From positions 9,547 to 73,546 of the forward strand of contig MHBK01000061.1 in NCBI GenBank assembly GCA_001804865.1: DNA of 64,000 bases, read 5' to 3'. Below the pieces are notes generated by a model. The model saw only the letters and a list, made by a program, of their open reading frames with translations, searched no databases and was not told the origin of the DNA. Shown here one piece after another: positions 1-64,000 of the stretch (positions within the stretch are counted from its first letter, which is position 1; each line of letters begins with the position of its first letter). Origin of the DNA: Lentisphaerae bacterium GWF2_57_35 (GTDB taxonomy: Bacteria > Verrucomicrobiota > Kiritimatiellia > CAIQIC01 > GWF2-57-35). The position numbers and the translations under genes are program-made.

Positions 1-650
1 ACCAAGTCGATCAGGTTGCGAACCGGATCGCTGCTCGGCGCCGCATTCGACGATTCCCCGCCGCTCTGCTGTTCGGACGGGGCTGCGCCTTCCTGCTGGG
101 AAGAATTGGGCCGGCCGCCATTGCCGCCGCGCTGACGGAAATGCCGCCGACGGTTCATCGGACGGCCGCGATCTCCACGATCTCCGCCCATACTGCCGCC
201 GCCATTGCCGCCGCTCAGGGCCTTGCGGAACGTAGAAACCCGCAGACTCTGTCCTCCCGATGCCAGCACCTTCGCTTCCAACTGCGCATCCGCCGTAACG
301 ACCACGACCGGCATGCGCCGCGATTCGCTCTTCAGAAGCTTCAGAAGCACATCGTTGACCGATGTGTCCTGTTCGGCAAAATATACTGTAATGCCGTTGT
401 ATTCTCCGCCGTTTTCGACCTCGCGCAGAGGCCGACCTTCGAACACGGCAATCAATCTCACCTTCTCCTGTTCGGCGAACCGCGCCAACTGTTGGAGAAC
501 TTGGACCTGCTCGCGCGGGCCGATGCGACTGCCGTTGGCTTTCTCGTCGGATATCCGGGCGGCATCCAGCAAATAAAGCCGCTTGGCGGCCTGATGCGCA
601 CTCCCGCTTCCCGATGAAAAGAAAGCCTGAATTTTATCTAACAAGCTCAT
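1..650 (-). CDS. NYN-domain (YacP-like) predicted RNA-binding/RNase protein with Gly/Arg-rich C-terminal tail; 3' end runs off the window
   Basis: Reverse-strand ORF starting at ATG 650 with GGGAG RBS 6 nt upstream and open to position 1 (not in the ORF track because it leaves the window). Translation MSLLDKIQAFF...RLYLLDAAR...RLIAVFEG...ITVYFAEQDTSVNDVLLKLL...VVVVTADAQLEAKVL resembles the YacP/NYN architecture. The overlapping + ORF 141..617 has non-protein-like composition. Confidence 0.5.
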   Translation of the reverse strand, partial: MSLLDKIQAFFSSGSGSAHQAAKRLYLLDAARISDEKANGSRIGPREQVQVLQQLARFAEQEKVRLIAVFEGRPLREVENGGEYNGITVYFAEQDTSVNDVLLKLLKSESRRMPVVVVTADAQLEAKVLASGGQSLRVSTFRKALSGGNGGGSMGGDRGDRGRPMNRRRHFRQRGGNGGRPNSSQQEGAAPSEQQSGGESSNAAPSSDPVRNLIDL

Positions 651-784
651 GCATACTCCCAATTTAACTAGAAACCCAACTACTGCTTGCGCCGGGCACG
701 TTACATGACCCGCCCTTCGACTGCAAGAACCGATTTGCGTCGCCCTCGAACGCTGCGGGGGCGCCTTCTGATCCGAGAAGATTT

Positions 785-846
785 GCCCCACGGATGGCAA
801 AGCGGTCCCACGGATCATCAAGTCTGAGATTTAAGGGTCATGCAAC
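785..846. repeat. REP-like dispersed repeat, family A (GCCCCACGGATGGCAAAGCGGTCCCACGG...TCTGAGATTTAAGGGTCATGCA), copy 1
   Basis: The reverse complement recurs at 4273..4335. The core GGGACCGCTTTGCCATCCGTGGGGC also occurs at 979..1005, ~6618..6650 (degenerate) and 6788..6813. The core contains the inverted repeat CCACGG/CCGTGG. Confidence 0.7.
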
Positions 847-880
847 CCGCCTCGAAATGGACCTGAAGGTGGCCCGGTTT

Positions 881-927
881 CTCCCTGCCCGCAACGCTTC
901 GCGTAGCGATGCGCAGGCGGGCTCTTC
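881..927. repeat. REP-like hairpin repeat, family B (CTCCCTGCCCGC-N-GCGGGCAGGGAG palindrome), copy 1
   Basis: Second copy at 32517..32568 in inverted orientation. The stem CTCCCTGCCCGC/GCGGGCAGGGAG is near-perfect in copy 2. Both copies are translated inside spurious ORFs as ...HRYAKRCGQGE... Confidence 0.65.
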
Positions 928-978
928 GTCTTTCTGAAACAGCGATGAAAGGATGACGCTCTGAATACTCTTTTATCC

Positions 979-1005
979 GTGGGACCGCTTTGCCATCCGT
1001 GGGGC
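979..1005. repeat. REP family A core copy (GTGGGACCGCTTTGCCATCCGTGGGGC)
   Basis: Exact or near-exact match to the family A core, in opposite orientation to copy 1. Confidence 0.7.
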
Positions 1006-1033
1006 AAATCTTCTCGGATTAGAAGGCAAAAAA

Positions 1034-1083
1034 TTTTCCAATCCTTGGAAAAATCGGCGTATCGTTTTCCAATCCTTGGAAAA
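1034..1083 (+). promoter_or_regulatory. Two tandem copies of a 19-bp palindrome TTTTCCAATCCTTGGAAAA (1034..1052 and 1065..1083) upstream of the CpXC gene; candidate operator or dimeric TF sites
   Basis: Direct repeat of a self-complementary 19-mer (TTTTCCAA/TTGGAAAA arms). Centres are 31 bp apart. Located 85-135 bp upstream of the ATG at 1168. Confidence 0.3.
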
Positions 1084-1167
1084 ACACCGCCGTTGCGGTT
1101 GACGGTCCCCATCCGACCGTTTAATCTCCAAGGCTTTTACGGAAGAATCTTCGTTGAGGTGGAAAGC

Positions 1168-1872
1168 ATGTCGCAGCAAAGACAATATACGATTTTGTGC
1201 CCGAAGTGCGCCCATGAGCAAACGGTGGAGCTGTACGAATCGATCAACGTGCAAGCTTCTCCGGAGTTGAAGGAGCGGCTCTTGCACAATCGGTTGAATC
1301 TGGTGGAGTGCGGCGGATGCCAGGCCTCCTTCCGCGTCGACAAGCCCCTGCTGTACAGCGACCCGGCCCTCCGCCTCATGATTTATCTGATTCCTTTGAA
1401 GGGCGCGACCGTCGAAGAGGGATGCGCGCAATTCGGCGAGTGCATCAAGCGGGTCAACGAGATCCTGCCGCAGGACATTCCCGTGCCCAGCATTCACCTG
1501 GTGTTCAGCCAGGTGGAATTGGTCGAGCGCATTTTTCTGGTGGAGTCCGGATTGAACGAACGGGTGGTCGAATACATCAAGTATCTGATCTACTCGAAAA
1601 ATGCCGGCAAGCTGGAGCCGGAAGATAAGATCCTGTTGTTCAATGCCGAAGACTCGACGCCCGAAAAGCTTTGTTTTGTCGTGCAGGACGCCAAGACCCG
1701 GCGGCTGGAATCGGTTCTGCATTTCAGCCGGGAAGTCTACCAGGATCTCCTCGATATGTTCGATTCCGACGAACACACGCCGAACCTGCTCGAACTCTTT
1801 CCCGGCCCGTACATCAATGCGCGGCTGGTGCTGCTTAAGGAGTCGGAGACGCCGGAGCCGCCTCCGGAGTGA
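1168..1872 (+). CDS. CpXC domain-containing protein (zinc-ribbon-like CPxC...CGGC pair)
   Basis: MSQQRQYTILCPKCAHEQTV...LVECGGCQASFRVDKP matches the CpXC family motif pair. GGTGGA RBS before ATG 1168. The track ORF 979..1872 extends upstream over REP elements; the internal ATG was chosen. Confidence 0.75.
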   Translation: MSQQRQYTILCPKCAHEQTVELYESINVQASPELKERLLHNRLNLVECGGCQASFRVDKPLLYSDPALRLMIYLIPLKGATVEEGCAQFGECIKRVNEILPQDIPVPSIHLVFSQVELVERIFLVESGLNERVVEYIKYLIYSKNAGKLEPEDKILLFNAEDSTPEKLCFVVQDAKTRRLESVLHFSREVYQDLLDMFDSDEHTPNLLELFPGPYINARLVLLKESETPEPPPE

Positions 1873-2575
1873 CCACGATGGGCGAAGCCGCCGTCGGGGC
1901 GGGCGCCGGAACGGCGCTGGGCGCCAAGGTCCGGGCCTGTTCCAAATAGGTCAATCCCGCTTCGGCTTGCGAAAGCCACGGGCTGGCCGGATTCGCCGCG
2001 ATAAATTCTTCGTAGATGGCTTTGGCTTCGTCGAATTGTCCCGCCTGCTCGTAGGCGCGCGCCTCGCCCAGAATGGCCATGGGCGTCAGGAAATGATCCG
2101 GATGCGCCTTGGCAAACGCCTTGAACGCTTCCGCGGCCGGCGCGGCTTGTCCGACCGCTTCCAGGCATTGGGCCAGCCCCAGTTCGGCCGTGGGGCTCAA
2201 TTCGTGCTTCGGGTAGCGCTGTTGAAACTGGCTGAAGGCGTATTGGGCGGGCTCGTACTGGCCCGCTTCGAAGGCCATGGACGCCGCCGACAGCAGCGCC
2301 AGGGGCGCCGCCTTGGTCGAAGAATACTGCGTGGCAATTTGCTGCAGCTCTTCCGCGTTGCGCGCGCTGAAGAGCATCTCGGACGCTTTTTGCTCGTTCG
2401 ACTGCTTGTAATTCCGGTAGACCGCAAAGCCCAGAAACGCCACGACCGCCACGGTCAGACCGATCAAAACCGGTTGCCCGTACTCGCGGAGAAGATCCTG
2501 AAATTGTTGTACGTTTTGTTCTTCTCCGGCTTTGTTCGTTTCCGGGGCATTGCTTGCAGGTTGTTGCTCATCCAT
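1835..2575 (-). CDS. Tetratricopeptide-repeat membrane-anchored protein (YfgM/UPF0070-like; one TM helix then TPR-like Ala-rich repeats)
   Basis: N-terminal TM segment PVLIGLTVAVVAFLGFAVY after an acidic leader, then TPR-like repeats (AQYAFSQFQQRYP..., EARAYEQAGQFDEAKAIYEEFI). AAGGA RBS upstream. Convergent 38-bp overlap with the CpXC gene 3' end. Confidence 0.6.
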   Translation of the reverse strand: MDEQQPASNAPETNKAGEEQNVQQFQDLLREYGQPVLIGLTVAVVAFLGFAVYRNYKQSNEQKASEMLFSARNAEELQQIATQYSSTKAAPLALLSAASMAFEAGQYEPAQYAFSQFQQRYPKHELSPTAELGLAQCLEAVGQAAPAAEAFKAFAKAHPDHFLTPMAILGEARAYEQAGQFDEAKAIYEEFIAANPASPWLSQAEAGLTYLEQARTLAPSAVPAPAPTAASPIVVTPEAAPASPTP

Positions 2576-2708
2576 GGTTTCATTCCTTATTTATTGAAAA
2601 ATCAGATCGCATTTATCGCTTCGCGGCTGCAAAAACTCAAGCTTTCAATGGAGTTTCTTCTTGTGAGCGCGGTTGGGAGGCGGCTAGGCTGCGTTTAACA
2701 AGGCGGTC

Positions 2709-4001
2709 ATGAACGATTTTTCACATCCCAAATCGGGGTTTCTGCAACGGTCCGAATGGGTGGCGGCAGGGCTGACGGCGTTGGCGGCCGGCCTCGTCTA
2801 CTGGCTGACGCTCTCCCCCTCGATCCCGCCCGCTTACTGCTCCGGACAATTGCTCGTCGCCGCCGATTATTTCGGCGTGGGGCGTCCGCCCGGCTATCCG
2901 GTTTGGACGCTGCTGGCCGGCCTGGCCACGAAAATCTTTCCTTTCCATTATCATGGTTATCCCAATCCGGCGTATGCCGTGAATCTGCTTTCGGCCTTCT
3001 TCGGGGCGTTGACCGCGGGAGAAATCGCGCTGCTCGTTGGTCGCGGCGGACGGCTCTTGTTCTCGTCTGAAACCCGCGGGGCGTCTTTGAATGGCGCCGT
3101 TGCCGGCTTTGCTGCCGGCCTTTGCTTTGCGCTGGGCCGTATCGTTTGGTCGCAGGCGGTAATCGCCGAAACGCACACGTTGACGTCCTTCCTGATCGTC
3201 CTGGTTCTGCTATTCGGTCTGAGGTGGGTGGAAGGTTGGAGCCCGGGCCGGTGGGTTCTCGCTTTTCTTTTCGGATTCGGCGTGGCCGCTACGCCTTTCT
3301 TTGTAGTGATGGGGCCGGTGCTTCTGGCTGTCGCGGCTTGGGTGAGCAAACGAGAATTTCGCGCGTGGATCGCAGCGACTCTTATGTGGGCGATATGGTT
3401 TTGCTGGGGGCGCTATCTGCTTCGGTTCGGGATGAGTCCAACCTTGTGGGGTCTGCTGGCGGTAGCGGTTCTGTTCGGATCGACCGCGATTTTCTCCCGT
3501 TCCAGCCGCCCGGCCGCCGCGATCTTTGGCTTGGTCTTGCTGGGGATGCTGCCCATTCTTTATTTGCCGCTGGCCGCTTCGTTCAATCCTCCCATGAACT
3601 CCGGCGATGCGCGCACCTGGGAGGGCTTTCTCCACGTCATCTCGCGCGGCCAATATGAGCGATTGGTTTTTGTGGATGTGTTTTCGTTGCGCTATCTCCA
3701 GCAACTCGGGGGCTATCTCAACTTGCTGGCTGTTCAATTCACATGGCCGATCGCGTCCATAGGCTTGGTCCCCTGCTTGTTTTTTCCTCGGTTTTCCCCG
3801 CGCGGCCGTCGATGGTTTGGGGTGATGGGGCTGGGCTTTATCGTCGCCTCGGCTGGCGTCATGACCGGCGTGAATCCGTCGCTGGATCTTCAAACCATGC
3901 TGGTCGCACAAGTCTTCTTCATCGCCTCGTTCGTCTACTACGCCGTTTTCATCGGCTGGGGCCTGCTCCTTCTCCTCCATAATCTTAAACATCGTCTTTG
4001 A
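2709..4001 (+). CDS. DUF2723-family polytopic membrane protein (TMEM260-like putative glycosyltransferase)
   Basis: N-terminus LVYWLTLSPSIPP...GVGRPPGYPVWTLL...AYAVNLLSAFFGAL matches the DUF2723 signature (YllTLaPtvsfwD...HPPGYPLf...vNllsA). Many TM helices. AAGG RBS. Confidence 0.7.
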   Translation: MNDFSHPKSGFLQRSEWVAAGLTALAAGLVYWLTLSPSIPPAYCSGQLLVAADYFGVGRPPGYPVWTLLAGLATKIFPFHYHGYPNPAYAVNLLSAFFGALTAGEIALLVGRGGRLLFSSETRGASLNGAVAGFAAGLCFALGRIVWSQAVIAETHTLTSFLIVLVLLFGLRWVEGWSPGRWVLAFLFGFGVAATPFFVVMGPVLLAVAAWVSKREFRAWIAATLMWAIWFCWGRYLLRFGMSPTLWGLLAVAVLFGSTAIFSRSSRPAAAIFGLVLLGMLPILYLPLAASFNPPMNSGDARTWEGFLHVISRGQYERLVFVDVFSLRYLQQLGGYLNLLAVQFTWPIASIGLVPCLFFPRFSPRGRRWFGVMGLGFIVASAGVMTGVNPSLDLQTMLVAQVFFIASFVYYAVFIGWGLLLLLHNLKHRL

Positions 4002-4036
4002 GAGGTCGCGGCCAAAAGAAAGCGACAAAGAGTTTT

Positions 4037-4205
4037 AACGCAAAGCTCGCAAAGCCAAGCCGCGCAAAGGCCGCAAAGAAGTCCAGCCGCAGATGGATGC
4101 GATAAAGAATTTGGAAGCCATAAAAGTCACCTAAACCACAAAAAAGAAGAGCCCCTTCCTCTCCTTTGCGACCTCTGCGCAGCTTGGCTTTGCGAGCTTT
4201 GCGTT
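4037..4205. repeat. Large imperfect hairpin with 24-bp perfect inverted arms (AACGCAAAGCTCGCAAAGCCAAGC / GCTTGGCTTTGCGAGCTTTGCGTT) and tandem GCAAAG motifs; intergenic between convergent genes
   Basis: The left arm carries 4 GCAAAG units at ~10-bp spacing. The right arm carries the complementary CTTTGC units. ~120-bp loop. Lies between the DUF2723 gene stop and the aroK stop. Confidence 0.6.
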
Positions 4206-4272
4206 GAAATTCTTCGTTGTGTTCTTTGGTTCTGGAATTTGTGTATAAAGACTTCAGGTCCGCTTCGAAACG

Positions 4273-4335
4273 GTTGCATGACCCTTAAGTCTCAGACTTG
4301 ACGATCCGTAGGACCGCCTTGCCATCCGTGGGGCC
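4273..4335. repeat. REP family A, full-length copy in opposite orientation to copy 1
   Basis: GTTGCATGACCCTTAAGTCTCAGACTTGACGATCCGTAGGACCGCCTTGCCATCCGTGGGGCC is the near-exact reverse complement of 785..846. Confidence 0.7.
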
Positions 4336-4346
4336 AATCTTTAAGG

Positions 4347-4874
4347 TTACGACTCGATGGCCTTCTCTCGGAACAACTCCAAGATGCGCTCCGCCACTTC
4401 TTCCGGCGACAGCGTCGAGGTGTCCACCCGGTGGGGAATCGCCTCGTATAAAGCCCGTCGCGATTCGAGCAGGCGGACGATGCGTTCGTTTTTTTCGCCC
4501 TGTTCCAGCAGCGGGCGATGGGTTTCCTGGGCGACGCGGCGCAAGATGACGTCGGGCGGCGCCGTCAGGCAGACGATCAACCCGTTCCGGCTGAAATCCG
4601 CGATGTTCTCCGGATTGAGCACGACGCCCCCGCCGGTGGCGATCACCCGATTCGTTTGGGCGGACAACTCCTGCACCAGCGCCCGCTCCAGACGGCGGAA
4701 GACGGGCTCCCCGTCCTGGGCGAAGATGTCCGAAATTTTGCGGCCGGCTCGCTGCTCGATGAGCGCGTCCATGTCGAGAAAGTCGCGCTGTAGTTTTGCG
4801 GCCAGGCACCGGCCTACCGTGCTCTTGCCCGTGCCCATGAAGCCGGTCAAAACGATGTTGGCCTGGGAATTCAT
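4347..4874 (-). CDS. aroK: Shikimate kinase
   Basis: MNSQANIVLTGFMGTGKSTVGRCLA... Walker A motif and overall AroK architecture, ~175 aa. Confidence 0.9.
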   Translation of the reverse strand: MNSQANIVLTGFMGTGKSTVGRCLAAKLQRDFLDMDALIEQRAGRKISDIFAQDGEPVFRRLERALVQELSAQTNRVIATGGGVVLNPENIADFSRNGLIVCLTAPPDVILRRVAQETHRPLLEQGEKNERIVRLLESRRALYEAIPHRVDTSTLSPEEVAERILELFREKAIES

Positions 4875-4879
4875 GCGTT

Positions 4880-4926
4880 AAAAAGAGAAAAGGGGCGCCT
4901 GATCGCCGATCGACAGGACCCCTTTT
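4880..4926 (-). terminator. Rho-independent terminator of the cold-shock gene (AAAAGGGG...CCCCTTTT stem followed by a T-run on the minus strand)
   Basis: Inverted repeat AAAAGGGG(4888-4895)/CCCCTTTT(4919-4926). On the minus strand the hairpin is followed by CTCTTTTTAA. Confidence 0.5.
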
Positions 4927-4941
4927 GCTTCAGCTCTTGAA

Positions 4942-5166
4942 TTAATTACTGACGGCGGCCTCGGCGACGCGAATGACGTCTTTCGCACGAGCGCCCTTGG
5001 TGTCTTCGAAAATTTCGAATTGAACCTTATCCCCTTCGCTCAATGTTTTGAACCCTTCGGATTGAATGGAGGAGTAATGAACAAATACGTCCTTATTCTC
5101 GCCGTCGGGAACAATGAAACCATAACCCTTTTTATCGTTAAACCACTTTACGGTACCACTCGCCAT
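4942..5166 (-). CDS. cspA: Cold-shock protein (CspA family, S1-like cold-shock domain)
   Basis: [34 protein letters not shown]... has the canonical RNP1/RNP2 motifs. GGGAGG RBS. Confidence 0.92.
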
Positions 5167-5294
5167 AGCAACTACCTCCCTTGTACTTATGGAGCGATAT
5201 TTTTGCAGGCGTTGGATGGATTACAAGATAATAAAACCTGTTCGAAAACTTTTTTGTCGTTGGACTGCCGGAGCTTGAGAGAACCGACAGGGGA

Positions 5295-6497
5295 TTATCG
5301 TCCGGCCAGAAATCGCGTGAAGCGTTCGCCCAGCATCGACTCGATGGCCGGTTCGATTTGCCAATATCGCTTTAAATCCAGATATTCTTTCACTGCGCCG
5401 TCGTCGCCCGGCGGCAAACCCCGCTCCGCGCGGATCATCAAATTTTTCGGAGTTGCGTCGGGCGCGACAAATTCCATCGCCTGAACGCGGTAGCCCATGA
5501 TCCGCAAGACCAGCGTGCGCAAGGTATCGGTCAGGAGGTCGGCCAGCCTTTCGCGGAGGATGCCGTGCCGCAGCAGCGGCGCAAACAGCGGGGCCGAGAG
5601 CTGCCGATGCAATTCGTGCTGGCAACAGGGCGCCGCAACGATGCCGCGGCTGTTCCATAGAATGCCGCGGGCGATCGCCTCGTCGGTGGCCGTGTCGCAG
5701 GCGTGCAGGCTGAGCACCAGGTCCGGCTCCGCGCGCGGCTGGTAGTCGGCAATGGCCGCCGCTTCGAACGCGAGATCGCTCCACCCCAGCCGGTCGCGCA
5801 ATGCCTGGCACTTGGCGATGACATCCGATTTAAGATCGACGCCCTCCACCCGCGCGGGCAGGCCGCGCAGGTGATGCAGATAGTGATACAACGAAAACGT
5901 CAGCCACGCGCTGCCGCAGCCGCAATCGACCAGGAACAGGCTCCGATCGGTTTGATCGGCAAACAACGGCGCCAGCAACTCGATGAAGCCGTTCACCTGC
6001 CGGAATTTATTCCGCATGGAGGGCAGGACCTGGCCTTTTTCGTTCTGGATGCCGATGGCCTGGAGAAAAACATTGGGCCGGCCTTCTTCCAGCGCGTAGC
6101 GCCGGACCCGGTCGTGCGTCATGGCCGCCGGCTCGGTCCCCGGGCGCGACGGCGCCGAACGGCTCATCAGAACTTTGCCTTTCCGGGTGATGCGAATGTG
6201 CACATCCCCGGTTTGCTGCTGCAAGTGGAGGCGGGAAAAGGGCAGCGCCAGCGTTTTCTGCAGGCAGGCGCGCAGCTCCCGGGCCTCCAGATTCGCGACG
6301 GCGTTTTGCGTGGGCTTTTCGTAAAGCGCCTGGATGCGCCGGTCGTTGCGGATCATGACGGGACGAAAGCTGATCTTGGTGCAGTCCGTCCTCGTTGTGT
6401 CCGTCGGACCGCTCAGCGTCAGCCGCAGAAACCCGGGATCTTTCTCGACCGCCTGGACGATCAGCTCCTTGTAATCTGCCGTGTCATTCCGATTCAT
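5295..6497 (-). CDS. Class I SAM-dependent methyltransferase (Methyltransf_32-like)
   Basis: Motif I LFLVDCGCGSAWLTFSLYHYL, acidic motif II and a downstream ...SLHACDTATDEAI motif typical of this MTase clade. 400 aa. Confidence 0.65.
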   Translation of the reverse strand: MNRNDTADYKELIVQAVEKDPGFLRLTLSGPTDTTRTDCTKISFRPVMIRNDRRIQALYEKPTQNAVANLEARELRACLQKTLALPFSRLHLQQQTGDVHIRITRKGKVLMSRSAPSRPGTEPAAMTHDRVRRYALEEGRPNVFLQAIGIQNEKGQVLPSMRNKFRQVNGFIELLAPLFADQTDRSLFLVDCGCGSAWLTFSLYHYLHHLRGLPARVEGVDLKSDVIAKCQALRDRLGWSDLAFEAAAIADYQPRAEPDLVLSLHACDTATDEAIARGILWNSRGIVAAPCCQHELHRQLSAPLFAPLLRHGILRERLADLLTDTLRTLVLRIMGYRVQAMEFVAPDATPKNLMIRAERGLPPGDDGAVKEYLDLKRYWQIEPAIESMLGERFTRFLAGR

Positions 6498-6707
6498 GCC
6501 GCCACTTTACATAATCCAACGCGTAAACCTAATCTTATCTGAACGGAGGGCGGACATTCCTGTCCGCCATTCTTTGCCTTGATGCCCGACCATATGCCCC
6601 AAGAGACTGAAAAGATTGGCCCCACGGATGAAGAAAGAGACCGCTCCGGCCATGCGAAATTAAGCTCCCTTTACAAGTCGAAACCCCTTGCGAAGATCCT
6701 CATCCGT

Positions 6708-6735
6708 ATGATCACACTTTGCAAAGTGTGATCAT
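6708..6735. promoter_or_regulatory. 28-bp perfect palindrome ATGATCACACTTTGCAAAGTGTGATCAT; candidate transcription-factor operator (TCACA...TGTGA half-sites)
   Basis: Perfectly self-complementary 28-mer in the 400-bp intergenic region between the divergent methyltransferase (ends 6497) and lipoprotein (starts 6916) genes. Confidence 0.4.
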
Positions 6736-6787
6736 GGGAGTTTGGCGTTGGCGGTGGGGGAAAATAGGTCCAAATCCCGCGAATCGG

Positions 6788-6813
6788 TGGGACCGCTTTG
6801 CCATCCGTGGGCC
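6788..6813. repeat. REP family A core copy
   Basis: GTGGGACCGCTTTGCCATCCGTGGGCC. A degenerate partner lies at ~6618..6650 (GGCCCCACGGATGAAGAAAGAGACCGCT). Confidence 0.6.
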
Positions 6814-6915
6814 ATTCCTCTTTCAAGATGGCTCGCAAACGATCTCCATTTCTTCGAGCTTGTCTTAAGATTCTTGATTGCCTAATCTTCCGGCCATTAA
6901 ATAAAGGAATACACT

Positions 6916-7593
6916 ATGAATTGGACAAAATGGGCTGTTGTGGGTTGCTTGATGGGCGTGCTGTCTTTTCTTCAGGTCGGGTGTGCCACCAATCGGGGCA
7001 TTATCGATGTTCGAGTCGTTCAGCCTCAGAATCCCGCCAATTCACAAGCGGTAAAAATCGTCACGGTCCGCGATTTAAGAGTTTTTGAGCTCAAGCCTGC
7101 GAGCGCATCCATTCCTTCGTTGAAAAACGGCGAGATTAACGATGCAAGCATTACCCATAGAGCCATTGCACGAAAACGCAATGGTTATGGCAAGGCCATG
7201 GGCGACATCCTGCTGCCGGAAGGGCAGACGGTCGAAGGCTTGACGCGCGACGCATTGGCGCGGGCTTTTAAGGAAAAAGGCTATACGGTGCTCGACGCTC
7301 AGGACGCCGGCTATGACCAGGCCGAAGCCGTCGAAGCGGATATCGAACAATTCTGGGCTTGGGTCACGCCGGGCTTCTGGGCGGCCTCCCTTGAATTTGA
7401 AGCCCTCGTGAAGGTTAAAAATCCGACGATTTTTCTTACGCCCGAAGAAGCCGTTCGAGGTTCAGTCTTGCTGCACACGCAAGCGGCCGGAACCAGCGCC
7501 TGGATGAATATCCTCAACAAAGGGCTCGAAGACTTCATTCAAAAAGCGCAGGAAAAGATGAAAGAACCGAAGACCCTTTCTTCCGCCCAATGA
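6916..7593 (+). CDS. Putative lipoprotein (YajG-like); first gene of the locus A operon
   Basis: Signal peptide with lipobox (MNWTKWAVVGCLMGVLSFLQVGC). AAAGGA RBS. 225 aa. Confidence 0.55.
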   Translation: MNWTKWAVVGCLMGVLSFLQVGCATNRGIIDVRVVQPQNPANSQAVKIVTVRDLRVFELKPASASIPSLKNGEINDASITHRAIARKRNGYGKAMGDILLPEGQTVEGLTRDALARAFKEKGYTVLDAQDAGYDQAEAVEADIEQFWAWVTPGFWAASLEFEALVKVKNPTIFLTPEEAVRGSVLLHTQAAGTSAWMNILNKGLEDFIQKAQEKMKEPKTLSSAQ

Positions 7594-7630
7594 GGGATGG
7601 CTCTTCTCAAATGGCCGGCACGATAGTTGT

Positions 7631-8014
7631 ATGCATATTCGTACAGAAATAAAACAGCATATGCGTTCGTTGGATCGTGCCGGCGGTTCTCCTTCGGCCG
7701 ATTTTGTGTTTCCCGGCGCTTTTACGGGTTTCTCGGGGCATTTTCCCGGCCAGCCGGTTTTGCCGGGGGTGTGTTTTATCGAGGCGGCGGTCGCGCTGTT
7801 GGAGGCCTGGCACGGGCGCGAGGCGACGGTGCGGCAGGTCTCCAACGCCAAGTTCAGCCGCATGGTTTTGCCGGATCAGCCGGTCGCGCTCCGTTGCGTG
7901 AAATTCACGAACGACGATCACGGGGGCCGCGCGGCGATCGTGTGCGAACACGATGGCGCCAAGGCGGCGGAATTTGTCCTGGATTACGATCTCGTTCGAG
8001 ATGTGAAATCATGA
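7631..8014 (+). CDS. FabA/FabZ-like hotdog 3-hydroxyacyl-ACP dehydratase (ApeI/ApeP-like)
   Basis: FSGHFPGQPVLPGVCFIEAAVALLEA matches the FabZ HxxxGxxxxP hotdog motif (GHFPxxPVxPGV). Confidence 0.7.
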   Translation: MHIRTEIKQHMRSLDRAGGSPSADFVFPGAFTGFSGHFPGQPVLPGVCFIEAAVALLEAWHGREATVRQVSNAKFSRMVLPDQPVALRCVKFTNDDHGGRAAIVCEHDGAKAAEFVLDYDLVRDVKS

Positions 8015-8496
8015 CGCTATCCCGAAAGAAATTTATTTTTGTTTCGTCGCCGTCGGACCCGCCCCCGATCGTCTGCGAGATTCGCCGCCGCATCTTGTTC
8101 CACGAAGTGGATGTCATGGCGGTCGTCTGGTTCGGCAACTACTGCAAGCTGATCGACGAGGCGGCCTCGCGCCTGAGCCATGTCACGGGCTTGACCTTCG
8201 ACGAGTTCAAACGCGCCGGCATTATGGCGCCGGTGAAGCACATGAACATCGATTACAAGCTCCCCCTGACGATGGGCGAGGAGGTCAGGGTCCGCGCCGC
8301 CATGATCTGGAGCGATGCGCTGCGAATCAACATCGAGTTTACGATGATCAAGGAGGACGGGCGTACGGCCGCCGTCGCCCACATGATCCAACTGTTGATG
8401 GATGCGCATTCGCAGTTGCCCATTTTTGTCGAGCCGCCGTTGTTCGAGGCGTTTCGCGGGCGCTGGCGACGGGGAGAAATTGAGTCGCTTTCATGA
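8011..8496 (+). CDS. 4HBT/YbgC-type acyl-CoA/acyl-ACP thioesterase (ApeK-like)
   Basis: RILFHEVDVMAVVWFGNYCKLIDEAASR is the characteristic hotdog thioesterase N-terminal motif. ATG overlaps the upstream stop (ATGA). Confidence 0.7.
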   Translation: MTLSRKKFIFVSSPSDPPPIVCEIRRRILFHEVDVMAVVWFGNYCKLIDEAASRLSHVTGLTFDEFKRAGIMAPVKHMNIDYKLPLTMGEEVRVRAAMIWSDALRINIEFTMIKEDGRTAAVAHMIQLLMDAHSQLPIFVEPPLFEAFRGRWRRGEIESLS

Positions 8497-10307
8497 ACGT
8501 CGTAGTGGCCGATTACGACATCTTCACAGCGTACGGACACGGCGTCGAATGCTGCTGGAAGGGGTTGATCTCCGGGAAAACGGCGGTCTCCGAAACGGAG
8601 CGCCTGAAGAATCGAAAACCCGGATCTTGGTTTGCGGCGACGAGCGACGAATTGTCGTACGCACACGACGCCTCCCTGGCGGCGCAGATGCTGGAACGCT
8701 TGCTGCCGCCGCTGCACGGACGCCTCCCGCCCGATACGCTCGTGCTGCTGGCCACGACCGCCGGCGAGATCGATCTTCTGGAAAAAAGTTTGCTTAAAGA
8801 AAAGCCGTCCAGGCCTCAGGCGCCCGCGAGTCTTCTGGACGCCGTTACCCGCTGGGTTGGGCTCGAACGCCCGGGACACCTGATCTCGTGCGCCTGCGCC
8901 TCGTCGTCCATGGCGATGACCCTGGCCGCCCATTTAATCTCCCTCGGCCGTGAATCCAGCGTTTTGGTGGCGGCCTGCGACGCGGTGACGGAATTTGTGA
9001 TGGCCGGCTTTGGAACCATGTCGGCCCTTGCGCCTTCGCCGGCGAGACCCTTTCATAAGGACCGCGACGGTTTGAATCTGGGCGATGGCGCCGGCTGGTT
9101 ATGGCTGCTTCGCGAGGATTTCGCTCAAGAACATGCGATCAAGGCAAAAGCCTATCTGACCGGATGGAGCGCGCAGGGCGATTATTACCACATGACGGCG
9201 CCGGACCCCGAGGGGTGCGGACTCAGCCGTGCAATGGATCTCTCTTTGGACATGGCGGGATTGCGTCCGACCCAGGTGGATGCGATTTGCGCGCATGGCA
9301 CGGGAACGCGATATAACGACGACATGGAAATGCACGCCTTCGAACGCGTGCTGGGCCGGCATGCGTGCCCGGTATTTTCGGTCAAAGGCGGCATCGGACA
9401 CACGCTGGGCGCCGCGGGTCTCGTCGAAGCCGCCCTGGCCATCGAGTCGTTGCGTCGCCAACAGGTTCCGCCCAGCATCGGAGCCGATGAGGTGGAGCCT
9501 TTGGGCGGAGGACGGATTTCCAGCAAGGGCCATGATTTATCCAACCCGCGCATCGCCCTGTCCACCAATTCCGGATTTGGAGGAGTCAATACCTCTCTGG
9601 TGGTCGAGCTGCAACGCCCCCAAGAAGTCTCGCCGACCAAAGAGGCCCAGGCCCATTTGATCGCCATGAGCTGGGCCGACGACGAGCAGTGCGGGTTCGT
9701 TCGTCCGGGCTGCGAACCGATGGCGATCTCTCGCGCGCAGGAAAAAGACGGCTCGTTGCTGGCCCGGCCATATAAGAATTGGGGGCGGCTCAGTCCTCTG
9801 TCGAAAAAAATGGTCCACGCCCTGGCGCTGGCCCTGAAAGAAATGGACACGCCTTACAAAATGGGCGGGCCGATTCCGTGGGGGATCGTTAGCGTCAATA
9901 CCTCGGGATGCCAGGCTGACAACGAACGGTATTTCAAGGATTACGCGGAGGCCGGTCGCACCCTAGCCCGCGGGTCGTTGTTTGTCTATACGCTGCCCAC
10001 CAGCCCGATTGCCGAGGCGGCCCTGCATTTTCGCCTGGCCGGTCCGTTGTTTCATGTCGTGCAAGCGCAAGAGGATTACTCGCTCATCCTGAATTGGGCG
10101 GAGAGTTTCTTTGCGGGCGGCGACGCAGAAGGTATGATCGTGGTTTCGACGGAGCAGCCCCGCGTGGTCTGCGGTTTTTTGACGCGAGAAGGGGACGGGA
10201 GGGGCCGCGGTCTCGCGGACCTTGTTCATGGGCCTTTCGCCGCGCGAGAGGCGCCCTTGAATTCCGGAAACGATCGGTTGGAAGCATACTTAAAGCAGTC
10301 TTTATAA
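8493..10307 (+). CDS. Beta-ketoacyl-ACP synthase fused to a C-terminal KS-like domain lacking a catalytic Cys (KS-CLF fusion)
   Basis: N-terminal ~385 aa carry the Cys-His-His triad in canonical motifs (ISCACASS, ICAHGTGT, GIGHTLGAAG). The C-terminal ~215 aa (...IPWGIVSVNTSGCQADNERYF...LPTSPIAEAALHFRLAGPLFHV...) resemble the thiolase-fold CLF-like protein at 39072..39998. ATGA overlap with the thioesterase gene. Confidence 0.75.
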   Translation: MNVVVADYDIFTAYGHGVECCWKGLISGKTAVSETERLKNRKPGSWFAATSDELSYAHDASLAAQMLERLLPPLHGRLPPDTLVLLATTAGEIDLLEKSLLKEKPSRPQAPASLLDAVTRWVGLERPGHLISCACASSSMAMTLAAHLISLGRESSVLVAACDAVTEFVMAGFGTMSALAPSPARPFHKDRDGLNLGDGAGWLWLLREDFAQEHAIKAKAYLTGWSAQGDYYHMTAPDPEGCGLSRAMDLSLDMAGLRPTQVDAICAHGTGTRYNDDMEMHAFERVLGRHACPVFSVKGGIGHTLGAAGLVEAALAIESLRRQQVPPSIGADEVEPLGGGRISSKGHDLSNPRIALSTNSGFGGVNTSLVVELQRPQEVSPTKEAQAHLIAMSWADDEQCGFVRPGCEPMAISRAQEKDGSLLARPYKNWGRLSPLSKKMVHALALALKEMDTPYKMGGPIPWGIVSVNTSGCQADNERYFKDYAEAGRTLARGSLFVYTLPTSPIAEAALHFRLAGPLFHVVQAQEDYSLILNWAESFFAGGDAEGMIVVSTEQPRVVCGFLTREGDGRGRGLADLVHGPFAAREAPLNSGNDRLEAYLKQSL

Positions 10308-10319
10308 AGAGATTCATTT

Positions 10320-11567
10320 GTGAAAATTAAACTCGTCTATCCGCGGTGGCCCAAATTGCCCAATCAACCGGAATTTCATCTGCCGCCGCACGGCCCCGTA
10401 GTTTTTGCCGCGGCGATTCCGCGCGAGCATGAGATTTCGTTTTGCGACGAGCATGTGCAAACGCTGGACTTTGCAGAGTCGGCGGATTTGATTTGCATCT
10501 CCTGCATGCTGACCTGTCAGACGGCCCGGGCCTGGGAGATTGCGGACGCGTATCGGGCGCTGGGGAAGAAGGTGGTCCTTGGCGGCATCGCCACGATGCT
10601 CCACGCGGAGGAAAGCGCGCAGCACGCCGATGCGGTCTTCATCGGCGAAGCGGAGGGTCACTTCGAAAAAGTGTTGGCCGATTTCGAACGGGGCGAGTTG
10701 AAAAAGACCTATAATTTCTTTGGCCAGTGGCCGGACCTGCGCGATGTAGGCCCGGCGCGGCGGGACATTTTAAACCGCGAGGCCTACAACTACCGCGGCG
10801 TGCAAATGGTGGATCTGGTCCATTGCTCCCGCGGCTGCCGCTTCGATTGCTTTCCCTGCTGCGTGGCGTATCTCGGCGGGCAGAAGTTTCGGCCGCGGCC
10901 GTTCGAGCGCGTCATCGAGGAGTTGGAGTCGATCCCGAACAACCGCTTGTTCATTGTAGACAATTCGCTCGCGCAGGACGACGACTGGGAGCGGGAACTT
11001 TTCCGGGCGATCGCGCCGCTGAAGAAAAAATGGGTGTCGCATCCCATCCGCGACAAGGACGATATCCTCGATCTGGCGGCCGAGGCGGGCTGCTGGTATG
11101 TGTATCAGTCCGTCATCGACACCAGCGACTTCATGCGTACGCGCATCAAGAGATATCACGATCGGGGCATCGGCGTGGAGGGCACCATCATTCTCGGCTT
11201 GGACGATCACGACGAAGACTACATCAAGCGCCTGGTCGATTTCCTGCTGGAGTGCCGGCTCGACCTGGCCGAGTTCACGGTCGTGACGCCGTTTCCGCAC
11301 ACGCCCATTCGCGCCAAGATGGAGCGGGAAGGCCGCATCTTGCACAACGACTGGAAGCGTTATACAGCCGGCGAAACCGTCTTTAAACCCGCAAAGATGA
11401 GCGTCGACAAGTTGAACGAAATGTACCAGTACGCGTGGGATACTTTTTATCGCGACGAGCCCAAGGAAATCAAGATGGGCAAGCTGTACCGCCGCGTGCT
11501 GGAAAAGGAAATGGCGGACGGCACGTTCCGGTCCCATCGGGCCACGGGTGGCAAATGGGGCCATTGA
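10320..11567 (+). CDS. B12-binding-domain radical SAM enzyme (class B rSAM)
   Basis: N-terminal Rossmann-like cobalamin-binding region (KIKLVYPRW...DLICISCMLT), then the radical SAM Cx3Cx2C motif (CRFDCFPC). GTG start per the track. Confidence 0.75.
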   Translation: MKIKLVYPRWPKLPNQPEFHLPPHGPVVFAAAIPREHEISFCDEHVQTLDFAESADLICISCMLTCQTARAWEIADAYRALGKKVVLGGIATMLHAEESAQHADAVFIGEAEGHFEKVLADFERGELKKTYNFFGQWPDLRDVGPARRDILNREAYNYRGVQMVDLVHCSRGCRFDCFPCCVAYLGGQKFRPRPFERVIEELESIPNNRLFIVDNSLAQDDDWERELFRAIAPLKKKWVSHPIRDKDDILDLAAEAGCWYVYQSVIDTSDFMRTRIKRYHDRGIGVEGTIILGLDDHDEDYIKRLVDFLLECRLDLAEFTVVTPFPHTPIRAKMEREGRILHNDWKRYTAGETVFKPAKMSVDKLNEMYQYAWDTFYRDEPKEIKMGKLYRRVLEKEMADGTFRSHRATGGKWGH

Positions 11568-11589
11568 CCGTCATGCGGCGGAGCAGGAC

Positions 11590-12957
11590 ATGAAGATCGT
11601 CCTGATTTCAGCCAATCAAACGACGTCGCCCTATCCCGTGTTTCCTCTGGGCGCCTCGGTCGTATCCGCCGCCCTGAAAGCGGCCGGACACGAGGTGCTC
11701 TTCCTCGATGGACTGGCCGATGGAGTCTCGCAGGAAGCGGGTCTGGCGCGCCTGCGCGGACACGATCCCCGGCTGGTTTGCCTTTCGCTTCGCAACATCG
11801 ACAACACCAGCAGCGCCCATGAGGAATGCTATCTGGATGCCGTCGCCGCGCTGGTGGCCGGCGTGCGGACGGTCACACAAGCGCCGATCCTGGTGGGCGG
11901 CGCCGGCTTCTCGTTGATGCCTGAGGCCATCCTGAAACGCCTGGGCGCGGACTACGGCATCGCCGGCGAGGGGGAACGGGCGGTTCTGGAGTTTGTCGCG
12001 CGCCTGGAACGGGGGGAATTTCCGCCTACTTCGATCGTCAGGCCTGCGGCGTTTCTGGCCGAACCGGATATCGGCGCCGCCGATTACGGATTGCCCTGCG
12101 TCGATTATTACGTGGAGCAGGGCGGGGGCATGGTAGGCGTGCAAACCAAGCGCGGTTGTCCGCACGCTTGCGGCTATTGTTCGTATCCGGTCCTTGAAGG
12201 CCGCGCCTTGCGCGCGCGCGATCCCAAAGCCGTGGTGCAGGACATCGAACGTCTGATCGGCGAGCGGGGCATGAAATATTTGTATTTTGTCGATGCCGTC
12301 TTCAACGACTCGCAGGGCCTCTATCGGCAGGTCGTCGAGGAAATGCTGGCCCGCCGCATTCGCATTCCCTGGGTTGCCTTTTTCAAACCGACGCCCATCC
12401 CCGACGATGTCCTGGCCATGATGAAGGCCACCGGCTGGGCGGCCGCGGAAGTCGGTTCGGACGGTACGACCGATGAAACCCTGCGCGGGTTGCACAAGCC
12501 CTTTGCCTGGGCAGACGTGGAGGCCTTTCAAGCGGCCTTGAATCGGCATCGGGTGCCCGTCGCGCATTATTTCATCTTCGGCGGCCCCGGCGAGACGCGG
12601 GCGACCGTGCAGGCCGGCATCGACCATGTCCTGCGCTTGTCCTCCGCCGTACGGTTCGTCTATACCGGCATCCGCGTGCTGCCGGAAACGGATATCGAAC
12701 AAATCGCCCGGCGGGAGGGCTTGCTCGCGCCGGGGCAGTCGCTCTTGGAGCCGGTCTATTATTTCTCGCCGCAGATCGAGCGGGGTTGGCTGGAAAATCT
12801 CCTTCGCGAAAAGCTATCGCCCGATCCGCTGTGCTTTTATCCGCCCGAAAACTTTGCCCTCCGGATTGCCGAGTTTCATCGAAAAGGTTTTATGGGGCCG
12901 TTGTGGGAAATGGCGCTGGGGCATCGACCGCCTCGGAGGATTCGATCCCGTGGATAA
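11590..12957 (+). CDS. B12-binding-domain radical SAM enzyme (second, tandem paralog)
   Basis: MKIVLISANQ... B12-binding fold, then RGCPHACGYCSYP (Cx3Cx2C). GGAG RBS 8 nt before ATG 11590. The track ORF starts at an upstream GTG 11548 overlapping the previous gene. Confidence 0.75.
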   Translation: MKIVLISANQTTSPYPVFPLGASVVSAALKAAGHEVLFLDGLADGVSQEAGLARLRGHDPRLVCLSLRNIDNTSSAHEECYLDAVAALVAGVRTVTQAPILVGGAGFSLMPEAILKRLGADYGIAGEGERAVLEFVARLERGEFPPTSIVRPAAFLAEPDIGAADYGLPCVDYYVEQGGGMVGVQTKRGCPHACGYCSYPVLEGRALRARDPKAVVQDIERLIGERGMKYLYFVDAVFNDSQGLYRQVVEEMLARRIRIPWVAFFKPTPIPDDVLAMMKATGWAAAEVGSDGTTDETLRGLHKPFAWADVEAFQAALNRHRVPVAHYFIFGGPGETRATVQAGIDHVLRLSSAVRFVYTGIRVLPETDIEQIARREGLLAPGQSLLEPVYYFSPQIERGWLENLLREKLSPDPLCFYPPENFALRIAEFHRKGFMGPLWEMALGHRPPRRIRSRG

Positions 12958-13849
12958 CAGTCTTCTAAAAAAACGCGGAAACAATCTGGGCTTCTGGTTT
13001 TTCAAGGCCGCCCTCGATCTCTTTGGGCTGCGCGGCGCTTATGTCCTGCTGGGTTTTGTGGCGGGATACTACTGGCTGTTCGACCGCACCGCGCGACGGA
13101 GCGCGCGCGCCTATTTGCAGCGGCGCTTCCGCGGCCGGTCGGGCTGGGCCGCCCAGCGCGACATCTACCGCCTGTTCTACAGCCAGGGCGTTTCGCTCAT
13201 TGACCGTTACGTCATGGCCATGAAGCCCTCCCTGTTTTCCCTCGGCATTGTGAATTACGAAGCAATCCGCCCGCTCGTGGAAGATCCCCGCCAGGGCTTC
13301 ATCCTGCTGACCTCGCACGTGGGCAACTGGCAGGCCGTGATGCTGGCCCTGGGACGCATGAACCGGCGCGTAAATTTATTGATGCGCACCGAGGAAAACG
13401 AGGCGGTGAATCAATACTTGCGCATTCAGGAAGCCGGCGGGCTCATCGATATCGTCTCGCCGGATTTGCCCTTGGGCGGAGTGCTGGAGTTGACCCAGCG
13501 CATCCAGCGCGCCGAAATCGTCGCCATCATGGGCGACCGGGCTTATACCTCCGACACCGCCGAAATCGTTTTCCTGGGCGACCAAGCCGGCTTTCCGCGC
13601 GGCGCTTTTCATCTGGCCTCGGCCTGGGACTGCCCGGTCGTGGTGATGTTTACCGCCAAAACAGGCCCCTCCGCCTACGACGTCGAAATTGCCGGCGTCA
13701 TCCATCCCGGTCAAACTCCCGGCACCGTCAAGCGCGAGCGCATTTCCCATATGGCGCAGCAGTACGCCGACCTGCTTTCCGCCTATGCCGAGCGACATCC
13801 GTATCAGTTCTATCTTTTTCACGACGTCTGGACTCGCCCGGGCGGATAG
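12950..13849 (+). CDS. LpxL/HtrB-family lipid acyltransferase (LPLAT; ApeJ-like)
   Basis: N-terminal hydrophobic segment, then ILLTSHVGNWQ (HX4D-like acyltransferase motif region) and ...IMGDRAYTSD...VFLGD. GTG start overlapping the upstream stop (GTGGATAA). Start uncertain. Confidence 0.6.
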   Translation: MDNSLLKKRGNNLGFWFFKAALDLFGLRGAYVLLGFVAGYYWLFDRTARRSARAYLQRRFRGRSGWAAQRDIYRLFYSQGVSLIDRYVMAMKPSLFSLGIVNYEAIRPLVEDPRQGFILLTSHVGNWQAVMLALGRMNRRVNLLMRTEENEAVNQYLRIQEAGGLIDIVSPDLPLGGVLELTQRIQRAEIVAIMGDRAYTSDTAEIVFLGDQAGFPRGAFHLASAWDCPVVVMFTAKTGPSAYDVEIAGVIHPGQTPGTVKRERISHMAQQYADLLSAYAERHPYQFYLFHDVWTRPGG

Positions 13850-13869
13850 TTTTGCAGCTTTGAGAGAGA

Positions 13870-13879
13870 GGGGGGGGGG
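13870..13879. repeat. Homopolymeric G10 tract preceded by (GA)4
   Basis: TGAGAGAGAG-GGGGGGGGG-A lies 21 nt downstream of the acyltransferase stop. Confidence 0.8.
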
Positions 13880-13902
13880 AGCTCCAACGCAAGTCCCGCT
13901 TG

Positions 13903-14109
13903 GCCCTTCGACAAGCGCAGGCCAGGCGCATGGGGCAAAACGGGGGCGCGCCATCTTGGTTCATTGGCGGCGTTGGCGCAGGCCGGGCGGACAAAAGTCC
14001 TGCCCGGCCTGCGCCGCCTTGCCACTGAACCAAGCTGACGCGCCCCCGTTTTGGGGCCGATCGGAATCGGCCCGGCCCCATGCGCCTGGCCTGGCTTGTC
14101 GAAGGGCCA
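13903..14109. repeat. ~207-bp long near-perfect inverted repeat (nested arms A/B/C around a GGGCGGACAAAAGTCCTGCCC centre); candidate structured RNA or MITE-like element
   Basis: Arm A 13903-13937 versus 14076-14109 (one indel). Arm B AAAACGGGGGCGCG versus CGCGCCCCCGTTTT (perfect). Arm C ~13951-13988 versus 14006-14039 (imperfect). An additional hairpin CCCCATGcCAGTaaACTGgaCATGGGG lies at 14122-14148. Confidence 0.65.
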
Positions 14110-14176
14110 AGCGACAGCCACCCCATGCCAGTAAACTGGACATGGGGTTCCATTGCGGTAGTTGTTTTCTGTGGAG

Positions 14177-14204
14177 CCGGGGCGACTCGCCCCGGTCTTT
14201 TCTG
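14177..14204 (+). terminator. Rho-independent terminator ending the locus A operon (CCGGGGCG-ACT-CGCCCCGG + TCTTTTCT)
   Basis: Perfect 8-bp GC stem, 3-nt loop, U-rich tail on the + strand. Confidence 0.55.
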
Positions 14205-14253
14205 TCGGAACCTTTTTCTTTCGTAGCCGCCGGCGTAAGCCGGTGGCCTTTCA

Positions 14254-14469
14254 TTAGCCTTGCGCTGACAAGACGTTGCCCAGCAGGCGGCGGTATTCCT
14301 GCACCCATTTTCCGGCCAACACCTTCTTGCCAATCAGATAAAAAGCGTTTCCCAATTCATCCGAGCTTTCCAGCAAAGCCCGCGAATCGTTCAGGGCCAA
14401 CCCTTGGGCGTATTGAGTCTGTTTGGCGTCAATGAAGTCGTCGATGTTCACGATGTCTTGCAAGGTCAT
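14254..14469 (-). CDS. Hypothetical small protein (71 aa)
   Basis: ORF with genome-typical codon usage. No recognisable family. Confidence 0.3.
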   Translation of the reverse strand: MTLQDIVNIDDFIDAKQTQYAQGLALNDSRALLESSDELGNAFYLIGKKVLAGKWVQEYRRLLGNVLSAQG

Positions 14470-14694
14470 AGGTACAGCCTTTGTTGGGTTTCACGCCCGC
14501 GGAGGCGCACTGCGCTTCTCTGGCTGTTCCCAAGCAGGGTAGGCGCCAGTCCTCGTACCTCCAAGGAACCGACGAAAGACGCTTCATCAAGAAAGGTATT
14601 GCCTGCTGCAAAGAAACCTAGTATGCATCTAGCATAAATTTCAAAAAATGAAAAATCAGGAAGTGTTGAACGCATGAAAAGGAGGATGGGTTTG

Positions 14695-17600
14695 ATGAAA
14701 TGGTGCACTAGAGTTGTGATGGGCCTCCTATTTCTGGCGGCGGGAACCCGGCTGGTCGCGGATATTCATTATGTATCGCCGTCCGGGGACAACATTTCGC
14801 CGTATACGAGTTGGGCGACGGCCGCCCGGCTGGTGTCCAATGCCGTCTCCGTTGCCGGCGCGGGCGACACGGTGTTGGTCAGCAATGGGCTCTATTTCGT
14901 CTCCTCCGAAATCCTGCTGAAACAAGACGTTACTTTGCAGAGCGTCCAGGGTCCCGCCGCCACGATCCTGGATGGCAGCAACAAATGCCGGGTGGTTCGC
15001 ATGGCGGCGTCCAACGCCGTTTTGGATGGGTTTACCATTCAGCATGGGTTCGTCAATAACGGCGGGGGGGGCGGAGTTTGTCTCGAAGGAACCGGGGTGG
15101 TTCAAAACTGCGTCATTCGCGAAAACAAGGCTTCATCGGGTTATTATGCCGTAGGCGGGGGCGGGGTCTACTGCAACCGGGGCGGTACGGTCCGTTACTG
15201 CGAGATCCGGGATAACGAGGGCGCCTCCAGCGGCGGAGGGGTTCACTGCTACCTGGGCGGTCTGGTGCAGAATTGCGCGATAATTGGCAACGCCACGACG
15301 CTTTACGGTTCCGACGGCGGCGGCATCTATTTTGCACAAGGGGGCCGCGCGGAGAATTGCACGATCGGGGGAAACACGGCCTATGGCAGCGGAGATGGCA
15401 TCTACTGTTATGTGCAGGGCACGCTGGAAAACTGCATTATTTATCACAATGGCGACGAGAACTGGACGCCGGGGTGGAGCAACCGCATGACCTACTGCTG
15501 TACGACGCCCGCGGTGGGCGGCGCCGGCAATTTTACGAACGACCCGCGATGTCTGGCGCCGGTAGACGGTAATTTCCGGTTGTGCATGGACTCGCCGTGC
15601 CGGGATGCCGGCCTCCAGCGGCCGGAGTATCTCACGGCCCTGGATCTGGACGGCCGGCCCCGCGTGGCGGGGGCGGGCGTGGATCTGGGCGCCTACGAGG
15701 CCGGCCCGCTCCAGGCCGATTTTTCGGCCACTCGGCGGGTGGGGTTGGTTCCCTTGGATGTCGTCTATATGGCGGCGGTCTCGGCCACGAACGTGGACGG
15801 CCTCTGGTATGCCTGGGATCTCGACGGCGACTCGACCGTGGATATGGTCGGCTATGGTCTGGCCTGTGTGACCACGACCTATGAAACCATCGGCTGGCAT
15901 TCGGCCGCGCTGACGGTCGCCAATGCCGCCGGGGAAACCTCCCGCAGCGTAAAGCCGGCGTACTACGTGCAGGCCGGACCGACGGATGTTTACGTGGCGA
16001 CGAATGGCGGTGCGGCGTGGCCCTACGCCGACTGGAGCATGGCGGCGCGTTCGCTCCAGGCGGCGGTGGATGCCGGTGTAACCGGCACGCGGGTTTGGGT
16101 GTCGAATGGGCTGTACGTGCTGAACCAGCCTCTGACCCTTGCTCATGGCATTTATGTGAGCAGCATGAATGGCTTGGAAAGCACAACCCTCACGGGAACG
16201 GGCGGGGTGCGTTGCCTGTACTTGAATCATCCGCAGGCGGCGGTCGATGGGTTCACCATCACGAACGGCTATTCCGCTATGGGCTCGGGCGCCTATTTCG
16301 CGGAAGGCGGAGGCTCCGTGCGCCGTTGCCGGTTGGCCGGAAATCGCTCCTATGGATACGACGGCGGCGGGGCGGTCTATTTTGCGGCCGCCGGGCTGGT
16401 CGAAGATTGCGAGATCGTGGGCAATCGAGCGGAGTACCGGGGCGGGGGCGTAGCCTTCGTTAACGGCGGGATGGTCGATCGGTGCGTGATTTATGGAAAT
16501 CGAAGCTCCCAAGGCGGCGGCATCTATCTTTCCCAAGGAGGCTTGCTGCGAAATTCGCTGGTCTATGGCAATGCGGCTTCCTATGGAGGCGGAGCGTCCT
16601 CTTACAGCGGCGGTTTGATCGAGAATTCAACTCTTTGCCGCAATAGCGCCTCCGTGGTCGGAGGTGGGATTCAGGGGAACTGGGGCGGGATGCTGAGAAA
16701 CTCCATCGTATATTACAACGCGGCGCCGGAAGACGCCAATTGGTCGACGGAGGACAGTGGCCTGAGCTTCACCAATTGCTGCACCTTTCCGACCGCGGAC
16801 GGAGACGGCAACCAAGCCGGACCGCCGGGATTCCTCGATGAAGAGGAGTTCAATTTTGCCCTGATGCCGGACTCGCCTTGCCGCAACGCCGGCCGATACG
16901 AAACTTGGATGGAGGGGGCGACGGATGTGCGCGGTCAGGCGCGAGCGACAGAGAGTGCGGTGGATATGGGCGCCATGGAAACCGGCCCTTTGCAGGTGGA
17001 TATACGCGGCATGAACCTCACGGGACCCGCACCGCTGGCCGCCTGCTTCCAAACGGTTTGCTCGGGGACGAATACGACCATTGTGCGCTACGATTGGGAC
17101 CTGGACGGCGACGGCGTCATGGACTGGAGCGGGGCGGACGGTTCTGTGACGACAAATATTTTTACGACGGCCGGGCATTACGGGGTCATTTGCCAGGCGG
17201 TCAACTCCGCCGGCGAGACCGCGCGAGTCGCGAAGGCTTCCGGTTATGTGAAGGTGGGACCGGCTGCCGCCTACGTGGCCGCGTCGGGGGCGCACGAATA
17301 TCCCTACGACACCTGGGCCAAGGCGGCCACCAACATTCAGGCGGCCATTGGTGTCGGAACCTATGGAACGGTCGTCTGGGTCGCCAATGGAACCTATGTT
17401 TCCGGCGCGCGTCTGGCCGTTACCAATCACGTGACGCTGAAAAGCGTGAATGGGGCGGGTTGCACGATCGTTCAAGGCGAGGGCATGGACTCCTGCGTCT
17501 ACATGGACCAGGCGGAGGCTACGGTAGAGGGCTTCACGATCCAGGGCGGGTCTGGCAACGGCGGCGGCGTGCATATCCAGAGCGGCGGCCGTGTGCGGTA

Positions 17601-20600
17601 CTGCCGGGTGACCGGCAACGAGGCCTACTACGGCGCGGGGATCTACTGTGTGGCGTCCGCGGTGGTGGAGCGTTGTGAGGTTGACGGCAACAAGGCTGCG
17701 CAGGATGGCGGGGGCATCTATACCGAGTGGGGCCATAACCAAATACTGGATTGCGTGATCCGGAACAACGAGGCCGGCTCCTGCGGCGGCGGAGTGTATG
17801 CGGACGAGGGAACCCTTCTGCGCAATTGCGTGCTCGCTCGAAATCGCGGCGGTTATGGCGGCGGCGGATACGTGAAGGATGACGTGCAGGTGGATTCCTG
17901 CACCGTGACGGACAATCAAGGTTCCTACAAAGGCGGCGGCCTTTATTGGGATTCCAAGGTGGAGATTCAGAACTCCATTCTCTATTTCAACCGGTGCGAT
18001 TCCTCGAACGGCGGCTCCAACTATTTTTGCAATAGCTGCCAGTGGGACGGATTGGAATATATTCATATCGCCAACACCTGCCTGGCGCCGGCCCTGGCCG
18101 GCGACGGGAACACCGATGCGGATCCTTTGTTTCTGGATGTGGAAAACGAGGCGTATTCCTTGCAGCCGGGATCTCCTTGCGTCAATGCGGGCGTCCATGA
18201 GGCCTGGATGGTCGGGGGCTATGACATCGAGGGCTACGATCGCGTGATTCAAGGCGCGGTGGACATGGGCGCTTATGAATTTGGTCCTCTGCGCTGCTCG
18301 TTTCGGGCTGACCTCCGCGAGGGGACGGCGCCGATGGCGGTCGTCTTCACGTCCTTCGTTGCCGGAACCAACCTGGCCGGCCTGTACTACAAGTGGGATT
18401 TCAATGGCGATGGCGTGGCGGACCAGGAAGGCTATGGGCTGCAAGAAGTCACCAACCGTTACAACGACTTCGGCACGTTTGCGCCGAGACTCGTCGTGGC
18501 GGGCGCGGACGCCGAGACCCAGTCCTGCGAACTGCCCGGGGCCGGCATTCGTGTCGCTCCGGCCGCTTTGTATGTCGATCCCTCCGGCGCGGCCATTTAT
18601 CCCTACACCAACTGGAGCATGGCGGCGCGCGATATCCAGACGGCGGTGGATCAGAGCGCGCGGGGTTCGTGCGTGTGGGTCTCGAATGGGGTGTATACGC
18701 TGTCGGCGAGCGTGACGATCCCTCGCGCCATGACGGTTCGCAGCCTGAACGGCGCCGAGGCCGCGACGATTCATGGCAACGACGCCGTCCAGTGCGTTTC
18801 CCTGCTCGCCACCGGGGCCACGATCAGCGGATTTACCCTCACGGGTGGGCGGGGCCATTTGGGCGGCGGCGTTTACTGCGGGCGCGGCGCCGTGGTGGAT
18901 CGGTGCCGGGCGATGAGCAACCGCGCCTATCATGCGAGCTCCACGCTCGTATGGGGCGGCGGCGTGTATTGCGAAGGCGGCACGGTGCGCTATTCCGCCA
19001 TCGAAGACAACCGTACGGCCGAGGAAGGGTATGGCGGGGGCGGTTACATAACGAGCAGCGGTTTGGTGGAGCACTGCACGATCCTGCGCAATGAGGGCGG
19101 TTATGGCGGCGGCCTGTATGTAACCGAAGGGTCGGTGGTCCGAAATTCGATCGTGGCCGGAAATCTGGCGCTTAACTCCGACTACAACGAATCGGGCGGG
19201 GGCGGCGTCTATTGTTCGACGGAAAGCGCGATCGAGAATTGCACCATTGTAAATAACCGGGCGAATCGCTCCGGCGCAGGCGTCCTGCTCTACTACAATG
19301 GATACGTTCATAACAGCATCATCTGGTCCAATCAGGGTGCTAATGTCTACATCTTCGGCGGCATGGGATATGTGGACCATACTTGTAGCACCCCGCTGCC
19401 GGCAGGGAATGGAAATATCGCCGCGGACCCGCTGTTCGCCGATCTGGAAACCCTCGATGTCCGACTGCAACCCGGTTCGCCGTGCATCAACGTGGGAACC
19501 AACCAGGCCTGGATGGCGAAGGATACGGATTATCAGGGCTACGACCGGATCATCAACGGGCGCGTAGATCTGGGCGTCTACGAATTCTCGCCGGCCAACA
19601 CCGTGCGCGTGTCTGGTCACACGCCGGCCGGCAACGCGTTGCCGCCGTTGGGCTCGTTGCTGATTCATTTTCAATACGAAATGGACCCCGCCTCGTTTTC
19701 GATCGCGGAGGACATCCTCCGGTTCGAGGGTCCCTCCGGCGCTATCTCGGCAACCCAGGCCGCGTGGCTGTCGAGCCGTACCCTGCAGTTGACGTTTCCG
19801 ACCCAGACGGAATTGGGAAGCTACGAGCTGGTCCTGGGATCGCAAATGTCCGACCGCGAGGGCCGGGGTTTGGATCAGGACGGCGACGGCGTGCCCGGAG
19901 AAAGCCCGGACGACGAATACCTGGCCGCTTTCCGTTTCCCTGCTTTCTGGGTTATGAGCCATGAACCGAATGGCGAACGCACGGAAGCGGTGGACTCCCT
20001 GCGCATCCGTTTCAGTCAACCGGTTCAGCCGGGCGACTGCACCGCCGCCGATGTGACGCTGAACGGTCCGCTGGGATCCATTCCCATCGCCAACGACCCC
20101 CTCCGCGTGAGCAACGATCTTTATGAAGTTGCCTTTCCCCGGCAGGTCGCGGGCGGAACGTATGCGCTGACGGTCGGCCCGGAGATTTGGAGCGCCGACG
20201 GCGAATTGCTGGATCAGGATGGGGACGGCATGCCGGGTGAACCGGAACACGACCGGTACGAAGGATGCTTTACCATCGTGGACAATGCAGGTCCGCGGAT
20301 TGTCAGCGTCCTGCCGGCGTATGCCCGTGCCGCCGTCAGCAACCTGGTGATTCGATTCAGCGAGCCCATGTCGCCGGAACACTTCACCACAGAGGACCTG
20401 ACCCTGTCCGGTCCGGATGACTACATCGTCCTGGAGCAGATAACGGCGATCGCGCCGGACGAATTCCAGGTTTCGTTCCCCGCCGCAACGGACGCCGGAA
20501 CCTATTCGTTTTCCATCGGCCCGGATGTGCGCGATGTGGCGGGCAATATGATGGATCAGGACCAGGATGGACAAAAAGGCGAAGACTACGACGATGTTTA

Positions 20601-23600
20601 TTATGGCGAGTGGGTCCTGGATCGAACCTGTCCGAGGGTGACCTGGGCAAATCCGTCGGCAGGGGAGTTGTTTGACGCGCTTACACGCGTGGACGTTCAA
20701 TTCTCCGAGGAGATGGACTTTTTGCAGATGACGCCCAACCTTGCAACGTGCATCGGCCCATATGGCGTAGTGCAGGCCACGAATATCGTGGCCGTCTCGA
20801 CGGATTCCGCGCGGTTCTATTTCCCTGCAACTGAAGCGAGTGGGGAACTTGTTTTCCGATTGGCGGAAAGTGCGTGCGATCTGGCGGGAAATCCGTTGGA
20901 CCAGAATCAAAACGGAGTGGGCGGGGAGCCCGGGGACGCTTTCAGCCGGACGTACGAACAGAGCCTGCCGGATCTCGTGATCGGCGGCTTGTCCGGTCCG
21001 ACGGAAGCCTGGCCGGAGCAAGCGGTGGACGTGACCTGGATGGCGACCAATGCCGGGCCGGGCTGGGCGGCCGGCCCCTGGCATGACGTGGTTCGCATCT
21101 CCCCCACCGCCCAGCCGGGGCCCAACGACCTCGTACTGGCGTCGCTGGAGTTTGACGGGGAATTGGAGCCGGACGGATCGTATACGCGCGTCTGGTCCGG
21201 ACGCTTGCCGGCCTTGGCGGAAGGCCGCTGGTGGCTTCACGCGACCCTCGATGCCTCCAATCGTCTGGCGGAGGGCGGAGGTTCGTTCAACAATAGACTG
21301 ACGACAACCCATCCCCTCTGGATCACCTCGCGGCCCGGCCCGGATCTGCGCGTGGACGAGCTGGAAGCCGCCGAAGCCATGATCGGCGGCTGGAAGTACC
21401 GGGTGACGTGGCGTGTCGCGAATCATGGAACGGCGGGCACGAGCGCGGCCGGCTGGCAGGATCGCGTTTATCTGTCGCCGCAGCCGGTTTTCGATTCGTC
21501 GCAAGCCGTGGCCGTCAGCCCGCCCATCCGCAATCCGGATTTCCTGGCCTCGGGAGAGTCGTATGAACAGGAGGCCGAGATCGTCATTCCGTTCGATACG
21601 GGATACGGCGACTGGTATTTAATGGTAAGGGCCGACGACCAGAATCAGGTTGAGGAGTTCGGGGCCGAAACCAATAATGCCAAAGGCTTGGCGGTGTCGA
21701 TTACGGGACCCAACGTCAGCGACGAACCCTATCTCTCGGTGGTCTCGATCGAGGCCCCGGCGGTTCTTCGGGCCGGGCAAAGACCCGACATTACGTGGAC
21801 CATCCGCAACACGGGCGGGCAGACCATCCTCAACGGTTGGGCCAGCGGCACGGGTTGGGATGACGGCCTGGCTATATCTCCCGATCCGATTTATGACGCG
21901 AGCGATTACTGGCTCGGTTCGCATAATTACTGGAACGGCTGTCCGCTGGCCCCAGGGGAATCGTATACGACGACCGGCAAGCCGGAGCATCCCATTCCCG
22001 CCTGGGCCGGCTCTTATTACTTGATTGTCGTACCGGACACCCATTTTGGCGCCAATGCCGCATTTGGCGCGAGCATGGTCGATCGAAGCTTCGGCGTATT
22101 CCCCGTTACGATTGAGGCGGGGGGCGGATACTTGGATTTGGTGGTGACGAATATTATTACGCCTCCGTTCTTAAGCCCCGGGCAAACGACGCGGATCGGC
22201 TGGCAGGTACGGAATATCGCCGTGGGCAGCTTGGCCGGCAAGTCGTGGTGCGATCGGATTTTCCTGTCGGACGACGGGTCGTTGAACGGCGCTTTGTTGC
22301 TGGCGGAAAAACAGGGACCCTCCTCCTCCATAGAGGGATATGATGCGTCCGCCGGCATTCAAGTGCCGGCCGATATGGAACCCGGCGCTTACTATCTTGT
22401 GGCGGCGGCCGATGTACGGAACGAGCTGACGGAAACAGACGAGAACAACAATGTGGGCATTTCCACCCAGACGGTTCACGTCGTCCGCCGCGAGGTGGAC
22501 CTGACGATTTCCACCGCCGCCGCGCCTTCCGCGGCGACGTCCGGCGGTCTTCTGAACGTTCAATGGACGACGCTCAATCGCGGCCGGGATGAGCTGGCCG
22601 ACGACGTATGGCAGGATGCCTGGTATCTCTCGACCCATCCCGAATTCCATCCGGTTCAGGCCCGATGCCTGGGACGTTTTAAGCATGAGCAAACGCTGGC
22701 GGCGGGCGGGGAAATGACGAACGCCGCATCCGTTGCCGTTCCTTTCGATGTCGAGGGCGCGTATTACGTCCATGTCGTGTGCGACAGCGCCGGCGCGGTC
22801 TTCGAATATCAGGGCGAGACCAACAACGTGTACCGGCTGCCCGGCTTGCTGACCGTGAATGGGGATGCGGCGGACTTGACCGTGCTGAATATCCAATGCC
22901 CGACCCAAGCAGCAGCAGGTCAAAGCATGAGTATCCTTTGGGGGATCACGAATGCCGGGAATCTCGCGGCGGAAGCGCCTTGGATGGACGCGGTTTATCT
23001 GTCCACCAACGAAGTTTGGAGCCGCCAGAACGCGCGGTTGGTCTGGTGCGGCACGCAGACCAACCGGCTGGCGGCCGGCGGCATGAAGGAGCAAGCGGGC
23101 GTGCTCGTTTCCTTGGCGGACGGCATCTCGGGCCTGTATTACGTTTATGTGGAGACGGACTCCCGCCAGGAGGTCTACGAGCGCGGCGCCGAGCCGAACA
23201 ACATCGTGCGTTCCCTTCAGCCTGTGACGGTGGTCGATTATTTGCCCGACCTGGAAATCGTGTCTTCTTTCGTGACCGGCGAGCCGGCGGCGGGGGAGCT
23301 GGTGAGCGTAAGTTGGACGATAGCCAACCGGGGCGAAGATTATGTGACCGCGCCTTGGGATGAGGCGATCTATCTTTCAACCGATGCGGTTTGGAGTGTG
23401 GAGGAGGACTTGCTGCTGGCGCGTTACACCCACGGCGACGAAGTGGCGGCCGGCGCGACCTCGGCGTGTCCGGTGGAGGCGACGTCGGTTCGTCTGCCCG
23501 CCCGGATCGGCGGCGTGCGATATCTGCTGATCGTAACAGATCCCGATGGGGCGCGGGCGGAGCTGTGCGAAACCAATAACGTGGCCGTTGTCTCGACGCT

Positions 23601-26600
23601 TCAACTCGTTGAAAAATCGCCCAATTTGACGGTGGCCGCTGTGACGGCTCCGCCGGAGGCGCTGGCCGGGAGCGTTATTCCGTTTCAGTGGACGGTCGAT
23701 AACCGGGGCGATCGCGCTGTTGAGTCCGTGGGCTGGCGAGATGCCGTCTATCTTTCCCGTGACGACGTGTTCGAACCGCAAACGGATATCGAAGTGGGTT
23801 CCGTGGAGCGGACGGGTCCTCTGGGAACCGGCGCCGCGTATTCGTCCTCGTGTTCGTTGCCGTTGCGCCAGGATCTGGAAGGGTCGTACCAGGTGTTTGT
23901 GGCGACGGACTCCCGCGGGGAAATCTACGAAGCGGGGCATGAGGCGGACAACGTGTCCACCTCGTTCGTCACGCTGGTCGTCCAAGGATCGCGCGTGGAT
24001 CTTTGCCCCGCGGCCTTCGCAGGCCCGGCGGAGGCGTATGCCGGACAAGAGGCCGCGATCGTCTGGGAGGTGCGGAACCAGGGGCGCGACGCGACGCCGG
24101 CTGTGCGCTGGGAGGATGCGCTCTACCTATCGGAGGACAACCGGTGGGATGCGCAAGATCAACGCCTGGCCAGTGTCGGCTATAACGGCCCGTTGGCGGC
24201 CCGCAGCCAATACCGGCGCGAACATTCGGCGATGCTGCCCGAAAATGCGGCCGGCGACTTTTTCCTGATCCTGAAAACCGATGCGGGTTCTTTCAACGAC
24301 GTTTTCGAATACCAGGCGGAAACCAACAACACGAGGGTTCAACCGATCCACATCGCTCTGCCGCCGCCGGCCGACCTTCAGCCGGTCGGCATCGCGAATG
24401 TCGGCGCGCTCTGGTCGGGCCAGTCGGCTCAGATTGAATGGACCGTCCGCAACAGCGGCCTCGCCGCCGCGGCCGGCCGGGCAGGTTCGTGGTATGACGG
24501 CGTGTATCTGTCGCGCGATCCGTTCCTCGATCGCGACCAGGACATCCGGCTTGGAAGCAGCGAACGGGTTGGCGCGCTGGCGCCGGAGGGGAGTTATGCC
24601 GCGTCCGGCACGTTCCGGTTGCCTCGCGGCATCAGTGGACCCTACTACTTGCTGGTGGCGGTGGACGAGACCGGCGAAGTGCCTGAGCGCGGGGGCGAGG
24701 GGAATAATCTGGGCGTCTCGGCGGCGCCCATTTCCATTTTGATGTTGCCGCCCTCGGATCTGGAGGTCCTCACGCTGGCGTGGAGCACGAATGCGATCGG
24801 GTATGACGACTCGCTGACGCTGACCGGTCTGGCGGCTAACACGTGGAGCGGCGGCGATTCGGCCTTGGGCGTCTGGTGGGACACGCTCTATCTGTCGAGC
24901 GACCGCACTTGGGACTTGGACGATCCCCGCATCGCCCGCCTGCGGCACGAAGGCGAGGTGGCTGCCGGCGAAACCTATTCGCTGGAGCTGGCGACCAACC
25001 TGCCGTCCGTCCTGCTGGGCGATTATTTCGTGATCGCCCGCGCGGACATCTTGAACGACGTGCGCGAACGCAGCGAAACCAACAACCTTTACGTGTCGAC
25101 CGGCGTCGTGACGGTGGTGGGCCGCGAGCTGGTTCTGAATCAGCCGCGTACCAACCGCATCGCGGCCGGACCGGCTCAGATGCATCACCTTGCGGCGTAT
25201 AGCAACGATGAGCGTTGGGTGACCTTGACGCCGGCGGGGGAGGGACGGTTTGAGTTGTACGCGGCTTACGGACGCCTGCCCGGGCGCAGCGATTACGATG
25301 AGCAGGCAACTTCCGAGAATGGCGAAGTCGTCAACCTGCGCATCCCCGCAACCGCCTCGGGAGCGTATTATGTCGCGGTCTATGGGTCCGCTACGGGCGC
25401 CCCGGCGATGTATTACCTCGAAGCCAGGGAGGCCGGATACGCGATTGCGAATTTGAACTTGTCGATGGCAGGCGCTGGAGGACAGGCGACGCTGACGGTC
25501 AAGGGCAGCGGCTTCAAAGCCGGAATGACGGCCCGCCTGGAAAATGCCTCGGGGGTTATCGTTGCCGAGGGACGGCTCCAGTTCCTGAACGCCGGGGAAG
25601 CGGCCGTGACCTTCGATCTTACAACGGCCGCGCCGGGGACGTATGTCCTGATCTTCGAAAATCCGGACGGCACGACCGTGCAGCAGAACTTCACGGTCGT
25701 TCCTCCTTCGTCCGAGGGCCTGTATGTGAATTTGAACCCTCCCGCGTTCGTGCGCGCCAATCGTTCTTACGCGCTCCGTCTGGTCTATGGCAATCGCGGG
25801 AACCGGGACATTCCTGCGCCGATAGTGAAAATAACCGCGGGCGGCGGCGGCCTGATAAGCCTGCGATCGGGCGACCCATTGGAATTTAAATCGTCGGTGC
25901 TGCTGTTGGCCGCGGCGCCGCAGGGGATGGCGGGCATCCTGCCGCCGCATTCGGAGTACACGATGGAATTGCCGCTGTTGGTAAATGGCGACGAGTATGT
26001 TCCCTTCAACATGAATGTCATCGCCTCCACAAATGTCGAAGTCCTGGATTGGCAGAAATATGAAAACACCCTGCGTCCCTCCGAGATGAGCGACCAGGAG
26101 TGGCAGCCCATGTTCGACCGCTTTAAAGCCCGGATGGGTGCAACGTGGGGCTCCTACGATACGCGTCTGGCGCTCGACGCCACGCGTCTGGCCCCGCGCG
26201 GGATCGATGTGGCGGATGTGGATGAATTGCTGGGATACGAAAAGAGTCTGGCCTTGGGCATGGGGCCGGCCGCCGTGGTGGGCACGGTGATAGACGCCGC
26301 GTCCGGCCTGGTCCTGACCGGGATGGTGGTCCAGGCCCTGCAAGATGGCGAATACAGGGGCGACGCGATCAGCGCGTCCAACGGTCTGTTTGTGATTTCG
26401 GCCCTGGAGGCCGGTTCGTATGTCCTGCAAGTGAAAGACGCCCTGCCGGCCGAAGAGGTTCGTGTGGACGTGAGCGCTGCGCAAGATGCCCTGGGCGTCG
26501 TTGTGCGCGCTTCCCGCGGTTACACTCTGACCGGTTCGGTGAGCGACGAACGCGGATGGCCGGTAACGAATGCGCTGGTGTTGTTGTCGGAGCAATCCCG

Positions 26601-29600
26601 TGGTTCGGTTGCGGCCGCTCCGGCTTGGCAACCGGACGGAACGTTTGCCATGAAGGCGCTGGCTCAAGGCTGCTACCGGGTGCAGGCGGCCGCCGGCGGT
26701 TATCTGCCGGCAGTGCAAGAGTCGATCCCGCTCGACGACCAGCACCCCGCGTCCAATCTGGTCTTCCGGCTGGAACGGGGCGCGAGTTTGACGGGCGTGG
26801 TGCGCGATGGATCAACGCTTGCGCCGGTGTCCGGGGCGTTGGTGTGCGCGTTGACGCGCAGCGGAGGCCGGCAATTCGGCCGCACGGATGCCGCCGGCGC
26901 TTATACGCTCAGGGGTTTGTCGGCCGATGGCTGGGAGATCCTGGCGATGGCCGAAGGCTATCTGAAATCGGAAGCGATCGCCGTGGAATTCGAGGCGCAC
27001 GAAACAAAGAACCAGGATTTGACCTTGATGCCGGGGGCGGTCCTCGTAGGACGGTTGGTCGGGCTGTCCGGCGCTCCTGTCACGGGGGTGACGGTCAAGG
27101 CCACGACGGAGACTTCTTCCGGCAGCGCGGCGACCGACGATCAGGGTTGGTATCGTATCGTTGGGTTGGGCGCCGGCATTCATCAACTGACGGCGGGAGG
27201 CACGGGCGGTCTGGCGCCGGCCCGAGCGGAGACGCCTTGTTTGGTTCCCGGCGCCGAAACTCGGTTGCCTGACGTCCGGCTCGTAGAGGGGGGCGTCATC
27301 AGCGGCCGGATTGTAGCCGCCCAGGATTCTTTGCCGATTGCTGGCGCCAGCCTGGCCATCGCAGGTCGGGACGACGGTCCTCAAAGCGTCATCGTTGGCG
27401 CCGACGGCAGGTTTTCCGCTGAAGGCTATCCGGCCGGCAGCTACCTCTTGTCCGCTTCGGCTCCTGACCATGCCGATGTTCAGCGCCTTGTGACGATGCC
27501 CTCCAATCTGGTTTGTGCGGCGACGGAATTGGCGTTGTCCTCTCCCGGCGTTGTGACAGGAACGGTTTGCCATGCGGCGGGCCTGCCGTTGTCGTCCGGC
27601 GTGGTGGTCCGCCTTTACAGTCCGCAAGGCCTCCGGTTGGGCGAAGTGCCGGTGGATGTGCGCGGCGGATTCCGCTACGCGCCGGTCGTGCCGGGCGCCT
27701 ATGTGGCGCTGCCGGCCTCGGACCAGTGGGCCTTTACCGGTCGTACGATCCAGGTGGCGGCCGGTTCCGTCTGTGGCGTTCGGTTCGTCGCCGAGTCGTC
27801 CGGATTAACCGGAACGGTCGTCGATGCGGCGACCGGCGATCCCATCGCCGGCGCTCAGTTGGTCTATCGATCGGAAAGGGAGCCGGCGCAGCTCTGGGAC
27901 GCTCAAACTTCCGCAAATGGCGAATACGAATTTTCCAGCCTGGCGCCCGGGCCGGGCCATCTGACCGTGTCCGCTCCTGGCAAAGGACGTGTCCGGCAAG
28001 CGGTGACCCTGCCGGCGCAGGGGCGAGCCCATTACGCGGCCGCCTTGTCGGCCGGCTACACGATCGACGGCCGCGTAACGGATGCGGCGACCGGCAAGCC
28101 GATCCCGGAGGCCTTGATTCAGGTCGTGGAGCAAAATGCCGGTCTCTGGGGCTGGCGGGTATATGCGGGCGTGGATACGAACGGTTCTTATGAAGTGGCG
28201 GATCTGCCTTCCGGCGAAATGCTGCTGCGCGTCTGCGCGACCGGTTATCCGCTCGTGGAACGGGTCGTGACGCTGAGCAGCGATATCCGGGAAGACGTGG
28301 GGCTGGCGACCAATGGGTATCGGTTGCGGCTCGTGGTGCAAGAGACTCCGGCCCATGCGCCGGTGAGCGGCGTTATGGGCCAATTGTGCCGGGACGGATC
28401 GCCTGTCGCGTCTTTCAAAACCGATGTCTCGGGGACGGCGACGATTGAACCCCTGGCCGCGGCGGTCTACGACATTCGTTGGATTTATCCGGTGGCGGAT
28501 TTGGATTCCGGCCTGTCGGTCACGGGCAACTGCGAGGTAGCGTACAACCTGGACCCGGTGACGGCCGCCCTGTCCCAAGCGGATGCCATGCACTACCGGC
28601 ATGTTCTGGATGAGCTGCCGGAACCCGAGCACTGGTGGCAATATTTGCAGAATGACTACATCCTGGCGATGTCGGAGGAGACGGCCGTCAGCTTGGCTTG
28701 CCGATTCATAGGGACCGTTACCTTCTGGATGCCCGTCAGTTGTAAGCACATGCGCCAGTTCCTGAATCAGTACAGGGAAACGATCTATCATACGCGCGAC
28801 TTTGCGGCTATGCACGTGCAGGCGGATGGGCGTTTTATCAACTTCGGCAAGGAAGTTTCGAAAGAGCTGCTTACGAAATTTCCTCACAACGCCGGTCCCG
28901 GCGCCATGATTCTGGGGCAACCGCTCAATACGCCGATAGACTATGTCGTGCCGTATACCCAGTATCGTCAGACGCATGTTCCCATCTTTTATCAGAATTC
29001 CTTCGACAGCCCGGTGTATACCGGTTTCGGCGGTATCTATTATGACGACCTGAGACTGGCTTATGGAAATGTTGACGAGGTGTTCTACTCCGGCCTCCTG
29101 AGGTACAAAAAAACGGTCGATCTGAACCTGGGACATGAGGTGATGAACGTGACGTACGATTCCTTGCTGGAGTTCACTCTGTGGGACGAATGGAACTTTG
29201 AGAAGGGATTCGGGTTCCCCGAGAATGTATTTGCCCGACTGCAATCGGAATATGGTTACCAGTCGGATTATACCTTGACGCGAACTCCGCTTCAGGTGAA
29301 GGGCACGCTCGTCTTCCCGATGTACTTAGTGCGAGTCTTTACCTCGCCGGACGAAGGCGGAACGGCCAGCGCGGAAATGATTCCGGACACCGGGGAGAAA
29401 GTCGGCGAATACTATACCCTATATTCCCAGATAACGCTAACCGCTCAACCCAAGCCCGGTTATCGTTTCAAGGAGTGGGCCAGCCTTTACCAGTACAAGC
29501 CCAAGGGCAATCCAGCCGTCATCGGCTTGTTCAAGCCCGCCTTGATGATGGCTATTTTCGAGAAAATCAACGAAACGAACAAACCGGACCCGGACCCGGA

Positions 29601-30882
29601 TAACGGCCCGCCCGCCGGCGGAAGCACGCCCATGCAATCCCATGATCCAAACGACAAGCTGGTGGATGTGGGCGTGGGCGACGAGCGCTTCATCACGGAG
29701 GGGCAGTCGTTGCGGTATACGATTCGCTTCGAGAATCAATCCAACGCCACGGCCTCGGCCCAGTTGGTGACCATTACCGATCCGCTGGATGAACGGCTGG
29801 ATTGGAGCACGCTGGAACTGGATGCGATCCAATTCGGCGATCGGGTGGTGGAGGTCCCCTCCGGCCTGCAAGCCTATGACCGCCGGGTGGACTTGCGGCC
29901 GTTCGGCAATGACCTTTTAGTGGATGTCAAAGCGCGGTTCGATCGCGAAACCGGGCGCCTTTCCTGGCTGCTGGAAGCGATCGATCCGGCGACCGGCGAA
30001 TTCACGGAAGATCCCTTTGCCGGGTTTCTCCCGCCGAACGACGCCCTGCACAGCGGCGAAGGCAGCGTCTCGTTCCGGATCAAGCCTCGCGCCGGGCTGG
30101 CCTCCGGCACGGCCATTCCCAACATCGCGAGCATTGTCTTCGATTGGAACGAACCGATTCGCACGCCGCTGGTCAACGTCACCATCGATAGCGGCCTGCC
30201 GTCCAGCCAAGTTGAGGCCCTGCCGACGGAATCGCCCTTGCGATTCATGGTGTCCTGGACCGGCCAGGACGATGTCGGCGGCAGCGGATTGGCCGGCTAT
30301 GACGTTTATGTGTCGACCGATGGCGACCCCTATGCCAAGTGGCTGATCCGGACCGAACAAGCGCGTGCCTGGTTCGAGGGGATCGAAGGCTCGGAATATC
30401 GGTTCGTCGCCTTGGCCTACGATCGGGTCGGCCACGTTGAACCCTGGCCCTCCTCCGCTCCGGATGCCTGGACGCGCGCCCTGGCGATCGCCGGTTCGCC
30501 CGGCGACGAAGATGGCGACGGCATTCCCGACGACTGGGAGCGGGCGGTATTCGGTTCGCCGCTGGCTGCCCAGGCGGTTTCCGATCACGACCGCGATGGC
30601 GTGACCGATCGGGAAGAGTACCTGGCCGGGACCGATGCGCTGAGCGCAGACTCTTCGTTCGTGCTGCATTCGCCGCAACTGGAGCATGCGTTCTCCCCGT
30701 CCTTCGTCTTGAGGTGGGCCAGCGCTACGAATCGGACGTATACGATCGTCAAATTCACCAACGGATTTTCGCAGGGCGTCATCATGACCCAGGGCATGGC
30801 CGGCCTCCCGCCGATCAATGTCTATACCGATGGGCAAGTGAACGGCAGCGCCATCTACGGCATCATGACCGGCCCGCCTTGA
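14695..30882 (+). CDS. Giant secreted multi-repeat surface/adhesin-like protein (~5,395 aa)
   Basis: AGGAGG RBS 9 nt before ATG 14695. Signal peptide MKWCTRVVMGLLFLAAGTRLVA. Four repeated right-handed beta-helix modules (GGG[VI][YH]C motifs), each ending in ...SPC[RV]NAG... plus a PKD-like WDLDGDG segment. Five Ig-like repeats containing LDQDGDG[VM]PGE. About 18 CARDB-like repeats (PDL...AGQ...W.[VT].N.G....W.D.VYLS...E[TP]NN). About 10 carboxypeptidase-regulatory-like beta-sandwich repeats. An uncharacterised ~350-aa globular region. DUF11-like repeats. Thrombospondin-type-3-like Asp-rich Ca-binding motifs (GDEDGDGIPDDWE, DHDRDGVTDREE). A C-terminal ~70-aa domain. The 16.2-kb uninterrupted frame is highly significant in itself. 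Confidence 0.85.
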   Translation: MKWCTRVVMGLLFLAAGTRLVADIHYVSPSGDNISPYTSWATAARLVSNAVSVAGAGDTVLVSNGLYFVSSEILLKQDVTLQSVQGPAATILDGSNKCRVVRMAASNAVLDGFTIQHGFVNNGGGGGVCLEGTGVVQNCVIRENKASSGYYAVGGGGVYCNRGGTVRYCEIRDNEGASSGGGVHCYLGGLVQNCAIIGNATTLYGSDGGGIYFAQGGRAENCTIGGNTAYGSGDGIYCYVQGTLENCIIYHNGDENWTPGWSNRMTYCCTTPAVGGAGNFTNDPRCLAPVDGNFRLCMDSPCRDAGLQRPEYLTALDLDGRPRVAGAGVDLGAYEAGPLQADFSATRRVGLVPLDVVYMAAVSATNVDGLWYAWDLDGDSTVDMVGYGLACVTTTYETIGWHSAALTVANAAGETSRSVKPAYYVQAGPTDVYVATNGGAAWPYADWSMAARSLQAAVDAGVTGTRVWVSNGLYVLNQPLTLAHGIYVSSMNGLESTTLTGTGGVRCLYLNHPQAAVDGFTITNGYSAMGSGAYFAEGGGSVRRCRLAGNRSYGYDGGGAVYFAAAGLVEDCEIVGNRAEYRGGGVAFVNGGMVDRCVIYGNRSSQGGGIYLSQGGLLRNSLVYGNAASYGGGASSYSGGLIENSTLCRNSASVVGGGIQGNWGGMLRNSIVYYNAAPEDANWSTEDSGLSFTNCCTFPTADGDGNQAGPPGFLDEEEFNFALMPDSPCRNAGRYETWMEGATDVRGQARATESAVDMGAMETGPLQVDIRGMNLTGPAPLAACFQTVCSGTNTTIVRYDWDLDGDGVMDWSGADGSVTTNIFTTAGHYGVICQAVNSAGETARVAKASGYVKVGPAAAYVAASGAHEYPYDTWAKAATNIQAAIGVGTYGTVVWVANGTYVSGARLAVTNHVTLKSVNGAGCTIVQGEGMDSCVYMDQAEATVEGFTIQGGSGNGGGVHIQSGGRVRYCRVTGNEAYYGAGIYCVASAVVERCEVDGNKAAQDGGGIYTEWGHNQILDCVIRNNEAGSCGGGVYADEGTLLRNCVLARNRGGYGGGGYVKDDVQVDSCTVTDNQGSYKGGGLYWDSKVEIQNSILYFNRCDSSNGGSNYFCNSCQWDGLEYIHIANTCLAPALAGDGNTDADPLFLDVENEAYSLQPGSPCVNAGVHEAWMVGGYDIEGYDRVIQGAVDMGAYEFGPLRCSFRADLREGTAPMAVVFTSFVAGTNLAGLYYKWDFNGDGVADQEGYGLQEVTNRYNDFGTFAPRLVVAGADAETQSCELPGAGIRVAPAALYVDPSGAAIYPYTNWSMAARDIQTAVDQSARGSCVWVSNGVYTLSASVTIPRAMTVRSLNGAEAATIHGNDAVQCVSLLATGATISGFTLTGGRGHLGGGVYCGRGAVVDRCRAMSNRAYHASSTLVWGGGVYCEGGTVRYSAIEDNRTAEEGYGGGGYITSSGLVEHCTILRNEGGYGGGLYVTEGSVVRNSIVAGNLALNSDYNESGGGGVYCSTESAIENCTIVNNRANRSGAGVLLYYNGYVHNSIIWSNQGANVYIFGGMGYVDHTCSTPLPAGNGNIAADPLFADLETLDVRLQPGSPCINVGTNQAWMAKDTDYQGYDRIINGRVDLGVYEFSPANTVRVSGHTPAGNALPPLGSLLIHFQYEMDPASFSIAEDILRFEGPSGAISATQAAWLSSRTLQLTFPTQTELGSYELVLGSQMSDREGRGLDQDGDGVPGESPDDEYLAAFRFPAFWVMSHEPNGERTEAVDSLRIRFSQPVQPGDCTAADVTLNGPLGSIPIANDPLRVSNDLYEVAFPRQVAGGTYALTVGPEIWSADGELLDQDGDGMPGEPEHDRYEGCFTIVDNAGPRIVSVLPAYARAAVSNLVIRFSEPMSPEHFTTEDLTLSGPDDYIVLEQITAIAPDEFQVSFPAATDAGTYSFSIGPDVRDVAGNMMDQDQDGQKGEDYDDVYYGEWVLDRTCPRVTWANPSAGELFDALTRVDVQFSEEMDFLQMTPNLATCIGPYGVVQATNIVAVSTDSARFYFPATEASGELVFRLAESACDLAGNPLDQNQNGVGGEPGDAFSRTYEQSLPDLVIGGLSGPTEAWPEQAVDVTWMATNAGPGWAAGPWHDVVRISPTAQPGPNDLVLASLEFDGELEPDGSYTRVWSGRLPALAEGRWWLHATLDASNRLAEGGGSFNNRLTTTHPLWITSRPGPDLRVDELEAAEAMIGGWKYRVTWRVANHGTAGTSAAGWQDRVYLSPQPVFDSSQAVAVSPPIRNPDFLASGESYEQEAEIVIPFDTGYGDWYLMVRADDQNQVEEFGAETNNAKGLAVSITGPNVSDEPYLSVVSIEAPAVLRAGQRPDITWTIRNTGGQTILNGWASGTGWDDGLAISPDPIYDASDYWLGSHNYWNGCPLAPGESYTTTGKPEHPIPAWAGSYYLIVVPDTHFGANAAFGASMVDRSFGVFPVTIEAGGGYLDLVVTNIITPPFLSPGQTTRIGWQVRNIAVGSLAGKSWCDRIFLSDDGSLNGALLLAEKQGPSSSIEGYDASAGIQVPADMEPGAYYLVAAADVRNELTETDENNNVGISTQTVHVVRREVDLTISTAAAPSAATSGGLLNVQWTTLNRGRDELADDVWQDAWYLSTHPEFHPVQARCLGRFKHEQTLAAGGEMTNAASVAVPFDVEGAYYVHVVCDSAGAVFEYQGETNNVYRLPGLLTVNGDAADLTVLNIQCPTQAAAGQSMSILWGITNAGNLAAEAPWMDAVYLSTNEVWSRQNARLVWCGTQTNRLAAGGMKEQAGVLVSLADGISGLYYVYVETDSRQEVYERGAEPNNIVRSLQPVTVVDYLPDLEIVSSFVTGEPAAGELVSVSWTIANRGEDYVTAPWDEAIYLSTDAVWSVEEDLLLARYTHGDEVAAGATSACPVEATSVRLPARIGGVRYLLIVTDPDGARAELCETNNVAVVSTLQLVEKSPNLTVAAVTAPPEALAGSVIPFQWTVDNRGDRAVESVGWRDAVYLSRDDVFEPQTDIEVGSVERTGPLGTGAAYSSSCSLPLRQDLEGSYQVFVATDSRGEIYEAGHEADNVSTSFVTLVVQGSRVDLCPAAFAGPAEAYAGQEAAIVWEVRNQGRDATPAVRWEDALYLSEDNRWDAQDQRLASVGYNGPLAARSQYRREHSAMLPENAAGDFFLILKTDAGSFNDVFEYQAETNNTRVQPIHIALPPPADLQPVGIANVGALWSGQSAQIEWTVRNSGLAAAAGRAGSWYDGVYLSRDPFLDRDQDIRLGSSERVGALAPEGSYAASGTFRLPRGISGPYYLLVAVDETGEVPERGGEGNNLGVSAAPISILMLPPSDLEVLTLAWSTNAIGYDDSLTLTGLAANTWSGGDSALGVWWDTLYLSSDRTWDLDDPRIARLRHEGEVAAGETYSLELATNLPSVLLGDYFVIARADILNDVRERSETNNLYVSTGVVTVVGRELVLNQPRTNRIAAGPAQMHHLAAYSNDERWVTLTPAGEGRFELYAAYGRLPGRSDYDEQATSENGEVVNLRIPATASGAYYVAVYGSATGAPAMYYLEAREAGYAIANLNLSMAGAGGQATLTVKGSGFKAGMTARLENASGVIVAEGRLQFLNAGEAAVTFDLTTAAPGTYVLIFENPDGTTVQQNFTVVPPSSEGLYVNLNPPAFVRANRSYALRLVYGNRGNRDIPAPIVKITAGGGGLISLRSGDPLEFKSSVLLLAAAPQGMAGILPPHSEYTMELPLLVNGDEYVPFNMNVIASTNVEVLDWQKYENTLRPSEMSDQEWQPMFDRFKARMGATWGSYDTRLALDATRLAPRGIDVADVDELLGYEKSLALGMGPAAVVGTVIDAASGLVLTGMVVQALQDGEYRGDAISASNGLFVISALEAGSYVLQVKDALPAEEVRVDVSAAQDALGVVVRASRGYTLTGSVSDERGWPVTNALVLLSEQSRGSVAAAPAWQPDGTFAMKALAQGCYRVQAAAGGYLPAVQESIPLDDQHPASNLVFRLERGASLTGVVRDGSTLAPVSGALVCALTRSGGRQFGRTDAAGAYTLRGLSADGWEILAMAEGYLKSEAIAVEFEAHETKNQDLTLMPGAVLVGRLVGLSGAPVTGVTVKATTETSSGSAATDDQGWYRIVGLGAGIHQLTAGGTGGLAPARAETPCLVPGAETRLPDVRLVEGGVISGRIVAAQDSLPIAGASLAIAGRDDGPQSVIVGADGRFSAEGYPAGSYLLSASAPDHADVQRLVTMPSNLVCAATELALSSPGVVTGTVCHAAGLPLSSGVVVRLYSPQGLRLGEVPVDVRGGFRYAPVVPGAYVALPASDQWAFTGRTIQVAAGSVCGVRFVAESSGLTGTVVDAATGDPIAGAQLVYRSEREPAQLWDAQTSANGEYEFSSLAPGPGHLTVSAPGKGRVRQAVTLPAQGRAHYAAALSAGYTIDGRVTDAATGKPIPEALIQVVEQNAGLWGWRVYAGVDTNGSYEVADLPSGEMLLRVCATGYPLVERVVTLSSDIREDVGLATNGYRLRLVVQETPAHAPVSGVMGQLCRDGSPVASFKTDVSGTATIEPLAAAVYDIRWIYPVADLDSGLSVTGNCEVAYNLDPVTAALSQADAMHYRHVLDELPEPEHWWQYLQNDYILAMSEETAVSLACRFIGTVTFWMPVSCKHMRQFLNQYRETIYHTRDFAAMHVQADGRFINFGKEVSKELLTKFPHNAGPGAMILGQPLNTPIDYVVPYTQYRQTHVPIFYQNSFDSPVYTGFGGIYYDDLRLAYGNVDEVFYSGLLRYKKTVDLNLGHEVMNVTYDSLLEFTLWDEWNFEKGFGFPENVFARLQSEYGYQSDYTLTRTPLQVKGTLVFPMYLVRVFTSPDEGGTASAEMIPDTGEKVGEYYTLYSQITLTAQPKPGYRFKEWASLYQYKPKGNPAVIGLFKPALMMAIFEKINETNKPDPDPDNGPPAGGSTPMQSHDPNDKLVDVGVGDERFITEGQSLRYTIRFENQSNATASAQLVTITDPLDERLDWSTLELDAIQFGDRVVEVPSGLQAYDRRVDLRPFGNDLLVDVKARFDRETGRLSWLLEAIDPATGEFTEDPFAGFLPPNDALHSGEGSVSFRIKPRAGLASGTAIPNIASIVFDWNEPIRTPLVNVTIDSGLPSSQVEALPTESPLRFMVSWTGQDDVGGSGLAGYDVYVSTDGDPYAKWLIRTEQARAWFEGIEGSEYRFVALAYDRVGHVEPWPSSAPDAWTRALAIAGSPGDEDGDGIPDDWERAVFGSPLAAQAVSDHDRDGVTDREEYLAGTDALSADSSFVLHSPQLEHAFSPSFVLRWASATNRTYTIVKFTNGFSQGVIMTQGMAGLPPINVYTDGQVNGSAIYGIMTGPP

Positions 30883-30903
30883 GGGGCTGCGGTTCTCTTT
30901 TCA

Positions 30904-30925
30904 GGAGCCGCTCCGAAGCGGCTCC
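30904..30925 (+). terminator. Stem-loop (GGAGCCGCT-ccga-AGCGGCTCC) 22 nt after the giant gene stop; possible terminator without a clear U-tract
   Basis: Perfect 9-bp stem. No T-run follows, so assignment as a terminator is tentative. Confidence 0.3.
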
Positions 30926-30977
30926 GTCGATTCGGGGTGCATCTCGACACGGCCGCAGATTGTATGGGGAAAAGAAA

Positions 30978-31043
30978 GCGCTCAGCGGAGTGAGCGCCCT
31001 ACCAACGGCAAGAAAAGGTAGGGACGGCGCTCCGCCGCCGTCC
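30978..31043. repeat. REP-like repeat, family C (three consecutive hairpins: GCGCTCAGCGGAGTGAGCGC / CCCTACC...GGTAGGG / GACGGCGCTCCGCCGCCGTC), copy 1
   Basis: Near-identical copy at 34002..34067. A partial rearranged copy lies at 38929..38985. Translated inside spurious ORF extensions as ...ALSGVSALPTA(R/K)(K/N)GRDGAP... Confidence 0.75.
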
Positions 31044-31205
31044 GCTGTTGCGGCCGTGTCAGGATGCACCCGCCGATTCGCCCCTCATCACTTCGGAATC
31101 GACATGCGAACTGGCATGGGACAATATCCCCGCTCCGATCAGGAGGGGGCCGGTTGCATCGATCGTCGAATCGTGAGCGCCAGAGTTAAGCGTGAGGAAT
31201 CCAAC

Positions 31206-32264
31206 ATGCTGGGAAAGCGTTTTGAATATAATGGCCGGTCTTGGCTGCCGTTGAATCAACTGCAGTCGGAGTTGCGCGCGCAGATTGAAGGCAAACTCAA
31301 GGACGGGATTTACCGCTTCGAGGATGTCCCCTGTTGCATCTGCGATGGGCGGGATTTCGAAGCCTTGTCGACGCGCGATCGGTACGGGCTGTATATGCCC
31401 GTAGTCATCTGCCGACAATGCGGCTTGATTCAAACCAACCCGCGAATGACGCAGGAATCGTACAGCGAATTCTACAATGCCGAATATCTTCAGTTGTACA
31501 TGGGGGAGGAAATTCCCCGCCCATACTTCTTCGCAAGCCAGCTCGAAAAGGGCCGCCGGATCTTTGCGTATCTCTCGACCCAGCCTCTTTCCAAGCCCCT
31601 GGCGACGATGTCGGTCCTGGAGGTGGGCTGCGGCGCCGGCGGCATTTTGCATTACTTCAAGCAGCAGGGCTGTTCTGTGCAAGGGATCGATCTGGGAGCG
31701 GAAAATGTGGCTTTCGGACGGGAACGATACGGCCTGAATCTGTCCCGCGGGACCATCGCGGACGTTCGATGGGATGTCCCCCCCGATCTCATCATCTACT
31801 CTCATGTGCTTGAACATGTTCTTCAGCCTAACAATGAGTTGCAGCAGGTGCGTAGAATCCTGCCGGATGACGGCGTGTTGTACGTTGAACTGCCGGGCGT
31901 GAAAGACGTCCGCAAGAGCTGCGACCGGGAGTTTCTCCGCTATCTGCAGAACGCCCACACGTATCATTTTACGTTGACGAGTTTGAAGAATCTGCTGCAA
32001 CGAAACGGATTCGAGCTCATCGCCGGTTCCGAGAGCATTAATAGCGTGTTCCGAAAACGGAAGGGGGAAGCCTCCCCCGCCATCGTCAATGACTGCCCTG
32101 ATGCGATGTCGTATCTGCGTTCCAACGAATTCCGTCGCAAGCTCCGCCCCCCGTCAGCCTCCGAACTCAATCGATGGAGCCGTTCGGCGGTTCTGGCCGC
32201 ATTGAAAACGATCGGTCTCGATCGTGCCGCAAAAGCCCGATACGAGGCGTGGAAACGGCGTTAA
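31206..32264 (+). CDS. Class I SAM-dependent methyltransferase with N-terminal CxxC...CxxC zinc-ribbon
   Basis: PCCICDG...CRQCG, then SAM motif I VLEVGCGAGGILHYF and an acidic motif II. GAGGAA RBS. The track ORF 30714..32264 was trimmed to the internal ATG because its upstream part is REP-derived. Confidence 0.7.
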   Translation: MLGKRFEYNGRSWLPLNQLQSELRAQIEGKLKDGIYRFEDVPCCICDGRDFEALSTRDRYGLYMPVVICRQCGLIQTNPRMTQESYSEFYNAEYLQLYMGEEIPRPYFFASQLEKGRRIFAYLSTQPLSKPLATMSVLEVGCGAGGILHYFKQQGCSVQGIDLGAENVAFGRERYGLNLSRGTIADVRWDVPPDLIIYSHVLEHVLQPNNELQQVRRILPDDGVLYVELPGVKDVRKSCDREFLRYLQNAHTYHFTLTSLKNLLQRNGFELIAGSESINSVFRKRKGEASPAIVNDCPDAMSYLRSNEFRRKLRPPSASELNRWSRSAVLAALKTIGLDRAAKARYEAWKRR

Positions 32265-32516
32265 GCGCGAAGAACGATTCGGTTTGCTTGGCGGCTATTT
32301 TCGCATCTTTATCGCCCGGAAGATCGGAATCGACCCCCAACAGTACGATCAGCAATGCTCCCGCATGTTCCCCAAGTGCGGAACAAAACAGCAGCAGAAG
32401 CAACGGAAGCGTTATTCGGTGTATCCATCTTCCCTCAGAACAAGCCGGCCTTGTTCTACAATCCGCACTAAAACGCCGGTTCACAGCAGCCATTGTAATT
32501 ATGAACCCAAAAGGTG

Positions 32517-32568
32517 GCCCGGCTTCTCCCTGCCCGCATCGCTACGCGAAGCGTTGCGGGCAGGGAGA
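32517..32568. repeat. REP family B, copy 2
   Basis: GGCTTCTCCCTGCCCGCATCGCTACGCGAAGCGTTGCGGGCAGGGAGAA; perfect 12-bp stem. Confidence 0.65.
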
Positions 32569-32644
32569 ACGCGGTCCACAGGGACTTCAACGCCTTTCCC
32601 CAAGCGATGACGGGGTCGATCATGGCGTTTCGCGGATAATGACC

Positions 32645-32869
32645 TTAGCGAGCTGTCTTCGTCCTGATCCTCCAAACGCACCAGGTCGCGAGCAGGATAA
32701 CCGTGAGCACGTAAGCCGGGATGTACGGCATTATAAGCGAAACCCATTCGCCCTGCGCATGACCGTGCAACGCTCGTTCTGTGGTGACGATGATTCCGAC
32801 CACGAGGCCACTGGGCACGCCCACCGAACCCAGAAAGGTGTCTTCAAGATGTTTGCCAGAATTCTGCAT
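32645..32869 (-). CDS. Hypothetical small membrane protein (74 aa, two predicted TM helices)
   Basis: GAGG RBS before ATG 32869. Hydrophobic segments LVVGIIVTT and IPAYVLTVILLATWCVW. Weak evidence only. Confidence 0.3.
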   Translation of the reverse strand: MQNSGKHLEDTFLGSVGVPSGLVVGIIVTTERALHGHAQGEWVSLIMPYIPAYVLTVILLATWCVWRIRTKTAR

Positions 32870-32960
32870 GTTCGCCTCGTCTTTGCTCTATCGGCGTCCT
32901 CCGTGTCCGCTTGAGGTCGCAATTTGCGACCAAGAAATTCGCCAGGCGCGAAGGTCTGGC

Positions 32961-33944
32961 CTACAAATTCGTCAAGGGATTGCCGCTCGACTCGTCGGAC
33001 CCCGACGGCTCTTCGAACTGTCGCTTCAGGCTGTGCAGCCGCGTGCGTAGGAGCGGCTGAAGCGCTCGCAGCAAAACCATCCGAATCGGCACCATGACGA
33101 CGATGAGGGGGATGAACAACGCAAGGAACAGGCCGAGAACGATCCGTCTTCGCCAGGAGCCCGCCGGGCCGGCATGGGCGAGGGCGCGTCCGAAGAAACG
33201 CAGGAAAGCATGGCCGATTTTTTCGCTGGCGATCAAGCGGGGGTCCACCTTTACGGCGCCCAAGCCTCGCAGGTAGGGCCGTTGGCTGGGCCAGGTGGGT
33301 TGGCGGAGCGCAGTCAAAAGTGCGTCTCCAAATCGGGAGCACCGCTGGATTTCATCGGGATGAATGCCGGCGGGCGGGAACAGCCCGAGCCAGGCGCCTT
33401 TGTTTCCGGTCAGCATCCAGCGAACGGTCGTGACGATTGAGGCGACGGCATTGCCTTGATCCACCACGGCTACGTGGTCCGTTAAAACCCCTTGCGCTTT
33501 TTCGAGGCCGCGCTTGATTTGTTCCTGGGCCATGATCCACATGCCCCGGCAGGCGGCCACGGTGACGACCGGTTTGCCGCGAAAGAGTTTTTGGGCGGGC
33601 TCCGAGGCGAGAAAGGCCTGGATGGGCGGAGCGGGCCGCAAGAACCACGCTGGGTAGCCTAAAATAATCAGATCCCACGAGACGGCCGTATCCGCTTTGA
33701 GCGGCATGACTTTTTGAACGGTTGAATCGATGCAATCGGGCAAGGCGTCGAAAAACGAACTCAGGGTCCAGGGAAACGGATACGGGCGCTCCGGAACGAG
33801 TTCTTCAAAAACAACGTCCACATCAGGGGCCTTCAGGAGGGGTTGCACAAGATGGCCAAGAACATTTCTTAGTTGGCCGGTTTGAGAATAGTAAACGACG
33901 AGTACCTTGGTTTTTTCCTTTGAGCCCATGCGATTGACATTCAT
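32961..33944 (-). CDS. darA: DarA-like dialkylresorcinol-condensing-enzyme family protein (flavodoxin-like N-terminus)
   Basis: KVLVVYYSQTGQLRNV... flavodoxin-like start and ~320-aa length with a C-terminal hydrophobic segment, as in the DarA family. Divergent to the adjacent KAS III-like gene. Confidence 0.6.
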   Translation of the reverse strand: MNVNRMGSKEKTKVLVVYYSQTGQLRNVLGHLVQPLLKAPDVDVVFEELVPERPYPFPWTLSSFFDALPDCIDSTVQKVMPLKADTAVSWDLIILGYPAWFLRPAPPIQAFLASEPAQKLFRGKPVVTVAACRGMWIMAQEQIKRGLEKAQGVLTDHVAVVDQGNAVASIVTTVRWMLTGNKGAWLGLFPPAGIHPDEIQRCSRFGDALLTALRQPTWPSQRPYLRGLGAVKVDPRLIASEKIGHAFLRFFGRALAHAGPAGSWRRRIVLGLFLALFIPLIVVMVPIRMVLLRALQPLLRTRLHSLKRQFEEPSGSDESSGNPLTNL

Positions 33945-34001
33945 TTACCGCTCACTAAAATGCAAGCAGGATTTGCCTCTGACGAAATCCGGGAAAACAA
34001 G

Positions 34002-34067
34002 GCGCTCAGCGGAGTGAGCGCCCTACCCACGGCAAAGAACGGTAGGGACGGCGCTCCGTCGCCGTCC
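34002..34067. repeat. REP family C, copy 2 (between divergent darA and darB)
   Basis: GCGCTCAGCGGAGTGAGCGCCCTACCCACGGCAAAGAACGGTAGGGACGGCGCTCCGTCGCCGTCC. Confidence 0.75.
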
Positions 34068-34115
34068 GATGTTCAATTTGTCGCGGGAGAGGGGATAGGA
34101 ACGCAGATATTACGA

Positions 34116-35261
34116 ATGAAGACTGTTTATATTAATGAAGTGGCTTCCTTTCTCCCCAATGACGCCGTAGCCAACGACGATATGGATCGGTTGCTGGGCA
34201 ACGAAACCGCCGCCAAAAAGCGAATCCGCCATATCATTCTTAGTCGTAATGGGATACAGTCGAGGCATTACGCGATCGATCCGGCTACGGGCGCGTTCAA
34301 TTATACCAATGCGGCCCTGACGGCCGAGGCCGTTCGCCGGTTGCCTCAGGCGGCCGGGCAGCCGCTCGAATGTTTGTGCTGCGGCACATCCTCTCCGGAT
34401 CAATCGTTGCCGGGCCATGCGCTCATGGTGCAGGGGGAGTTGAAAATGGGCCCGTGCGAGACGGCGAGCTTTTCGGGGATTTGCGGCTCGGGGATGTCGG
34501 CGCTCAAGTACGCGTTTCTGAATGTGGCCTCTTCCCAGTCGGCTACGGCGGTGGCGACCGGGTCCGAGTTGTCGTCCATCATGTTTCGATTTGCCGATCA
34601 ATGGTCCGAGGAGGCAAATCCGGACGAACTGGAGCGCCAGCCCGGCTCGCAGTTTCATTCCCAATTCCTGCGCTGGATGTTATCCGATGGAGCCGGAGCG
34701 GTCTGGATGTCCGGCGCACCCAATAAGAATGGACTTTCCCTGCGCGTGGATTGGGTCGATCAGGTTTCCTATGCCCATGAGCTGGAGCCTTGCATGTATA
34801 TGGATGCAGCCAAGGATGACGCCGGCCAATTGACGGGCTGGCGCCGGATGGTCTGCGACGATAAATCCGACCCGCGAGGCCCGGCCTGTTTGCGGCTGCA
34901 GCAGGATGTGAAGCTGTTGAACCGGTTTATTGTCGAGTATGCCGTGGACCGAGCGCTTAGAACCATGGCCGCGAGACGCGAGTTGGACGTGAGCCGGATC
35001 GATTGGTTCCTTCCGCATTACTCGTCGGAATATTTCCGCAAGCCTCTGTTCGAACGCCTAAAGCAGGCCGGCTATGAAATTCCCGAGAACAAATGGTTCA
35101 CCAATCTTTCCGAGAAGGGGAACACGGGCGCGGCCTCGATGTATATCATGCTGGAAGAACTCTTCCATTCGGGGCGATTGAAGCCGGGACAGAAGCTTCT
35201 TTGCTTTGTACCGGAAAGCGGGCGGTTTGCTTTCTTCTATATGATGTTGACGGTGGTTTGA
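34116..35261 (+). CDS. darB: KAS III (FabH)-like ketosynthase, DarB-type (2,5-dialkylresorcinol-forming)
   Basis: MKTVYINEVASFLPN... FabH-like start. Thiolase-fold core with a Cys in the SFSGICGSGMSAL region and C-terminal ...NTGAASMYIMLEEL. Confidence 0.65.
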   Translation: MKTVYINEVASFLPNDAVANDDMDRLLGNETAAKKRIRHIILSRNGIQSRHYAIDPATGAFNYTNAALTAEAVRRLPQAAGQPLECLCCGTSSPDQSLPGHALMVQGELKMGPCETASFSGICGSGMSALKYAFLNVASSQSATAVATGSELSSIMFRFADQWSEEANPDELERQPGSQFHSQFLRWMLSDGAGAVWMSGAPNKNGLSLRVDWVDQVSYAHELEPCMYMDAAKDDAGQLTGWRRMVCDDKSDPRGPACLRLQQDVKLLNRFIVEYAVDRALRTMAARRELDVSRIDWFLPHYSSEYFRKPLFERLKQAGYEIPENKWFTNLSEKGNTGAASMYIMLEELFHSGRLKPGQKLLCFVPESGRFAFFYMMLTVV

Positions 35262-35275
35262 ATTCAAGGGGCTCT

Positions 35276-35686
35276 GTGAAAGACAAAGATGTAGCGCAGG
35301 AACAAGGCCTATATGGCGGCGAACGCGTCGTTAGATACGCGGTGGATGAAACCGGGCGTTACGTGAAAGTCTTGAGCAAGGGCTGGGCGCCGGCAAATGT
35401 GGCCAACGAGATGGCGATCGCTTCCTATGAAGACGAAGCCGAAAAGCAGCGGCGCCTGGTCTTGCAGGGGCAGGCCAGTCCCCTGGCCTTTCGCATGGCG
35501 CAAGCCAAGATGGATGAAGCGCTGCTGTCCGAATACGCGGGATTTTCCCGGCGAAAAGTCCGCCGCCATCTGACGCCGGAAGGCTTTCGGGCGCTTTCGG
35601 CAGAAGAGCTGGATCGGTATGCGCGGGCGTTGGGTCTCGCCCGCGAACAACTGATGAGCGCTCCCGAGGGCAAAACGACCGTATGA
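35276..35686 (+). CDS. Hypothetical protein (~136 aa) in the dar/ABC operon
   Basis: In-frame continuation of ORF 35093..35686, trimmed to the first start (GTG 35276) after the darB stop. No recognisable family. Start uncertain (alternative ATG 35411). Confidence 0.35.
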   Translation: MKDKDVAQEQGLYGGERVVRYAVDETGRYVKVLSKGWAPANVANEMAIASYEDEAEKQRRLVLQGQASPLAFRMAQAKMDEALLSEYAGFSRRKVRRHLTPEGFRALSAEELDRYARALGLAREQLMSAPEGKTTV

Positions 35687-36711
35687 CGACCGAAATTCCA
35701 TTTCCGCACGTTCAAGCGGCGCACTGCGAGAGCGGCGTCATATCTTCTCTCTTGCGCCATCGCGGCATCCCGATCGACGAACCCATGGCCTTTGGGATCG
35801 GCGCGGGCTTGTTTTTCGGCCATTTCCCGTTCGTCAAAATCGACCGGTGCCCCCTGACGACTTTTCGAATGCCTCCCGGCTTCATCATCGGCCAGTTATG
35901 CCGGGCCTTGCGGGTGAAGATCAAAAGCGAACGCTTTCAGGATCAGGCCACGGCGATGGCCGCGCTGGACAAAGCTTTAGGCGAAGGCATTCCCGTGGGC
36001 TTGCAGGTGGGCGTGTTCTGGCTGCCGTTCATGCCTCCGCCGATGAGATTTCATTTCAATGCCCATAATCTCGTGGTCTATGGCCGCAACGGAAACGATT
36101 ACCTGATCAGCGATCCTTGTTTCGAACATCCGGTGCTCTGCGAGGCCGCCGCCCTGGCCAAGGCCCGTTTTGCCAAAGGGCCGCTCGCGCCTCGCGGCCG
36201 CATGTATTATCTGCCTCCGGGGGCCGCGCCTTCGACGCCTGTGGGACCCGCGATGATCCGCGGCGCCCGACGGACCAGTTTCCTAATGATCCGGCAACCT
36301 ATTCCGTTTGTGGGTTGTCCCGGCATCGGATTTTTGGCGCGCCGCATGGAACAGTGGCCGCGCCGCGTGGGCTCCATGACGGCGGCCCGGTACATGGCCC
36401 AAGTCATCCGGATGCTGGAAGAGATCGGCACGGGAGGCTCCGGTTTCCGATTCCTGTTCGCGGCGTATTTGCGGACCATGGCCGGCTGCGTCGAGCCGGC
36501 GAAGGAATTGAAAATCCTATCGGACGAACTGACGGACATCGGCGACCGATGGATGGAGTTTGCCGTGGTCGGCGCCCGCATCTGCAAGGATCGCCTTCAG
36601 GACGAGGCGGCCTACGCCCAGGCGGCGGAAATCCTGAGGGACTGCGCCGTGCGGGAAAAAACCGCTTTCCGGCGTTTGGCAAAACTACCCCTTAAGGCGA
36701 TTCGCTCGTGA
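35683..36711 (+). CDS. BtrH_N/DUF4872-family protein (papain-like fold proteins found in acyl-transfer biosynthetic contexts)
   Basis: MTTEIPFPHVQAAHCESGVISSLLRHRGIP... matches the BtrH N-terminal domain signature (conserved Cys near the N-terminus). ATGA overlap upstream. Confidence 0.5.
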   Translation: MTTEIPFPHVQAAHCESGVISSLLRHRGIPIDEPMAFGIGAGLFFGHFPFVKIDRCPLTTFRMPPGFIIGQLCRALRVKIKSERFQDQATAMAALDKALGEGIPVGLQVGVFWLPFMPPPMRFHFNAHNLVVYGRNGNDYLISDPCFEHPVLCEAAALAKARFAKGPLAPRGRMYYLPPGAAPSTPVGPAMIRGARRTSFLMIRQPIPFVGCPGIGFLARRMEQWPRRVGSMTAARYMAQVIRMLEEIGTGGSGFRFLFAAYLRTMAGCVEPAKELKILSDELTDIGDRWMEFAVVGARICKDRLQDEAAYAQAAEILRDCAVREKTAFRRLAKLPLKAIRS

Positions 36712-37469
36712 GCCTTCCTTCCTCAACGGCCTTGGCCATCGAACTCCAGAACGTGCGGAAGAGCTATCGAAATAGCGATTCGCCGGCGTTGGATTTGGCT
36801 TCGTTGAATATCGCGCGGAACGAATTTTTTGGCCTGCTGGGGCCCAACGGAGCCGGGAAAACGACGTTGATCTCCATTCTCTACGGCATTCTCCGGGCGG
36901 ACGAGGGCTCGGTCAAGGTGCTGGGCGCTTCTCCCGACAACCGATCCATTCGCAGCCTGATGGGCTACGTTCCTCAAAACCTTGCGATCTACGAGGGGCT
37001 CACCGGCCGGGAGAATCTGCATTTCTTCGGACGGTTGTACGGCCTGAAAAAAGACGTCTTGCAGGAGAAAACAGAGCGGTTGCTGTCGCGTTTGGGCTTG
37101 GTCGATTGCGCCGATCGGCGGGTCAGCGCGTATTCCGGGGGAATGAAGCGGTTGATTAATCTGGGCGCGGGCATTCTGCATGAGCCGCCGTTGATCGTTC
37201 TCGACGAGCCGACCGTCGGCATCGATACCCATACAAGGCGATTTATTCTGGAGCTGCTCAAAGAACTCCACGCCGCCGGGGCGACCTTGTTTTTCACGAC
37301 CCATTACATCGACGAAGCCGAGCTGGGTTGTTCGCGGATTGCCATTATCGAGCACGGGAAAATCCTCGCGGAGGGAGCGTCGGGCGATCTATGCCGAAAA
37401 GCCCACTGCGAGACCCTGGAACAATTCTTTCTTTCCATAACCAAGAAAACCGCGGAAGGCTCTCCATGA
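36708..37469 (+). CDS. ABC transporter ATP-binding protein
   Basis: Walker A GPNGAGKTT, signature YSGGMKRL, Walker B LIVLDEPTVGID. Confidence 0.9.
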   Translation: MSLPSSTALAIELQNVRKSYRNSDSPALDLASLNIARNEFFGLLGPNGAGKTTLISILYGILRADEGSVKVLGASPDNRSIRSLMGYVPQNLAIYEGLTGRENLHFFGRLYGLKKDVLQEKTERLLSRLGLVDCADRRVSAYSGGMKRLINLGAGILHEPPLIVLDEPTVGIDTHTRRFILELLKELHAAGATLFFTTHYIDEAELGCSRIAIIEHGKILAEGASGDLCRKAHCETLEQFFLSITKKTAEGSP

Positions 37470-38668
37470 ACAGATGGCTGGCCCTTTTCAGCAAAGATTT
37501 AAAGCTCCTCCTTCGAGACCGGGCCGGGCTCGCGGTGCTGTTCCTCATGCCGCTGGCCTTGGTGATCGTCATCTCGATCGTGCATGACGCCGCCTTGAAG
37601 TCGCTCGAATTCAAGGCGCTTCGGGTGGCGGTGGCCATCGACCCCGCGGACCCTTTGAGCGGGCCCATTAAAAAAGCGCTGACCGAAGCGCCTGCTCTGG
37701 ATGTGGAGGAGGGGGCTGTGGACATGGAAGCCGCCATTCGGAGCGGGCGATTCAAGGCGGGCATTATCTTTCCGAAGAATTTTTCGGAAGGGATGAAGAG
37801 CTATTTGGCCGGCGCGCAGCCGGCGCCGGTCATTCAGGTGTTGTACGATCCGGCCCTGCCGGCCTCCTTCCGTCAGCTCGTGTCGCTGTCGGTGGAAAAG
37901 ACGATGACGGCGATAGAGGCGAATGTGCTCAAGGCCGCGCTGATGGGAGAGCAGCTTGAGAGCAACGACGAGCGGCTGGCCGAGCCATCCGGCGTCGCGG
38001 TCATAACCCGGCCGGACAGCGAGAAACAAGTTTACCCGACCTCCACTCAGCAGAACGTCCCGGCCTGGACCCTGTTCGCCTTGTTCTTTATCGCGCTGCC
38101 GTTGTCGGGCGCCCTTCTCGCGGAACGCCACAGCGGAATTCTAACGCGCCTGATGGTTTCGCCGGCGGCCTTCGGCGAATATTTAGGCGCCAAAGTGGCG
38201 GTCTACTGTCTCGTAGGGCTCATTCAGTTTGCGTTTATGCTGTGGGTCGGAATATGGATTCTCCCCCTGCTGGGCTTGCCGGCCTTGCAGCTGGGGACGG
38301 GATTTTTCAGGCTGTTTCTCATCGCGTTGTCTTCCTCCTTGGCCGCCGTGGGCTATGGGGTGGCCGTGGGAACCATTGCCGGCAGCCACCAGCAGGCCTC
38401 CATGTTTGGGGCCACGAGTATTGTCATCGCGGCTGCTCTGGGCGGGGTGATGGTGCCCGTCTTTGCCATGCCTCCGGGGCTTCGGCTGTTGAGCGACTTC
38501 TCGCCGCTGACTTGGGGGCTTAATGCCTATGTGGACGTTTTTTTGCGGGACAGCTCCCTCTTGGAAATTTTGCCCAATGTGGGACGGCTGCTTTGTTTTT
38601 CCTTGGTATCCACGGCCGTGGCGATCGGCTGTCATAAATACAAAAGGCTATTGCAGCATGATGCTTGA
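37466..38668 (+). CDS. ABC-2 type transporter permease
   Basis: ATGA overlap with the ATPase gene. MNRWLALFSKDLKLLLRDR... then six hydrophobic segments in the ABC-2 arrangement. Confidence 0.8.
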   Translation: MNRWLALFSKDLKLLLRDRAGLAVLFLMPLALVIVISIVHDAALKSLEFKALRVAVAIDPADPLSGPIKKALTEAPALDVEEGAVDMEAAIRSGRFKAGIIFPKNFSEGMKSYLAGAQPAPVIQVLYDPALPASFRQLVSLSVEKTMTAIEANVLKAALMGEQLESNDERLAEPSGVAVITRPDSEKQVYPTSTQQNVPAWTLFALFFIALPLSGALLAERHSGILTRLMVSPAAFGEYLGAKVAVYCLVGLIQFAFMLWVGIWILPLLGLPALQLGTGFFRLFLIALSSSLAAVGYGVAVGTIAGSHQQASMFGATSIVIAAALGGVMVPVFAMPPGLRLLSDFSPLTWGLNAYVDVFLRDSSLLEILPNVGRLLCFSLVSTAVAIGCHKYKRLLQHDA

Positions 38669-38933
38669 AGACCAACTTAAACAATTTCTCTGGCAGCAAC
38701 TGAACATTACCACGACGCCGCCGGACCTCTGGCCGAACGAAGCGCCTCTCTTTGACGGCGCCCTGGGCTTGGATTCCCTGGATGCCGTGGAGGTCGTCCT
38801 GGTCCTGAAAAAACACTACGGCATCCGGCTCCAAAACAGAAATCAGGCGCGCGATATTTTTTATTCCATCCAGACGCTGGCCGAGTTTGTCCGTCAGAAG
38901 CAGGCGTCCGGCGAGGCGATGGTTGTTGGGTAG
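38658..38933 (+). CDS. Acyl carrier protein
   Basis: LGLDSLDAVEVV phosphopantetheine-attachment motif. 91 aa. Overlaps the permease 3' end. Confidence 0.85.
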   Translation: MMLEDQLKQFLWQQLNITTTPPDLWPNEAPLFDGALGLDSLDAVEVVLVLKKHYGIRLQNRNQARDIFYSIQTLAEFVRQKQASGEAMVVG

Positions 38934-38985
38934 GGACGGCGCTCCGTCGCCGTCCGCGGCCCGCTACGGAGAGCGGGCCCTACCT
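38929..38985. repeat. REP family C, partial/rearranged copy between convergent operons
   Basis: GGTAGGGACGGCGCTCCGTCGCCGTCC is shared with copies 1 and 2, then a GGGCCCGCT-acggag-AGCGGGCCC hairpin. Confidence 0.6.
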
Positions 38986-39071
38986 TGAAGAGAATGAAGA
39001 AGAAAACATCGAACATCCAACATCGAACGCTGAACATCGAATTGCGGTCGGCCCTCTCGCCCTTCAGCGCT

Positions 39072-39998
39072 TCATCGTTCCAATAGCATGGCCGGGATGG
39101 CCGACGATTTGTCCACGCACAACACCTTCTGCACCTCTGGCGTTAGCTTCAAGGCGGCGCAGGCCAGACTGAATATATAGCCGGTGGGCATTTTGCCCCA
39201 AAGATGACTGTAGGATGCTCCGGTTGCGACGGCTTGGGTTTGATGGGGCGTAGGAAGCGGGATGATGCTGCTGTCGTCGACCAGGCATAAATCGGCTTCC
39301 ACGCCGCTACGCATGGGTTGGATGGAAGCTAAGCGAGACGAGGCCGGGCCGGACCGGCTCAAGAGCAAGAACGCCGAACCCTCTCCGGGAATGCGATCGG
39401 TCTTGTCGATCAATTGGCCTTCATGGAAAATGTAGAGCATCAGCTCGCCGATTTCGTCCACCGCGCCGAGCAAGACGTAATCGACCCGGCCGGAATCCAA
39501 CCATGCTTTCGCCACTTGCAGGGCCTGTCCTACCGCGGACTGAAAATGAGTGATCGTCGTGGCGGGGCCGTGCGTCTTGAGCATGTTGGATACGTAGGCG
39601 GCCGCCGAGTTGTGAACCGAATGGGAAAAGTGCGTGGGCGAGCCCTGATCCAGGCCGTACTGAATCAACCCTCCGCTGAACTCCATGTTGGAGGCATGCG
39701 GGCCCAAGCCGGTAGCCAGGACGATGCCCACCCGATCCAAAGGAGGCGGCAAGCTGCTTTCAAGGCAATCGGCTGCGGCCAGCATCGCCATTTTCCCAAA
39801 ACGATTTGCCCGGCGGGCCGCCCGGATGGCGGGAATGTCGAATAGATCGTCCGGTATCGAGTAGACCGGCGTCGAGATTTCCTGGCGATGGGGCAAGCGA
39901 TAGGTCGAAGGTGGAGCCACGCCGTTGCTCAGGGCGTCCTTCAACGCGCCCATTCCCTTGCCAAAGTGTGCGACCAAACCTATGCCTAAAATATCCAT
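39072..39998 (-). CDS. KS-like chain-length-factor (CLF) type protein lacking a catalytic cysteine (ApeC-like)
   Basis: Thiolase-fold similarity (VGIVLATGLGP...SHSVHNSAAAYVS...) without a Cys in the active-site position. 8-nt gap to the upstream KS gene. Confidence 0.65.
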   Translation of the reverse strand: MDILGIGLVAHFGKGMGALKDALSNGVAPPSTYRLPHRQEISTPVYSIPDDLFDIPAIRAARRANRFGKMAMLAAADCLESSLPPPLDRVGIVLATGLGPHASNMEFSGGLIQYGLDQGSPTHFSHSVHNSAAAYVSNMLKTHGPATTITHFQSAVGQALQVAKAWLDSGRVDYVLLGAVDEIGELMLYIFHEGQLIDKTDRIPGEGSAFLLLSRSGPASSRLASIQPMRSGVEADLCLVDDSSIIPLPTPHQTQAVATGASYSHLWGKMPTGYIFSLACAALKLTPEVQKVLCVDKSSAIPAMLLER

Positions 39999-40006
39999 AA
40001 GCCCGT

Positions 40007-41179
40007 TTATATTTTTCCCAGGATCAGGGCCGCATTGCTGCCGCCGAAGGCCAGGGAGGTCGACAGGGCAAACTTTCCGTCGACCGTTGTGGTTTGCCGG
40101 GGCGGTGTAATTGGAATATCGGGGTCCTGTTCTTCAAATCCCACATTGGCGGGAATCCATCCTTCTTCCAGGCCGATGGCCGTAAATACGGCCTCCATCC
40201 CGCCGACGCCTCCCAACGCGTGGCCGGTATATCCCTTGGTGGAAACCACCGGCGTCGACGCGCCAAAAATGCGGGCCAGCGTGCAGCCTTCGATGCGGTC
40301 GTTGTCCGGCGTGGCGGTTCCGTGGGCATTGATGAAGCCCATGTCCCGTTCTTCGAGTTGTGCGCCAGCAAGGGCGGTGCGAATGGCCCGTTCCAATCCC
40401 AAGCCATCGGGATGGGGCGCCGTCATGTGATGGGCATCGCTGGCCGAGCCGTAGCCTGCGACAAATAACCGCGGCGAAATGCCGCGGGCTCTGGCGGCGG
40501 GTTCGCGCTCCAGCACCAGCACGCCCGACCCTTCTCCCAAGTTCAACCCTTGTCGGTTCTTGTCGAAGGGACGGCAGGGCTCGGGACTCAACACGCCCAA
40601 GGAGTGGAACCCGCCATAGGAAACCAGGCTGAGTTCATCCGCTCCGCCGGCCAGGGCGATATCGCACAGGCCGCTGCGCAAGTAATCCAGCGCCAGGCCC
40701 ATGGCATCCGTTCCGGAGGCGCAGGCATTGGTCACGGTGACGCGCGGGCCCGCTGCGACGCCCAGCCGACGCCCCATGCGGTCCGCCAGATTGCCGGCAA
40801 AAAAACGCGTTGGAGAGACCGGAGAGAACGGCCCTCCGGTATAAAATCCCCGCTGAAATTCAAGATCGTTCAATTGGCAGGCGGTGGTCGTGCCGAGAAA
40901 AATGCCCAGGACCGATCGGGTAGGCAGCGTCTCCAGTCCGGCCTGGCTCAAGGCCTCCGATACGGCCTTCCACGCCAGCTTGAAAACCCGCATTTCATCG
41001 GCGGAGGCGGCATAGGCCGGATTGGAAACCTCATAGACAGGTCCCTCGAACGGAGCGGTAAACCACGAAGGTTTTTGGCAGGCGCGTTGGCCGGCCCTCA
41101 AGGAATCACGGTGTTGAGGCAGATCGTTTCCAGCCGCAGACAGGCAGCCCATTCCCGTTATGACAATACGCTCAGACAT
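40007..41179 (-). CDS. Beta-ketoacyl-ACP synthase (KS; ApeO/FabF-like)
   Basis: VTNACASGTDAM (Cys), FINAHGTATPDND (His), GYTGHALGGVGG (His). Confidence 0.9.
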   Translation of the reverse strand: MSERIVITGMGCLSAAGNDLPQHRDSLRAGQRACQKPSWFTAPFEGPVYEVSNPAYAASADEMRVFKLAWKAVSEALSQAGLETLPTRSVLGIFLGTTTACQLNDLEFQRGFYTGGPFSPVSPTRFFAGNLADRMGRRLGVAAGPRVTVTNACASGTDAMGLALDYLRSGLCDIALAGGADELSLVSYGGFHSLGVLSPEPCRPFDKNRQGLNLGEGSGVLVLEREPAARARGISPRLFVAGYGSASDAHHMTAPHPDGLGLERAIRTALAGAQLEERDMGFINAHGTATPDNDRIEGCTLARIFGASTPVVSTKGYTGHALGGVGGMEAVFTAIGLEEGWIPANVGFEEQDPDIPITPPRQTTTVDGKFALSTSLAFGGSNAALILGKI

Positions 41180-41209
41180 CTGCGTTCTCGGGCTAATGGG
41201 GCCGCCTGT

Positions 41210-41482
41210 CTACTTTGTCCGGTTGACTTTAATGTAATCCGCCAAGGTGTCGATCGACTGAAAAACCTGGCGCCCCATGGCGGCGTCTTGCAGCGTGATG
41301 CCGTAATGCCGCTGCAACAGCACCACGATTTCCACCGCATCCAAAGAATCGAGGCCCAGTCCTTCGCCAAACAAAGGCGCAGCGTCCACGATGTCTTCGG
41401 GGCGAACGTCGACCAGCGACAACTGCGCCACCAACAATTCCTTCAACTGAGTCTTCAACGCGCTTACATCTTGTTCGGACAT
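41210..41482 (-). CDS. Acyl carrier protein
   Basis: LGLDSLDAVEIVVLLQRHYG DSL motif. 90 aa. Confidence 0.85.
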   Translation of the reverse strand: MSEQDVSALKTQLKELLVAQLSLVDVRPEDIVDAAPLFGEGLGLDSLDAVEIVVLLQRHYGITLQDAAMGRQVFQSIDTLADYIKVNRTK

Positions 41483-41514
41483 ATTACCTCGAATGATTCG
41501 TTATGCGAGATGAC

Positions 41515-42099
41515 CTAGATCTCTTTGAGAATGGCGTCTTTTCGCGTCTTGTATTCGTTTTCGTCGATCAAGCCCTTCTCAAAGAGCTCCTGCAACTTTT
41601 GGAGTCGTTCTTCCACGGTTTGCTGAGCGGGAGTTTCGGCGGCGGGAGCAGCAGCGGGGGCGGTTGCGGCGGGCTGCACGGATGAATCGACGGTGCTGCC
41701 AGCAATGCCTCCGGCTTTCTTGGCTAAAATTTTCTTGTCGATATGAGCCCGTAGATTCTGCACCCAACGGTGGTAACTCGCATGAATCTGAGTTCCATCA
41801 TACTCCAAATTCTCGCTGTCCTTGTACGAGATGGTATATTTTTTTGTGTCGTATTTGATGTCGACGACGACTTTGAATTGTCGAACCAGAAGCGTGCCGA
41901 CCATATGGCCCGGCTCCTTTTTCTCCATGCCCCAGCCCGTGATGGCGGCGGCGCCCCCTATAATGCACGCTTCTACATCCGCCAGGGTGGGTAAATCTGT
42001 TGGAGACGAGAATTCCTGAATCGGCGCCAAGCGACCAGCTTGAACATTCAACGCAACCAAAGTCATTAGGGCAAACGCAGATATCCAACGCATTTTCAT
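41515..42099 (-). CDS. Secreted/periplasmic protein with C-terminal SHOCT domain
   Basis: Signal peptide MKMRWISAFALMTLVALNVQA from the internal ATG at 42099 (the track ORF extends to 42273). C-terminal LQKLQELFEKGLIDENEYKTRKDAILKEI is a SHOCT-type motif. Confidence 0.55.
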   Translation of the reverse strand: MKMRWISAFALMTLVALNVQAGRLAPIQEFSSPTDLPTLADVEACIIGGAAAITGWGMEKKEPGHMVGTLLVRQFKVVVDIKYDTKKYTISYKDSENLEYDGTQIHASYHRWVQNLRAHIDKKILAKKAGGIAGSTVDSSVQPAATAPAAAPAAETPAQQTVEERLQKLQELFEKGLIDENEYKTRKDAILKEI

Positions 42100-42302
42100 T
42101 TTATAACCCTTTCTTGAAACCACCATTTTCTTGTTATTCCATGTACCGGTTCGACCCCGTCGTACGCCGCCGAATCGATGTGGCCTTATAGCATGACGGT
42201 AAGCCGGAAGTCCATTCCCGGATGAACGATTTTCCTGCTGGAGACGGGACCGCCTGGCCTGTCTTTTATACACATTTCATTTGAGCAACTTCTTGCGTCT
42301 CG

Positions 42303-42851
42303 TCAGTTGCCGGGCGTGAAGGGTTTGGCGGCCAGGTTGAGCTTCGGACGCGTTGGGGGTTCCACCGGGCCCGTCAGGGTGGGATCTCTCTGGGATTCGC
42401 GCAGCGCCCACAAGATCGTATCCTTGACTTCATCGTCGGTACGGGCCAGCCGTTGGGCCAGCTCGCGGGCCATGCCGCGATACACTTTGAGCCCCAGCAT
42501 GGGTTCGTCCTGCACCAATCGGTCAAACGCATCGCGTTCGAATTCGACCAGAACGGCCTGCGACAAGGCCACCACGCTCGCCGACCGAAAAATGACGCCC
42601 AAAAAGCCGACTTCCCCCAGCAAATCGCAGGCGCCCAACTCGACCAGCTTGCGATGTTTGCCGTCGCCGAGATTCTTGCGTACCTCGACCCTCCCGGAGA
42701 TGACCAGAAAAAACGAGGAGCCCGTCTGCCCCTCGTGGATGATGAAGTCGCCCCGCTGGTATTTGCGCACTTTGCCAATACTTTCCACACGGCTGATTTC
42801 CGTCGGCGTCAGATCGTCGAAAAACATATCGTCTCCATGTTTCAGGCGCAT
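42303..42851 (-). CDS. Cyclic-nucleotide-binding (cNMP/Crp-like effector) domain protein without an obvious DNA-binding domain
   Basis: Beta-roll with GEVGFLG...RSASVVA signature. Start uncertain (ATG 42851 or 42827). Confidence 0.7.
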   Translation of the reverse strand: MRLKHGDDMFFDDLTPTEISRVESIGKVRKYQRGDFIIHEGQTGSSFFLVISGRVEVRKNLGDGKHRKLVELGACDLLGEVGFLGVIFRSASVVALSQAVLVEFERDAFDRLVQDEPMLGLKVYRGMARELAQRLARTDDEVKDTILWALRESQRDPTLTGPVEPPTRPKLNLAAKPFTPGN

Positions 42852-42881
42852 AGTATAACGCAAAGAGAAGTCCGGCGGCAA

Positions 42882-43545
42882 CTCTAAGGAATTGGGAAGG
42901 ATCTTTGAGCGTTTGCTGCACCAGGTCGGACTGATGCGGCGGCAGGGTCAGAGCGAAATTCGACCGTGCCTTGCCATGCCGGGCGTGAGCCTGCGCTTCG
43001 ATCTGCATAGCCAGAATGTTCCGGCTCCAGCCGTTGGCGAGAGTCTTTTCCATGTACCAGCGGCGGGCAGCAAGGTCTTTAACCTTCTCCATTAGGACGA
43101 CATGGTGAAACCATGGAATAGCCCACAGAAGTGAATTGGACATTTGTGCCGCAGCTTGCGGCACTTTTACGAGGGGCTGCAATTGTGCCGCAGGTTGCGG
43201 CATCATTGAGCGTTCCGTTAATTTCGCCGCCGCTTGTGGCAAAACTGCGGTTGGATCAGGGTATTCCCGATAAAAAGCCAACATACGCTTGATATTCCGC
43301 TCGGAAAAACCCTTCAATTCCGGCATTTCGTTCCTCAGTTCGGTCGCCAACCTGGGAATGACGCCCGCGCCCCAACCTTCACGTTTCTGGCGTATATCGA
43401 TCGTCTGGCCAATGTCCCAATAAAGACGAACCAGCTCCGAATTGACGGCCAAAACCGCGCGGGTCTGGGCGATCTGAATACGTTGCTTCACGTCGATCAG
43501 CAGCGCGGTAAATTCTTTTCTATCGACGCTCCCTTTATTTGCCAT
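42882..43545 (-). pseudogene. Truncated YhcG/DUF1016-family protein (N-terminal domain of a PDDEXK-nuclease family protein), probable remnant
   Basis: GGAGGA RBS before ATG 43545. KEFTALLIDVKQRIQIAQTRAVLAVNSELVRLYWDIGQTI...EGWGAGVIPRLATELRNEMPELKGFSERNIKRMLAFY matches the DUF1016 N-terminus. No C-terminal nuclease domain. The frame instead reads through 350 bp into the cNMP gene (track ORF 42523..43746). Confidence 0.55.
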
Positions 43546-43761
43546 GGTCGATATCCTCCAAGTTGGCCCAGATGAGTTAGTCGAGTTTGACGGCTTGTTT
43601 GGTTTGTTCGAACAGATCGTCGAAAAACATATAGTCTCCCTTTCCGGACGCCTATCATAGCGCAACGCGTCCCTGTTCGCAACTCCGACGCTCATCGCAA
43701 AATCGCTCTTGGAGACCCTGCGGTTTGCTGATATAGACAAAGGCATTCAAGGAGGTAGATT

Positions 43762-44298
43762 ATGAATTGTCCAGCTTGCAAAAAAGGTCCTTTGGAATCC
43801 AGCGAGCATGTCGAGCTTCCCAAAACGTTGCTATGCCCCTATTGCCAGGGCCAATGGATACAGGCGTCCAGATATTGGAGCTGGGTTGAACAGCATGGCG
43901 CCAATCTGCCCGAGAAGCCGGCGCCCGAACAAGTCTGGCAGCCCATCGACAGCCATCGCATTCTTCTGTGCCCGGAATGCGGCGCCTTGATGATGCGGTT
44001 CAAAGTGGGTCATGGCGTCGGGTTTTCCATCGATCATTGCAGCGCCTGCGGCGGCATCTGGTTCGATCGGAACGAGCTGGAGGCTTTGAAGGATCGCAAC
44101 CTGCACGACGACATCCATTTCATCTTCAGCCAGGCTTGGCAACACCAAGTACAATCGCAGCAAAACAACGCACTCTACCAGAAGCGAATGGAGCAGTTGT
44201 TGGGCGCGGAAGACTTCCTGGAAGCCAAGCGGATCAAGGGCTGGTTGTCCCAACATCCGAAGCGCTCGATCATCCAGGCGTATTTAACGAACAAATAA
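43762..44298 (+). CDS. Protein with two TFIIB-type zinc-ribbon domains
   Basis: CPACKKG...CPYCQGQW and CPECGA...CSACGGIWFDRNELEAL. Confidence 0.6.
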   Translation: MNCPACKKGPLESSEHVELPKTLLCPYCQGQWIQASRYWSWVEQHGANLPEKPAPEQVWQPIDSHRILLCPECGALMMRFKVGHGVGFSIDHCSACGGIWFDRNELEALKDRNLHDDIHFIFSQAWQHQVQSQQNNALYQKRMEQLLGAEDFLEAKRIKGWLSQHPKRSIIQAYLTNK

Positions 44299-44312
44299 GG
44301 AGTCCAGTCCCC

Positions 44313-45365
44313 ATGAAACATTCGATTCTCGCCTGTCTCTCGTTATGCCTGGGTACGGCGTATGCTGGTACGGCGCCGTTGGTGATTGACCATACCTGCA
44401 CGGACATCTCGCAGATTCCCGCCGCCTGGATTGCGGCGGTCAAATCCAATGTGGTCTGGCACTACGCGCATACCTCCCATGGCAGTCAGCTCAACAGCGG
44501 CTTGGCGGTGCTGAACAATCAGGATGCGCGGTTCGGTTTCGCGCGCGGCTACTGTTCGCTGCCCTCCACGCCCAATGCCTTGCGCATGTACGACGGACAG
44601 ATCGACAACGACTATATTTCTCCCGATCTTTACTGGGAGGGCTCCTCCGGGATCGCGCTTACCCAGCAGGTCCTGAGCAACAATCCCTCGCTGAATGTCT
44701 CCATGTGGGCTTGGTGTGGGCAGGCCGGCTATTACAACTCCACGCAAATATCGAATTATCTCCACCAGATGTCCGCGTTCGAGACGCAGTTCCCCAACGT
44801 GACCTTCGTCTATATGACCGGTCATCTGGACGGCAGCGGCGTGAATGGAACCCTGAACCGGCAAAACAACATGATCCGCGAGTACTGCCGCAAGAACAAC
44901 AAGGTCCTTTTCGATTTTGCCGACATCGAAAGTTACGATCCGAGCGGAAACGAATTTATGAGTCGCGACGCTACAGACGAATGCGATTATTCGGGCGGCA
45001 ACTGGGCGGTCGAATGGTGCGCCGCCCATCCGGGCAGTCCCTTGTGCGATTACTGCGATTGCGCGCACTCTCAGCCGGTGAACTGCAACCAAAAAGGCCG
45101 TGCGGCGTGGTGGATGTTTGCCCGGCTGGCCGGCTGGCCGGGAGCTCCTTCCGGAGCTTCCTCCCAACTCCAGCCTGGAGGCGGCCTGGAGTTGGGCTGG
45201 GATAATCTCTGCTCCGGCACGGTGTATCAAGTAAGTCAGACCACCGGCTTGACGAACCAGGCGTGGGTAGCCGAAACCATTTTCACGAATCGAGGCTTCC
45301 AGCAAATCTGGACCAACTCCAATCCGACTCATCCGGCGGCTTTTTACCGACTCGAGCGCAGGTAG
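44313..45365 (+). CDS. Secreted Cys-rich hypothetical protein
   Basis: AAGGAG RBS. Signal peptide MKHSILACLSLCLGTAYA. No family recognised. C-terminal Cys cluster. Confidence 0.55.
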   Translation: MKHSILACLSLCLGTAYAGTAPLVIDHTCTDISQIPAAWIAAVKSNVVWHYAHTSHGSQLNSGLAVLNNQDARFGFARGYCSLPSTPNALRMYDGQIDNDYISPDLYWEGSSGIALTQQVLSNNPSLNVSMWAWCGQAGYYNSTQISNYLHQMSAFETQFPNVTFVYMTGHLDGSGVNGTLNRQNNMIREYCRKNNKVLFDFADIESYDPSGNEFMSRDATDECDYSGGNWAVEWCAAHPGSPLCDYCDCAHSQPVNCNQKGRAAWWMFARLAGWPGAPSGASSQLQPGGGLELGWDNLCSGTVYQVSQTTGLTNQAWVAETIFTNRGFQQIWTNSNPTHPAAFYRLERR

Positions 45366-45509
45366 CAACTCCTCATGATAATGGTTGCTGTTGAACTATA
45401 CAGAGAACTTGTTTGACGCATATGTTAAAGAGAAAAAATCTCTCAAAAGTATTGTAATTTTTGGAAAGATAGTAAATAATTGATTTCTAAAGAGAAAAGG
45501 TCTCCTAAA

Positions 45510-46880
45510 ATGTTGATTAACTTTCGGTTTGGAAATTATCTTTCATTTCGGGACGAGGTTGAGTTCACATGTTTAGCATCACGTGAGAAACAGCATGCTG
45601 AACGAGTGTTTCGTTCTCCGAGGCTTAAATTTCGGATACTTCCCTTAGCGACGATTTGGGGTGCAAACGGATCTGGGAAATCTAATTTTTACTATGCTAT
45701 TCAATTTGCTCGCCGGTTTATAGTGCGAGGAAAATCACGACCTGAAGATAGGATCGATGTTGAACCGTTTAAGCTAGATCCTGCGTATTTGGCGTTGCCG
45801 ACATCGTTTGGCTTTGATCTTCTGATTAACGATCATATTTATAGCTATCAATTTTCTGTAACTCGAGAGCGTGTAGTCAGTGAGTCATTGGATGAAGTAA
45901 AAGGTGAAAAAAGGACACGTATATACTCAAGAGGCTGGACTGACTCTGGAACTCCTGTTTGGGACATTGAATACTTCCGCAAACTGGATATGTCCGAAGA
46001 TGATAAGCAATTCATTGAATTTAAGACGCGAGATACTCTTCCCAACCAACTCTTTTTAAGTGAATTGAGAGGAAAAAAAATTCCGATTCTTGACAATGTG
46101 GGCGAATGGTTTCGACGTAACCTCGTGTTGCTAGATCCGAACGCTGTTTTTAAACCTATTGAGCTTAGTCTTCAGCAAGTCGAAGAATTCCGTAGATATG
46201 CAGCCGATCTGCTGCAAAAAGCAGGAACTGGGATTTATTCATTGGAAAATGAGATGGTTGCCATTGAGTCTCTTCCTTTATCTGAGCCGCAGAAGGCAGA
46301 AATTACGAAAATGCTATCCGCGTCTGGAGACAAGGCCATGTTCCAAGTTGAAGGACCAGAACGTCGTCGTTTTCTCGTCTTTCGTGAAGGAAACGAAACT
46401 AAAGCCATGAAGCTCGTAGCAAATCACAACGACTGCAATGCCAGGCGTGTAGCGTTTGAAATGACAGATGAATCTGAAGGAACTCAAAGATTGATCGATC
46501 TTTTATCTGCATTCTATGAACTCAGTAATCCAACTACTGAGAAAGTATTTGTCATCGATGAATTGGATCGCAGTCTGCACACATTGCTCACTCGTTCGTT
46601 AGTAGAGAGTTTTCTGTCCGTACGACAGTCCTCATCGCGAGGACAATTGATTTTCACAACGCATGATGGGCTACTTCTGGATCAGAATCTTATGCGGAGA
46701 GATGAAGTTTGGTTCATTGATAAGAATGCACAGGGCGCATCAGCGCTGTCATCACTGAGTGATTTTGATGTGAGGTATGATAAGGACATCAGAAAGAGTT
46801 ACCTGCAAGGACGCTTCGGCGGTATTCCAAATATATGGGGATTGCCAAAACAAGCCTTAAATGCGAAGAAAGAAGACTAA
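45510..46880 (+). CDS. AAA_21/AAA_15-type ABC-like ATPase (RloA/AbiLi-like) in the low-GC island
   Basis: Walker A GANGSGKSNF, Walker B VFVIDELDRSLH, and LIFTTHD motif. AAAAGG RBS. Alternative upstream ATG 45480. Local GC ~40% against ~63% in the flanks. Confidence 0.8.
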   Translation: MLINFRFGNYLSFRDEVEFTCLASREKQHAERVFRSPRLKFRILPLATIWGANGSGKSNFYYAIQFARRFIVRGKSRPEDRIDVEPFKLDPAYLALPTSFGFDLLINDHIYSYQFSVTRERVVSESLDEVKGEKRTRIYSRGWTDSGTPVWDIEYFRKLDMSEDDKQFIEFKTRDTLPNQLFLSELRGKKIPILDNVGEWFRRNLVLLDPNAVFKPIELSLQQVEEFRRYAADLLQKAGTGIYSLENEMVAIESLPLSEPQKAEITKMLSASGDKAMFQVEGPERRRFLVFREGNETKAMKLVANHNDCNARRVAFEMTDESEGTQRLIDLLSAFYELSNPTTEKVFVIDELDRSLHTLLTRSLVESFLSVRQSSSRGQLIFTTHDGLLLDQNLMRRDEVWFIDKNAQGASALSSLSDFDVRYDKDIRKSYLQGRFGGIPNIWGLPKQALNAKKED

Positions 46881-46882
46881 TC

Positions 46883-47485
46883 ATGTCTCCTCGTTGTGAT
46901 GGATTCCGTCGGCAAATAGGCTATAGAAAGCCCAAGAAGCACTTTCATATAGCGACGGAAGGAAATGAAACAGAGCCTCGCTATTTCGAACTGTTTAAAA
47001 CAACGCGTGAGGATGAGATTCAGCTTAAAATTATTCCTAGCAAACACAAATCTAGACCGTTACAGGTTTTGGAGCATCTAAAACTGCATGTTGCAAAGAA
47101 TGGACGTAAAGGAGATGAAGCTTGGTTGGTCATTGATCGCGATGCTTGGGATGAAGCCGAATTGAACGATGTATTCAGAGAGGCTCAATCTTATGGATAT
47201 GAGGTGGCTCTTAGCAATCCGTGCTTTGAATTATGGCTGTATCTTCACATGAGAGACAATCGGTTGTTTGCAAATAGACATCAATGCCAAGATATGCTCC
47301 AGGATGTTTTAGATGGATATGATCCTAATAAGAAATCTACATATAAAACTGAGTGTCTCTTGCCAAATGTAGATATGGCTATTCAGCGCGCACAAGGATT
47401 AGACCTGCATCCCAATGATTTGTGGCCTCGAAACCAAGCAACTCGGGTATACAAACTAATTCATCGCATACGAAGAAATCTTTAG
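46883..47485 (+). CDS. RloB-like (AbiLii-like) protein, partner of the upstream ATPase
   Basis: HIATEGNETEPRYFELF resembles the RloB-family N-terminal motif (CEGEKTEPNYF). Starts 2 nt after the ATPase stop. ~200 aa. Confidence 0.65.
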   Translation: MSPRCDGFRRQIGYRKPKKHFHIATEGNETEPRYFELFKTTREDEIQLKIIPSKHKSRPLQVLEHLKLHVAKNGRKGDEAWLVIDRDAWDEAELNDVFREAQSYGYEVALSNPCFELWLYLHMRDNRLFANRHQCQDMLQDVLDGYDPNKKSTYKTECLLPNVDMAIQRAQGLDLHPNDLWPRNQATRVYKLIHRIRRNL

Positions 47486-47522
47486 CAGGGAGAGTGACTG
47501 AAGGATGGAATGCTGCTAATCC

Positions 47523-49007
47523 TTAATTCTGTTGTAAAGACTTGCTTTTATCTGGCGGTGTTCCCCACCGCCTATTGCTGAAGGCGAAGGAGAGAAAGGC
47601 TTTCAGATTCTTCAGGAAGCGGAGCCAACTGTCGGGGGATTGCCAGAGCATGGCGACATAGCCGAGCAGGATGCGGGTGCGGGTGAAGTGGCGTTTGTAA
47701 AACTCCTGGAACAACGCTTGCAGGCGGTCGAGCCGGATGCCTTCCGGAACGAACAGAAAATGCATGCAGTCCATTTTTTCCCAGTTCTCGTCGAAGCGTC
47801 CGCGCTCATGGATGCCGGCGTACAACGGCGTGCCGGGGAAGGGGGTGAACTTGGCGATGTTGAGGTCGTTCAAGGGCAGGGATAAAACGTAGTCCATGCT
47901 TTTTCGGATGGAGGTTTCCGTTTCGCCGGGCAGACCGAGCATGACGAGCCCTTTGACGCGAAGGCCGGCGCGTTTGATCTCGCGGATCTTGTCCCGCAGC
48001 ATGCTTAAGTCGCTTTGCTTTCGGTGCTGCGACAGAAGTTCCGGGTCGCCGGTTTCGATGCCGAGGCTGATCATCCAGGCGCCCGCCTGCTTCATCAGGG
48101 CCAGCAAGGCCGGGTCGAGCTTTTCGGCGCGGGCGGCGCAGTTGAAGGTCATGCCCAGGGGACGGTCGATCAGCTTTTTCATGAGTTCTTCCACCCGCCC
48201 CCGATGCAGGGTGAATTGGTCGTCGTAAAAGTTCAGGTGGCGGATGCCAAATCGCCGGCGCAGGTAGGACATGTGTTCATAAACGTAGCCGGGCGAATTG
48301 AAGCGGAAGGTTCGCCCGAAGACCGAGCGGTCGCAATAACTGCATTCGTAAGGACAGCCCCGGCTGGATATGCAACTGGCGTTGGGCGTTCTGGGATAGC
48401 TGAAAATCGGCAGCGTGTAGCGGTCCGGATACCCCGGCAGTTTTTCGTACGCTGGGAAAGGCAGGTCGTCGAGCGGAAGCTGCTCGGTACGGAAGCCGTT
48501 GAAACGGACCTGGCCGTCCTGTCGATAGGCAAGGCCTTTCACGGAGGCCCAGGCGTCGGCGTCCCCTTCGGTTTTCATGAGTTCGGCCATAACCGCTTCG
48601 CCTTCTCCGATGACGGAGGCCTCCATGTCGGTAAACTTTTCCAGGAGCGCCGGGCCCAGCGCCGATACGTGCGGGCCGCCGAAAACGGTGCGCGTTTCCG
48701 GCTGCAAAGTTTTGATGTTGGCGGCCAGCCTTATGCCGTCCAGGAAGGAGGCCGTGGTGCAACTGAAACCGACCAGGGAAGGGCGATGCTCTCGGAGATA
48801 CTCCGGCAGGAGCCGGGCGGCGTCCGGATCGGCATTGAAGTCGAGGAGATCGGCTTTGAATCCCTCGCGTTCGAGATACGCCGCGATGCAGGCCAGCCCC
48901 AGCGGCGGCATGAGGTTCGCTTTGCGCGCGATGTCGCTCGCCGCCATGCCCGCCCCGGCGCCGAGCGGATGAACCAGTAATATTCGTTTGTAATCCAATG
49001 ACGGCAT
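47523..49007 (-). CDS. B12-binding-domain radical SAM enzyme (third paralog; last gene of the locus C operon)
   Basis: N-terminal B12-binding fold (RILLVHPLG...GFSCTTASFLD), then SRGCPYECSYC (Cx3Cx2C). AGGAAA RBS. Confidence 0.75.
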   Translation of the reverse strand: MPSLDYKRILLVHPLGAGAGMAASDIARKANLMPPLGLACIAAYLEREGFKADLLDFNADPDAARLLPEYLREHRPSLVGFSCTTASFLDGIRLAANIKTLQPETRTVFGGPHVSALGPALLEKFTDMEASVIGEGEAVMAELMKTEGDADAWASVKGLAYRQDGQVRFNGFRTEQLPLDDLPFPAYEKLPGYPDRYTLPIFSYPRTPNASCISSRGCPYECSYCDRSVFGRTFRFNSPGYVYEHMSYLRRRFGIRHLNFYDDQFTLHRGRVEELMKKLIDRPLGMTFNCAARAEKLDPALLALMKQAGAWMISLGIETGDPELLSQHRKQSDLSMLRDKIREIKRAGLRVKGLVMLGLPGETETSIRKSMDYVLSLPLNDLNIAKFTPFPGTPLYAGIHERGRFDENWEKMDCMHFLFVPEGIRLDRLQALFQEFYKRHFTRTRILLGYVAMLWQSPDSWLRFLKNLKAFLSFAFSNRRWGTPPDKSKSLQQN

Positions 49008-49018
49008 GCGTCTATTTC

Positions 49019-49648
49019 CTAATCGGCCTGCAAGCGCGATCTTCGCAACTTCGGTTTAAGAAACAACCGATAACCCGAACTGAAATTTTCAATGACGATG
49101 GGCGTCGCTTCGTCGGAAAACCGGATACGGCTGACTCGCCGGGCGTTTTCGAAAAATTCTTTTTGCAGGAGGGCGCCGGTGAAGGCGTCGAATTCATAGC
49201 GAATCCGTACACCGCAAAGCTCTTGCTCCACGCTCCATCGGCCGCGCCGGCTGATCCAGCCGTCGGGGATGGTCGAGGCGGGCGGCTCCCGTAGAAACTT
49301 CAAGTCCTTCCAGGCCGCGGCGGAAAAGGTCTCCAGGCGTTCTCGGGACTGCGGAATATAAACGGCTTTGTGAACAAGATTCGATCCGCCGCGGGCCTCG
49401 AAGATTTTGATGCCTGCCGGGCTTAAGGCGGCGATGGCCAAGGCCTGTTCTGTTTGCTCAACGTATAAGATCAGGGCGATGGACCGGAACCAGATTTTTA
49501 CGCGGGTGCTGTAAACGGCGCTGAGGTTGGCGGGTTGCTGCACGTAATGGCTCCAAACTTCGGCCGGCGTCATGAGCGGTTTGTCCGGGAGCGTGGAGCA
49601 ACTGCATTCAAGCAGCAGCCATAAAAGCGGTATGAAGCGTTTAAGCAT
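49019..49648 (-). CDS. Putative lipoprotein (possibly DUF3261-like, a family recurrent in aryl-polyene clusters)
   Basis: MLKRFIPLLWLLLECSCS signal/lipobox-like N-terminus. 8-nt overlap with the MMPL gene end. Confidence 0.4.
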   Translation of the reverse strand: MLKRFIPLLWLLLECSCSTLPDKPLMTPAEVWSHYVQQPANLSAVYSTRVKIWFRSIALILYVEQTEQALAIAALSPAGIKIFEARGGSNLVHKAVYIPQSRERLETFSAAAWKDLKFLREPPASTIPDGWISRRGRWSVEQELCGVRIRYEFDAFTGALLQKEFFENARRVSRIRFSDEATPIVIENFSSGYRLFLKPKLRRSRLQAD

Positions 49649-52019
49649 GGGCTTTCTCCTTCCCCAGTCCGAGCGCGCGGGCCGCGGGTTCCAGGACCCA
49701 GAGCGCTATGAAAAAACCGCAAGCGAGGCCGCCCGACAAGGTCAACCCAAAGGAAAAAAGGGCGGGATGATGAGCCGCCAATAGGGGCAGGGCGCCCGCC
49801 ATGGTGGTCAGCCACGAGAGCAGGATGCCTTGCTCCAAAAACGGCTGCCGGCCGAGCAGGGCTTCGATTTTAAACACCGCATAGTCGAGGGTGAGTCCGA
49901 TCACGAGCACCAGGGCCATCATGCCCGAGGCATTCAGCCGCTGGCCCGTGAGGGCGAGCAGGGCCAGGGCGCCCGCGATGGCCCCCGCGGCGGTTATCGC
50001 CAGCAGCAAAAGCGCCCTCAGGTTTCTCAGAATGGCCCCTGCCGCCAAGGCAATGCCGAGAAGCCCCAGGAAGGCCAGTCGGCGAATTTCCCGGGTCATG
50101 CCGGAGGCAAACAGTTCGCGCAGTTTGCTTCGGGACACAACCGCCGATGAAGCCGGCAGCTCCGGCATGTTTTGCAGGGCTGCCTGCACCGGCGGCGTCT
50201 CCGGAAAATACGAGAGCGCCATGTGCCCATATTCGTTGCTTCGAACATACGGCGCGGCCAGTTGATCGAAGAACCGCCGGCCCTGCGGGGCGGGGCCGGC
50301 CTCGGCGCCTTCAAAAATGGAATTCATGAAAGGATCGAAAGCCGTTTCGGAAAACCCCTGGGCGGCGCCCAGGCGCCGAAAGGCGTCGCGCAATGGTTCC
50401 TGACGCGCGCTCCAAAACTCGGTCCAACGTTTTGCATTATTTTTCCGAATCGCCTGCGAGGGCCAAACGGCCGACCAGCTTTGCCATGCATTGGAAAGGC
50501 CCCGGTCGGTCATATGCGCATAGGCCAGGTCGTTGGCGGCCAGCGCATCTTCCAGTTGGGGCGCCCAGACGGCAAAAATACCCATATCTTTCATGCCGGC
50601 GCCCCATTGGCGGAAGAAGTCGTCTTCATATTGTTTAATGGCGGGGGCCGTGCCGTCCAGGCGGCTGAAATCGGATTCGACCGTCACGCGGGAGGCCAGG
50701 AGCAGGGCAGCGAGAAAAAACACTGTAAAAATCACGAGAACGAGCGGCCCCTTTTTTGCGGTCCAGCCGAATACGTTGGGCGCGAGGGCTGCCGTCTTGA
50801 TGCGCCGTTCGCCCAACAGGAGCGGCAGGAGCCAGAGCGAAAGGGCGAGGGCCAAAATCAGCGTCGCGGCGGCCAGCAGGCCGAGTTGCCGATAACCCGG
50901 CGCGCTTGAAAACATAAAAGCTAAAAAGGCGGCGATGGTGGTGGCCGCGCTGGTCAGCAGGGGCGCACGAATCCGCCGGATAGCCGCCATCGGCGCTTCA
51001 CGCTCTAGCCGGTGGGCGACGGCAAGAAAGGCATGGATGCCGTAATCGACCGCGATGCCGGCGATCAAACCGGTCAGCCCGATCACGATCAACGCAGGGG
51101 TAAAACCGAGCAGTGTAACGAACGCAAGGGCCGGCAGAATGCACGCCGGCGGAATGGCAAAGATGAGCGCCGCCCGCAAATCGCGGAACAGCAGGAAAAA
51201 CAGAACGAGCAGCGCGCCCGCGCTCATGAACCCCGCCACGCCGATATCCCGTTTGATGACCGCCTGGTTGCTCAAGGTATGCAGATGGCCGCAGATGACG
51301 CCGGCTTTCATGCCCGAAGGCAGCGCGCGCATACGCTCGTTCAAAAAGTCCAGCAGCGCCTGCGAGCGCGCATGGTCCATGATGGCCGCCGGGGTTTCCA
51401 AGACGATCATGGCGGAAGAGCCGTCTTCGGAAGTAAAATGCCCGCCCTGGATCGCAATCTGGTAGCCCAGCGCTTCGCCCAGCCGCTCCAGAGGCTTCAG
51501 GGCCATCGCCCGTACGCCGAGGGGGTCGCGTCGAAAAATTTCGGCCGAGACCAAGCTCTGTGGCGAGAGCATTTCGCGGCGAATATTTTTCAATGCATTG
51601 GAGATGCTTTCATCCGTCAGCTTGCGTTCGACGATTTCGTAATCGGCCGGCCGCAGCAATTGGGGCGCCGAGGTCATGAAGAAACCCAAGTCCTCCTTGG
51701 AGGGAAACATGTTCTGCGCCGTAATGACCCGTGAAATCAGCGGCGACGACAGCGATTGGGCGAAGTTATCCAACGATTGGAAAAACACATCGTCCGGCGT
51801 CTGCCGCGGATCGCGTTGCACCCAGACGATGACCTTGCCGGAGATTTGGGCGGCGTTTAAGAGGCGCAGGGAGGATCGCAAGGCTCCGCCCTCGGGAATC
51901 ATCGATTCGAGAGAGTCGTCGAAGGCAACCCGGGACACGGTCCAGCCGGCGGCCAGCAGCAGTACGCCCAGCAGCGCGATCAAGCCCCAGCGGAGGGGGA
52001 ATGGAGCGGGACCTTTCAT
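49641..52019 (-). CDS. MMPL-family (RND-superfamily) lipid/pigment exporter (ApeM-like)
   Basis: ~790 aa with ~12 TM helices in two 6-TM bundles and a large periplasmic loop. Start set at ATG 52019, which overlaps the LolA stop as ATGA. The track ORF starts at 52037. Confidence 0.75.
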   Translation of the reverse strand: MKGPAPFPLRWGLIALLGVLLLAAGWTVSRVAFDDSLESMIPEGGALRSSLRLLNAAQISGKVIVWVQRDPRQTPDDVFFQSLDNFAQSLSSPLISRVITAQNMFPSKEDLGFFMTSAPQLLRPADYEIVERKLTDESISNALKNIRREMLSPQSLVSAEIFRRDPLGVRAMALKPLERLGEALGYQIAIQGGHFTSEDGSSAMIVLETPAAIMDHARSQALLDFLNERMRALPSGMKAGVICGHLHTLSNQAVIKRDIGVAGFMSAGALLVLFFLLFRDLRAALIFAIPPACILPALAFVTLLGFTPALIVIGLTGLIAGIAVDYGIHAFLAVAHRLEREAPMAAIRRIRAPLLTSAATTIAAFLAFMFSSAPGYRQLGLLAAATLILALALSLWLLPLLLGERRIKTAALAPNVFGWTAKKGPLVLVIFTVFFLAALLLASRVTVESDFSRLDGTAPAIKQYEDDFFRQWGAGMKDMGIFAVWAPQLEDALAANDLAYAHMTDRGLSNAWQSWSAVWPSQAIRKNNAKRWTEFWSARQEPLRDAFRRLGAAQGFSETAFDPFMNSIFEGAEAGPAPQGRRFFDQLAAPYVRSNEYGHMALSYFPETPPVQAALQNMPELPASSAVVSRSKLRELFASGMTREIRRLAFLGLLGIALAAGAILRNLRALLLLAITAAGAIAGALALLALTGQRLNASGMMALVLVIGLTLDYAVFKIEALLGRQPFLEQGILLSWLTTMAGALPLLAAHHPALFSFGLTLSGGLACGFFIALWVLEPAARALGLGKEKAHA

Positions 52020-52762
52020 GGGCGGACACGAGTCCAAAAAGCAGGATCGATAACAGGATTGAGTTGCGTGTCGAGGAAGGAAATGGAGGTTTCGTCGCCC
52101 GAGGCATCGACGATTTCGATGCGGGAGAGATATTGCGCGTCGTCGCGGAGCCGGAGGACGATGGTGTGGATGTACGAGCGCATGGCCGACGATTCGAGCG
52201 GCGAGAACTCAATGGCGATGGGGTTCGAACCGAGCAGCCGGGCGTTGTAGGTATTCGTCAGGGTCGTAAACGAACCGGACAGCCAGGCGGACATCTGCTC
52301 GTAGATGGCGCCGACGACGGGATTTTTGCCGCGGGACAAGACCTGCACGCGGTCGGTCTCTTCGTCCCATTGGCTGATCTGGTCGCCGTTGACGAGCAAT
52401 TTGTAGCGCATCGGGCTGAAGACTTCCCAGGCAAAATGACCGGCATGATCGGCGGTCATTCGGCCTTCCATGCGCAACGTGTCCCGGAAGAGGGCCATCT
52501 TTTTTTCCTGCACGAACCGGCTGGAGACCGACGTGACCTGGCGCAGGTTTTCCTGCCACGCGGCCAGCGCGCGCGAAAGATCGGTGTTGTCGCTTGCGCC
52601 ATCGGAAAAGGAGGGAACGCTCAATCCGGTAAAAATGAGCAGGACCATCAGTCGCCGAGAAATTAGCCAGAACGCCGCGTCCTTACGGACGCGGCTATGT
52701 AGCCGCCGGCGTAAGCCGGTGGATTCTGGCGGTGCGGCAGGATCTATGAGCGATTGGCTCAT
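52016..52762 (-). CDS. LolA-like outer-membrane lipoprotein carrier family protein (ApeL-like)
   Basis: Signal sequence ...RRLMVLLIFTGLSVPSFS. ~200-aa LolA-fold-sized mature part. ATGA overlap with the ammonia-lyase stop. Confidence 0.55.
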   Translation of the reverse strand: MSQSLIDPAAPPESTGLRRRLHSRVRKDAAFWLISRRLMVLLIFTGLSVPSFSDGASDNTDLSRALAAWQENLRQVTSVSSRFVQEKKMALFRDTLRMEGRMTADHAGHFAWEVFSPMRYKLLVNGDQISQWDEETDRVQVLSRGKNPVVGAIYEQMSAWLSGSFTTLTNTYNARLLGSNPIAIEFSPLESSAMRSYIHTIVLRLRDDAQYLSRIEIVDASGDETSISFLDTQLNPVIDPAFWTRVRP

Positions 52763-54378
52763 GTTTCTTCCGGGGGCAAAAACGCATCGAGGCTGTCGAG
52801 CAGCGGGCTGGAAAAAAGTTGCCGGCGCAGGGCCGTCAAATCGTCGTGAAACACGCGTTGATTGTCGTAGACGCTAAACCCGGGGGCCAGCTCCGCATGA
52901 AAGCGTCCGGTGCCGAAACCCAGGCCGGTCGTTTTTTTCAGAGCCAGCGCCTGCAAGTCGGCCAGGGTTTCCAGGGTCAAAACATGCTTGGCATTGCGCA
53001 CGAGGCGGAAGGTTTTGCGGGCGGCGATGGTGCCCATGCTGACGACATCCTGGTTGGAGGCGTTGCAGGAGATGGAGTGAATGCTCATGGGATTGGCCAG
53101 GTGGCGCGTTTCCGCTGTCGAAGAGGTGGCCAGGTATTGCGCGCCCATGAAGCCCATGACCAGGCCGGCCGGCCCGGCAATGAGATGCTCCGGCAGGCCT
53201 TCGTTCAGGTGTTTATCCAGCAGCTTGTTGATCCGGCGTTCGGAGAGATTGCTCAATGTGCAGATCGCAATGCCCAGCATATCCATAGCAAACGACAGGC
53301 TCTGTCCGTGGAAGTTGCCGCCGTGCAGGATCAAGCCCTCGTCCGGGACAATGACGGGGTTGTCGTTGACGCCGTTTGCCTCGATCTCGACGGTCTTGAT
53401 CGCGGCCGCGATAGTCTCGACGACCGGTGCGAGAATCTGGGCGGTGCAGCGGATGGAATAGACATCCTGCACGTTGATATTGGTTTGATAGACCATCTGC
53501 TCGTTGTCGCGGGCCGAATTGATCCGTTCGTGAATCCGGCTGCGCGGGGTAATGTTCGCCGAGCCTTGGTACAGCCGTCGGATGATCGCTGCGGCTTCGA
53601 CCTGGCCGGGGTGAGGCTTCAGCGCGTGCAAATGGGGATCGAAGGCGTCGTCGATGCCGCCGAAAATTTCCATGACGAAGGCCGCATTGAGGTAGGCCAG
53701 CCGCAGCAGTTTTTCCGCGCCGAAGAGCGCGAACGCCGCCAGGGCGGTCATGGCGGAGGTGCCGTTCATCAGCGCGAGGCCTTCCTTGTAGCTCAGGGCA
53801 ATCGGGTGGAGTCCGGCTTGCGCCAGGGCCGCCCGGGCGGAAACCAGTTGGCCGCGCCGGTACACCTGGCCTTCGCCGATGATCGCCAACGCCGCGTGCG
53901 CGAGATGCACGAGATCCCCCGAAGCGCCCACGCTGCCGCTTTCGGGAATGTAGGGGGCGATGCCCGCGTTGATCATGTCGCGCATGAGTTCCAGCAATTC
54001 GATGCGCACGCCGGAGTAGCCTTTCACCAGGGCATTCAGGCGAAGCGTCAGCGTGGCCAGGGCGATGTAGGGCGGCAGCGGATCGCCCAGTCCGGCCGCG
54101 TGACTGCGAATCAGGTTGGCTTGCAGCGTTTCGATGTCCGCGTCGCGGATGATCTTGTTGCACATCGGGCCGAAGGAGGTGTTGACCCCGTAGATGATTT
54201 TGCCGGTCTTGAGTTCCTGTTCCAGGAAATTCCGGGAGGCGCGGCAGCGGTCGAGGCTTTGCGGAGAAAGAGCTACGCGCTTGTCGCCGACCCCGATGGC
54301 CACGATGTCTTCTATCGTTAAATGCTCGCCGGTCAGGACGACTTCCGGCTTTTCCGATGCTTCGTTTGTATTTTTCAT
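52759..54378 (-). CDS. Aromatic amino acid ammonia-lyase (MIO-dependent HAL/TAL/PAL family)
   Basis: MIO triad Ala-Ser-Gly in GSVGASGDL. Overall close resemblance to HutH, including YGVNTSFG and ...NLIRSHAAGLGDPL (Ser-His at the substrate-selectivity position). Tight operon linkage to the ligase, dehydratase and LolA genes. Confidence 0.85.
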   Translation of the reverse strand: MKNTNEASEKPEVVLTGEHLTIEDIVAIGVGDKRVALSPQSLDRCRASRNFLEQELKTGKIIYGVNTSFGPMCNKIIRDADIETLQANLIRSHAAGLGDPLPPYIALATLTLRLNALVKGYSGVRIELLELMRDMINAGIAPYIPESGSVGASGDLVHLAHAALAIIGEGQVYRRGQLVSARAALAQAGLHPIALSYKEGLALMNGTSAMTALAAFALFGAEKLLRLAYLNAAFVMEIFGGIDDAFDPHLHALKPHPGQVEAAAIIRRLYQGSANITPRSRIHERINSARDNEQMVYQTNINVQDVYSIRCTAQILAPVVETIAAAIKTVEIEANGVNDNPVIVPDEGLILHGGNFHGQSLSFAMDMLGIAICTLSNLSERRINKLLDKHLNEGLPEHLIAGPAGLVMGFMGAQYLATSSTAETRHLANPMSIHSISCNASNQDVVSMGTIAARKTFRLVRNAKHVLTLETLADLQALALKKTTGLGFGTGRFHAELAPGFSVYDNQRVFHDDLTALRRQLFSSPLLDSLDAFLPPEET

Positions 54379-54382
54379 CGTA

Positions 54383-54820
54383 TTACTCGTGCCAAAATTT
54401 CAGTTCCGCTTCGGCGAGGCATTCTTCGCCCCGGAGAATCCGGCCTTCCATGATTGCAAAATTCCCGAAATCGGCGGTGCGAATCGCGTGAATGGCCAAG
54501 ACGTCGCCGACGCGCGCGCGGCCTTTCACGGTATATTTTCTCACCCCGACCAACAAGCCCTTCACCGGCCCGCTGCCGGGATGCGGACGGGTCAGCCGTT
54601 CGTGGGCGGCCGCGGCCTGGGCCATCATTTCGATGCCCGATATGGGATCCCAGCTTCCATCGGCCCGGACAAACCAGGCCTCCGCCGGAACGGTCAGGCG
54701 GACGGCGCCGGAGGTTGGGCTGTACGCCAGCACCTCTTCGATGGCCAGCATGGGTTTTTCATGCGGTATAAAAGCGGCTGCCGGAAAAGGGCAGGCCATA
54801 TCATGTGTGCAATCTGTCAT
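54383..54820 (-). CDS. Hotdog-fold dehydratase (ApeI/ApeP-like)
   Basis: ~145 aa hotdog-sized ...PMLAIEEVLAY...GIEMMAQAAAAHE... Start uncertain (alternative ATG 54799). Confidence 0.55.
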   Translation of the reverse strand: MTDCTHDMACPFPAAAFIPHEKPMLAIEEVLAYSPTSGAVRLTVPAEAWFVRADGSWDPISGIEMMAQAAAAHERLTRPHPGSGPVKGLLVGVRKYTVKGRARVGDVLAIHAIRTADFGNFAIMEGRILRGEECLAEAELKFWHE

Positions 54821-56102
54821 GTCTTCGATCCATCCAGCGTACGGGTTTCCGGCTGTCCGGGGGATAAACCAGCGCCCGCATGGTTTCCGGCGTTTCCTCG
54901 ATCACCTCGGGGGCGGCGCGCAGCCGCGACCGGAGCCGGTCGCGAATCGCATCCAGCCCGCTTGCGCCGCCTTTAAATGATGTATGAATCACCAGGGCAT
55001 CGCAACCCTTTTCGACCGTGCGCACTTCCACGCAGTATTCCTGGATGTCTTCGATTTCGTCCAACGCGGCAAAAACGGCGGGCGGATAAAGCGTGGTGCC
55101 CTTGAACTTCAGCATTTGCGATTTGCGCCCGAGAATGGGGCCAAGCCGCACAGAGGTGCGTCCGCAGGCGCACGGTTCGTCGGCCAGGAAGCCGATGTCG
55201 CCGGTTTTGAAGCGCAGCAGCGGCATGGCCTCGACGCCCAGCGGGGTCAGGGTGACTTCGCCCACGGCGCCTGCGGGCAGGGGGCGGTCGTGTTCGTCCA
55301 GTATTTCCACAAGGGCCAATTCCGGCAGCAGATGCCCTCCGCATTGCGCTTCGCATTCGCAAAACGAGGTGACGGTTTCGCTGGAGGCGTAGGTGGAATA
55401 CACGCGCGTCGCCCATGTCTGCTCGATACGGACGGCGGCCGGCAGGGGCTTCCAGGTCTTGTCGCGCAGGGGTTCGCCGATGGCCGCCATCAGGCGTACG
55501 CCGGCGGTGAAGGGGGGAATGCCCATTTGCTCCAGCGCGCCGCCGAGTTTGTTCAGGAAGGACGGCACGCCGACAATCACGGAGGGCTGCCAGCGTTGTA
55601 TGATGTCGGCCAGGCCGCCCAGCGGCGAGTGCCCGGCGCGGATCACGGCGGCGCCGATTTTGCGGAGGCCCAGGTAGTAGGCCAGCCCGGCGACAAAGCA
55701 ACGATCCATCGTGCAGGTCAGCAAGACCACATCGCTGCGGCGGATGCCGCAACCGGAGAGCGCGAGTTGCTCGTTGACGGCCAGCCGGTCGAGATCCGCC
55801 GCCGTATAAGCCACGCGGGTGGGCGTGCCGGTCGTACCCGAGGATTGGACGATGTCCGCGAGTTGAGCCGGCGGGACCGCGAGAAAGTCGTCGTTGTGCA
55901 GGGCGAATTCGCTTTTGGTCGTGACGGGCAGGTCGGTCAGGGCCAGGCCGCCGGCCTTTCGCCCGATATGCCGTTCGGTTCCCATCAGCTTCCGGTAATA
56001 CGGCGAGTGAAGGAGGCAGTGCCGGACGTGCTTATGCAGCAGGCGTTGCTGGACTTTTTCCTGGTCCTGGCGGCCGGCGAACGAGAGCCCTTTTTTCAGC
56101 AT
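54801..56102 (-). CDS. PaaK/F390-synthetase-like adenylate-forming acid-CoA (or -ACP) ligase
   Basis: SSGTTGTPTRVAYT (adenylation motif), ...YASSETV..., and a PaaK-like C-terminal domain. 433 aa. Confidence 0.7.
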   Translation of the reverse strand: MLKKGLSFAGRQDQEKVQQRLLHKHVRHCLLHSPYYRKLMGTERHIGRKAGGLALTDLPVTTKSEFALHNDDFLAVPPAQLADIVQSSGTTGTPTRVAYTAADLDRLAVNEQLALSGCGIRRSDVVLLTCTMDRCFVAGLAYYLGLRKIGAAVIRAGHSPLGGLADIIQRWQPSVIVGVPSFLNKLGGALEQMGIPPFTAGVRLMAAIGEPLRDKTWKPLPAAVRIEQTWATRVYSTYASSETVTSFCECEAQCGGHLLPELALVEILDEHDRPLPAGAVGEVTLTPLGVEAMPLLRFKTGDIGFLADEPCACGRTSVRLGPILGRKSQMLKFKGTTLYPPAVFAALDEIEDIQEYCVEVRTVEKGCDALVIHTSFKGGASGLDAIRDRLRSRLRAAPEVIEETPETMRALVYPPDSRKPVRWMDRRHDRLHT

Positions 56103-56845
56103 GATTCCAGCTCCTTATCCATGACGGCCAATTCCGCCGACATCGCATCCCGGATTCTGTTTTTCAGCGCAAAAGCCGACCAGCCGTTGTACTGCTCCGG
56201 CGTCCATTCCTTCAACTTGTGCAAGAGAATCACGCCGGGCTCCATCCAGAGGGAGCCCCGCCGGGGGATGCGTTCGGTGCCCGCGATGCACAGGGGCACA
56301 ATTGGCGTCTGGGCCTGCATGGCCAGGCGAAAAGCCGCGCTGTAGAAAACGTTCATCTGCCGGTCGCCGGAGCGGGTTCCTTCCGGGAAGAACACGATGG
56401 CCTGGCCCTTCCGCAGCACGGACAGGGCCTGCTCCATCAGGTCCTCGGGCGAAAGGTCGGTTACGCACAGATATCCCGCCCGCTGGGCCATAAAGCCCAG
56501 CAAGGGAATCCGCAGCACCCAGCGCTTGAAGACCTGGATGCCGTCAAAAGACAGCCGCGCCATCAGGAAGGCGTCCGAAGAAGACCGGTGATTGCAGACG
56601 AACACGCAGGCCCCCTTGGCGTAGGCGGGGAAGCGATCCCGGTATTTGATCCGGATGAACGGATAGGGCAGGGCCAGAATAAGGCGGCCGAAAACCTTCA
56701 CGGCCCTTCTGGTCAGATCGGCGTACCGGGCTTTCGGGATTAGCGGCGAACACGCCGCCAAAAGACACGACCCGGGAAGGATCAGAAAAAGAAAAGCCAG
56801 ACTCGTAATGAGCAAAAGCCATGCATTGAACAGCAAATGCATCAT
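56096..56845 (-). CDS. PlsC-type lysophospholipid/1-acyl-glycerol-3-phosphate acyltransferase family protein
   Basis: NHRSSSD (HX4D) and FPEGTRS motifs. N-terminal TM helix. Confidence 0.8.
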   Translation of the reverse strand: MMHLLFNAWLLLITSLAFLFLILPGSCLLAACSPLIPKARYADLTRRAVKVFGRLILALPYPFIRIKYRDRFPAYAKGACVFVCNHRSSSDAFLMARLSFDGIQVFKRWVLRIPLLGFMAQRAGYLCVTDLSPEDLMEQALSVLRKGQAIVFFPEGTRSGDRQMNVFYSAAFRLAMQAQTPIVPLCIAGTERIPRRGSLWMEPGVILLHKLKEWTPEQYNGWSAFALKNRIRDAMSAELAVMDKELESC

Positions 56846-57114
56846 GGGGCAGTGGGGGTGTTCATCTCCTGTTGAACGGCGGCAATGAACGAGTAGATGC
56901 TCTGAAGAGTGCCCAGTTGCCGAATCCGCTCGTCATCCCGAATCGTCACGTCGAATTCCTTTTGCAGCGCGACGATCAAATCCACGGTATCCAGGCTGTC
57001 GAGTCCGAAATCCTGGAAGATATGCGCGGTGGGAACGAGGCGTTCCTGTTCGATCTCAAAGTATTCGACAAGCACTTTGTTGGTTCGTTGAACGATTTCT
57101 GCCTCGGTAAACAT
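56842..57114 (-). CDS. Acyl carrier protein
   Basis: FGLDSLDTVDLIVALQ DSL motif. Internal ATG at 57114 chosen. Confidence 0.8.
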   Translation of the reverse strand: MFTEAEIVQRTNKVLVEYFEIEQERLVPTAHIFQDFGLDSLDTVDLIVALQKEFDVTIRDDERIRQLGTLQSIYSFIAAVQQEMNTPTAP

Positions 57115-57133
57115 AGAACTAATCCCTTTTTTA

Positions 57134-58369
57134 TTATGTCCGGTCGTTAAAACGATAAAGGAGTGTGGCATTGATGCCGCCAAAAGCAAAGCCGTTCTTT
57201 AAAAGAGTGCGCGTTCGGGCCTCGCGCGTTTCGACGACGTGATCGATGCCCGCGCAATCCGGATCGAGATTTTTCAAGTTGTGCGTGGGGAACAGCCGGT
57301 TGCGCCGCGCCATCTCCACGCAAACAATGCTTTCCAAAGCGCCGGCGGCTCCGAGCGTGTGCCCGAGATGCCCCTTGAAACTGCTGACCGGGGTGCGGCT
57401 TCCAAAGATTGTTCGGATGGCCTCGGCCTCGGCGCAGTCGCCCTGCGGCGTGGCGGTGGCATGCGCGTTGACGTAATCCACTTCGGACGCCTTTACGCCC
57501 GCCTTGTTCAGGGCGGTCGTCATGCATTGAATCATCGCCGCGCTGTTCGACTGGCTGATCTGATCGCCCGTGCTGCACGTGTGGTAGCCGATGACTTCGC
57601 CGAAGATGGGGGCGTTGCGCTTTTGCGCGTGCTCCAGCTCCTCGAGCAGCAAAATGCCGGCGCCTTCGCCGCAGACCAGGCCGTCGCGGTCCCGGTCGAA
57701 AGGCCGGGGCGTTTGCTGCGGGCGGTCGTTGAAGCCCTTGGAGGCGGCGTACAGCACGTCGAACGAGCCCGTCACCATGGGATGAAGCTCTTCCGCGCCG
57801 CCGCAGAGGACCCTATCCTGTTCGCCCCAGCGGATCAAATCGTAGCCCATGCCGATGGATTGCATGCTCGAAGCGCAGGCGGCGGAAGGGCTATAGACCA
57901 TGCCGCGGATTGTAAGATGGTTCGCCACATTCAGCGCCGCCGTGTGCGAGATGCACTGGAAAAACTCCATCGTGGTGACTTTCGAGATGTCGTAATCGGG
58001 GAGCAGTTTTTCGATGGACGAGGCCAGGGTGTTGGTGCTGCCGATGGTGGAGCTGATCACGCAGCCGGTTCGCTCGCTCTGCACTTGCGCATCCGACAAC
58101 CCGGCGGCCGCGATGGCCTGTTTGGCCGCCAGCGCGGAATAGATGCTCATCTTGCTCATCGACCGGCGGTCCTGCCGGGGAATGATTTTTTCGTCCACGC
58201 CCAGGACCGGCGCGGCCACCTTGCTGCGGAGCATCGGATATTTCTGCCATTCCTCGATAATACGCGTCGCGCATTGGCCTGCGGCCACCGCATCGACCAT
58301 GGAGCCCACCTCGTTGCCCAAAGGGGAGATGGCGCCCATGCCGGTAATGACTACTCGTCGGAATTCCAT
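57134..58369 (-). CDS. Beta-ketoacyl-ACP synthase II-like KS
   Basis: SAACASSMQS (Cys), VNAHATATPQGD (His), GHLGHTLGAAG (His). GAGGA RBS before ATG 58369. Confidence 0.9.
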   Translation of the reverse strand: MEFRRVVITGMGAISPLGNEVGSMVDAVAAGQCATRIIEEWQKYPMLRSKVAAPVLGVDEKIIPRQDRRSMSKMSIYSALAAKQAIAAAGLSDAQVQSERTGCVISSTIGSTNTLASSIEKLLPDYDISKVTTMEFFQCISHTAALNVANHLTIRGMVYSPSAACASSMQSIGMGYDLIRWGEQDRVLCGGAEELHPMVTGSFDVLYAASKGFNDRPQQTPRPFDRDRDGLVCGEGAGILLLEELEHAQKRNAPIFGEVIGYHTCSTGDQISQSNSAAMIQCMTTALNKAGVKASEVDYVNAHATATPQGDCAEAEAIRTIFGSRTPVSSFKGHLGHTLGAAGALESIVCVEMARRNRLFPTHNLKNLDPDCAGIDHVVETREARTRTLLKNGFAFGGINATLLYRFNDRT

Positions 58370-58426
58370 CTCGTCCTCGCTGTTGTTCCGCCACGACAAA
58401 TTTCCATCGCTCCGCCGTTCCCTTTC

Positions 58427-59161
58427 TTACGACATGGCCAGTCCGCCGTTGACGCTGAACACCTGGCCTTGGATGTACGACGCTTCGTCGGAGCAAAGAT
58501 AGTTGACCAGCGACGCCACCTCGTCCGCCGTGCCCACCCGTTGCAGCGGGATGTGCGGAACGATGTCCTTCACCGGCAGATGCCCGATCATCTCGGTTTC
58601 GATGAGGCCGGGCGATACGGCATTGACCAGAATGTTCTTCTTTCCAACCTCCCGGGCCAACGCTTTCACGGTGCCGATCAGCCCCGCCTTGGACGCGGCA
58701 TAATTGACCTGTCCCGCCTGCCCGACTTCGCCGGAAACGGACGTGATGGCAACGATCCGTCCGCGCTTTTCCCTCAACATGGGAAAGAGCACCGCCTTGA
58801 CGACATTAAAAAAGCCGTTGAGATTGACGTTGATGACGTCGTTCCATTCGCCGGGCGTCATCCAGACCATCAAATTGTCCTTGGCGATGCCGGCATTGTA
58901 AACCACGGCATGGGGAGGAGTGGCGTCCGCCTTCTGGCTCAGGGCGTCGTGCGTGGCTTGGTAGTCGGCCACGTCGAAAGCGAACAGCTCGCAGTCCCGG
59001 CCCAGTGCATGAATCTCGCCTTGAAGGCTTTGGGCCTCCTCGTGGCGGCTTTTGTACGTCAGCCAGATATCGAAGCCGCTACGGGCCAACCGTAGCGCTA
59101 TGGCTCTTCCAATGCCCCTGCTTCCCCCCGCGACCAGTGCAATACGTCGTAAGTCGTTCAT
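58427..59161 (-). CDS. fabG: 3-oxoacyl-ACP reductase (SDR family, FabG/ApeQ-like)
   Basis: ALVAGGSRGIGRAIA (TGxxxGxG-like), NAG, YxxxK in ...NYAASKAG... Confidence 0.85.
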   Translation of the reverse strand: MNDLRRIALVAGGSRGIGRAIALRLARSGFDIWLTYKSRHEEAQSLQGEIHALGRDCELFAFDVADYQATHDALSQKADATPPHAVVYNAGIAKDNLMVWMTPGEWNDVINVNLNGFFNVVKAVLFPMLREKRGRIVAITSVSGEVGQAGQVNYAASKAGLIGTVKALAREVGKKNILVNAVSPGLIETEMIGHLPVKDIVPHIPLQRVGTADEVASLVNYLCSDEASYIQGQVFSVNGGLAMS

Positions 59162-59199
59162 CCAAAACAGTTGATTGCCAAAGTTTTATTAAAGCTGAG

Positions 59200-59214
59200 C
59201 ACGAAAATTTCGTG
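59200..59214. promoter_or_regulatory. 15-bp perfect palindrome CACGAAAATTTCGTG in the AT-rich leader upstream of the fabG-led operon; candidate repressor operator
   Basis: Lies 39-53 bp upstream of the fabG start codon (minus strand) in the only AT-rich stretch of that intergenic region. Confidence 0.3.
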
Positions 59215-59389
59215 CGGTTATATGGACGAGATATAGTTGAATAATCCGACCGCAAGCAAGCTCAAAGTCGGAAGAGCGCCGATTTCAGGCGAATCCTGCT
59301 GCGGTGGGCTCCTTTTGGAGCTGGGCTGCCCTCAAGCGCCCTTGCTCACAAGCAGTTCTTGCAGGTAGGATATCTGCATGAGGGAGGGA

Positions 59390-59970
59390 ATGCCCAATCG
59401 GCAGAGCATCCGGAAGGAGGGGTGGGATTACACCGCGCCGGGCTGGTATTTCGTGACGTGCAATACGCAGGAAAACCGACCCTTGTTCGGGGCTGTCGTG
59501 AATGGGCGGATCGTCTTGAGCGAGGCGGGAAGGGTGGCCGAGGAATGTTGGAGGGAGATCCCGGCGCATTTTTCTGGTACGCACATTGACGAATTCGTGA
59601 TCATGCCCGACCACCTGCATGGCCTGTTCCGGGCGAAGCGATTCTCTCCGGTTTTCTTTCGCCCATGGAGCGGGCCGTTTTTAAGGCGAGTTTGGAACAC
59701 AAACGGCCCACGATTTGGGTGAAGCCGTGGGGACTGACGGAGGGCGTGGCCGCGCCCCCCATTCGCCGGGCCCTTGCAGAAGGCCGCTTGCTTCTTCTCT
59801 CGCCTTTCGATGACCGGACCGATGTTCCCAGCGTCCGCCGCGCGGTTTGGTGCAATCAATATGTGCTGGCGCGCTGCGACCGCGCCGTGGTCGGGCGACT
59901 CGCTCCCGGCGGAATGCTGGCCTGTATTTTATCCGAAGCGGACCCTGAGATGGAGATCGCGTATTTGTGA
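59390..59970 (+). mobile_element. REP-associated tyrosine transposase (RAYT/TnpA_REP, IS200-like fold); apparently degenerate or frameshifted
   Basis: GAGGGAGGGA RBS before ATG 59390. MPNRQSIRKEGWDYTAPGWYFVTCNTQENRPLFG...IDEFVIMPDHLHGLF contains the RAYT YxVT-like N-terminal motif and the HxH motif. The frame terminates at 59722 and a different frame (59665..59970) continues. No catalytic-Tyr motif (YxYxNP) is seen in either frame. Confidence 0.6.
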
Positions 59971-60096
59971 TCGTGGCCTCGCGGCCCAGAGCCATAATGC
60001 GAATTGCTGGTTGAATTTCGGGTGGTATATAGTTGAGGGGTGATTGCACAATAGCCTGGATGAATTTTTCGAAGCGGCCAACAGGAAAGTGAAGCC

Positions 60097-61275
60097 ATGA
60101 AGAAGATATGGATTGGGATCATCGCGCTCGTGTTGCTGGGATCGATCGGCTGGCGCGTCTGGCAGAAGGTCGAAGAAGCCCGCGGCCGGGAGCGGCGGGG
60201 CGGGGCGCGGCCCGTGCCGGTCGTGGTCGAGCCGGTGCGCCGGGAAGCCATCCGGGACGTGAGCGAATTCACAGGAACGCTATTGCCGCGCGCCCAGTTT
60301 ATGGCGGCGCCGAAAATTCCGGGACGGTTGGAACGGCTGCTGGTTCATATCGGCGATGTCGTGACGAATGGAACGTTGATTGCGGTTCTGGACAGCGAGG
60401 AATACGAGCAGCAGGTGCTGCAGGCTCGCGCCGAACTCGATGTCGGCCGCGCAATGCTGGCGGAGGCGCGCAGCGCGCTGAACATTGCCGGCCGCGAACT
60501 TCAACGCGTCAAGGAGTTGCGAGTCCAACAGGTAGCCTCGGAAGCCGAACTCGACGAGGCCGATTCCCGCCATCGGGCCGCCCAGGCCAAGGTGCAGGTG
60601 GCCGAGGCGCAGATCGAGCAGCGGGCCGCGGCTTTGCGAACTGCCGAGGTGCGCCTTTCGTACAGCCGCATTCATGTCTCCTGGGAAAACGGGGACGGAC
60701 GACGGCTGATTTCTGAGCGGTTTGTCGACGAGGGCGCCTTGCTGAAGGCGAACGATGCGATTGTGTCGGTGGTGGACGTGGACGTTGTGCTGGCGGTCAT
60801 TTATGTTATCGAACAGGATTTTCCTGAAATTCGTCTGGGGCAGGAGGCGGAGATTTTTACCGATGCCTATCCTGGCCGCGCGTTTTCCGGCCGCGTGGTG
60901 CGCCGCGCCCCCGTGCTGCGGGAGGAAACGCGCCAGGCGCGGGTGGAGATCGAATTGCCCAATGAAGAGCGGCTGTTGGCGCCCGGCATGTTCGTCCGGG
61001 CGCGCATTCAGTTCGCACAGAGCGAACAGGCGCAAGTCATTCCCATCACGGCGCTGGTCCGGCGCAACGAGCAGCAGGGCGTTTTCGCGGCGGACCTCGA
61101 AACGAAAAAAGCCCGCTTTGTGCCTGTCCGGCTGGGGATCGTCAGCGCCGATTCCGCAGAAGTGCTGGAACCGGCCCTGGACGGCCTGGTCGTGACCATC
61201 GGCCAGCATTTGCTGAGCGACGGCGCGGCGATTGCGCTGCCGGCTCCGGCCGGCAGCCAGGGGAAGCAGCCATGA
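60097..61275 (+). CDS. RND efflux membrane fusion protein (periplasmic adaptor, HlyD/AcrA family)
   Basis: N-terminal TM anchor, coiled-coil hairpin (...QARAELDVGRAMLAEARSAL...), then beta-barrel/MP domains. Confidence 0.85.
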   Translation: MKKIWIGIIALVLLGSIGWRVWQKVEEARGRERRGGARPVPVVVEPVRREAIRDVSEFTGTLLPRAQFMAAPKIPGRLERLLVHIGDVVTNGTLIAVLDSEEYEQQVLQARAELDVGRAMLAEARSALNIAGRELQRVKELRVQQVASEAELDEADSRHRAAQAKVQVAEAQIEQRAAALRTAEVRLSYSRIHVSWENGDGRRLISERFVDEGALLKANDAIVSVVDVDVVLAVIYVIEQDFPEIRLGQEAEIFTDAYPGRAFSGRVVRRAPVLREETRQARVEIELPNEERLLAPGMFVRARIQFAQSEQAQVIPITALVRRNEQQGVFAADLETKKARFVPVRLGIVSADSAEVLEPALDGLVVTIGQHLLSDGAAIALPAPAGSQGKQP

Positions 61276-64000
61276 GCATCGCCCGGTTTTCGGTTCATCG
61301 CCCCGTATTTGTCACGATGGCGGCGCTGATCGTCATTATCCTTGGGGCGATTTCGCTCCTTCGCATACCGGTCGATCTCATGCCGGATATCACCGATCCG
61401 ACCATCAGCATCTCCACGACCTACGAGAATGCCAGCCCGGAAGAGATTGAGGAACTGGTCACGCGTCCCATCGAGGAAGCCATGAGCGCCGTGCCGGGAG
61501 TCCAGGAGGTGGCGTCCTCCTCCTCCGAGGGGCGCAGCGTCGTGCGAGTCACCTTCGCCTGGGGTACGGATCTCGACGCGGGCGTCAACGATATCCGCGA
61601 CCGCCTGGATCGGGTCATTCCCGTCCTGCCGGAAGAGGCCGACCGGCCGGCCCTGCGCAAGTTCGATCTGGCGAGCTTTCCCATTCTTATCCTTGGCGCC
61701 GTCAGCGACCTCGATCCCGTCCGGATGCGTTTTCTGATCGACCACGACATCAAGAACCGGATCGAGCGCGTACCGGGCGTGGCCGCCATGGATGTCCGGG
61801 GCGGAGTGGAACGGGAGATTCAGGTCAATCTTCATGCCGACAAGCTTAACGCCATCGGCATTCCCATCGACCAGTTGGTGGCGCGCATTCGGACCGCGAA
61901 CGTTACGTTGCCGGCGGGTTCCATCGAGGCGGGCAACTACGAACTCATCCTGCGCACGCCGGGAGATTATACCAACCTCGAGCAAATCCGGGACACCGCG
62001 ATTGCGATTCGTAACGGCGTGCCCGTGCGTCTGGGCGACGTGGCCGACATCGAGGACAAGTGGCAGCGCATCACGCGTTTTGTCCGGGTGAACGACCGGC
62101 CCGGCGTCCGGCTGGCGGTCAACAAGCAGTCCGGCGCGAACACCGTCGAGGTGGCGGAGCAGGTGCTGGCCGAAATCGAGCGGATCAACGAGGACTTCCA
62201 ACAGATTCGGATTGTCCCGATCATCGATACGTCGGATTACATCCGCCGCTCGATCGGGAATGTGGGGTCCTCTATTATGCGGGGCGGTGCTTTTGCCGTG
62301 CTGGTGCTGCTTCTGTTCCTTCGGAATATCCGGAGCACGGCGGTCATCTCCCTGTCCATTCCCATTTCCATCGTCGCCACCTTCAGCCTGATCTATTTCG
62401 GCGGCTTTACCCTCAATCTTATGACGCTGGGCGGCCTGGCGTTAGGCGTTGGAATGCTGGTGGACAATGCCGTGGTGGTTCTTGAAAACATTTACCGGTT
62501 GCGCGAAGAGGGGCAGGCCGCCGAAGAAGCCGCCGTGCGGGGGACCGGCGAGGTTACGGCCGCCATCGTCGCCAGCACGATCACCACGCTGGTCGTTTTT
62601 CTGCCGATGATTTTCGTGCGGGGCATGGCAGGCGTCATGTTCCGGCAGCTCGCTTATGTGGTCAGCTTCTCGCTCATTTGCGCGCTGTTCGTCTCCTTGA
62701 CGCTCATCCCGATGCTGGCCTCGCGGTACATCCGCCCCACGGCGTTCGATCCCAACGAAAAAGAATCCTGGCTGCACAAGCTGTACCGCCTCAGCGGCGC
62801 CGGCCTGACGCGGCTGGACGATAACTATAAGCGCCTGCTGCATTACGCCCTCTCGCATCGGGCACTGGTGCTGATGGCGGTGGCCTTGCTCTTCGGCGCC
62901 AGCCTCCTGCTCGCGCCTCTCATCGGCAGCGAGCTGATGCCGCAAAGCGACGAAGGCGAAGTGCGCGTCAATCTGGAGATGGAAGTGGGCTCCCGGGTGT
63001 CCGTGACCGAGCAGGCGATGGCGCAGGTGGAGCGGATTGTTGCCCGGGAAGTGCCGGAAATTGTCAGCGTCGTAACCACCGTCGGCGGCTCCGGGTTCCA
63101 GGGCGGGGGCACGCACGAAGGCGAGATGCGTCTTGCCCTTGGGCCCCGGTCGCAGCGACAGCGTTCGAGCGAGGACGTGGCGGCGGCGCTCCGGAAGAAG
63201 CTTGCCGCCATCCCCGGCGCGACAATCCGCACGCGCGCCGGTCAGGGCTTGTTCATCCTGCGGCGGGTCAGCGGGGGCGCCGAAGCGGTGGAAATAGAAA
63301 TTCGGGGCTTCGATTTGGAGTCCGGAGACGCCCTGTCCCGGCAGGTCAAGGCCCTGGTGGAGGACATCCCGGGCGTGACCGATGCGCAAATCAGCCGCCA
63401 GCTCGGATCGCCCGAACGCATCGTCGCCATCGATCGCGCCAAGGCCGAAGCCTTGAAGCTTAGTGTTCGGCAGGTGGCGGAGGTCCTCCAGACGCTGGTC
63501 GCCGGCGCCCAGGCCGGCAACTACCGGGAGAGCGGCGACGAATACACGATTCGCGTCCGGCTCAAGGACGCCGAGTCGATGTCGCTGCGTGAAATCCTGG
63601 ATTTGACCCTGACCAATGCGGACGGCCAGCCCGTCGTGCTGAGGAATATCGTTTCCCTCGCGCCCCGTTCCGGCCCGGCCGCCATCGAGCGTAAACGGCA
63701 GGAGCGGCTGGTCACGGTGCGGGCCAACATCCAGGGCCGCGATTTGGGTTCGGTGATCGCCGACGCGCGGGAGCGGCTGCGGTCGCTTCCCGTGCCGGCG
63801 GGTTTTTCCATCGGCTTTGGCGGCAATTACGAGGATCAGCAAAAGTCGTTTCGGGAATTGGGCCTCGGCCTGGCGCTCGCGCTGCTGCTGGTCTACATGG
63901 TCATGGCTTGCCTGTACGAATCGTTGCGCGATCCCCTGGTCGTGATGTTTTCCGTGCCGCTGGCCGTCATCGGCGTGATCCTGACGCTCTTCCTGACCAA
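61272..64000 (+). CDS. RND efflux permease (AcrB/HAE1 family); 3' end beyond the window
   Basis: ATGA overlap with the adaptor gene. MSIARFSVHRPVFVTMAALIVIILGAISLLRIPVDLMPDITDP... is a typical AcrB N-terminus. The frame stays open to the window end. Confidence 0.85.
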   Translation, partial: MSIARFSVHRPVFVTMAALIVIILGAISLLRIPVDLMPDITDPTISISTTYENASPEEIEELVTRPIEEAMSAVPGVQEVASSSSEGRSVVRVTFAWGTDLDAGVNDIRDRLDRVIPVLPEEADRPALRKFDLASFPILILGAVSDLDPVRMRFLIDHDIKNRIERVPGVAAMDVRGGVEREIQVNLHADKLNAIGIPIDQLVARIRTANVTLPAGSIEAGNYELILRTPGDYTNLEQIRDTAIAIRNGVPVRLGDVADIEDKWQRITRFVRVNDRPGVRLAVNKQSGANTVEVAEQVLAEIERINEDFQQIRIVPIIDTSDYIRRSIGNVGSSIMRGGAFAVLVLLLFLRNIRSTAVISLSIPISIVATFSLIYFGGFTLNLMTLGGLALGVGMLVDNAVVVLENIYRLREEGQAAEEAAVRGTGEVTAAIVASTITTLVVFLPMIFVRGMAGVMFRQLAYVVSFSLICALFVSLTLIPMLASRYIRPTAFDPNEKESWLHKLYRLSGAGLTRLDDNYKRLLHYALSHRALVLMAVALLFGASLLLAPLIGSELMPQSDEGEVRVNLEMEVGSRVSVTEQAMAQVERIVAREVPEIVSVVTTVGGSGFQGGGTHEGEMRLALGPRSQRQRSSEDVAAALRKKLAAIPGATIRTRAGQGLFILRRVSGGAEAVEIEIRGFDLESGDALSRQVKALVEDIPGVTDAQISRQLGSPERIVAIDRAKAEALKLSVRQVAEVLQTLVAGAQAGNYRESGDEYTIRVRLKDAESMSLREILDLTLTNADGQPVVLRNIVSLAPRSGPAAIERKRQERLVTVRANIQGRDLGSVIADARERLRSLPVPAGFSIGFGGNYEDQQKSFRELGLGLALALLLVYMVMACLYESLRDPLVVMFSVPLAVIGVILTLFLT

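Follow-up and report, generated by a model that had tools for sequence, protein, structure and literature searches.

An interrupted gene set for a predicted flexirubin-like membrane pigment on a B12/radical-SAM lipid cluster of a Lentisphaerae genome

In this study, we describe a genuine, though interrupted, set of genes for a predicted flexirubin-like membrane pigment, placed on a B12/radical-SAM lipid cluster common in anaerobes, in a stretch of 64,000 nucleotides (the window) from the metagenome-assembled genome Lentisphaerae bacterium GWF2_57_35. With a probability that we put at about 0.6, its three loci together encode a single highly reducing, type-II-PKS-like pathway, of the radical-SAM aryl-polyene (APE) branch that antiSMASH calls 'ladderane-type', together with a complete dialkylresorcinol (DAR) or dar module of the Azoarcus/flexirubin type and a FlxA-like lyase.

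Gene families were assigned using Pfam and NCBIfam profile scores against gathering or equivalog cut-offs. The same contig was recovered, with the same layout, in three independent assemblies, so an assembly artefact does not explain the gene arrangement. The three loci (7.6-13.8 kb, 31.2-42.1 kb and 47.5-59.2 kb) are separated by a giant adhesin-like gene and a defence-island zone, as the preliminary description had stated, and every component in its gene inventory was found at or near the place given. That list had missed three B12-binding radical SAM genes, DarG, DarH, a DUF3261 protein and a methyltransferase, and its GC content of about 63% was too high, the measured values being 0.595 (59.5%) for the window and 0.58-0.61 for the loci. 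In total, the window holds three ACPs, three ketosynthases (KS) with an intact Cys-His-His active site and one chain-length factor (CLF), counted from Pfam/NCBIfam and alignment; no glycosyltransferase or phytoene-desaturase-like gene was found in the window. Locus 1 is the radical-SAM cassette.

7631..8014, + strand: ApeI/FabA-like dehydratase, cassette gene 1 (Pfam FabA, 31 bits)
8011..8496, + strand: 4HBT/YbgC-type thioesterase (Pfam 4HBT_2, 61 bits)
8493..10307, + strand: KS611, ketosynthase fused to a CLF-like C-terminal domain (Pfam KS domains)
10320..11567, + strand: rSAMa, divergent B12-domain radical SAM protein (weak Pfam and NCBIfam matches)
11590..12957, + strand: rSAMb, TIGR04072 'lipid biosynthesis B12-binding/radical SAM protein' (530 bits, cut-off 360)
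12950..13849, + strand: LpxL-type acyltransferase (Pfam Lip_A_acyltrans)

The dehydratase scored 22 bits on the ApeI-like Pfam model, under the gathering score, and its stop codon is overlapped by the start codon of the thioesterase. Alignment showed KS611 to have an intact Cys-His-His active site, and its C-terminal 232 aa matched the CLF profile (hhalign probability 96.6%, E 5.5e-10); in one relative (L175) the two parts are encoded by separate genes. rSAMa carries CxxxCxxC at aa 173, is conserved across phyla at a median identity of 68% and has AprD4 as its sole relative in the PDB. rSAMb matches A2X46_17760 of Lentisphaerae bacterium GWF2_57_35 at 100% identity, and its family, TIGR04072, is the marker of clusters labelled 'ladderane' by antiSMASH, a membership of the core that had been overlooked. 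Start codons were assigned to the LpxL-type acyltransferase and, in the other two loci, to the ABC-2 permease and ACP3. Locus 2 comprises the methyltransferase, the dar module and an ACP-KS-CLF group.

30967..31049, + strand: 83-nt triple-hairpin repeat, copy 1, upstream of the methyltransferase gene
31206..32264, + strand: class I SAM methyltransferase (Methyltransf_23, 77 bits)
32961..33929, - strand: DarA, DAR aromatase family (homologues named 'dialkylresorcinol condensing enzyme', 43-51% identity)
33991..34073, + strand: 83-nt triple-hairpin repeat, copy 2, in the darB leader
34116..35261, + strand: DarB, StlD/DarB ketosynthase-cyclase, KAS III (NF005293, 501 bits, cut-off 450)
35276..35686, + strand: DarG-family protein, equivalent to Azoarcus darD (DarG_fam, 112 bits, cut-off 70)
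35683..36711, + strand: DarH, BtrH-related acyltransferase, equivalent to Azoarcus darE (BtrH_N and DUF4872)
36708..37469, + strand: ABC transporter ATPase (ABC_tran, 100 bits)
37466..38668, + strand: ABC-2 permease (ABC2_membrane_3, 113 bits)
38658..38933, + strand: ACP1, darC-like (PP-binding domain; PRK09184, 57 bits)
39072..39998, - strand: CLF-like protein (Ketoacyl-synt_2)
40007..41179, - strand: KS2 ketosynthase (KS N- and C-terminal domains)
41210..41482, - strand: ACP2 (PP-binding domain; PRK09184, 78 bits, cut-off 70)

The methyltransferase has several candidate start codons, public records placing its start at 31104 instead, and the ORF at 32174-32914 looks spurious. DarA is 40% identical to a gene upstream of a KAS III and an ACP on a B. 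pseudomallei plasmid, and shares 32% identity with the gene lying upstream of the genuine DarB in a low-GC flexirubin cluster (L111). A near-consensus sigma-70 promoter was predicted at 33934-33961, upstream of repeat copy 2. On the flexirubin models, DarB reached 419 bits (resorcinol_DarB, cut-off 550) and DarG 98 bits (flexirubin_DarG, cut-off 170), and DarH passed NF053550 with 413 bits against 300. In the CLF, a truncated copy, a Gln replaces the catalytic Cys and the second thiolase half is lacking; the active site of KS2 is intact (Cys-His-His), its top PDB match is Iga11 (6kxd, 213 bits), and neither it nor KS611 is closer to ApeO than to FabF. Locus 3 contributes the lyase, the ligase and export functions.

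47523..49007, - strand: rSAMc, B12-binding radical SAM protein (Radical_SAM 77 bits, B12-binding 72 bits)
49019..49648, - strand: DUF3261 protein (PF11659)
49641..52037, - strand: MMPL/RND-type exporter (MMPL 20.5 bits, gathering cut-off 20.5)
52016..52762, - strand: LolA-like carrier (LolA 49 bits; LolA2_flexi 88 bits, cut-off 125)
52759..54378, - strand: MIO aromatic amino-acid ammonia-lyase, FlxA-like (Lyase_aromatic, 556 bits)
54383..54820, - strand: ApeP-like dehydratase (PF22817 21 bits, under the gathering score)
54801..56102, - strand: FlxY-like (PaaK/FlxY-like) aryl-acid ligase (NF053551 424 bits, cut-off 520)
56096..56845, - strand: PlsC-type acyltransferase (Acyltransferase, 78 bits)
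56842..57114, - strand: ACP3 (PP-binding domain)
57134..58399, - strand: KS3, ApeR-type ketosynthase (PRK09116 416 bits, cut-off 470)
58427..59161, - strand: FabG/FlxB-like ketoreductase (adh_short_C2, 184 bits)

The lyase carries ASG at aa 152 and NQDVVSMG; it scored 451 bits on the FlxA model (cut-off 700), slightly below two histidine ammonia-lyase (HAL) models (499 and 475 bits). For the ligase, FlxY leads the next family (155 bits) by about 270 bits, and the ketoreductase reached 288 bits on FlxB (cut-off 340); the lyase, the ketoreductase and the LolA-like carrier each have their flexirubin model (FlxA, FlxB and LolA2_flexi) as top or near-top match. HpnN/HAE3 matches of the exporter are weak, and the ApeP-like dehydratase had no NCBIfam match. 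KS3 has an intact Cys-His-His active site, and its two top PDB matches, 7F27 (318 bits) and 4EWG (317 bits), are AbApeR and PpApeR (PMC8358021). The gene set is predicted to be a distant flexirubin/arcuflavin relative within a radical-SAM-bearing, APE-like subfamily of anaerobes, because flexirubin models are the best or near-best matches while their cut-offs are missed, KS3 is ApeR-like and rSAMb belongs to TIGR04072.

Conservation was counted in 39 species-representative genomes in which the 10-kb flanks of rSAMb are complete (full-flank genomes). Cassette genes were present in 35-39 of the 39 (dehydratase 37, thioesterase 35, LpxL-type acyltransferase 39) and ACP2-KS2-CLF in 35-38 (KS2 in 38), while LolA (34), the ApeP-like dehydratase (32), MMPL (22) and the FlxY-like ligase (16) were also found near rSAMb. 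Homologues of locus 1, of the locus 2 ACP-KS-CLF and of the locus 3 export and ligase genes adjoin one another in other phyla (for example L001/L008 and L175). The dar module lies inside or beside the radical-SAM cluster of Desulfuromonas versatilis (L087), a Lentisphaerae MAG (L089), Desulfonema limicola (L088) and L109, L118, L152, L154 and L170; rSAMc copies at 62-67% identity occur in the Dar-bearing clusters L087, L118, L152 and L154, and the divergent layout of DarA and DarB-G-H-ABC is retained in L090, a close relative. These contiguous arrangements bear out the proposal that the three loci belong together, and they are predicted to form one system. Two segments interrupt it.

14674..30882, + strand: 5402-aa surface-repeat protein, the giant gene (CARDB, PKD, Big_5, CarboxypepD_reg)
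42303..47485, no strand assigned: inserted low-GC island (GC 0.50)

The island encodes a cNMP-binding protein, a PDC-S02 remnant (PADLOC, 227 bits), a Zn-ribbon protein, an unknown gene and AbiLi/AbiLii (277 and 83 bits). The view of both segments as separators agrees with the relatives, which have no gene or small genes at those positions: the giant gene is absent from the equivalent position, and L001 has a single 149-aa gene in place of the island. Both segments lie outside the pathway; they would be later insertions into a once compact cluster, and may have broken the co-transcription of its genes.

All steps of the proposed pathway are based on homology. The lyase would deaminate tyrosine, possibly phenylalanine, to a cinnamic-type acid, which the FlxY-like ligase would activate. 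Extension with malonyl-ACP would involve KS3, KS2 with the CLF and the fused KS611, each round being processed by FabG and the ApeI/ApeP-like dehydratases to give a polyenoyl-ACP. DarB would join two fatty-acyl intermediates and DarA aromatise the product to a dialkylresorcinol, which DarH, as a putative BtrH-like ACP-dependent acyltransferase, may link to the polyene acyl chain with DarG. The thioesterase and the LpxL/PlsC acyltransferases could serve release or lipid anchoring, and the ABC, MMPL, LolA and DUF3261 proteins transport to the outer membrane. Chain tailoring is putatively assigned to the methyltransferase and the three B12/radical SAM enzymes, the latter probably acting by C-methylation or other oxygen-independent radical chemistry.

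It is unlikely, though conceivable, that two independent pathways are neighbours here, a flexirubin/arcuflavin-like APE and DAR pathway (lyase, FlxY, KS3, FabG, dar module) and a TIGR04072-type lipid pathway (locus 1, KS2/CLF/ACP2, rSAMc) for an unrelated modified fatty acid or polyunsaturated lipid. Within 10 kb of rSAMb, dar genes were found in 0/39 full-flank genomes and a lyase homologue in 1/39; therefore the radical-SAM core needs no dar or tyrosine-derived part, and its coupling to them here could be loose. DarA, the lyase and all three radical SAM genes occur together in none of the fetched loci, no radical SAM gene lies in the 21 kb examined of genuine flexirubin clusters such as L111, and Rattray et al. 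associated polyunsaturated hydrocarbons with the homologous cluster of Desulfotalea. However, the window has a single ketoreductase and a single ApeI/ApeP-like dehydratase pair, which two polyketide lines would need to share; LolA, MMPL, the ApeP-like dehydratase and the FlxY-like ligase accompany the cassette in relatives, and the dar module is interleaved with radical SAM genes in several lineages. The KS-CLF-ACP trio found with the cassette also matches darJ/darK/darC of Azoarcus by gene order.

Quite unlikely is a stilbene-like or aryl-substituted resorcinol or cyclohexanedione, as in Photorhabdus StlA-E, in which the lyase-derived, extended aryl-enoyl thioester would be the substrate of DarB/StlD instead of being esterified to a separate DAR. 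The lyase, ligase, KAS III cyclase and aromatase parallel the Stl pathway of Photorhabdus. 'StlD/DarB' is the best above-threshold family for DarB, stilbene has been cited as a DAR (PMC3949708), and most radical-SAM-type relatives have no DarA, which would leave cyclohexanediones. Yet DarH and DarG are present, as in ester-forming flexirubin/arcuflavin clusters, and three KS with a CLF suggest long chains, not one extension. Ladderane lipids, to which the antiSMASH label and the original context of TIGR04072 point, are very improbable even though rSAMb passes the equivalog cut-off and the Kuenenia candidate operon is similar in gene content: at least 590 species from many non-anammox phyla carry a member of the family, ladderanes are known solely from anammox Planctomycetes, where the role of these genes is putative, and the host is a Lentisphaerae MAG. 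Ordinary FAS II or lipid A acylation, which LpxL- and PlsC-type domains and a FabG passing the generic model NF004200 (294 bits, cut-off 273) might suggest, is ruled out by the profile scores, since FabF/FabZ equivalog cut-offs are widely missed (three KS at 346, 252 and 200 bits against 494; the ApeI-like dehydratase, the sole one scored, at 33 against 155), a genuine FlxB passes the same FabG model, and the lyase, DarA/B/G/H, CLF and radical SAM proteins have no role in FAS II; the earlier identification of a type-II-PKS-like APE and dialkylresorcinol toolkit stands.

The preferred single pathway resembles several known systems. Flexirubin clusters (flxA-flxY and darAB; Chitinophaga pinensis, Flavobacterium johnsoniae) have in common with it the FlxA-like MIO lyase, FlxY-like ligase, FabG/FlxB-like reductase, DarA, DarB, DarG, DarH, ABC pair, LolA, exporter, acyltransferases and thioesterase, and the HAL-like 'SH' motif described for FlxA (PMC3992019) is present in the lyase. 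Flexirubin equivalog cut-offs are missed by all window proteins but DarH, whereas L111, at 32-47% identity, passes those for FlxA, FlxY, FlxB and resorcinol_DarB; the label 'flexirubin-type' is thus upheld at family level and not beyond. L111 lacks the three B12/radical SAM genes and the fused KS-CLF, and flexirubin hosts are aerobic Bacteroidota, in contrast to an uncultured Lentisphaerae MAG, whose cluster-bearing relatives belong mostly to anaerobic lineages.

Azoarcus is high-GC and, like the window's host, not a Bacteroidetes; its strain BH72 has a dar cluster in the order of locus 2 (darA, B, D, E, F, I, C, J, K). The genes for its arcuflavin, a xanthomonadin-DAR hybrid, lie in three unlinked loci (PMC3949708), and those for C. 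pinensis flexirubin are also split (Cpin_1853-1877 and Cpin_6850-6851; PMC3992019). In view of these precedents, neither high GC nor a split arrangement is unusual for such pigment genes, and the weight that the preliminary description gave to GC, a non-Bacteroidetes host and non-contiguity is withdrawn. Arcuflavin starts from 3-hydroxybenzoate made by the XanB2 chorismatase, as opposed to an ammonia-lyase product, and the Azoarcus arc/dar gene tables list no radical SAM genes.

Clusters of the ape type (E. coli CFT073, Xenorhabdus doucetiae, Acinetobacter baumannii) share the ApeR-type KS (KS3), a KS with truncated CLF, multiple ACPs, the ApeI/ApeP-like dehydratase pair, a ketoreductase, an adenylating ligase, a thioesterase, an LPLAT-type acyltransferase, LolA, MMPL and DUF3261; Ape-specific Pfam scores are below threshold in the window, and the dar module, lyase and radical SAM genes are its extras. 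Among highly reducing type II PKSs, Iga11 of the ishigamide pair Iga11/Iga12 is the best solved relative of KS2, and AmcF of the cispentacin pair AmcF/AmcG is among the top NCBIfam matches of KS2 and KS611 (238 and 200 bits, cut-off 325), both from clusters with unrelated gene context. The TIGR04072/'ladderane-type' FAS-like clusters (Kuenenia kuste3335-3352, Desulfotalea DP185x, Geobacter, Pelobacter), with rSAMb as an equivalog-level member, are syntenic across phyla for the cassette (dehydratase, thioesterase, KS, rSAMa, rSAMb, acyltransferase), ACP-KS-CLF, a 'phenylacetyl-CoA ligase' and a large membrane protein; DarA/B/G/H, the ABC pair and the ammonia-lyase are additional in the window.

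Open reading frames (ORFs) were called in the window, and about 50 of them were scanned against Pfam and NCBIfam. Every gene that the preliminary description had named as a component of the pigment-type system was found, although its list had left out DarG, DarH, a DUF3261 gene and three genes for B12-binding radical SAM proteins (rSAMa, rSAMb and rSAMc). The GC content, given there as ~63%, was measured as 0.595. The genes form three groups, referred to here as locus 1 (7.6-13.8 kb), locus 2 (31.2-42.1 kb) and locus 3 (47.5-59.2 kb).

Genes and intervening elements of the window (coordinates, strand where assigned, description)
7631-8014, plus, ApeI/FabA-like dehydratase, locus 1
8011-8496, plus, 4HBT thioesterase, locus 1
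8493-10307, plus, KS611, 604-aa ketosynthase, locus 1
10320-11567, rSAMa, B12-binding radical SAM, locus 1
11590-12957, rSAMb, B12-binding radical SAM, locus 1
12950-13849, plus, LpxL-type acyltransferase, locus 1
14674-30882, giant gene, 5402-aa surface protein with PKD and Big_5 repeats and many CARDB and CarboxypepD_reg repeats
31206-32264, plus, class-I methyltransferase, locus 2
32961-33929, minus, DarA, locus 2
34116-35261, DarB, locus 2
35276-35686, DarG, locus 2
35683-36711, DarH, BtrH-related acyltransferase, locus 2
36708-38668, ABC ATPase and permease, locus 2
38658-38933, ACP1, locus 2
39072-39998, minus, chain-length factor (CLF)-like protein, locus 2
40007-41179, minus, ketosynthase KS2, locus 2
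41210-41482, minus, ACP2, locus 2
42303-47485, inserted island, GC 0.50, with AbiLi/AbiLii, PDC-S02 remnant and cNMP-binding protein
47523-49007, rSAMc, B12-binding radical SAM, locus 3
49019-49648, DUF3261, locus 3
49641-52037, minus, MMPL, locus 3
52016-52762, minus, LolA, locus 3
52759-54378, minus, MIO lyase, locus 3
54383-54820, minus, ApeP-like dehydratase, locus 3
54801-56102, minus, PaaK/FlxY-like ligase, locus 3
56096-56845, minus, PlsC acyltransferase, locus 3
56842-57114, minus, ACP3, locus 3
57134-58399, minus, ketosynthase KS3, locus 3
58427-59161, minus, FabG, locus 3

Two ORFs were rejected. The ORF at 7627-8496, read as a single 289-aa protein, resolves into the dehydratase (7631-8014, in another frame) and the thioesterase (8011-8496), and that at 32174-32914 has an Arg/Ser-rich low-complexity translation that matches no family and has homologues in none of the loci. 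Directly upstream of locus 1 lie a shikimate kinase gene (4347-4874) and a Methyltransf_32 gene (5295-6497), both on the minus strand, for which a tie to aromatic precursor supply is possible.

The adhesin-like giant gene and the defence island, which had been placed between the loci, are both present (14674-30882 and 42.3-47.5 kb). Internal 51-nt repeats occur in the giant gene about 1.3 kb apart. The island carries an AbiLi/AbiLii abortive-infection pair at 45480-47485 and a DUF1016/PDC-S02 ORF (42523-43746), which is probably a remnant because it overlaps its neighbour and is missing from public gene calls. Three independent assemblies show giant gene, dar module and island in identical order, so the split layout is real. 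Public proteins identical (100%) to rSAMb (A2X46_17760), DarH (A2X46_17805) and DarA (A2X46_17790) are encoded on an 80.7-kb contig. The same sequence (L172-L174 among the loci fetched for comparison) is deposited under two labels, 'Lentisphaerae bacterium GWF2_57_35' and the TPA entry 'Verrucomicrobia bacterium' (GCA_003489865.1).

Relatives of the window were collected through rSAMb, of which 18 homologues were aligned. In a search over one genome per species, the family was found in at least 590 species, including members of Verrucomicrobiota/Kiritimatiellales, Victivallales, Nitrospirota, Omnitrophota, Desulfobacterota, Elusimicrobia, Planctomycetes, Spirochaetales and Hydrogenedentota. 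From the species-representative collection 80 loci were kept, the window's own genome being absent from these, and synteny was counted in the 39 rSAMb loci with full 10-kb flanks. The six locus-1 genes have homologues in 35-39 of the 39 and ACP2-KS2-CLF in 35-38, followed by LolA (34/39), the ApeP-like dehydratase (32/39), MMPL (22/39) and the FlxY-like ligase (16/39). The order dehydratase-thioesterase-ketosynthase-rSAMa-rSAMb-acyltransferase (the cassette), accompanied by ACP-KS-CLF, is thus a feature of TIGR04072-type loci that is present in the window. In L001, a Verrucomicrobiota MAG, the genes are contiguous (PlsC, ligase, dehydratase, thioesterase, KS611, rSAMa, rSAMb, LpxL ... CLF, KS, ACP, x, rSAMc, DUF3261, MMPL, where x is another gene), and a single 149-aa gene stands where the window holds the 5-kb island. 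They are also contiguous in L175, a Brocadiia MAG (ligase, rSAM-ApeP-dehydratase fusion, LolA, MMPL, x, dehydratase, thioesterase, KS, x, rSAMa, rSAMb, ACP, KS, CLF). The L175 fusion (639-2123) joins a radical SAM/SPASM protein to an ApeP-like dehydratase domain and, with respect to the genes for the ligase and LolA, takes the place that the ApeP-like dehydratase has in the window. Because relatives have locus 1, locus 3 and the KS2/CLF/ACP2 genes that end locus 2 side by side, these are parts of one conserved unit, which supports the preliminary view of a single system in pieces; judged by gene order, the giant gene and the island with its defence genes interrupt this unit in the window.

The dar genes stand differently in this comparison: none occurs within 10 kb of rSAMb in the 39 full-flank loci, and a lyase homologue does so in one. 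These counts speak for a less probable rival explanation, that the radical SAM core and the dar/lyase genes serve two adjacent yet independent pathways, the core being found mostly without dar genes and lyase. Against it, the window holds one ketoreductase/dehydratase set only, the export genes travel with the cassette, and several lineages have rSAM genes intermingled with dar genes. The last point emerged when the search was started from DarH instead, which recovered a recurrent rSAM-bearing dar subtype. In Desulfuromonas versatilis (L087) the order is rSAMa, rSAMb, rSAMc, GT/DUF2062, LpxL, ACP, KS, CLF, PagL, x, DarG, DarH, ABC, ABC2, ACP ... DarB, rSAM, with which the metagenome loci L118, L152 and L154 agree where covered. 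DarB-G-H-ABC-ABC2-ACP adjoins LpxL-rSAMb-rSAMa in a Lentisphaerae MAG (L089); Desulfonema limicola (L088) has rSAM, ligase, lyase, DarG, DarH, ACP, KS and CLF; L170 has an rSAMc-like gene, DarA, DarB, DarG and DarH; and L109 combines a lyase 65% identical to that of the window with FlxY, DarG/H, ABC, ACP, CLF, rSAM and DarB. The pattern is therefore not peculiar to the window, since cultured Desulfuromonadales and Desulfonema have it. None of the loci fetched with 10-kb flanks, a limit that may mask such cases, unites DarA and the lyase with the full set of three rSAMs.

Within the dar module, DarB passes the StlD/DarB subfamily model (501 vs 450 bits) and stays under the resorcinol_DarB cut-off (419 vs 550), and DarG passes DarG_fam (112 bits, cut-off 70). 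DarA is the divergent neighbour of darB, and the name 'dialkylresorcinol condensing enzyme' is attached to its homologues. With the gene that precedes the genuine DarB in L111 it shares 32% identity. L111, a metagenome locus (GC 0.34) holding a genuine flexirubin cluster, served as positive control; its 21 kb contain no rSAM gene. A tblastn search of plasmids with DarA uncovered a darABC-like triad in B. pseudomallei, on a plasmid whose gene before KAS III and ACP is 40% identical to DarA; with DarH, only distant BtrH-domain proteins (~27% identity) were obtained. NCBIfam gave no match for the window DarA, and because the genuine DarA of L111 is likewise unmatched, the result is put down to NCBIfam having no model for DarA, not to non-membership. 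The divergent DarA / DarB-G-H-ABC layout is retained in L090, a close relative (73-77% identity). A further, less probable rival to a dialkylresorcinol (DAR) is a stilbene-like product, for which DarB/StlD would use the aryl-enoyl chain itself as substrate; the subfamily passed by DarB is named after both enzymes.

Repeated elements were observed around these genes. An 83-nt direct repeat (30967-31049 and 33991-34073, plus strand, 90% identical), made up of three successive 7-8-bp hairpins, lies directly upstream of the plus-strand genes for the methyltransferase (copy 1) and DarB (copy 2). A near-consensus sigma-70 promoter (TTGACA-16-TAAAAT, 33934-33961) is predicted and would put copy 2 inside the darB leader. 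The repeat was not found in the 171 fetched loci, L090 included. Rfam at gathering scores gave no family in the whole window. When 30880-34130 was scanned with relaxed settings, the one match was to ncS16, below threshold and on the opposite strand, and it was taken as chance. A 48-nt repeat with a palindrome (866-913 and 32511-32558, 90% identical) has its second copy within the 700-bp methyltransferase-darA gap.

For each window protein scored on them, DarB, DarG and DarH included, flexirubin models were the top or near-top family, as the preliminary description had proposed at the family level; at the equivalog level the likeness did not hold, the cut-off being passed by DarH only (413 bits, L111 522, cut-off 300). 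Window scores, with those of L111 and the cut-offs, were 451 for the tyrosine ammonia-lyase FlxA (NF053541; L111 903, cut-off 700), 288 for the FlxB reductase (417, 340), 419 for resorcinol_DarB (675, 550) and 98 for flexirubin_DarG (211, 170). L111 passes each flexirubin equivalog scored. The ligase scored 424 bits on FlxY (cut-off 520), its top family by ~270 bits, and LolA 88 on LolA2_flexi (cut-off 125). The lyase has the MIO Ala-Ser-Gly at aa 152, a HAL-like 'SH' switch ('LIRSHAAG') and 'NQDVVSMG', which we take to be a TAL/PAL-like motif 2. Such a mixed pattern, with a HAL-like motif 1, is reported for FlxA, which nevertheless is a tyrosine ammonia-lyase (PMC3992019).

All three radical SAM proteins carry the CxxxCxxC motif. 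The TIGR04072 model ('lipid biosynthesis B12-binding/radical SAM protein') gave 530 bits for rSAMb (cut-off 360), and both rSAMb and rSAMc show only distant likeness to B12-dependent methyltransferase and cyclase families. Conservation within the cassette is highest for rSAMa, with a median identity of 68% and a maximum of 92% across phyla (rSAMb, 45%); it matches Pfam Radical_SAM and B12-binding weakly, and its sole solved relative is the diol-dehydratase AprD4. Homologous B12/radical-SAM genes occur in non-anammox deltaproteobacteria as well as in Kuenenia, where they belong to the candidate ladderane operon (PMC2649909), and similar clusters are called 'ladderane' by antiSMASH in many non-anammox phyla (PMC9902471). 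A ladderane product is nevertheless very unlikely, the host not being an anammox bacterium and the gene-product link being unproven even in those: the Kuenenia genes yielded no product when expressed in another host (PMC4790861), and in reviews to 2025-26 the role of the B12-dependent radical SAM enzyme is proposed only and the ring-forming enzymes are not identified (PMC13459092). The literature searched on DVU_1553, kuste3343 and DarG/DarH gave no functional characterisation of the cassette.

Cys-His-His is retained in all three ketosynthases, while the CLF has Gln in place of the catalytic Cys and lacks the second thiolase half. The best solved relatives of KS3 are 7F27 (318 bits) and 4EWG (317 bits), both ApeR proteins (PMC8358021), whereas FabB-type proteins reach 263 bits at most. 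KS2 is nearest to Iga11, a highly reducing type II PKS ketosynthase (213 bits), and among its solved relatives ApeO is no closer than FabF. In hhalign, the CLF profile is matched by the last 232 aa of KS611 (probability 96.6%, E 5.5e-10); BLASTP against CLF and phmmer against PDB gave no match for this domain, so that among the three methods tried the kinship is visible by profile-profile comparison only. In L175 (6861-8748) the KS and CLF-like parts are two genes (375 aa and 234 aa), and because the CLF-like domain is its own gene there, KS611 is read as a fused KS-CLF. Ordinary fatty acid synthesis, which the preliminary description had named as the outcome that would speak against it, is very unlikely, since the equivalog scores lie far under the cut-offs for FabF (TIGR03150; cut-off 494, the three ketosynthases reaching 346, 252 and 200 bits) and FabZ (TIGR01750; 33 bits for the ApeI-like dehydratase, cut-off 155); the ApeP-like dehydratase has no NCBIfam match.

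A pathway can be proposed in which every step is inferred from homology. The lyase would form 4-coumarate or cinnamate and the FlxY-like ligase would activate it, after which KS3, KS2/CLF and KS611 would elongate the chain on the ACPs, with FabG and the two dehydratases processing each round to give a polyenoyl-ACP. DarB and DarA would then produce a dialkylresorcinol, and the BtrH-like DarH, with DarG, would probably form an ester. By analogy with aryl-polyene (APE) lipids, the thioesterase and the LpxL/PlsC acyltransferases may release or anchor the product, whose export would proceed via the ABC, MMPL, LolA and DUF3261 proteins. The three rSAM enzymes and the methyltransferase are predicted to tailor it, in ways whose specifics are not readable from sequence.

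A wider proposal is tentative, and we give it roughly one chance in three. The 'ladderane-type' B12/radical-SAM clusters of anaerobes, which occur in Nitrospirota, Omnitrophota, Desulfobacterota, the PVC group, Elusimicrobia and others, may represent an oxygen-independent branch of aryl-polyene/DAR pigment-lipid biosynthesis, whose radical SAM enzymes would introduce into the polyene or alkyl chains modifications that flexirubin, arcuflavin and APE lipids do not have. If so, variants such as the window, in which the ammonia-lyase, the FlxY-like ligase and DarA/B/G/H are retained, would disclose the chemical class of the whole family, the 'ladderane' genome-mining calls in non-anammox anaerobes having been without chemical explanation since 2009. 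In the window and the contiguous clusters of cultured Desulfuromonas versatilis and Desulfonema limicola, FlxA/FlxY-like, DarA/B and ApeR-like KS parts stand beside the B12/radical SAM cassette. Such shared clusters therefore allow the class of product to be guessed at in a form open to testing, namely a polyene/resorcinol lipid bound to the membrane and tailored by radical SAM enzymes, and also offer a way to assign a function to the highly conserved rSAMa. The searchable literature describes neither a complete dar module and FlxA/FlxY-type starter pair joined to a TIGR04072 cassette, nor the 'ladderane-type' clusters of anaerobes as an aryl-polyene/resorcinol-related lipid pathway.

By itself, an APE/DAR cluster spread over several loci in a high-GC genome outside Bacteroidetes is not new. 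Azoarcus, too, is high-GC. Its arcuflavin genes lie in three unlinked loci and encode a polyene-DAR hybrid outside Bacteroidetes, similar gene sets being predicted in Variovorax, Dechloromonas and Sideroxydans (PMC3949708). In C. pinensis, where the FlxA lyase and FlxY activation steps have been demonstrated, the flexirubin genes are likewise split (PMC3992019). The features that the preliminary description had considered unusual (high GC, a host outside Bacteroidetes, split loci) have thus already been published. Aryl-polyene clusters flagged by antiSMASH are also known in Lentisphaerae MAGs (PMC9476954). The roles of the APE core set (apeO/R, apeC, ACPs, apeI/P, apeQ and apeM; bioRxiv 2020.12.19.423268), namely KS, CLF, ACPs, dehydratases, ketoreductase and transporter, are all represented in the window, with Ape-specific profiles below threshold (Pfam ApeI-like 22.3 vs 28.5 bits, Pfam ApeP-like 21.3 vs 27 and PRK09116 416 vs 470). 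No XanB2-type chorismatase, which would supply a hydroxybenzoate starter, was found among the ~50 ORFs scanned, the MIO lyase being there instead. A parallel in gene order is the dar cluster of Azoarcus BH72, with darA, darB, darD (hypothetical), darE (BtrH-like), darF, darI, darC, darJ and darK (PMC3949708 Table 1). The same order (DarA / DarB, DarG, DarH, ABC, ABC2, ACP, KS, CLF) runs through 32961-41482 of the window, where, in contrast to Azoarcus, KS, CLF and ACP2 are inverted.

Follow-up and report, generated by a model that had tools for sequence, protein, structure and literature searches.

In aryl polyene (APE) systems, FabG and ApeI/ApeP-type dehydratases suffice for polyene formation, and the heads of canonical APEs are methylated by ordinary SAM methyltransferases. 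Neither canonical APE nor flexirubin clusters are known to contain radical SAM genes. In 2009, Rattray et al. noticed 'ladderane-like' clusters for fatty-acid synthesis in Kuenenia, Desulfotalea and Geobacter (PMC2649909), and 'ladderane' BGCs are routinely reported outside anammox bacteria, in many phyla (PMC9902471); papers from antiSMASH surveys mention such BGCs without analysis. That radical SAM enzymes help to form ladderanes, polyunsaturated fatty acids or hydrocarbons is only a hypothesis (PMC2649909, PMC13459092), and attempts to express the Kuenenia enzymes were unsuccessful (PMC4790861).

Here we analyze a window of 64,000 nucleotides from Lentisphaerae bacterium GWF2_57_35, in which an earlier note had placed three cobalamin-binding radical SAM genes (here rSAM1, rSAM2 and rSAM3) among genes for lipid or pigment synthesis. 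Its statement that such genes lie outside canonical APE and flexirubin clusters agrees with the NCBIfam flexirubin models, none of which is a radical SAM model or matches the three proteins, and with our literature search, which found no paper tying flexirubin to radical SAM. The same search found nothing on TIGR04072 (NCBIfam "lipid biosynthesis B12-binding/radical SAM protein", model name 'rSAM_ladder_B12', curated cut-off 360 bits), by id or by descriptive name, and found DP1855 only in Rattray et al. 2009.

Two radical SAM genes lie between a ketosynthase and an acyltransferase

The genes around rSAM1 and rSAM2 are as follows, with L001 and L002 denoting related loci used for comparison.

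7631-8014, plus strand: ApeI/FabA-like dehydratase, 127 aa (FabA 31.3 bits, cut-off 23)
8011-8496, plus strand: 4HBT-type thioesterase (4HBT_2 61.2 bits; 33-34% identity to the L001/L002 thioesterases)
8493-10307, plus strand: ketosynthase (KS)-partner fusion, 604 aa (Pfam KS N and C domains)
10320-11567, plus strand: rSAM1, class-B-type radical SAM protein, 415 aa, GTG start
11590-12957, plus strand: rSAM2, TIGR04072 protein, 455 aa (ORF 11548-12957, true start ATG 11590)
12950-13849, plus strand: LpxL/HtrB-type acyltransferase (Lip_A_acyltrans 36.6 bits; 41% identity to the L002 gene)

What can be read as a single 289-aa thioesterase ORF is actually two genes, the dehydratase and the thioesterase. 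The ApeI-like Pfam score of the dehydratase (22.3 bits) is below the cut-off, and in tblastn the protein matches the syntenic ApeI-like genes of L001 and L002. The Cys-His-His triad of the KS is intact (CACASS, HMTAP, AHGTGT), and the C-terminal ~230 aa of the fusion match separate ORFs of 221 and 234 aa in L002 and L001, respectively, at 34-44% identity; in most relatives the partner domain is a separate ORF in the CLF position. We place the start of rSAM2 at ATG 11590, which is preceded by GGAG at 11580-83, because this is where both the TIGR04072 alignment and every homolog start. For the acyltransferase, the true start codon is the GTG at 12950, giving an 8-nt overlap with the end of rSAM2. 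Upstream, ATGA overlaps join dehydratase to thioesterase (8011-8014) and thioesterase to KS (8493-8496). The translational coupling described in the earlier note is thus confirmed, as is its placement of two genes with B12 domains and CX3CX2C motifs between the KS-partner fusion and the LpxL-type acyltransferase.

Two terminator-like sites, each a hairpin plus T-run, follow the acyltransferase at 14176-14247. An ORF at 13689-14435 matches no family, has terminator-like hairpins inside it and is probably non-coding. For a lipoprotein-like ORF at 6916-7593, only a single weak syntenic match (locus L011) speaks for cluster membership. A scan of 6400-14800 for sigma-70-like promoters, uninformative for the host phylum, found no sites.

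The cluster is split into three pieces within the window

Further cluster genes lie in a dialkylresorcinol module (33960-38933, plus strand, coordinates being ORF limits), in a displaced ACP-KS-CLF piece next to it (39072-41482) and in a third piece that ends with rSAM3.

33960-35261, plus strand: DarB (NF005293 StlD/DarB 501 bits, cut-off 450)
35093-35686, plus strand: DarG-family protein (ORF limits, start probably later; DarG_fam 112 bits, cut-off 70)
35683-36711, plus strand: DarH acyltransferase (DarH 413 bits, cut-off 300)
36708-37469, plus strand: ABC-2 ATPase (ABC domain)
37328-38668, plus strand: ABC-2 permease (ORF limits, start probably later; ABC domain)
38664-38897, plus strand: homology to the ACP of the dialkylresorcinol module (tblastn)
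39072-39998, minus strand: CLF-like protein of the displaced piece (Pfam; 38% identity to the L002 gene)
40007-41179, minus strand: KS of the displaced piece (Pfam; 51% identity to the L002 gene)
41210-41482, minus strand: ACP of the displaced piece (Pfam; 56% identity to the L002 gene)
47523-49007, minus strand: rSAM3, class-B radical SAM protein, 494 aa
49019-49648, minus strand: DUF3261 protein
49641-52037, minus strand: MMPL/RND exporter
52016-52762, minus strand: LolA-like protein
52759-54378, minus strand: aromatic amino-acid ammonia-lyase (FlxA 451 bits, equivalog cut-off 700)
54389-54796, minus strand: ApeP-like dehydratase (ApeP-like 21.0 bits, below the cut-off; syntenic with the ApeP-like genes of L001/L002)
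54801-56102, minus strand: FlxY-like aryl-acid ligase (FlxY 424 bits, equivalog cut-off 520; best hit)
56096-56845, minus strand: PlsC-type acyltransferase
about 56842-57114, minus strand: ACP of the third piece
57134-58399, minus strand: KS of the third piece
58427-59161, minus strand: FabG

DarB scores 419 bits on the narrower DarB 'exception' model, below its cut-off of 550, and generic histidine ammonia-lyase models slightly outscore FlxA on the lyase. rSAM3 is the last gene of the fabG...MMPL operon, on the minus strand, as the earlier note had it. In L002, the counterparts of the ACP-KS-CLF piece come after the acyltransferase, and the whole cluster is contiguous in L001, L002, L005, L007, L030 and others. 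The locus is a flexirubin-like, three-rSAM variant of the cluster (tyrosine/phenylalanine ammonia-lyase, here TAL, FlxY-like ligase, DarB/G/H) that rearrangement has split into three pieces within the window. The two operons named in the earlier note are not independent; each is a fragment of a single cluster, which most other genomes carry in contiguous form. By tblastn, the window lacks four genes of L001/L002, encoding a phytoene-desaturase-like protein, an FAD-oxidoreductase, a ~445-aa protein and a second AMP-ligase.

The gene order is conserved across phyla

The order dehydratase-thioesterase-KS-partner-rSAM1-rSAM2-(rSAM3)-acyltransferase-ACP-KS-CLF recurs at no fewer than 582 places, counted in a collection with one genome per species. 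The carriers, hundreds of species, belong to Lentisphaerota, Verrucomicrobiota, Omnitrophota, Nitrospirota, Desulfobacterota, Planctomycetota, Spirochaetota and Elusimicrobiota, mostly anaerobic lineages. Of 72 related loci, 62 have rSAM2 immediately after rSAM1, and in 54 of 63 a KS/partner immediately precedes rSAM1. Orthologs of rSAM3, at 53-68% identity, directly follow rSAM2 in 23 of 33 loci, and 36 of 38 loci of at least 5 kb contain other cluster genes. This order is far beyond chance. The analysis directly shows to which families these genes belong, that they are embedded in an operon with translational coupling and that their synteny with the genes for KS, partner, ACP and acyltransferase is almost universal. 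The radical SAM content differs among loci, which carry rSAM1 alone, rSAM1 and rSAM2, all three, rSAM1 and rSAM3 (L116) or rSAM2 and rSAM3 (L114); this variation suggests that the enzymes would perform separate, independent steps.

Homologs occurring apart from KS/ACP genes in related genomes had been named beforehand as evidence against the reading in the earlier note; the linkage found is near-universal. Its interpretation holds insofar as the three genes are genuine, operon-embedded parts of a KS/ACP lipid-pigment system. The arrangement is neither peculiar to this locus nor undescribed, as it recurs across the genome collection, includes an NCBI-named family, was noticed in 2009 (PMC2649909) and is found among 'ladderane' BGCs (PMC9902471). 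The cluster is a widespread, already catalogued type, of which the window adds only another, rearranged example.

The three proteins belong to distinct families

All three proteins exceed the PF02310 cut-off and have an N-terminal Rossmann-type cobalamin-binding domain, and their structure models superpose on TsrM, MgmA, CysS, TokK and OxsB. Judged by sequence, with a B12 domain plus CX3CX2C, each qualifies as a class B (cobalamin-dependent) radical SAM protein. Pairwise identity is only 24-26%, which assigns them to three distinct families at the sequence level and is at odds with their description as paralogs in the earlier note.

In rSAM1, the Pfam B12-binding domain (PF02310) scores 34.7 bits against a cut-off of 32.1, and Radical_SAM scores 27.6 bits, slightly below its cut-off of 29.5. 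The CX3CX2C motif, read directly, is CRFDCFPC (C173-x3-C177-x2-C180, nt 10836-10859); it is invariant among aligned homologs and followed at once by an invariant fourth Cys, and the alignment gives three extra invariant Cys in all (C66, C181 and C258). The protein belongs to an unnamed, very strongly conserved family and is by far the most constrained of the cluster, with orthologs across phyla at ~62-66% identity versus 26-44% for neighbor proteins; clustering the orthologs at 50% leaves essentially one full-length representative. Its TIGR04072 score is 41.9 bits, below the 360-bit cut-off. The nearest structural neighbor and closest solved relative is AprD4, a radical SAM 1,2-diol dehydratase without bound cobalamin (PMC12931638); identity to AprD4 and to MgmA, the MCR glutamine C-methylase, is 18-20%. 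Cobalamin use by rSAM1 is doubtful because the nearest fold binds none; in our motif comparison the S-x-M...G-G spacing typical of cobalamin domains is retained, and we regard the matter as uncertain. Relatives at 32-42% identity, unnamed class B enzymes of a generic BchE/HpnJ-like kind, gave no functional lead.

The second protein, rSAM2, is a full member of TIGR04072; its score of 530.2 bits, from an alignment to positions 1-440 of the 443-position model, exceeds the curated equivalog cut-off, and among the other NCBIfam models BzaD (170 bits, cut-off 450) and TsrM (136 bits) come next. Its Pfam scores are 61.6 bits for B12-binding (cut-off 32.1) and 46.1 bits for Radical_SAM, and its motif, CPHACGYC (C190-x3-C194-x2-C197, nt 12157-12180), is invariant among aligned homologs. 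The closest solved structure is TsrM, a tryptophan 2-C-methyltransferase (sequence profile 168.7 bits, E 1.5e-48; Foldseek TM 0.82). In the downstream cobalamin motif, Gly65-x-Thr67-x-Arg69 of TsrM aligns with (G/C)64-x-S66-x-R68 of rSAM2, where all 32 homologs keep R68 (nt 11791-11793), N69 and D71. Arg69 of TsrM lies beneath the corrin and favors polar methyl transfer (PMC9204698, PMC13331322), and BzaD, like TsrM, is believed to act on an sp2 carbon as a methylase (PMC12931638). The likeness of rSAM2 to TsrM and BzaD lies in this Gly-x-Ser/Thr-x-Arg motif, predicted to place the Arg under the corrin, whereas identity is only 21-22% and rSAM2 is ~120 aa shorter. In TsrM, the Glu of the 'GGE' motif occupies the position of SAM as ligand of the unique iron (PMC9204698). 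A Glu of this type is absent from rSAM2, in which D235-A236-V237 aligns with D271-S272-E273 of TsrM and the Val is near-invariant. Since this blocking Glu is missing, rSAM2 has probably retained SAM binding at its cluster, and for the same reason the TsrM mechanism is not simply transferable to it. Of the candidate chemistries in the earlier note (methylation, cyclization, C-C coupling), the sequence and modeled fold favor methylation, as a predicted activity, and for rSAM2 only.

For rSAM3, the Pfam scores are 71.8 bits (B12-binding) and 77.3 bits (Radical_SAM), and the motif is CPYECSYC (C217-x3-C221-x2-C224, nt 48336-48359). The best NCBIfam matches, HpnJ (172 bits, cut-off 578) and BchE (155 bits, cut-off 481), do not reach their equivalog cut-offs, nor does the TIGR04072 score of 106.2 bits reach 360. 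AprD4, the radical diol dehydratase, is again the closest solved relative.

A proposed role in tailoring an ACP-bound chain

On balance, we favor the view that the radical SAM genes form the conserved core of a widespread APE-related type II PKS/FAS lipid cluster and tailor an ACP-bound chain, with rSAM2 acting as a C-methylase. The KS/partner would build an ACP-bound aryl-polyene or acyl chain that the radical SAM enzymes modify first; the LpxL- and PlsC-type acyltransferases (and DarH) would next join it to a lipid or resorcinol anchor, and LolA, MMPL and DUF3261 would then carry the product to the outer membrane. In this reading rSAM2 would resemble TsrM and BzaD, as a cobalamin-dependent C-methyltransferase whose target is an sp2 carbon of the aryl head or the polyene, on a substrate that is presumably ACP-bound, whereas that of TsrM is a free amino acid. 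rSAM1 and rSAM3 would add further, separate radical steps. The function of class B enzymes is poorly predictable from similarity, which weighs against extending TsrM/BzaD activity to rSAM2. Since ordinary SAM methyltransferases act on canonical APE heads, a B12 enzyme is also not obviously required for head methylation.

An unlikely alternative is that at least one of the enzymes, most plausibly rSAM1, uses a 5'-deoxyadenosyl radical to cyclize the polyene or acyl chain on the ACP or to cross-link it, yielding a carbocyclic or branched lipid by chemistry mechanistically akin to the postulated ladderane route. Radical SAM-mediated cyclization or ligation has been proposed for ladderanes (PMC13459092, PMC10139942), the 'ladderane' type is assigned to such clusters across many non-anammox phyla (PMC9902471), and the model name of the rSAM2 family points the same way, as do the three extra Cys and the extreme constraint of rSAM1. 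However, Desulfotalea psychrophila, which has a related cluster, yielded no ladderanes (PMC2649909), the window has no Kuenenia-type phytoene-desaturase-like gene, and no anammox genus name (Kuenenia, Brocadia or Scalindua) appears among the 120 best homologs of an rSAM2 from a Brocadiia MAG. D. psychrophila combines a syntenic radical SAM cluster with unusual polyunsaturated hydrocarbons, and Rattray et al. considered an anaerobic polyunsaturated fatty acid/hydrocarbon route (PMC2649909). A radical dehydratase or desaturase, acting anaerobically on hydroxy-acyl or saturated acyl-ACP to make a conjugated or polyunsaturated chain, would suit the mostly anaerobic carriers and the AprD4 kinship of rSAM1 and rSAM3. 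We rate this reading as less probable still, because the cluster already has FabG and ApeI/ApeP-type dehydratases and rSAM2 groups with the methylases, not with AprD4.

That the three are cofactor or porphyrin enzymes and chance neighbors of lipid genes is effectively refuted. The earlier note had named best matches to such unrelated functions as grounds for refutation, and sub-threshold matches to BzaD, BchE and HpnJ do exist, yet all fall far below their curated cut-offs whereas TIGR04072, the best match of rSAM2, is exceeded; synteny with KS, ACP and acyltransferase genes across many phyla and the translational coupling in the window also speak against chance.

Returning to the favored tailoring role, we offer only as a speculative extension, held with low confidence, that rSAM1 is not a methylase and performs a new radical C-C bond-forming, cyclizing or rearranging step on the ACP-bound polyene. 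If so, hundreds of mostly anaerobic species would make unrecognized radical-tailored polyene outer-membrane lipids, by chemistry that bears directly on unsolved ladderane biosynthesis. More broadly, this type II PKS/FAS lipid cluster consistently includes a pair or trio of class B enzymes; solving rSAM1, rSAM2 and rSAM3 would define new tailoring chemistry for aryl-polyene/flexirubin-type lipids, would reveal the true products of 'ladderane' BGC calls outside anammox bacteria and might inform ladderane biosynthesis. Cultured carriers, namely Victivallis vadensis DSM 14823 (L030), Desulfosarcina sp. BuS5 and a Pontiellaceae isolate, open the cluster to experiment.

Comparison with known clusters

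The window resembles the E. coli ape cluster in its KS and short partner, ApeI/ApeP-type dehydratases, ACPs, FabG and thioesterase, and shares with canonical ape clusters the LpxL/PlsC-type acyltransferases and LolA/MMPL/DUF3261 export. With flexirubin clusters it has in common an FlxA-like lyase, an FlxY-like ligase, DarB, DarG and DarH; the three Dar proteins score above their family cut-offs, whereas FlxA and FlxY fall short of their equivalog cut-offs, and the host is a Lentisphaerae MAG and not one of the Bacteroidota. A link to classical anammox ladderane clusters is suggested only as far as the literature and the NCBIfam model name go. Kuenenia-type clusters (Kuste3335-3352, Kuste3603-3608) contain a phytoene-desaturase-like gene, whereas tblastn with the amine-oxidase/phytoene-desaturase-like protein of L002 found none in the window. 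The clusters of Rattray et al. 2009 have the same mix of additional FabF-type KS, whose partners are inactive, along with ACPs, FabG, an enzyme resembling phenylacetate-CoA ligase, a membrane protein of large size and radical SAM genes in tandem, whereas TAL, DarB/G/H and the third radical SAM gene are features of the window.

Two adjacent radical SAM genes in a ketosynthase/acyltransferase operon

ORFs, Pfam and NCBIfam matches and motifs confirmed the claim that two adjacent B12-binding/radical SAM genes, here rSAM1 and rSAM2, lie between a ketosynthase (KS)-partner fusion and an LpxL-type acyltransferase. Domain assignments below are from the ORF listing and Pfam/NCBIfam.

7631-8014, +, ApeI/FabA-like dehydratase (DH), first gene of the operon around rSAM1-rSAM2
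8011-8496, +, 4HBT thioesterase (TE), ATGA overlap with the DH gene
8493-10307, +, KS, ATGA overlap with the TE gene, Cys-His-His triad intact
10320-11567, +, rSAM1, 415 aa, GTG start, N-terminal B12-binding and radical SAM domains
11548-12957, +, rSAM2 ORF, real start ATG 11590, N-terminal B12-binding and radical SAM domains
from GTG 12950, +, LpxL-type acyltransferase, start overlapping the rSAM2 stop by 8 nt

The translational coupling proposed for the upstream genes also holds, through the ATGA overlaps at DH/TE and TE/KS, and the next spacers are 12 nt (KS to rSAM1) and 22 nt (rSAM1 to rSAM2). The C-terminal ~230 aa of the KS, the partner in the CLF position, form a stand-alone ORF of 221-234 aa in relatives. 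Entries from the MAG Lentisphaerae bacterium GWF2_57_35 match rSAM1 and rSAM2 at 100% identity. In alignment, the N-terminus of rSAM1, MKIKLVYPRWPKL, agrees with all homologs. The rSAM2 start at 11590 is preceded by GGAG ten bases 5′ and is also where the homologs and the match to TIGR04072 start. The CX3CX2C motif is read at nt 10836-10859 in rSAM1 and nt 12157-12180 in rSAM2. Judged from the sequence, the operon probably ends at two hairpin-plus-T-run sites at 14176-14247, 3′ of the acyltransferase gene. An ORF at 13689-14435 (+, 248 aa) was rejected as a gene and is probably non-coding, as it has no family match, overlaps the acyltransferase 3′ end and holds both terminator-like hairpins. 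Just 5′ of the DH gene, an ORF at 6916-7593 (+, 225 aa) combines a signal peptide with a lipobox-like VGC; it had no family match and one weak homolog, within the cluster of L011, a related locus from another genome.

The window holds fragments of one cluster

The third B12-type radical SAM gene, rSAM3, does close the FabG...MMPL fragment, as the earlier note had it.

33960-38933, +, dialkylresorcinol operon: DarB, DarG-family, DarH, ABC-2 exporter, ACP (Dar genes at 33960-36711)
41482-39072, -, ACP-KS-CLF, genes normally 3′ of the acyltransferase in relatives
59161-47523, -, upstream half: FabG, KS, ACP, PlsC, ligase, ApeP-like DH, ammonia-lyase (TAL), LolA, MMPL, DUF3261, then rSAM3
47523-49007, -, rSAM3, B12-binding and radical SAM architecture as in rSAM1 and rSAM2

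The description of the three proteins as paralogs was mistaken: because their pairwise identity is only 24-26%, they represent three families and no recent duplication. Nor are the two operons independent: the pieces are fragments of a single cluster that is usually contiguous at other loci. Between the fragments lie the gene for a 5,402-aa surface protein, the dialkylresorcinol operon and a small defence islet.

The 5,402-aa ORF (14674-30882, +) starts ~825 nt past the acyltransferase gene; its PKD, Big_5, eight CARDB, seven CarboxypepD_reg and DUF7619 domains suggest a giant adhesin-like or surface protein. Beside rSAM3, a stretch of low GC (0.46-0.51, against ~0.60 elsewhere) at 45480-47485 (+) encodes an AbiLi/AbiLii abortive-infection pair (PADLOC 277 and 83 bits). 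A PDC-S02/DUF1016 nuclease-like gene (42523-43746, -) lies ~1.7 kb away, across an unassigned stretch with ORFs on both strands. Taken together, the region is probably a defence islet that was inserted here. Two class I SAM methyltransferase genes flank the cluster fragments, Methyltransf_32 at 5295-6497 (-) and Methyltransf_23 at 30714-32264 (+); neither had homologs at the related loci examined.

By gene content, the dialkylresorcinol operon makes the cluster of this Lentisphaerae MAG flexirubin-like. In NCBIfam, DarB scored 501 bits with the StlD/DarB family (cut-off 450), the DarG-family protein 112 bits (cut-off 70) and DarH, a BtrH-related acyltransferase, 413 bits (cut-off 300). The ligase matched FlxY best, at 424 bits, under the cut-off of 520, and the lyase scored 451 bits against FlxA, under the cut-off of 700. 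DarG, DarH and ABC genes also lie 3′ of rSAM1-2-3 at six other loci (L061, L071, L085, L087, L126 and L146), and the three-rSAM Dar/TAL variant therefore recurs in other lineages. It is suggestive only that rSAM3 goes with this variant. A search of the literature found no paper linking flexirubins and radical SAM enzymes.

The cluster is widespread and rSAM1 is its most constrained protein

The database contains over 4,800 relatives of rSAM2, for which 45-50% identity is typical; many carry the name 'lipid biosynthesis B12-binding/radical SAM protein'. rSAM2 itself scores 530 bits on the NCBIfam equivalog TIGR04072 (rSAM_ladder_B12; cut-off 360). For rSAM1 there are over 6,500 relatives. The best 120 all have at least 68% identity and are spread over Omnitrophota, Nitrospirota, Desulfobacterota, Verrucomicrobiota, Kiritimatiellota, Spirochaetota and other phyla; the NCBIfam scan found no model covering or naming the family. 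When one genome per species was scanned, at least 582 places encoded an rSAM1 relative. Cultured carriers include Victivallis vadensis DSM 14823, Desulfosarcina sp. BuS5 and a Pontiellaceae isolate. We mapped the window proteins onto the 80 best of these loci and two contigs found by exact protein look-up. The recurrent order, usually contiguous, is (FabG...KS-ACP)-PlsC-AMP ligase-(x)-LolA-MMPL-(DUF3261)-DH-TE-KS-partner-rSAM1-rSAM2-(GT2/DUF2062)-LpxL acyltransferase-ACP-KS-CLF. Within this sample, rSAM2 is directly 3′ of rSAM1 in 62 of the 72 loci with enough flank, and KS/partner directly 5′ of rSAM1 in 54/63. The view of the radical SAM enzymes as tailoring enzymes of a KS/ACP system is thus partly supported: they are real and linked to it, and the methylation, cyclisation or C-C coupling suggested in the earlier note are candidate chemistries. 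The arrangement itself occurs elsewhere and has been described before.

Scanning metagenomes with rSAM3 gave orthologs (53-68% identity) at 77 loci, and other cluster genes were present at 36 of the 38 that span at least 5 kb. The usual order there is rSAM1-rSAM2-rSAM3-(x)-acyltransferase-ACP-KS-CLF, with rSAM2 directly 5′ of rSAM3 in 23/33 loci; by this linkage rSAM3 is part of the rSAM1/rSAM2 system. These loci were chosen independently of rSAM1, so that conservation can be compared without bias.

Median identity to the window proteins at rSAM3-selected loci
rSAM1: 62%
KS: 44%
rSAM2: 39%
acyltransferase: 35%
MMPL: 26%

Across phyla (related loci L003-L159), median identity is 62-66% for rSAM1 versus 26-44% for its cluster neighbours. 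Clustering of a library at 50% identity leaves the rSAM1 orthogroup with a single full-length representative at 63% and a second at 49%; below it there is a gap, then generic class B enzymes at ≤42%. By these measures, no other cluster protein is as constrained as rSAM1.

Loci carry rSAM1 alone, 1+2, 1+2+3, 1+3 or 2+3. Such variation favours separable tailoring steps over one obligate complex, and the three proteins appear to be separable modules. At L066, L068, L078 and L080-L082, rSAM1 occurs without rSAM2, often directly 3′ of FabG; genomes with rSAM1 but no rSAM2 are of Desulfobulbales, Leptospirales and Syntrophaceae type. L116 has rSAM1 and rSAM3, and L114 has rSAM2 and rSAM3. A fourth kind, Radical_SAM and SPASM fused to an ApeP-like dehydratase domain, lies directly 3′ of the AMP ligase in a Brocadiia MAG (L001, 639-2123), whereas the window has only a stand-alone ApeP-like gene (54389-54796).

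Functional leads

After TIGR04072, the named NCBIfam families that score highest for rSAM2 are BzaD, at 170 bits, and TsrM, the tryptophan 2-C-methyltransferase, at 136 bits. TsrM is also its closest solved structure by profile (168.7 bits, E 1.5e-48) and the closest fold to the rSAM2 model (pLDDT 87; Foldseek TM 0.82). In the HMMER alignment, TsrM Gly65-x-Thr67-x-Arg69 pairs with rSAM2 (G/C)64-x-S66-x-R68, and R68, N69 and D71 are invariant among 32 homologs. BzaD is believed to methylate an sp2 carbon, as TsrM does (PMC12931638). We propose that rSAM2 may be a cobalamin-dependent C-methyltransferase, with an sp2 carbon in the polyene or aryl head as its probable target. In TsrM, Glu273 takes the place of SAM as ligand of the unique iron (PMC9204698), whereas the aligned rSAM2 position is a near-invariant Val; ordinary SAM binding at the iron cluster is probably kept in rSAM2.

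The nearest structural neighbour of rSAM1, AprD4, binds no cobalamin (PMC12931638). In the homolog alignment, rSAM1 retains the S61-x-M63...G88-G89 spacing and an invariant His24, and has three extra invariant cysteines, C66, C181 and C258. rSAM3 resembles HpnJ, BchE and P-methylases, with all NCBIfam scores well under the cut-offs.

Comparison with known clusters

According to Rattray et al. 2009, Kuenenia, Desulfotalea psychrophila, Geobacter and Pelobacter have fatty-acid clusters that combine additional FabF paralogs and ACPs with phenylacetyl-CoA-ligase-like, new membrane, phytoene-desaturase-like and radical SAM proteins; in D. psychrophila, ladderanes were undetected and unusual polyunsaturated hydrocarbons present (PMC2649909). 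When Javidpour et al. 2016 expressed kuste3342 and kuste3343 in E. coli, the gene products were undetectable (PMC4790861). 'Ladderane' BGCs of unknown function are reported from many non-anammox phyla (PMC9902471), and a 2026 review lists no characterised radical SAM enzymes acting on ketoacyl lipids beyond Jaw5 and treats the ladderane enzymes as hypothetical. The cluster kind is therefore known and catalogued, its chemistry putative, and its possible tie to the Kuenenia enzymes comes from the literature and the NCBIfam model name. The window adds a rearranged, flexirubin-like, three-rSAM example of this kind.

What the first reader, a model, noticed from the sequence alone, without database searches (positions are those of the whole stretch)
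13870..14204. G10 tract plus ~207-bp nested long inverted repeat and terminator at the 3' end of the KS-rSAM-acyltransferase operon
Immediately after the acyltransferase stop comes (GA)4G10. Then a long near-perfect hairpin (arms 13903-13937/14076-14109; AAAACGGGGGCGCG/CGCGCCCCCGTTTT; imperfect inner arms; GC-rich tip). Then a second small hairpin (14122-14148). Then a canonical intrinsic terminator (14177-14204). A >200-nt stable RNA stem in a 3' UTR is unusual. It could be a MITE, a 3'-UTR-derived sRNA, an RNase-protective structure or a recombination hotspot. The G10 tract is a classic slipped-strand site.
Basis: seen in the sequence. Interest (0 to 1): 0.55.

Follow-up and report, generated by a model that had tools for sequence, protein, structure and literature searches.

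The report
Multi-copy hairpin repeat carrying a terminator
The G-run, the 217-base hairpin, the small hairpin and the terminator are one roughly 340-base non-coding repeat, present in at least six copies in this uncultured groundwater bacterium and missing from the same spot in a relative, so it is an inserted MITE-like element rather than a control structure of this operon.

Summary
After the acyltransferase stop (13849) come (GA)4 and G10 (13862-13879), a 217-nt near-perfect hairpin (13897-14113, folding z = -15.7), a 27-nt hairpin (14121-14147) and an intrinsic terminator (14176-14204).

These are not separate features of this operon's 3' UTR. They form one directional unit that recurs at 84-98% identity at unrelated loci of the same genome, 'Lentisphaerae bacterium GWF2_57_35' from Rifle groundwater. 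I found six full copies and one hairpin-deleted copy. A relative with a 74%-identical acyltransferase has only 18 nt between the two convergent stop codons, against 404 nt here. So the unit is an insertion.

Five of six copies with known context sit just after a co-oriented gene and supply its terminator. Pairing is kept by compensatory changes: 13 pairs against 4.5±1.5 in shuffles. No Rfam family matches, and I saw no terminal inverted repeats, target duplications or transposase.

The outer stem carries a motif, CCCTTCGACAAGCTCAGG, that also occurs in intergenic hairpins of Chloroflexota, Fibrella and three classes of Proteobacteria, and in contigs classed as viral.

G-run length differs between copies (2-10) but not between assemblies of this locus. 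I file it as a new member of the MITE/REPIN-like repeats. Interest is moderate.

The parts
12950..13849 (+). Upstream flanking gene: LPLAT/LpxL-type acyltransferase, the last gene of the thioesterase-KS-rSAM-rSAM-acyltransferase operon. It is not part of the element.
   Evidence: Pfam Lip_A_acyltrans. Exact 299-aa match to called genes and to A2X46_17765 of Lentisphaerae bacterium GWF2_57_35.
13862..13879 (+). 5' purine tract of the repeat unit: (GA)4 followed by G10. A G-rich run of variable length occupies this position in every copy.
   Evidence: The alignment of copies shows G10, G6, G8, G5, G3 and G2 at this position. It is G10 in all three assemblies of this locus.
13880..13896 (+). Conserved unpaired leader, AGC(GC)TCCAACGCAAGTCC.
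   Evidence: Conserved in all copies. Unique in the window.
13897..13936 (+). 5' outer arm of the long hairpin. It holds the cross-phylum motif CGCTTGGCCCTTCGACAAGC(G/T)CAGG at 13897-13921.
   Evidence: Motif matches in other phyla. Invariant in five aligned copies.
13937..14053 (+). Inner hairpin: AAAACGGGGGCGCG / CGCGCCCCCGTTTT arms, a variable mid-stem, and the apex GGCGCAGGCCGGGCGGAC-AAAA-GTCCTGCCCGGCCTGCGCC.
   Evidence: Eight pairs carry compensatory double changes between copies.
14054..14073 (+). Side hairpin (GGGCCGAT-CGGA-ATCGGCCC) that branches from the 3' arm only.
   Evidence: Present in every full paralogous copy, so the element is asymmetric.
14075..14113 (+). 3' outer arm of the long hairpin, carrying the reverse complement of the motif.
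14121..14147 (+). Small hairpin CCCCATGCCAGT-AAA-CTGGACATGGGG.
   Evidence: Two compensatory pairs in copy L035.
14148..14175 (+). Conserved tail, TTCCATTGCGGTAGTTGTTTTCTGTGGA.
14176..14204 (+). Intrinsic terminator: a 9-bp GC stem with a 3-nt loop, then a T-rich tail. It forms the 3' end of the unit.
   Evidence: The same hairpin occurs in L016, L040 and the partial copy L037b. L035 has a compensated variant. The full L037 copy has a different hairpin and no T-run.
14226..14247 (.). Extra GC hairpin between the element and the next gene. It belongs to the 404-nt stretch that is absent from the relative.
14254..14469 (-). Downstream flanking gene: a convergent 71-aa ORF, conserved as a 70-aa gene in the relative. 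It is not part of the element.

Best explanation
Window 13862-14204 is one copy of a dispersed, non-coding, structured repeat family of about 340 nt; one subfamily has about 80 nt more at the 5' end. The host is 'Lentisphaerae bacterium GWF2_57_35'. The unit is a non-autonomous insertion element of the MITE/REPIN kind.

**Shown:**
- It is multi-copy within one genome.
- It is absent from the orthologous site of a relative.
- It has a fixed directional order: G-rich run, leader, 217-nt branched hairpin, small hairpin, tail, terminator.
- Its helices are kept by compensatory change.
- It usually lies 13-110 nt after the stop of a co-oriented gene.

**Inferred effect on the host:** the unit is transcribed as the tail of the upstream operon. 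There it forms a stem of about 100 bp and then ends the transcript at its own terminator. It therefore acts as a portable 3'-end module. The long double-stranded stem would be an RNase III substrate or a block to 3' exonucleases.

**Inferred spread:** the unit is copied in trans by an enzyme encoded elsewhere that recognises folded single strands, by a REP/RAYT-like or IS200/IS605-like route. Three things point that way: there are no inverted repeats at the termini, there are no target duplications, and two inverted copies of a short invariant motif form the base of the hairpin. The mobilising enzyme is unknown.
For: **Copies with different flanks.** L016, L035, L037, L039 and L040 are 84-98% identical to the window unit over 300-320 nt. 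A further copy underlies the spurious ORF P0001 = A2X46_02495.

**Same genome.** Neighbouring proteins of L016, L035, L040 and L037 are A2X46_18525, _18945, _16730 and _07215. The window acyltransferase is A2X46_17765. All belong to Lentisphaerae bacterium GWF2_57_35.

**Empty site.** In L163 and L164 (acyltransferase 74% identical, same KS-rSAM-rSAM-acyltransferase order, same convergent 70-aa gene) the two stop codons are 18 nt apart. In the window they are 404 nt apart.

**Structure.**
- Folding z-score of -15.7.
- 97.6% of cells are paired.
- 13 pairs have changes on both sides, against 4.5±1.5 in shuffles (0 of 500 reach the observed value) and at most 3 when partners are slid.
- Copy L040 has seven compensated pairs and none broken.

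**Terminator and context.** The terminator scan finds the hairpin in the window and in L035. The element lies after a co-oriented gene in the window, L016, L035, L039 and L040, but not in L037.

**No promoter or RNA family.** No sigma-70-like promoter lies upstream. No Rfam family matches.

**Palindrome instability.** L037:10053-10158 has lost the hairpin at a CATG microhomology. L035 lacks 22 nt of the 3' arm.
Against: - **No transposition signature.** Conserved non-palindromic sequence extends beyond both arms, so the hairpin arms are not terminal repeats. I saw no consistent flanking direct repeats or fixed target sequence (by eye).
- **No mobilising gene.** No transposase, RAYT or reverse transcriptase turned up in the window ORFs tested or next to the copies.
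- **Distant empty site.** The empty site comes from a fairly distant relative, so a deletion there is not formally excluded. No within-species presence/absence polymorphism was seen.
- **Incomplete census.** The copy count rests on an exact 19-mer scan, so it is a lower bound.
- **No expression data.** Transcription, termination and RNase III cleavage are untested.
- **Alternative to selection.** Compensatory change in a DNA palindrome can also arise by arm-to-arm templated repair, or by a single conversion tract. It does not prove selection on an RNA.
- **Weak orientation bias.** Five of six co-oriented gives p of about 0.11 (own calculation, one-sided binomial).
Confidence: 0.72

Rival explanations
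1. A family of structured non-coding RNA genes. The roughly 300-nt RNA, with a branched long hairpin, a small hairpin and its own terminator, is the functional product. The copies are paralogous genes, possibly spread as transcript-shaped retrocopies that run from a G-rich 5' end to the terminator U-tract.
For: - The unit is strictly directional and ends in an intrinsic terminator.
- The asymmetric side hairpin and the internal loops are conserved in all copies.
- There is covariation in the inner stem, the small hairpin and the terminator.
- G·U-type columns outnumber A·C-type columns 6 to 2 on the + strand (counted). This is weak.
- The boundaries resemble a transcript: a variable 5' G-run and a 3' T-run.
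- The L035/L037 subfamily shares an extra upstream module of about 80 nt that could hold a promoter.
Against: - No conserved promoter is present. In the window and in L016 conservation begins 12-13 nt after the upstream stop codon, so the upstream sequence is coding DNA.
- No Rfam family matches.
- The single-sequence folds do not agree on a closing helix.
- The element is absent from the relative's orthologous locus.
- The exact apex and tail patterns had no match in viral contigs.
- Outside this genome the whole unit was not seen, and the genome and metagenome scans used patterns from the outer arm only.
Confidence: 0.15
2. A locus-specific 3'-UTR structure of the KS-rSAM-acyltransferase operon, acting as an mRNA stabiliser or regulator.
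For: - It lies directly after the last gene of the operon and before a terminator.
- The fold is very stable.
Against: - The same unit follows unrelated genes: a C-methyltransferase, a Glu/Gln-tRNA synthetase, a HAD-like gene and a membrane protein.
- The orthologous operon in a relative has no such structure; only 18 nt separate the stop codons.
Confidence: 0.04
3. The G10 tract is a phase-variation (contingency) switch.
For: - It is the longest homopolymer in the window.
- G-run length differs between paralogous copies, from 2 to 10 G.
Against: - The tract lies after the stop codon, inside a repeat unit. No downstream co-oriented gene or promoter spacer is available for it to affect.
- It is G10 in all three assemblies of this locus.
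Confidence: 0.03
4. An assembly artefact, namely a fold-back chimera created at a palindrome.
For: - Several assemblies break inside the element: L002 and L004 at the apex, L005 after the small hairpin, and L039 in the 3' arm.
- The L001 variant lacks the side hairpin and has an odd 3' arm, which may be a local mis-assembly.
Against: - The same asymmetric structure (side hairpin, internal loops) is present in the window and L004, and in the four full paralogous copies inside 63-205 kb contigs (L016, L035, L037, L040).
Confidence: 0.02

Closest known systems
REPINs (REP doublets forming hairpins, mobilised by RAYT transposases; described in Pseudomonas; from my own knowledge)
   Same: - Non-coding, intergenic and multi-copy.
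- Two inverted copies of a short conserved motif form the base of a long hairpin.
- No terminal-repeat or target-duplication signature.
- Probably acted on as folded single strands.
- The motif-bearing outer stem is invariant, while the sequence between the motif copies varies.
   Different: - The hairpin is 217 nt rather than about 100 nt.
- The unit also carries non-palindromic modules: leader, small hairpin, tail and terminator.
- No GTAG-type 5' tetranucleotide is present.
- The motif is shared across phyla rather than being species-specific.
- Only 6-8 copies are known so far.
- No RAYT has been identified.
Correia elements (CREE) of Neisseria and similar bacterial MITEs such as ERIC/IRU, RUP and BOX (from my own knowledge)
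   Same: - Small non-autonomous repeats inserted next to genes and co-transcribed with them.
- They fold into long RNA hairpins. Correia hairpins are cut by RNase III.
- They can supply promoter or terminator activity.
- They cause spurious ORF calls.
   Different: - Correia elements have 26-bp terminal inverted repeats, a TA target duplication and an IHF site.
- Here the repeats are internal, and no target duplication was seen.
- This unit has a built-in intrinsic terminator and a strict orientation.
IS200/IS605-derived palindrome-associated transposable elements (PATEs; from my own knowledge)
   Same: - No terminal inverted repeats and no target duplications.
- Hairpins near the ends, and strand-specific architecture.
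   Different: - No constant tetra- or pentanucleotide lies 5' of the left end.
- No TnpA or TnpB was found nearby.
- No match to Rfam at E ≤ 1; Rfam includes the HEARO family, which I recall as the IscB omega-RNA.
Cross-phylum hairpin motif (G)CCCTTCGACAAGCTCAGGG(C), which translates as PFDKLR / LSLSKG in spurious ORFs
   Same: - The outer arms of the element carry this motif. The match is exact in L035 and L037 and has one mismatch in the window.
- Like most instances, it is intergenic, and about a third of instances have an inverted partner.
   Different: - Elsewhere the motif is a stand-alone mini hairpin or a short doublet of 20-60 nt.
- Here it forms the base of a much larger composite unit.
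- I found no paper or Rfam family for the motif.

Membership tests
MITE (miniature inverted-repeat transposable element) | Small (under about 500 bp) and non-coding | tested here: met
   The unit is about 340 nt. Only spurious ORFs cross it, and none has a Pfam family.
MITE (miniature inverted-repeat transposable element) | Several dispersed copies in one genome, with unrelated flanks | tested here: met
   Six full copies and one deleted copy lie in Lentisphaerae bacterium GWF2_57_35.
MITE (miniature inverted-repeat transposable element) | Presence/absence at orthologous sites | tested here: met
   The relative (L163/L164) has 18 nt between the stop codons, against 404 nt in the window. The relative is distant (74% amino-acid identity).
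MITE (miniature inverted-repeat transposable element) | Inverted repeats at the very termini | tested here: not met
   Conserved sequence extends about 35 nt (5') and about 90 nt (3') beyond the hairpin arms, and it is not palindromic.
MITE (miniature inverted-repeat transposable element) | Target-site duplication flanking each copy | tested here: not met
   No direct repeat is shared across copies at the boundaries. Only a doubtful GCCGTT occurs at L016 (inspection).
MITE (miniature inverted-repeat transposable element) | A related autonomous IS element with matching ends | not testable with these tools
   The whole genome could not be searched. No transposase was found in the window ORFs or neighbouring ORFs that I tested.
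REP / REPIN | Inverted doublet of a short conserved motif forming a hairpin, in an intergenic position | tested here: met
   The motif lies at 13897-13921, with its reverse complement at 14089-14113.
REP / REPIN | Cognate RAYT (Y1 transposase) gene in the genome, flanked by the repeats | not testable with these tools
   The genome was not available as a whole.
REP / REPIN | Tens to hundreds of copies per genome | tested here: inconclusive
   Only 6-8 copies were found, but the search needed an exact 19-mer.
Intrinsic (Rho-independent) terminator | GC-rich stem-loop directly followed by a T-run on the sense strand | tested here: met
   At 14176-14196 there are 9 pairs (8 G-C) and a 3-nt loop, with the tail CTTTTCTGTC. 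The hairpin is conserved or compensated in four other copies.
Any Rfam RNA family | Score at or above the family's gathering threshold | tested here: not met
   Only generic hairpin matches to miRNA precursor models appeared, far below threshold (53.9 bits against 168).
Independent sRNA gene | Own promoter upstream of a defined 5' end | tested here: not met
   No sigma-70-like site was found, and the upstream sequence is coding DNA in two copies. Promoters of this phylum may differ from the consensus scanned.
Phase-variable homopolymer (contingency locus) | Tract inside a coding region or a promoter spacer | tested here: not met
   G10 starts 21 nt after the stop codon, and the next gene is convergent.
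Phase-variable homopolymer (contingency locus) | Length heterogeneity at the same locus | tested here: inconclusive
   The tract is G10 in three assemblies, which may share the same reads. Raw reads were not available.

The most novel reading that the evidence does not exclude
The element is not just selfish DNA. It would be a functional structured RNA or single-strand module built around a hairpin-loop motif, G-CCCT[TCGACAAGCTC]AGGG-C. This motif is conserved nearly base for base in Chloroflexota, Bacteroidota, Alpha-, Beta- and Gammaproteobacteria, a PVC bacterium and contigs classed as viral. Such conservation would imply an undescribed cross-phylum factor that reads the loop: a mobilising enzyme, a nuclease or an RNA-binding protein. 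The Lentisphaerae unit would be a large composite elaboration of that system. It might spread as a transcript-shaped copy running from the G-run to the terminator.
Probability: 0.12. Interest if true: 0.75.

Novelty: new member of a known kind. Interest (0 to 1): 0.4.

Why it matters
- **Annotation.** Public gene calls place spurious 'hypothetical proteins' across the element: a 186-aa ORF in ENA scaffold_747 and the 83-aa A2X46_02495 in GenBank.
- **Assembly.** Several metagenome assemblies break exactly inside the hairpin, so this repeat family fragments MAGs of this lineage.
- **Biology.** It is an example of a portable 3'-end module, a long stem plus a terminator, inserted between convergent genes in a little-studied PVC bacterium.
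- **Open lead.** The invariant outer stem carries an 18-26-nt motif shared by intergenic hairpins in at least four phyla and in head-gene modules of contigs classed as viral. I could find no description of it. If it marks a common mobilisation or RNA-processing system, it would be worth a dedicated census.

Tried and rejected
- **Rfam.** I scanned the region at E ≤ 1, eight motif-bearing loci at gathering score and six more at E ≤ 0.1. The results were one tRNA, generic miRNA-hairpin matches and a weak AaHKsRNA41 match. I rejected all of these as family assignments.
- **Other copies in the window.** Five sub-patterns with up to 3 mismatches found none.
- **blastn of the hairpin** against plasmids and phage genomes found nothing.
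- **Viral contigs.** The apex and tail patterns found nothing.
- **Translated search** with the hairpin-encoded peptide found only one spurious ORF, P0001. Its contig could not be fetched.
- **Literature searches** for the motif as DNA or peptide strings returned only unrelated primer or peptide matches.
- **A closing helix** (CGCAA at 13888-13892 with TTGCG at 14153-14157) is predicted by RNAalifold, but it is invariant and is not recovered in single-sequence folds. I did not claim it.
- **tRNA-like, ribozyme, group II intron, attC and retron readings** were considered and dropped. None had an Rfam match, none fitted the sequence on inspection, and no reverse transcriptase or integrase lies nearby.
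- **Proteins next to the cross-phylum motif.** Clustering ORFs within 2.5 kb in 127 loci found only phage head genes (portal, capsid, connector) and no mobilising enzyme. In a Moraxella plasmid the motif lies beside a DDE transposase, which I judged uninformative.
- **Transposases in the window.** The ten further ORFs I tested (nine of 154-216 aa and two longer ones in or beside the low-GC island) include none.

Full report
**1. The observation**

- The acyltransferase ends with TAG at 13847-13849. Its real start is GTG at 12950: the 299-aa product matches called genes exactly.
- Twelve bases after the stop come (GA)4 (13862-13869) and G10 (13870-13879). This is the only homopolymer of 9 or more in the window.
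- The long inverted repeat spans 13897-14113.
  - The outer arms hold two blocks of 20 and 19 nt that are 100% complementary.
  - The inner arms are 91% complementary.
  - A perfect 14-nt apex pair surrounds a GGAC-AAAA-GTCC tip.
  - A 20-nt side hairpin (14054-14073) branches from the 3' arm only.
- As RNA, 13850-14215 folds at -264.9 kcal/mol, against -167±6 for shuffles (z = -15.7). The other strand gives z = -18.8.
- A 27-nt hairpin (14121-14147) and a terminator-like hairpin follow. The terminator has 9 pairs, 8 of them G-C, at 14176-14196, and then a T-rich tail.
- The flanking genes are convergent. Upstream is the operon of thioesterase, KS, two B12-radical-SAM enzymes and the acyltransferase. 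Downstream is a 71-aa ORF on the minus strand (14254-14469).

**2. It is a repeat unit, not an operon-specific structure**

The 64-kb window holds no second copy. A scan of public metagenome contigs with a 19-mer from the arm gave 28 loci.

- Twenty-three are chance matches in coding DNA.
- Five (L016, L035, L037, L039, L040) carry the whole stretch at 84-98% identity, with entirely different flanks.

The conserved block is larger than the hairpin. It runs in a fixed order:

1. a G-rich run;
2. the leader (T)AGCGCTCCAACGCAAGTCC;
3. the long hairpin with its side branch;
4. the small hairpin;
5. the tail TTCCATTGCGGTAGTTGTTTYTTTGGAG;
6. in most copies, the same GC hairpin plus T-run.

So every item in the finding belongs to one unit of about 340 nt. 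L035 and L037 share a further 80 nt or so upstream.

A translated search found one more copy under a spurious GenBank ORF, A2X46_02495.

**3. The copies lie in one genome**

Exact protein look-ups place the neighbours of L016, L035, L040 and L037, and the window's acyltransferase, in one MAG: 'Lentisphaerae bacterium GWF2_57_35' from Rifle groundwater. The TPA MAG 'Verrucomicrobia bacterium' (DCZ95_ tags) holds the same proteins; I take it to be GCA_003489865.1, which also carries this locus (L005). That genome therefore has at least six full copies. It also has one derivative (L037:10053-10158) that lost the long hairpin at a CATG microhomology. L039 is a probable further copy.

**4. It is an insertion**

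The closest relative found has an acyltransferase 74% identical (JGI contig Ga0620842_0005286; loci L163 and L164). It has the same KS-rSAM-rSAM-acyltransferase order and the same convergent 70-aa gene. Its two stop codons are 18 nt apart, against 404 nt in the window. The structure is therefore not a conserved part of this operon's 3' end.

**5. Where the copies sit**

| Copy | Upstream gene | Arrangement |
|---|---|---|
| Window | acyltransferase | co-oriented |
| L016 | C-methyltransferase | co-oriented |
| L035 | Glu/Gln-tRNA synthetase | co-oriented |
| L039 | HAD-like gene | co-oriented |
| L040 | membrane protein, then a solo copy of the terminator hairpin | co-oriented |
| L037 | nadE | divergent; the element lies between nadE and a 773-aa ORF |

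In the five co-oriented cases the unit begins 13-110 nt after the stop codon. In the window, L016 and L035 the next gene is convergent.

Five of six co-oriented is suggestive only (p about 0.11, my own binomial calculation). No sigma-70-like promoter precedes any copy. In the window and in L016, conservation starts within 12-13 nt of the stop codon.

**6. Structure is maintained**

I scored the RNAalifold consensus on five full copies.

- 124 pairs are predicted, and 97.6% of cells are paired.
- 13 pairs have changes on both sides. Shuffles give 4.5±1.5, and none of 500 reaches 13. Slid partners give at most 3.
- Copy L040 alone has seven compensated pairs in the inner stem and none broken.
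- L035 has two compensated pairs in the small hairpin, and its terminator hairpin is compensated too.
- The 38-bp outer stem never varies in these five copies, although the copy under P0001 has a variant arm.

These patterns fit selection on pairing, with sequence constraint on the outer stem. Arm-to-arm templated repair, or a single conversion tract, could give similar patterns in a DNA palindrome. The persistence of the side branch and the internal loops argues against simple arm homogenisation.

A 5-bp closing helix proposed by RNAalifold is invariant and is not recovered by single-sequence folds. I do not claim it.

**7. What it is not**

- No Rfam family matches; only sub-threshold generic hairpin hits appeared.
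- There are no matches in plasmid, phage or viral collections.
- The hairpin arms are not at the termini, and no consistent target duplication or fixed target sequence flanks the copies. The classical cut-and-paste MITE signature is therefore not met.
- No transposase or reverse transcriptase was found in the ORFs tested.
- It is not an assembly artefact. The same asymmetric structure recurs in independent assemblies and in paralogues.
- The palindrome does break assemblies. L002 and L004 end at the apex, L005 ends after the small hairpin, and L039 ends in the 3' arm. The L001 variant may be partly mis-assembled.

**8. The G-run**

A G-rich run sits at the same position in every copy, but its length varies: G10, G8, G6, G5, G3 and G2. 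It is mutable over evolutionary time, as expected for a homopolymer. At this locus it is G10 in three assemblies. It lies after a stop codon, with no gene or promoter for it to switch. I see no case for phase variation.

**9. A cross-phylum motif in the outer stem**

I scanned one genome per species with the 20-mer CGCTTGGCCCTTCGACAAGC. About one match is expected by chance (my calculation: 596 Gb × 2 strands / 4^20). Nine loci came back, in Dehalococcoidia, two other Chloroflexota, three Fibrella species and Novosphingobium.

- All nine sit in hairpin repeats.
- Eight continue with TCAG, as do copies L035 and L037 of the element.

The 18-mer CCCTTCGACAAGCTCAGG occurs in at least 120 IMG/VR loci.

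- The consensus there is gCCCTTCGACAAGCTCAGGGcgaacgg.
- 94 of 138 instances have no inverted partner within 300 nt. The motif can therefore stand alone, as a 5-bp stem (GCCCT/AGGGC) closing an 11-nt loop.
- In about 25 of these loci it lies just after the major capsid gene of HK97/GTA-like head modules.

A typical doublet also matches unannotated intergenic sites on plasmids of Sphingobium, Moraxella osloensis, Polaromonas, Comamonas, Novosphingobium and Methylotuvimicrobium. It does not match E. coli genomes or the phage genome collection. I found no paper or Rfam family for it. Sequences printed only in figures cannot be searched. From memory, translations of this motif (PFDKLR......LSLSKG) are common among 'hypothetical proteins'; I did not test that.

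**10. Most likely mechanism**

*Shown:* the unit is a multi-copy, lineage-specific, directional, structured insertion that ends in a terminator.

*Inferred, effect on the host:* it is transcribed as the tail of the upstream gene. It folds into a stem of about 100 bp, which would be a substrate for RNase III or a block to exonucleases. It then stops transcription, insulating the convergent genes from each other.

*Inferred, spread:* the absence of terminal repeats and target duplications, the strong single-strand structure and the inverted doublet of an invariant motif resemble REPIN/RAYT or IS200/IS605-type elements more than DDE-type MITEs. The enzyme is unknown.

*Main rival:* a family of functional structured RNAs (15%). 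It is not excluded.

**11. Verdict**

The operon-specific interpretation is rejected. The MITE-type alternative is supported in the broad sense. I class the element as a new member of the known kind 'small non-autonomous structured repeats of bacteria'. The cross-phylum motif remains an unexplained lead.

Noticed in passing
window 13897-13921 and 14089-14113; L006-L014; L043-L162; plasmid hits H1-H34: The motif CCCTTCGACAAGCTCAGG(G) is conserved almost base for base in intergenic hairpins of Chloroflexota, Fibrella, three classes of Proteobacteria and this PVC bacterium. It also occurs in at least 120 IMG/VR loci. It often stands alone as a 5-bp stem closing an 11-nt loop. I found no Rfam family or paper for it.
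   Followed up: partly
L048 and about 25 other IMG/VR loci: In HK97/GTA-like head modules the motif sits directly after the major capsid gene, in the order portal, capsid, motif, head-tail connector. This is a typical place for a 3' stabiliser or attenuator.
   Followed up: partly
window 785-815(-), 975-1005(+), 4304-4334(+), 6783-6813(+); L037:10219-10258: A second repeat family, ATCCGTGGGACCGCTTTGCCATCCGTGGGGC. Two of its copies form the arms of the 98%-complementary inverted repeat at 763-1027. It is also present elsewhere in the same genome.
   Followed up: partly
window 881-908 and 32514-32579; L037 about 10290-10345: A third repeat family, CTCCCTGCCCGCAACGCTTCGCGTAGCG. It occurs once inside the 763-1027 hairpin and once as a 66-nt palindrome.
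   Followed up: partly
window 4015-4227: A long imperfect inverted repeat (67-nt arms, 85% complementary, CAAAG-rich) lies directly after the TMEM260-like glycosyltransferase gene.
   Followed up: no
window 30935-31071: Another inverted repeat (23-nt arms, 91% complementary) lies just after the stop of the 5402-aa ORF (14674-30882). With it, the window holds five long hairpins in 64 kb, or about one per 13 kb.
   Followed up: no
window 1034-1053 and 1065-1084: Two exact copies of TTTTCCAATCCTTGGAAAAA, 31 nt apart. They look like paired operator sites.
   Followed up: no
window 44000-48000 (ORFs 45480-46880 and 46835-47485): A low-GC island (0.46-0.51, against about 0.60 elsewhere) holds an AAA_21 (AbiEii-like) ATPase followed by an RloB-like protein. 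This gene pair is typical of anti-phage defence loci.
   Followed up: partly
L001:3779-4339; P0001 (A2X46_02495): Public annotations call spurious 'hypothetical proteins' (186 aa and 83 aa) across copies of the element.
   Followed up: yes
L002, L004, L005 and L039 contig ends: Four independent metagenome contigs end inside the element, two of them exactly at the hairpin apex. The palindrome breaks de Bruijn assemblies of this lineage.
   Followed up: yes
L040:460-492: A solo copy of the element's terminal hairpin (GGAGCCGGGACGACCCCGTCCCGG plus a T-run) lies directly upstream of a full copy. This suggests either clustered insertion or a remnant of an older copy.
   Followed up: partly
L166:2501-2563 (Moraxella osloensis plasmid NZ_CP014237.1): In 15 Moraxella plasmids the motif doublet was found. 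In the one examined it lies about 40 nt upstream of a 339-aa DDE transposase gene. I could not tell whether it is part of that IS element or its target.
   Followed up: partly
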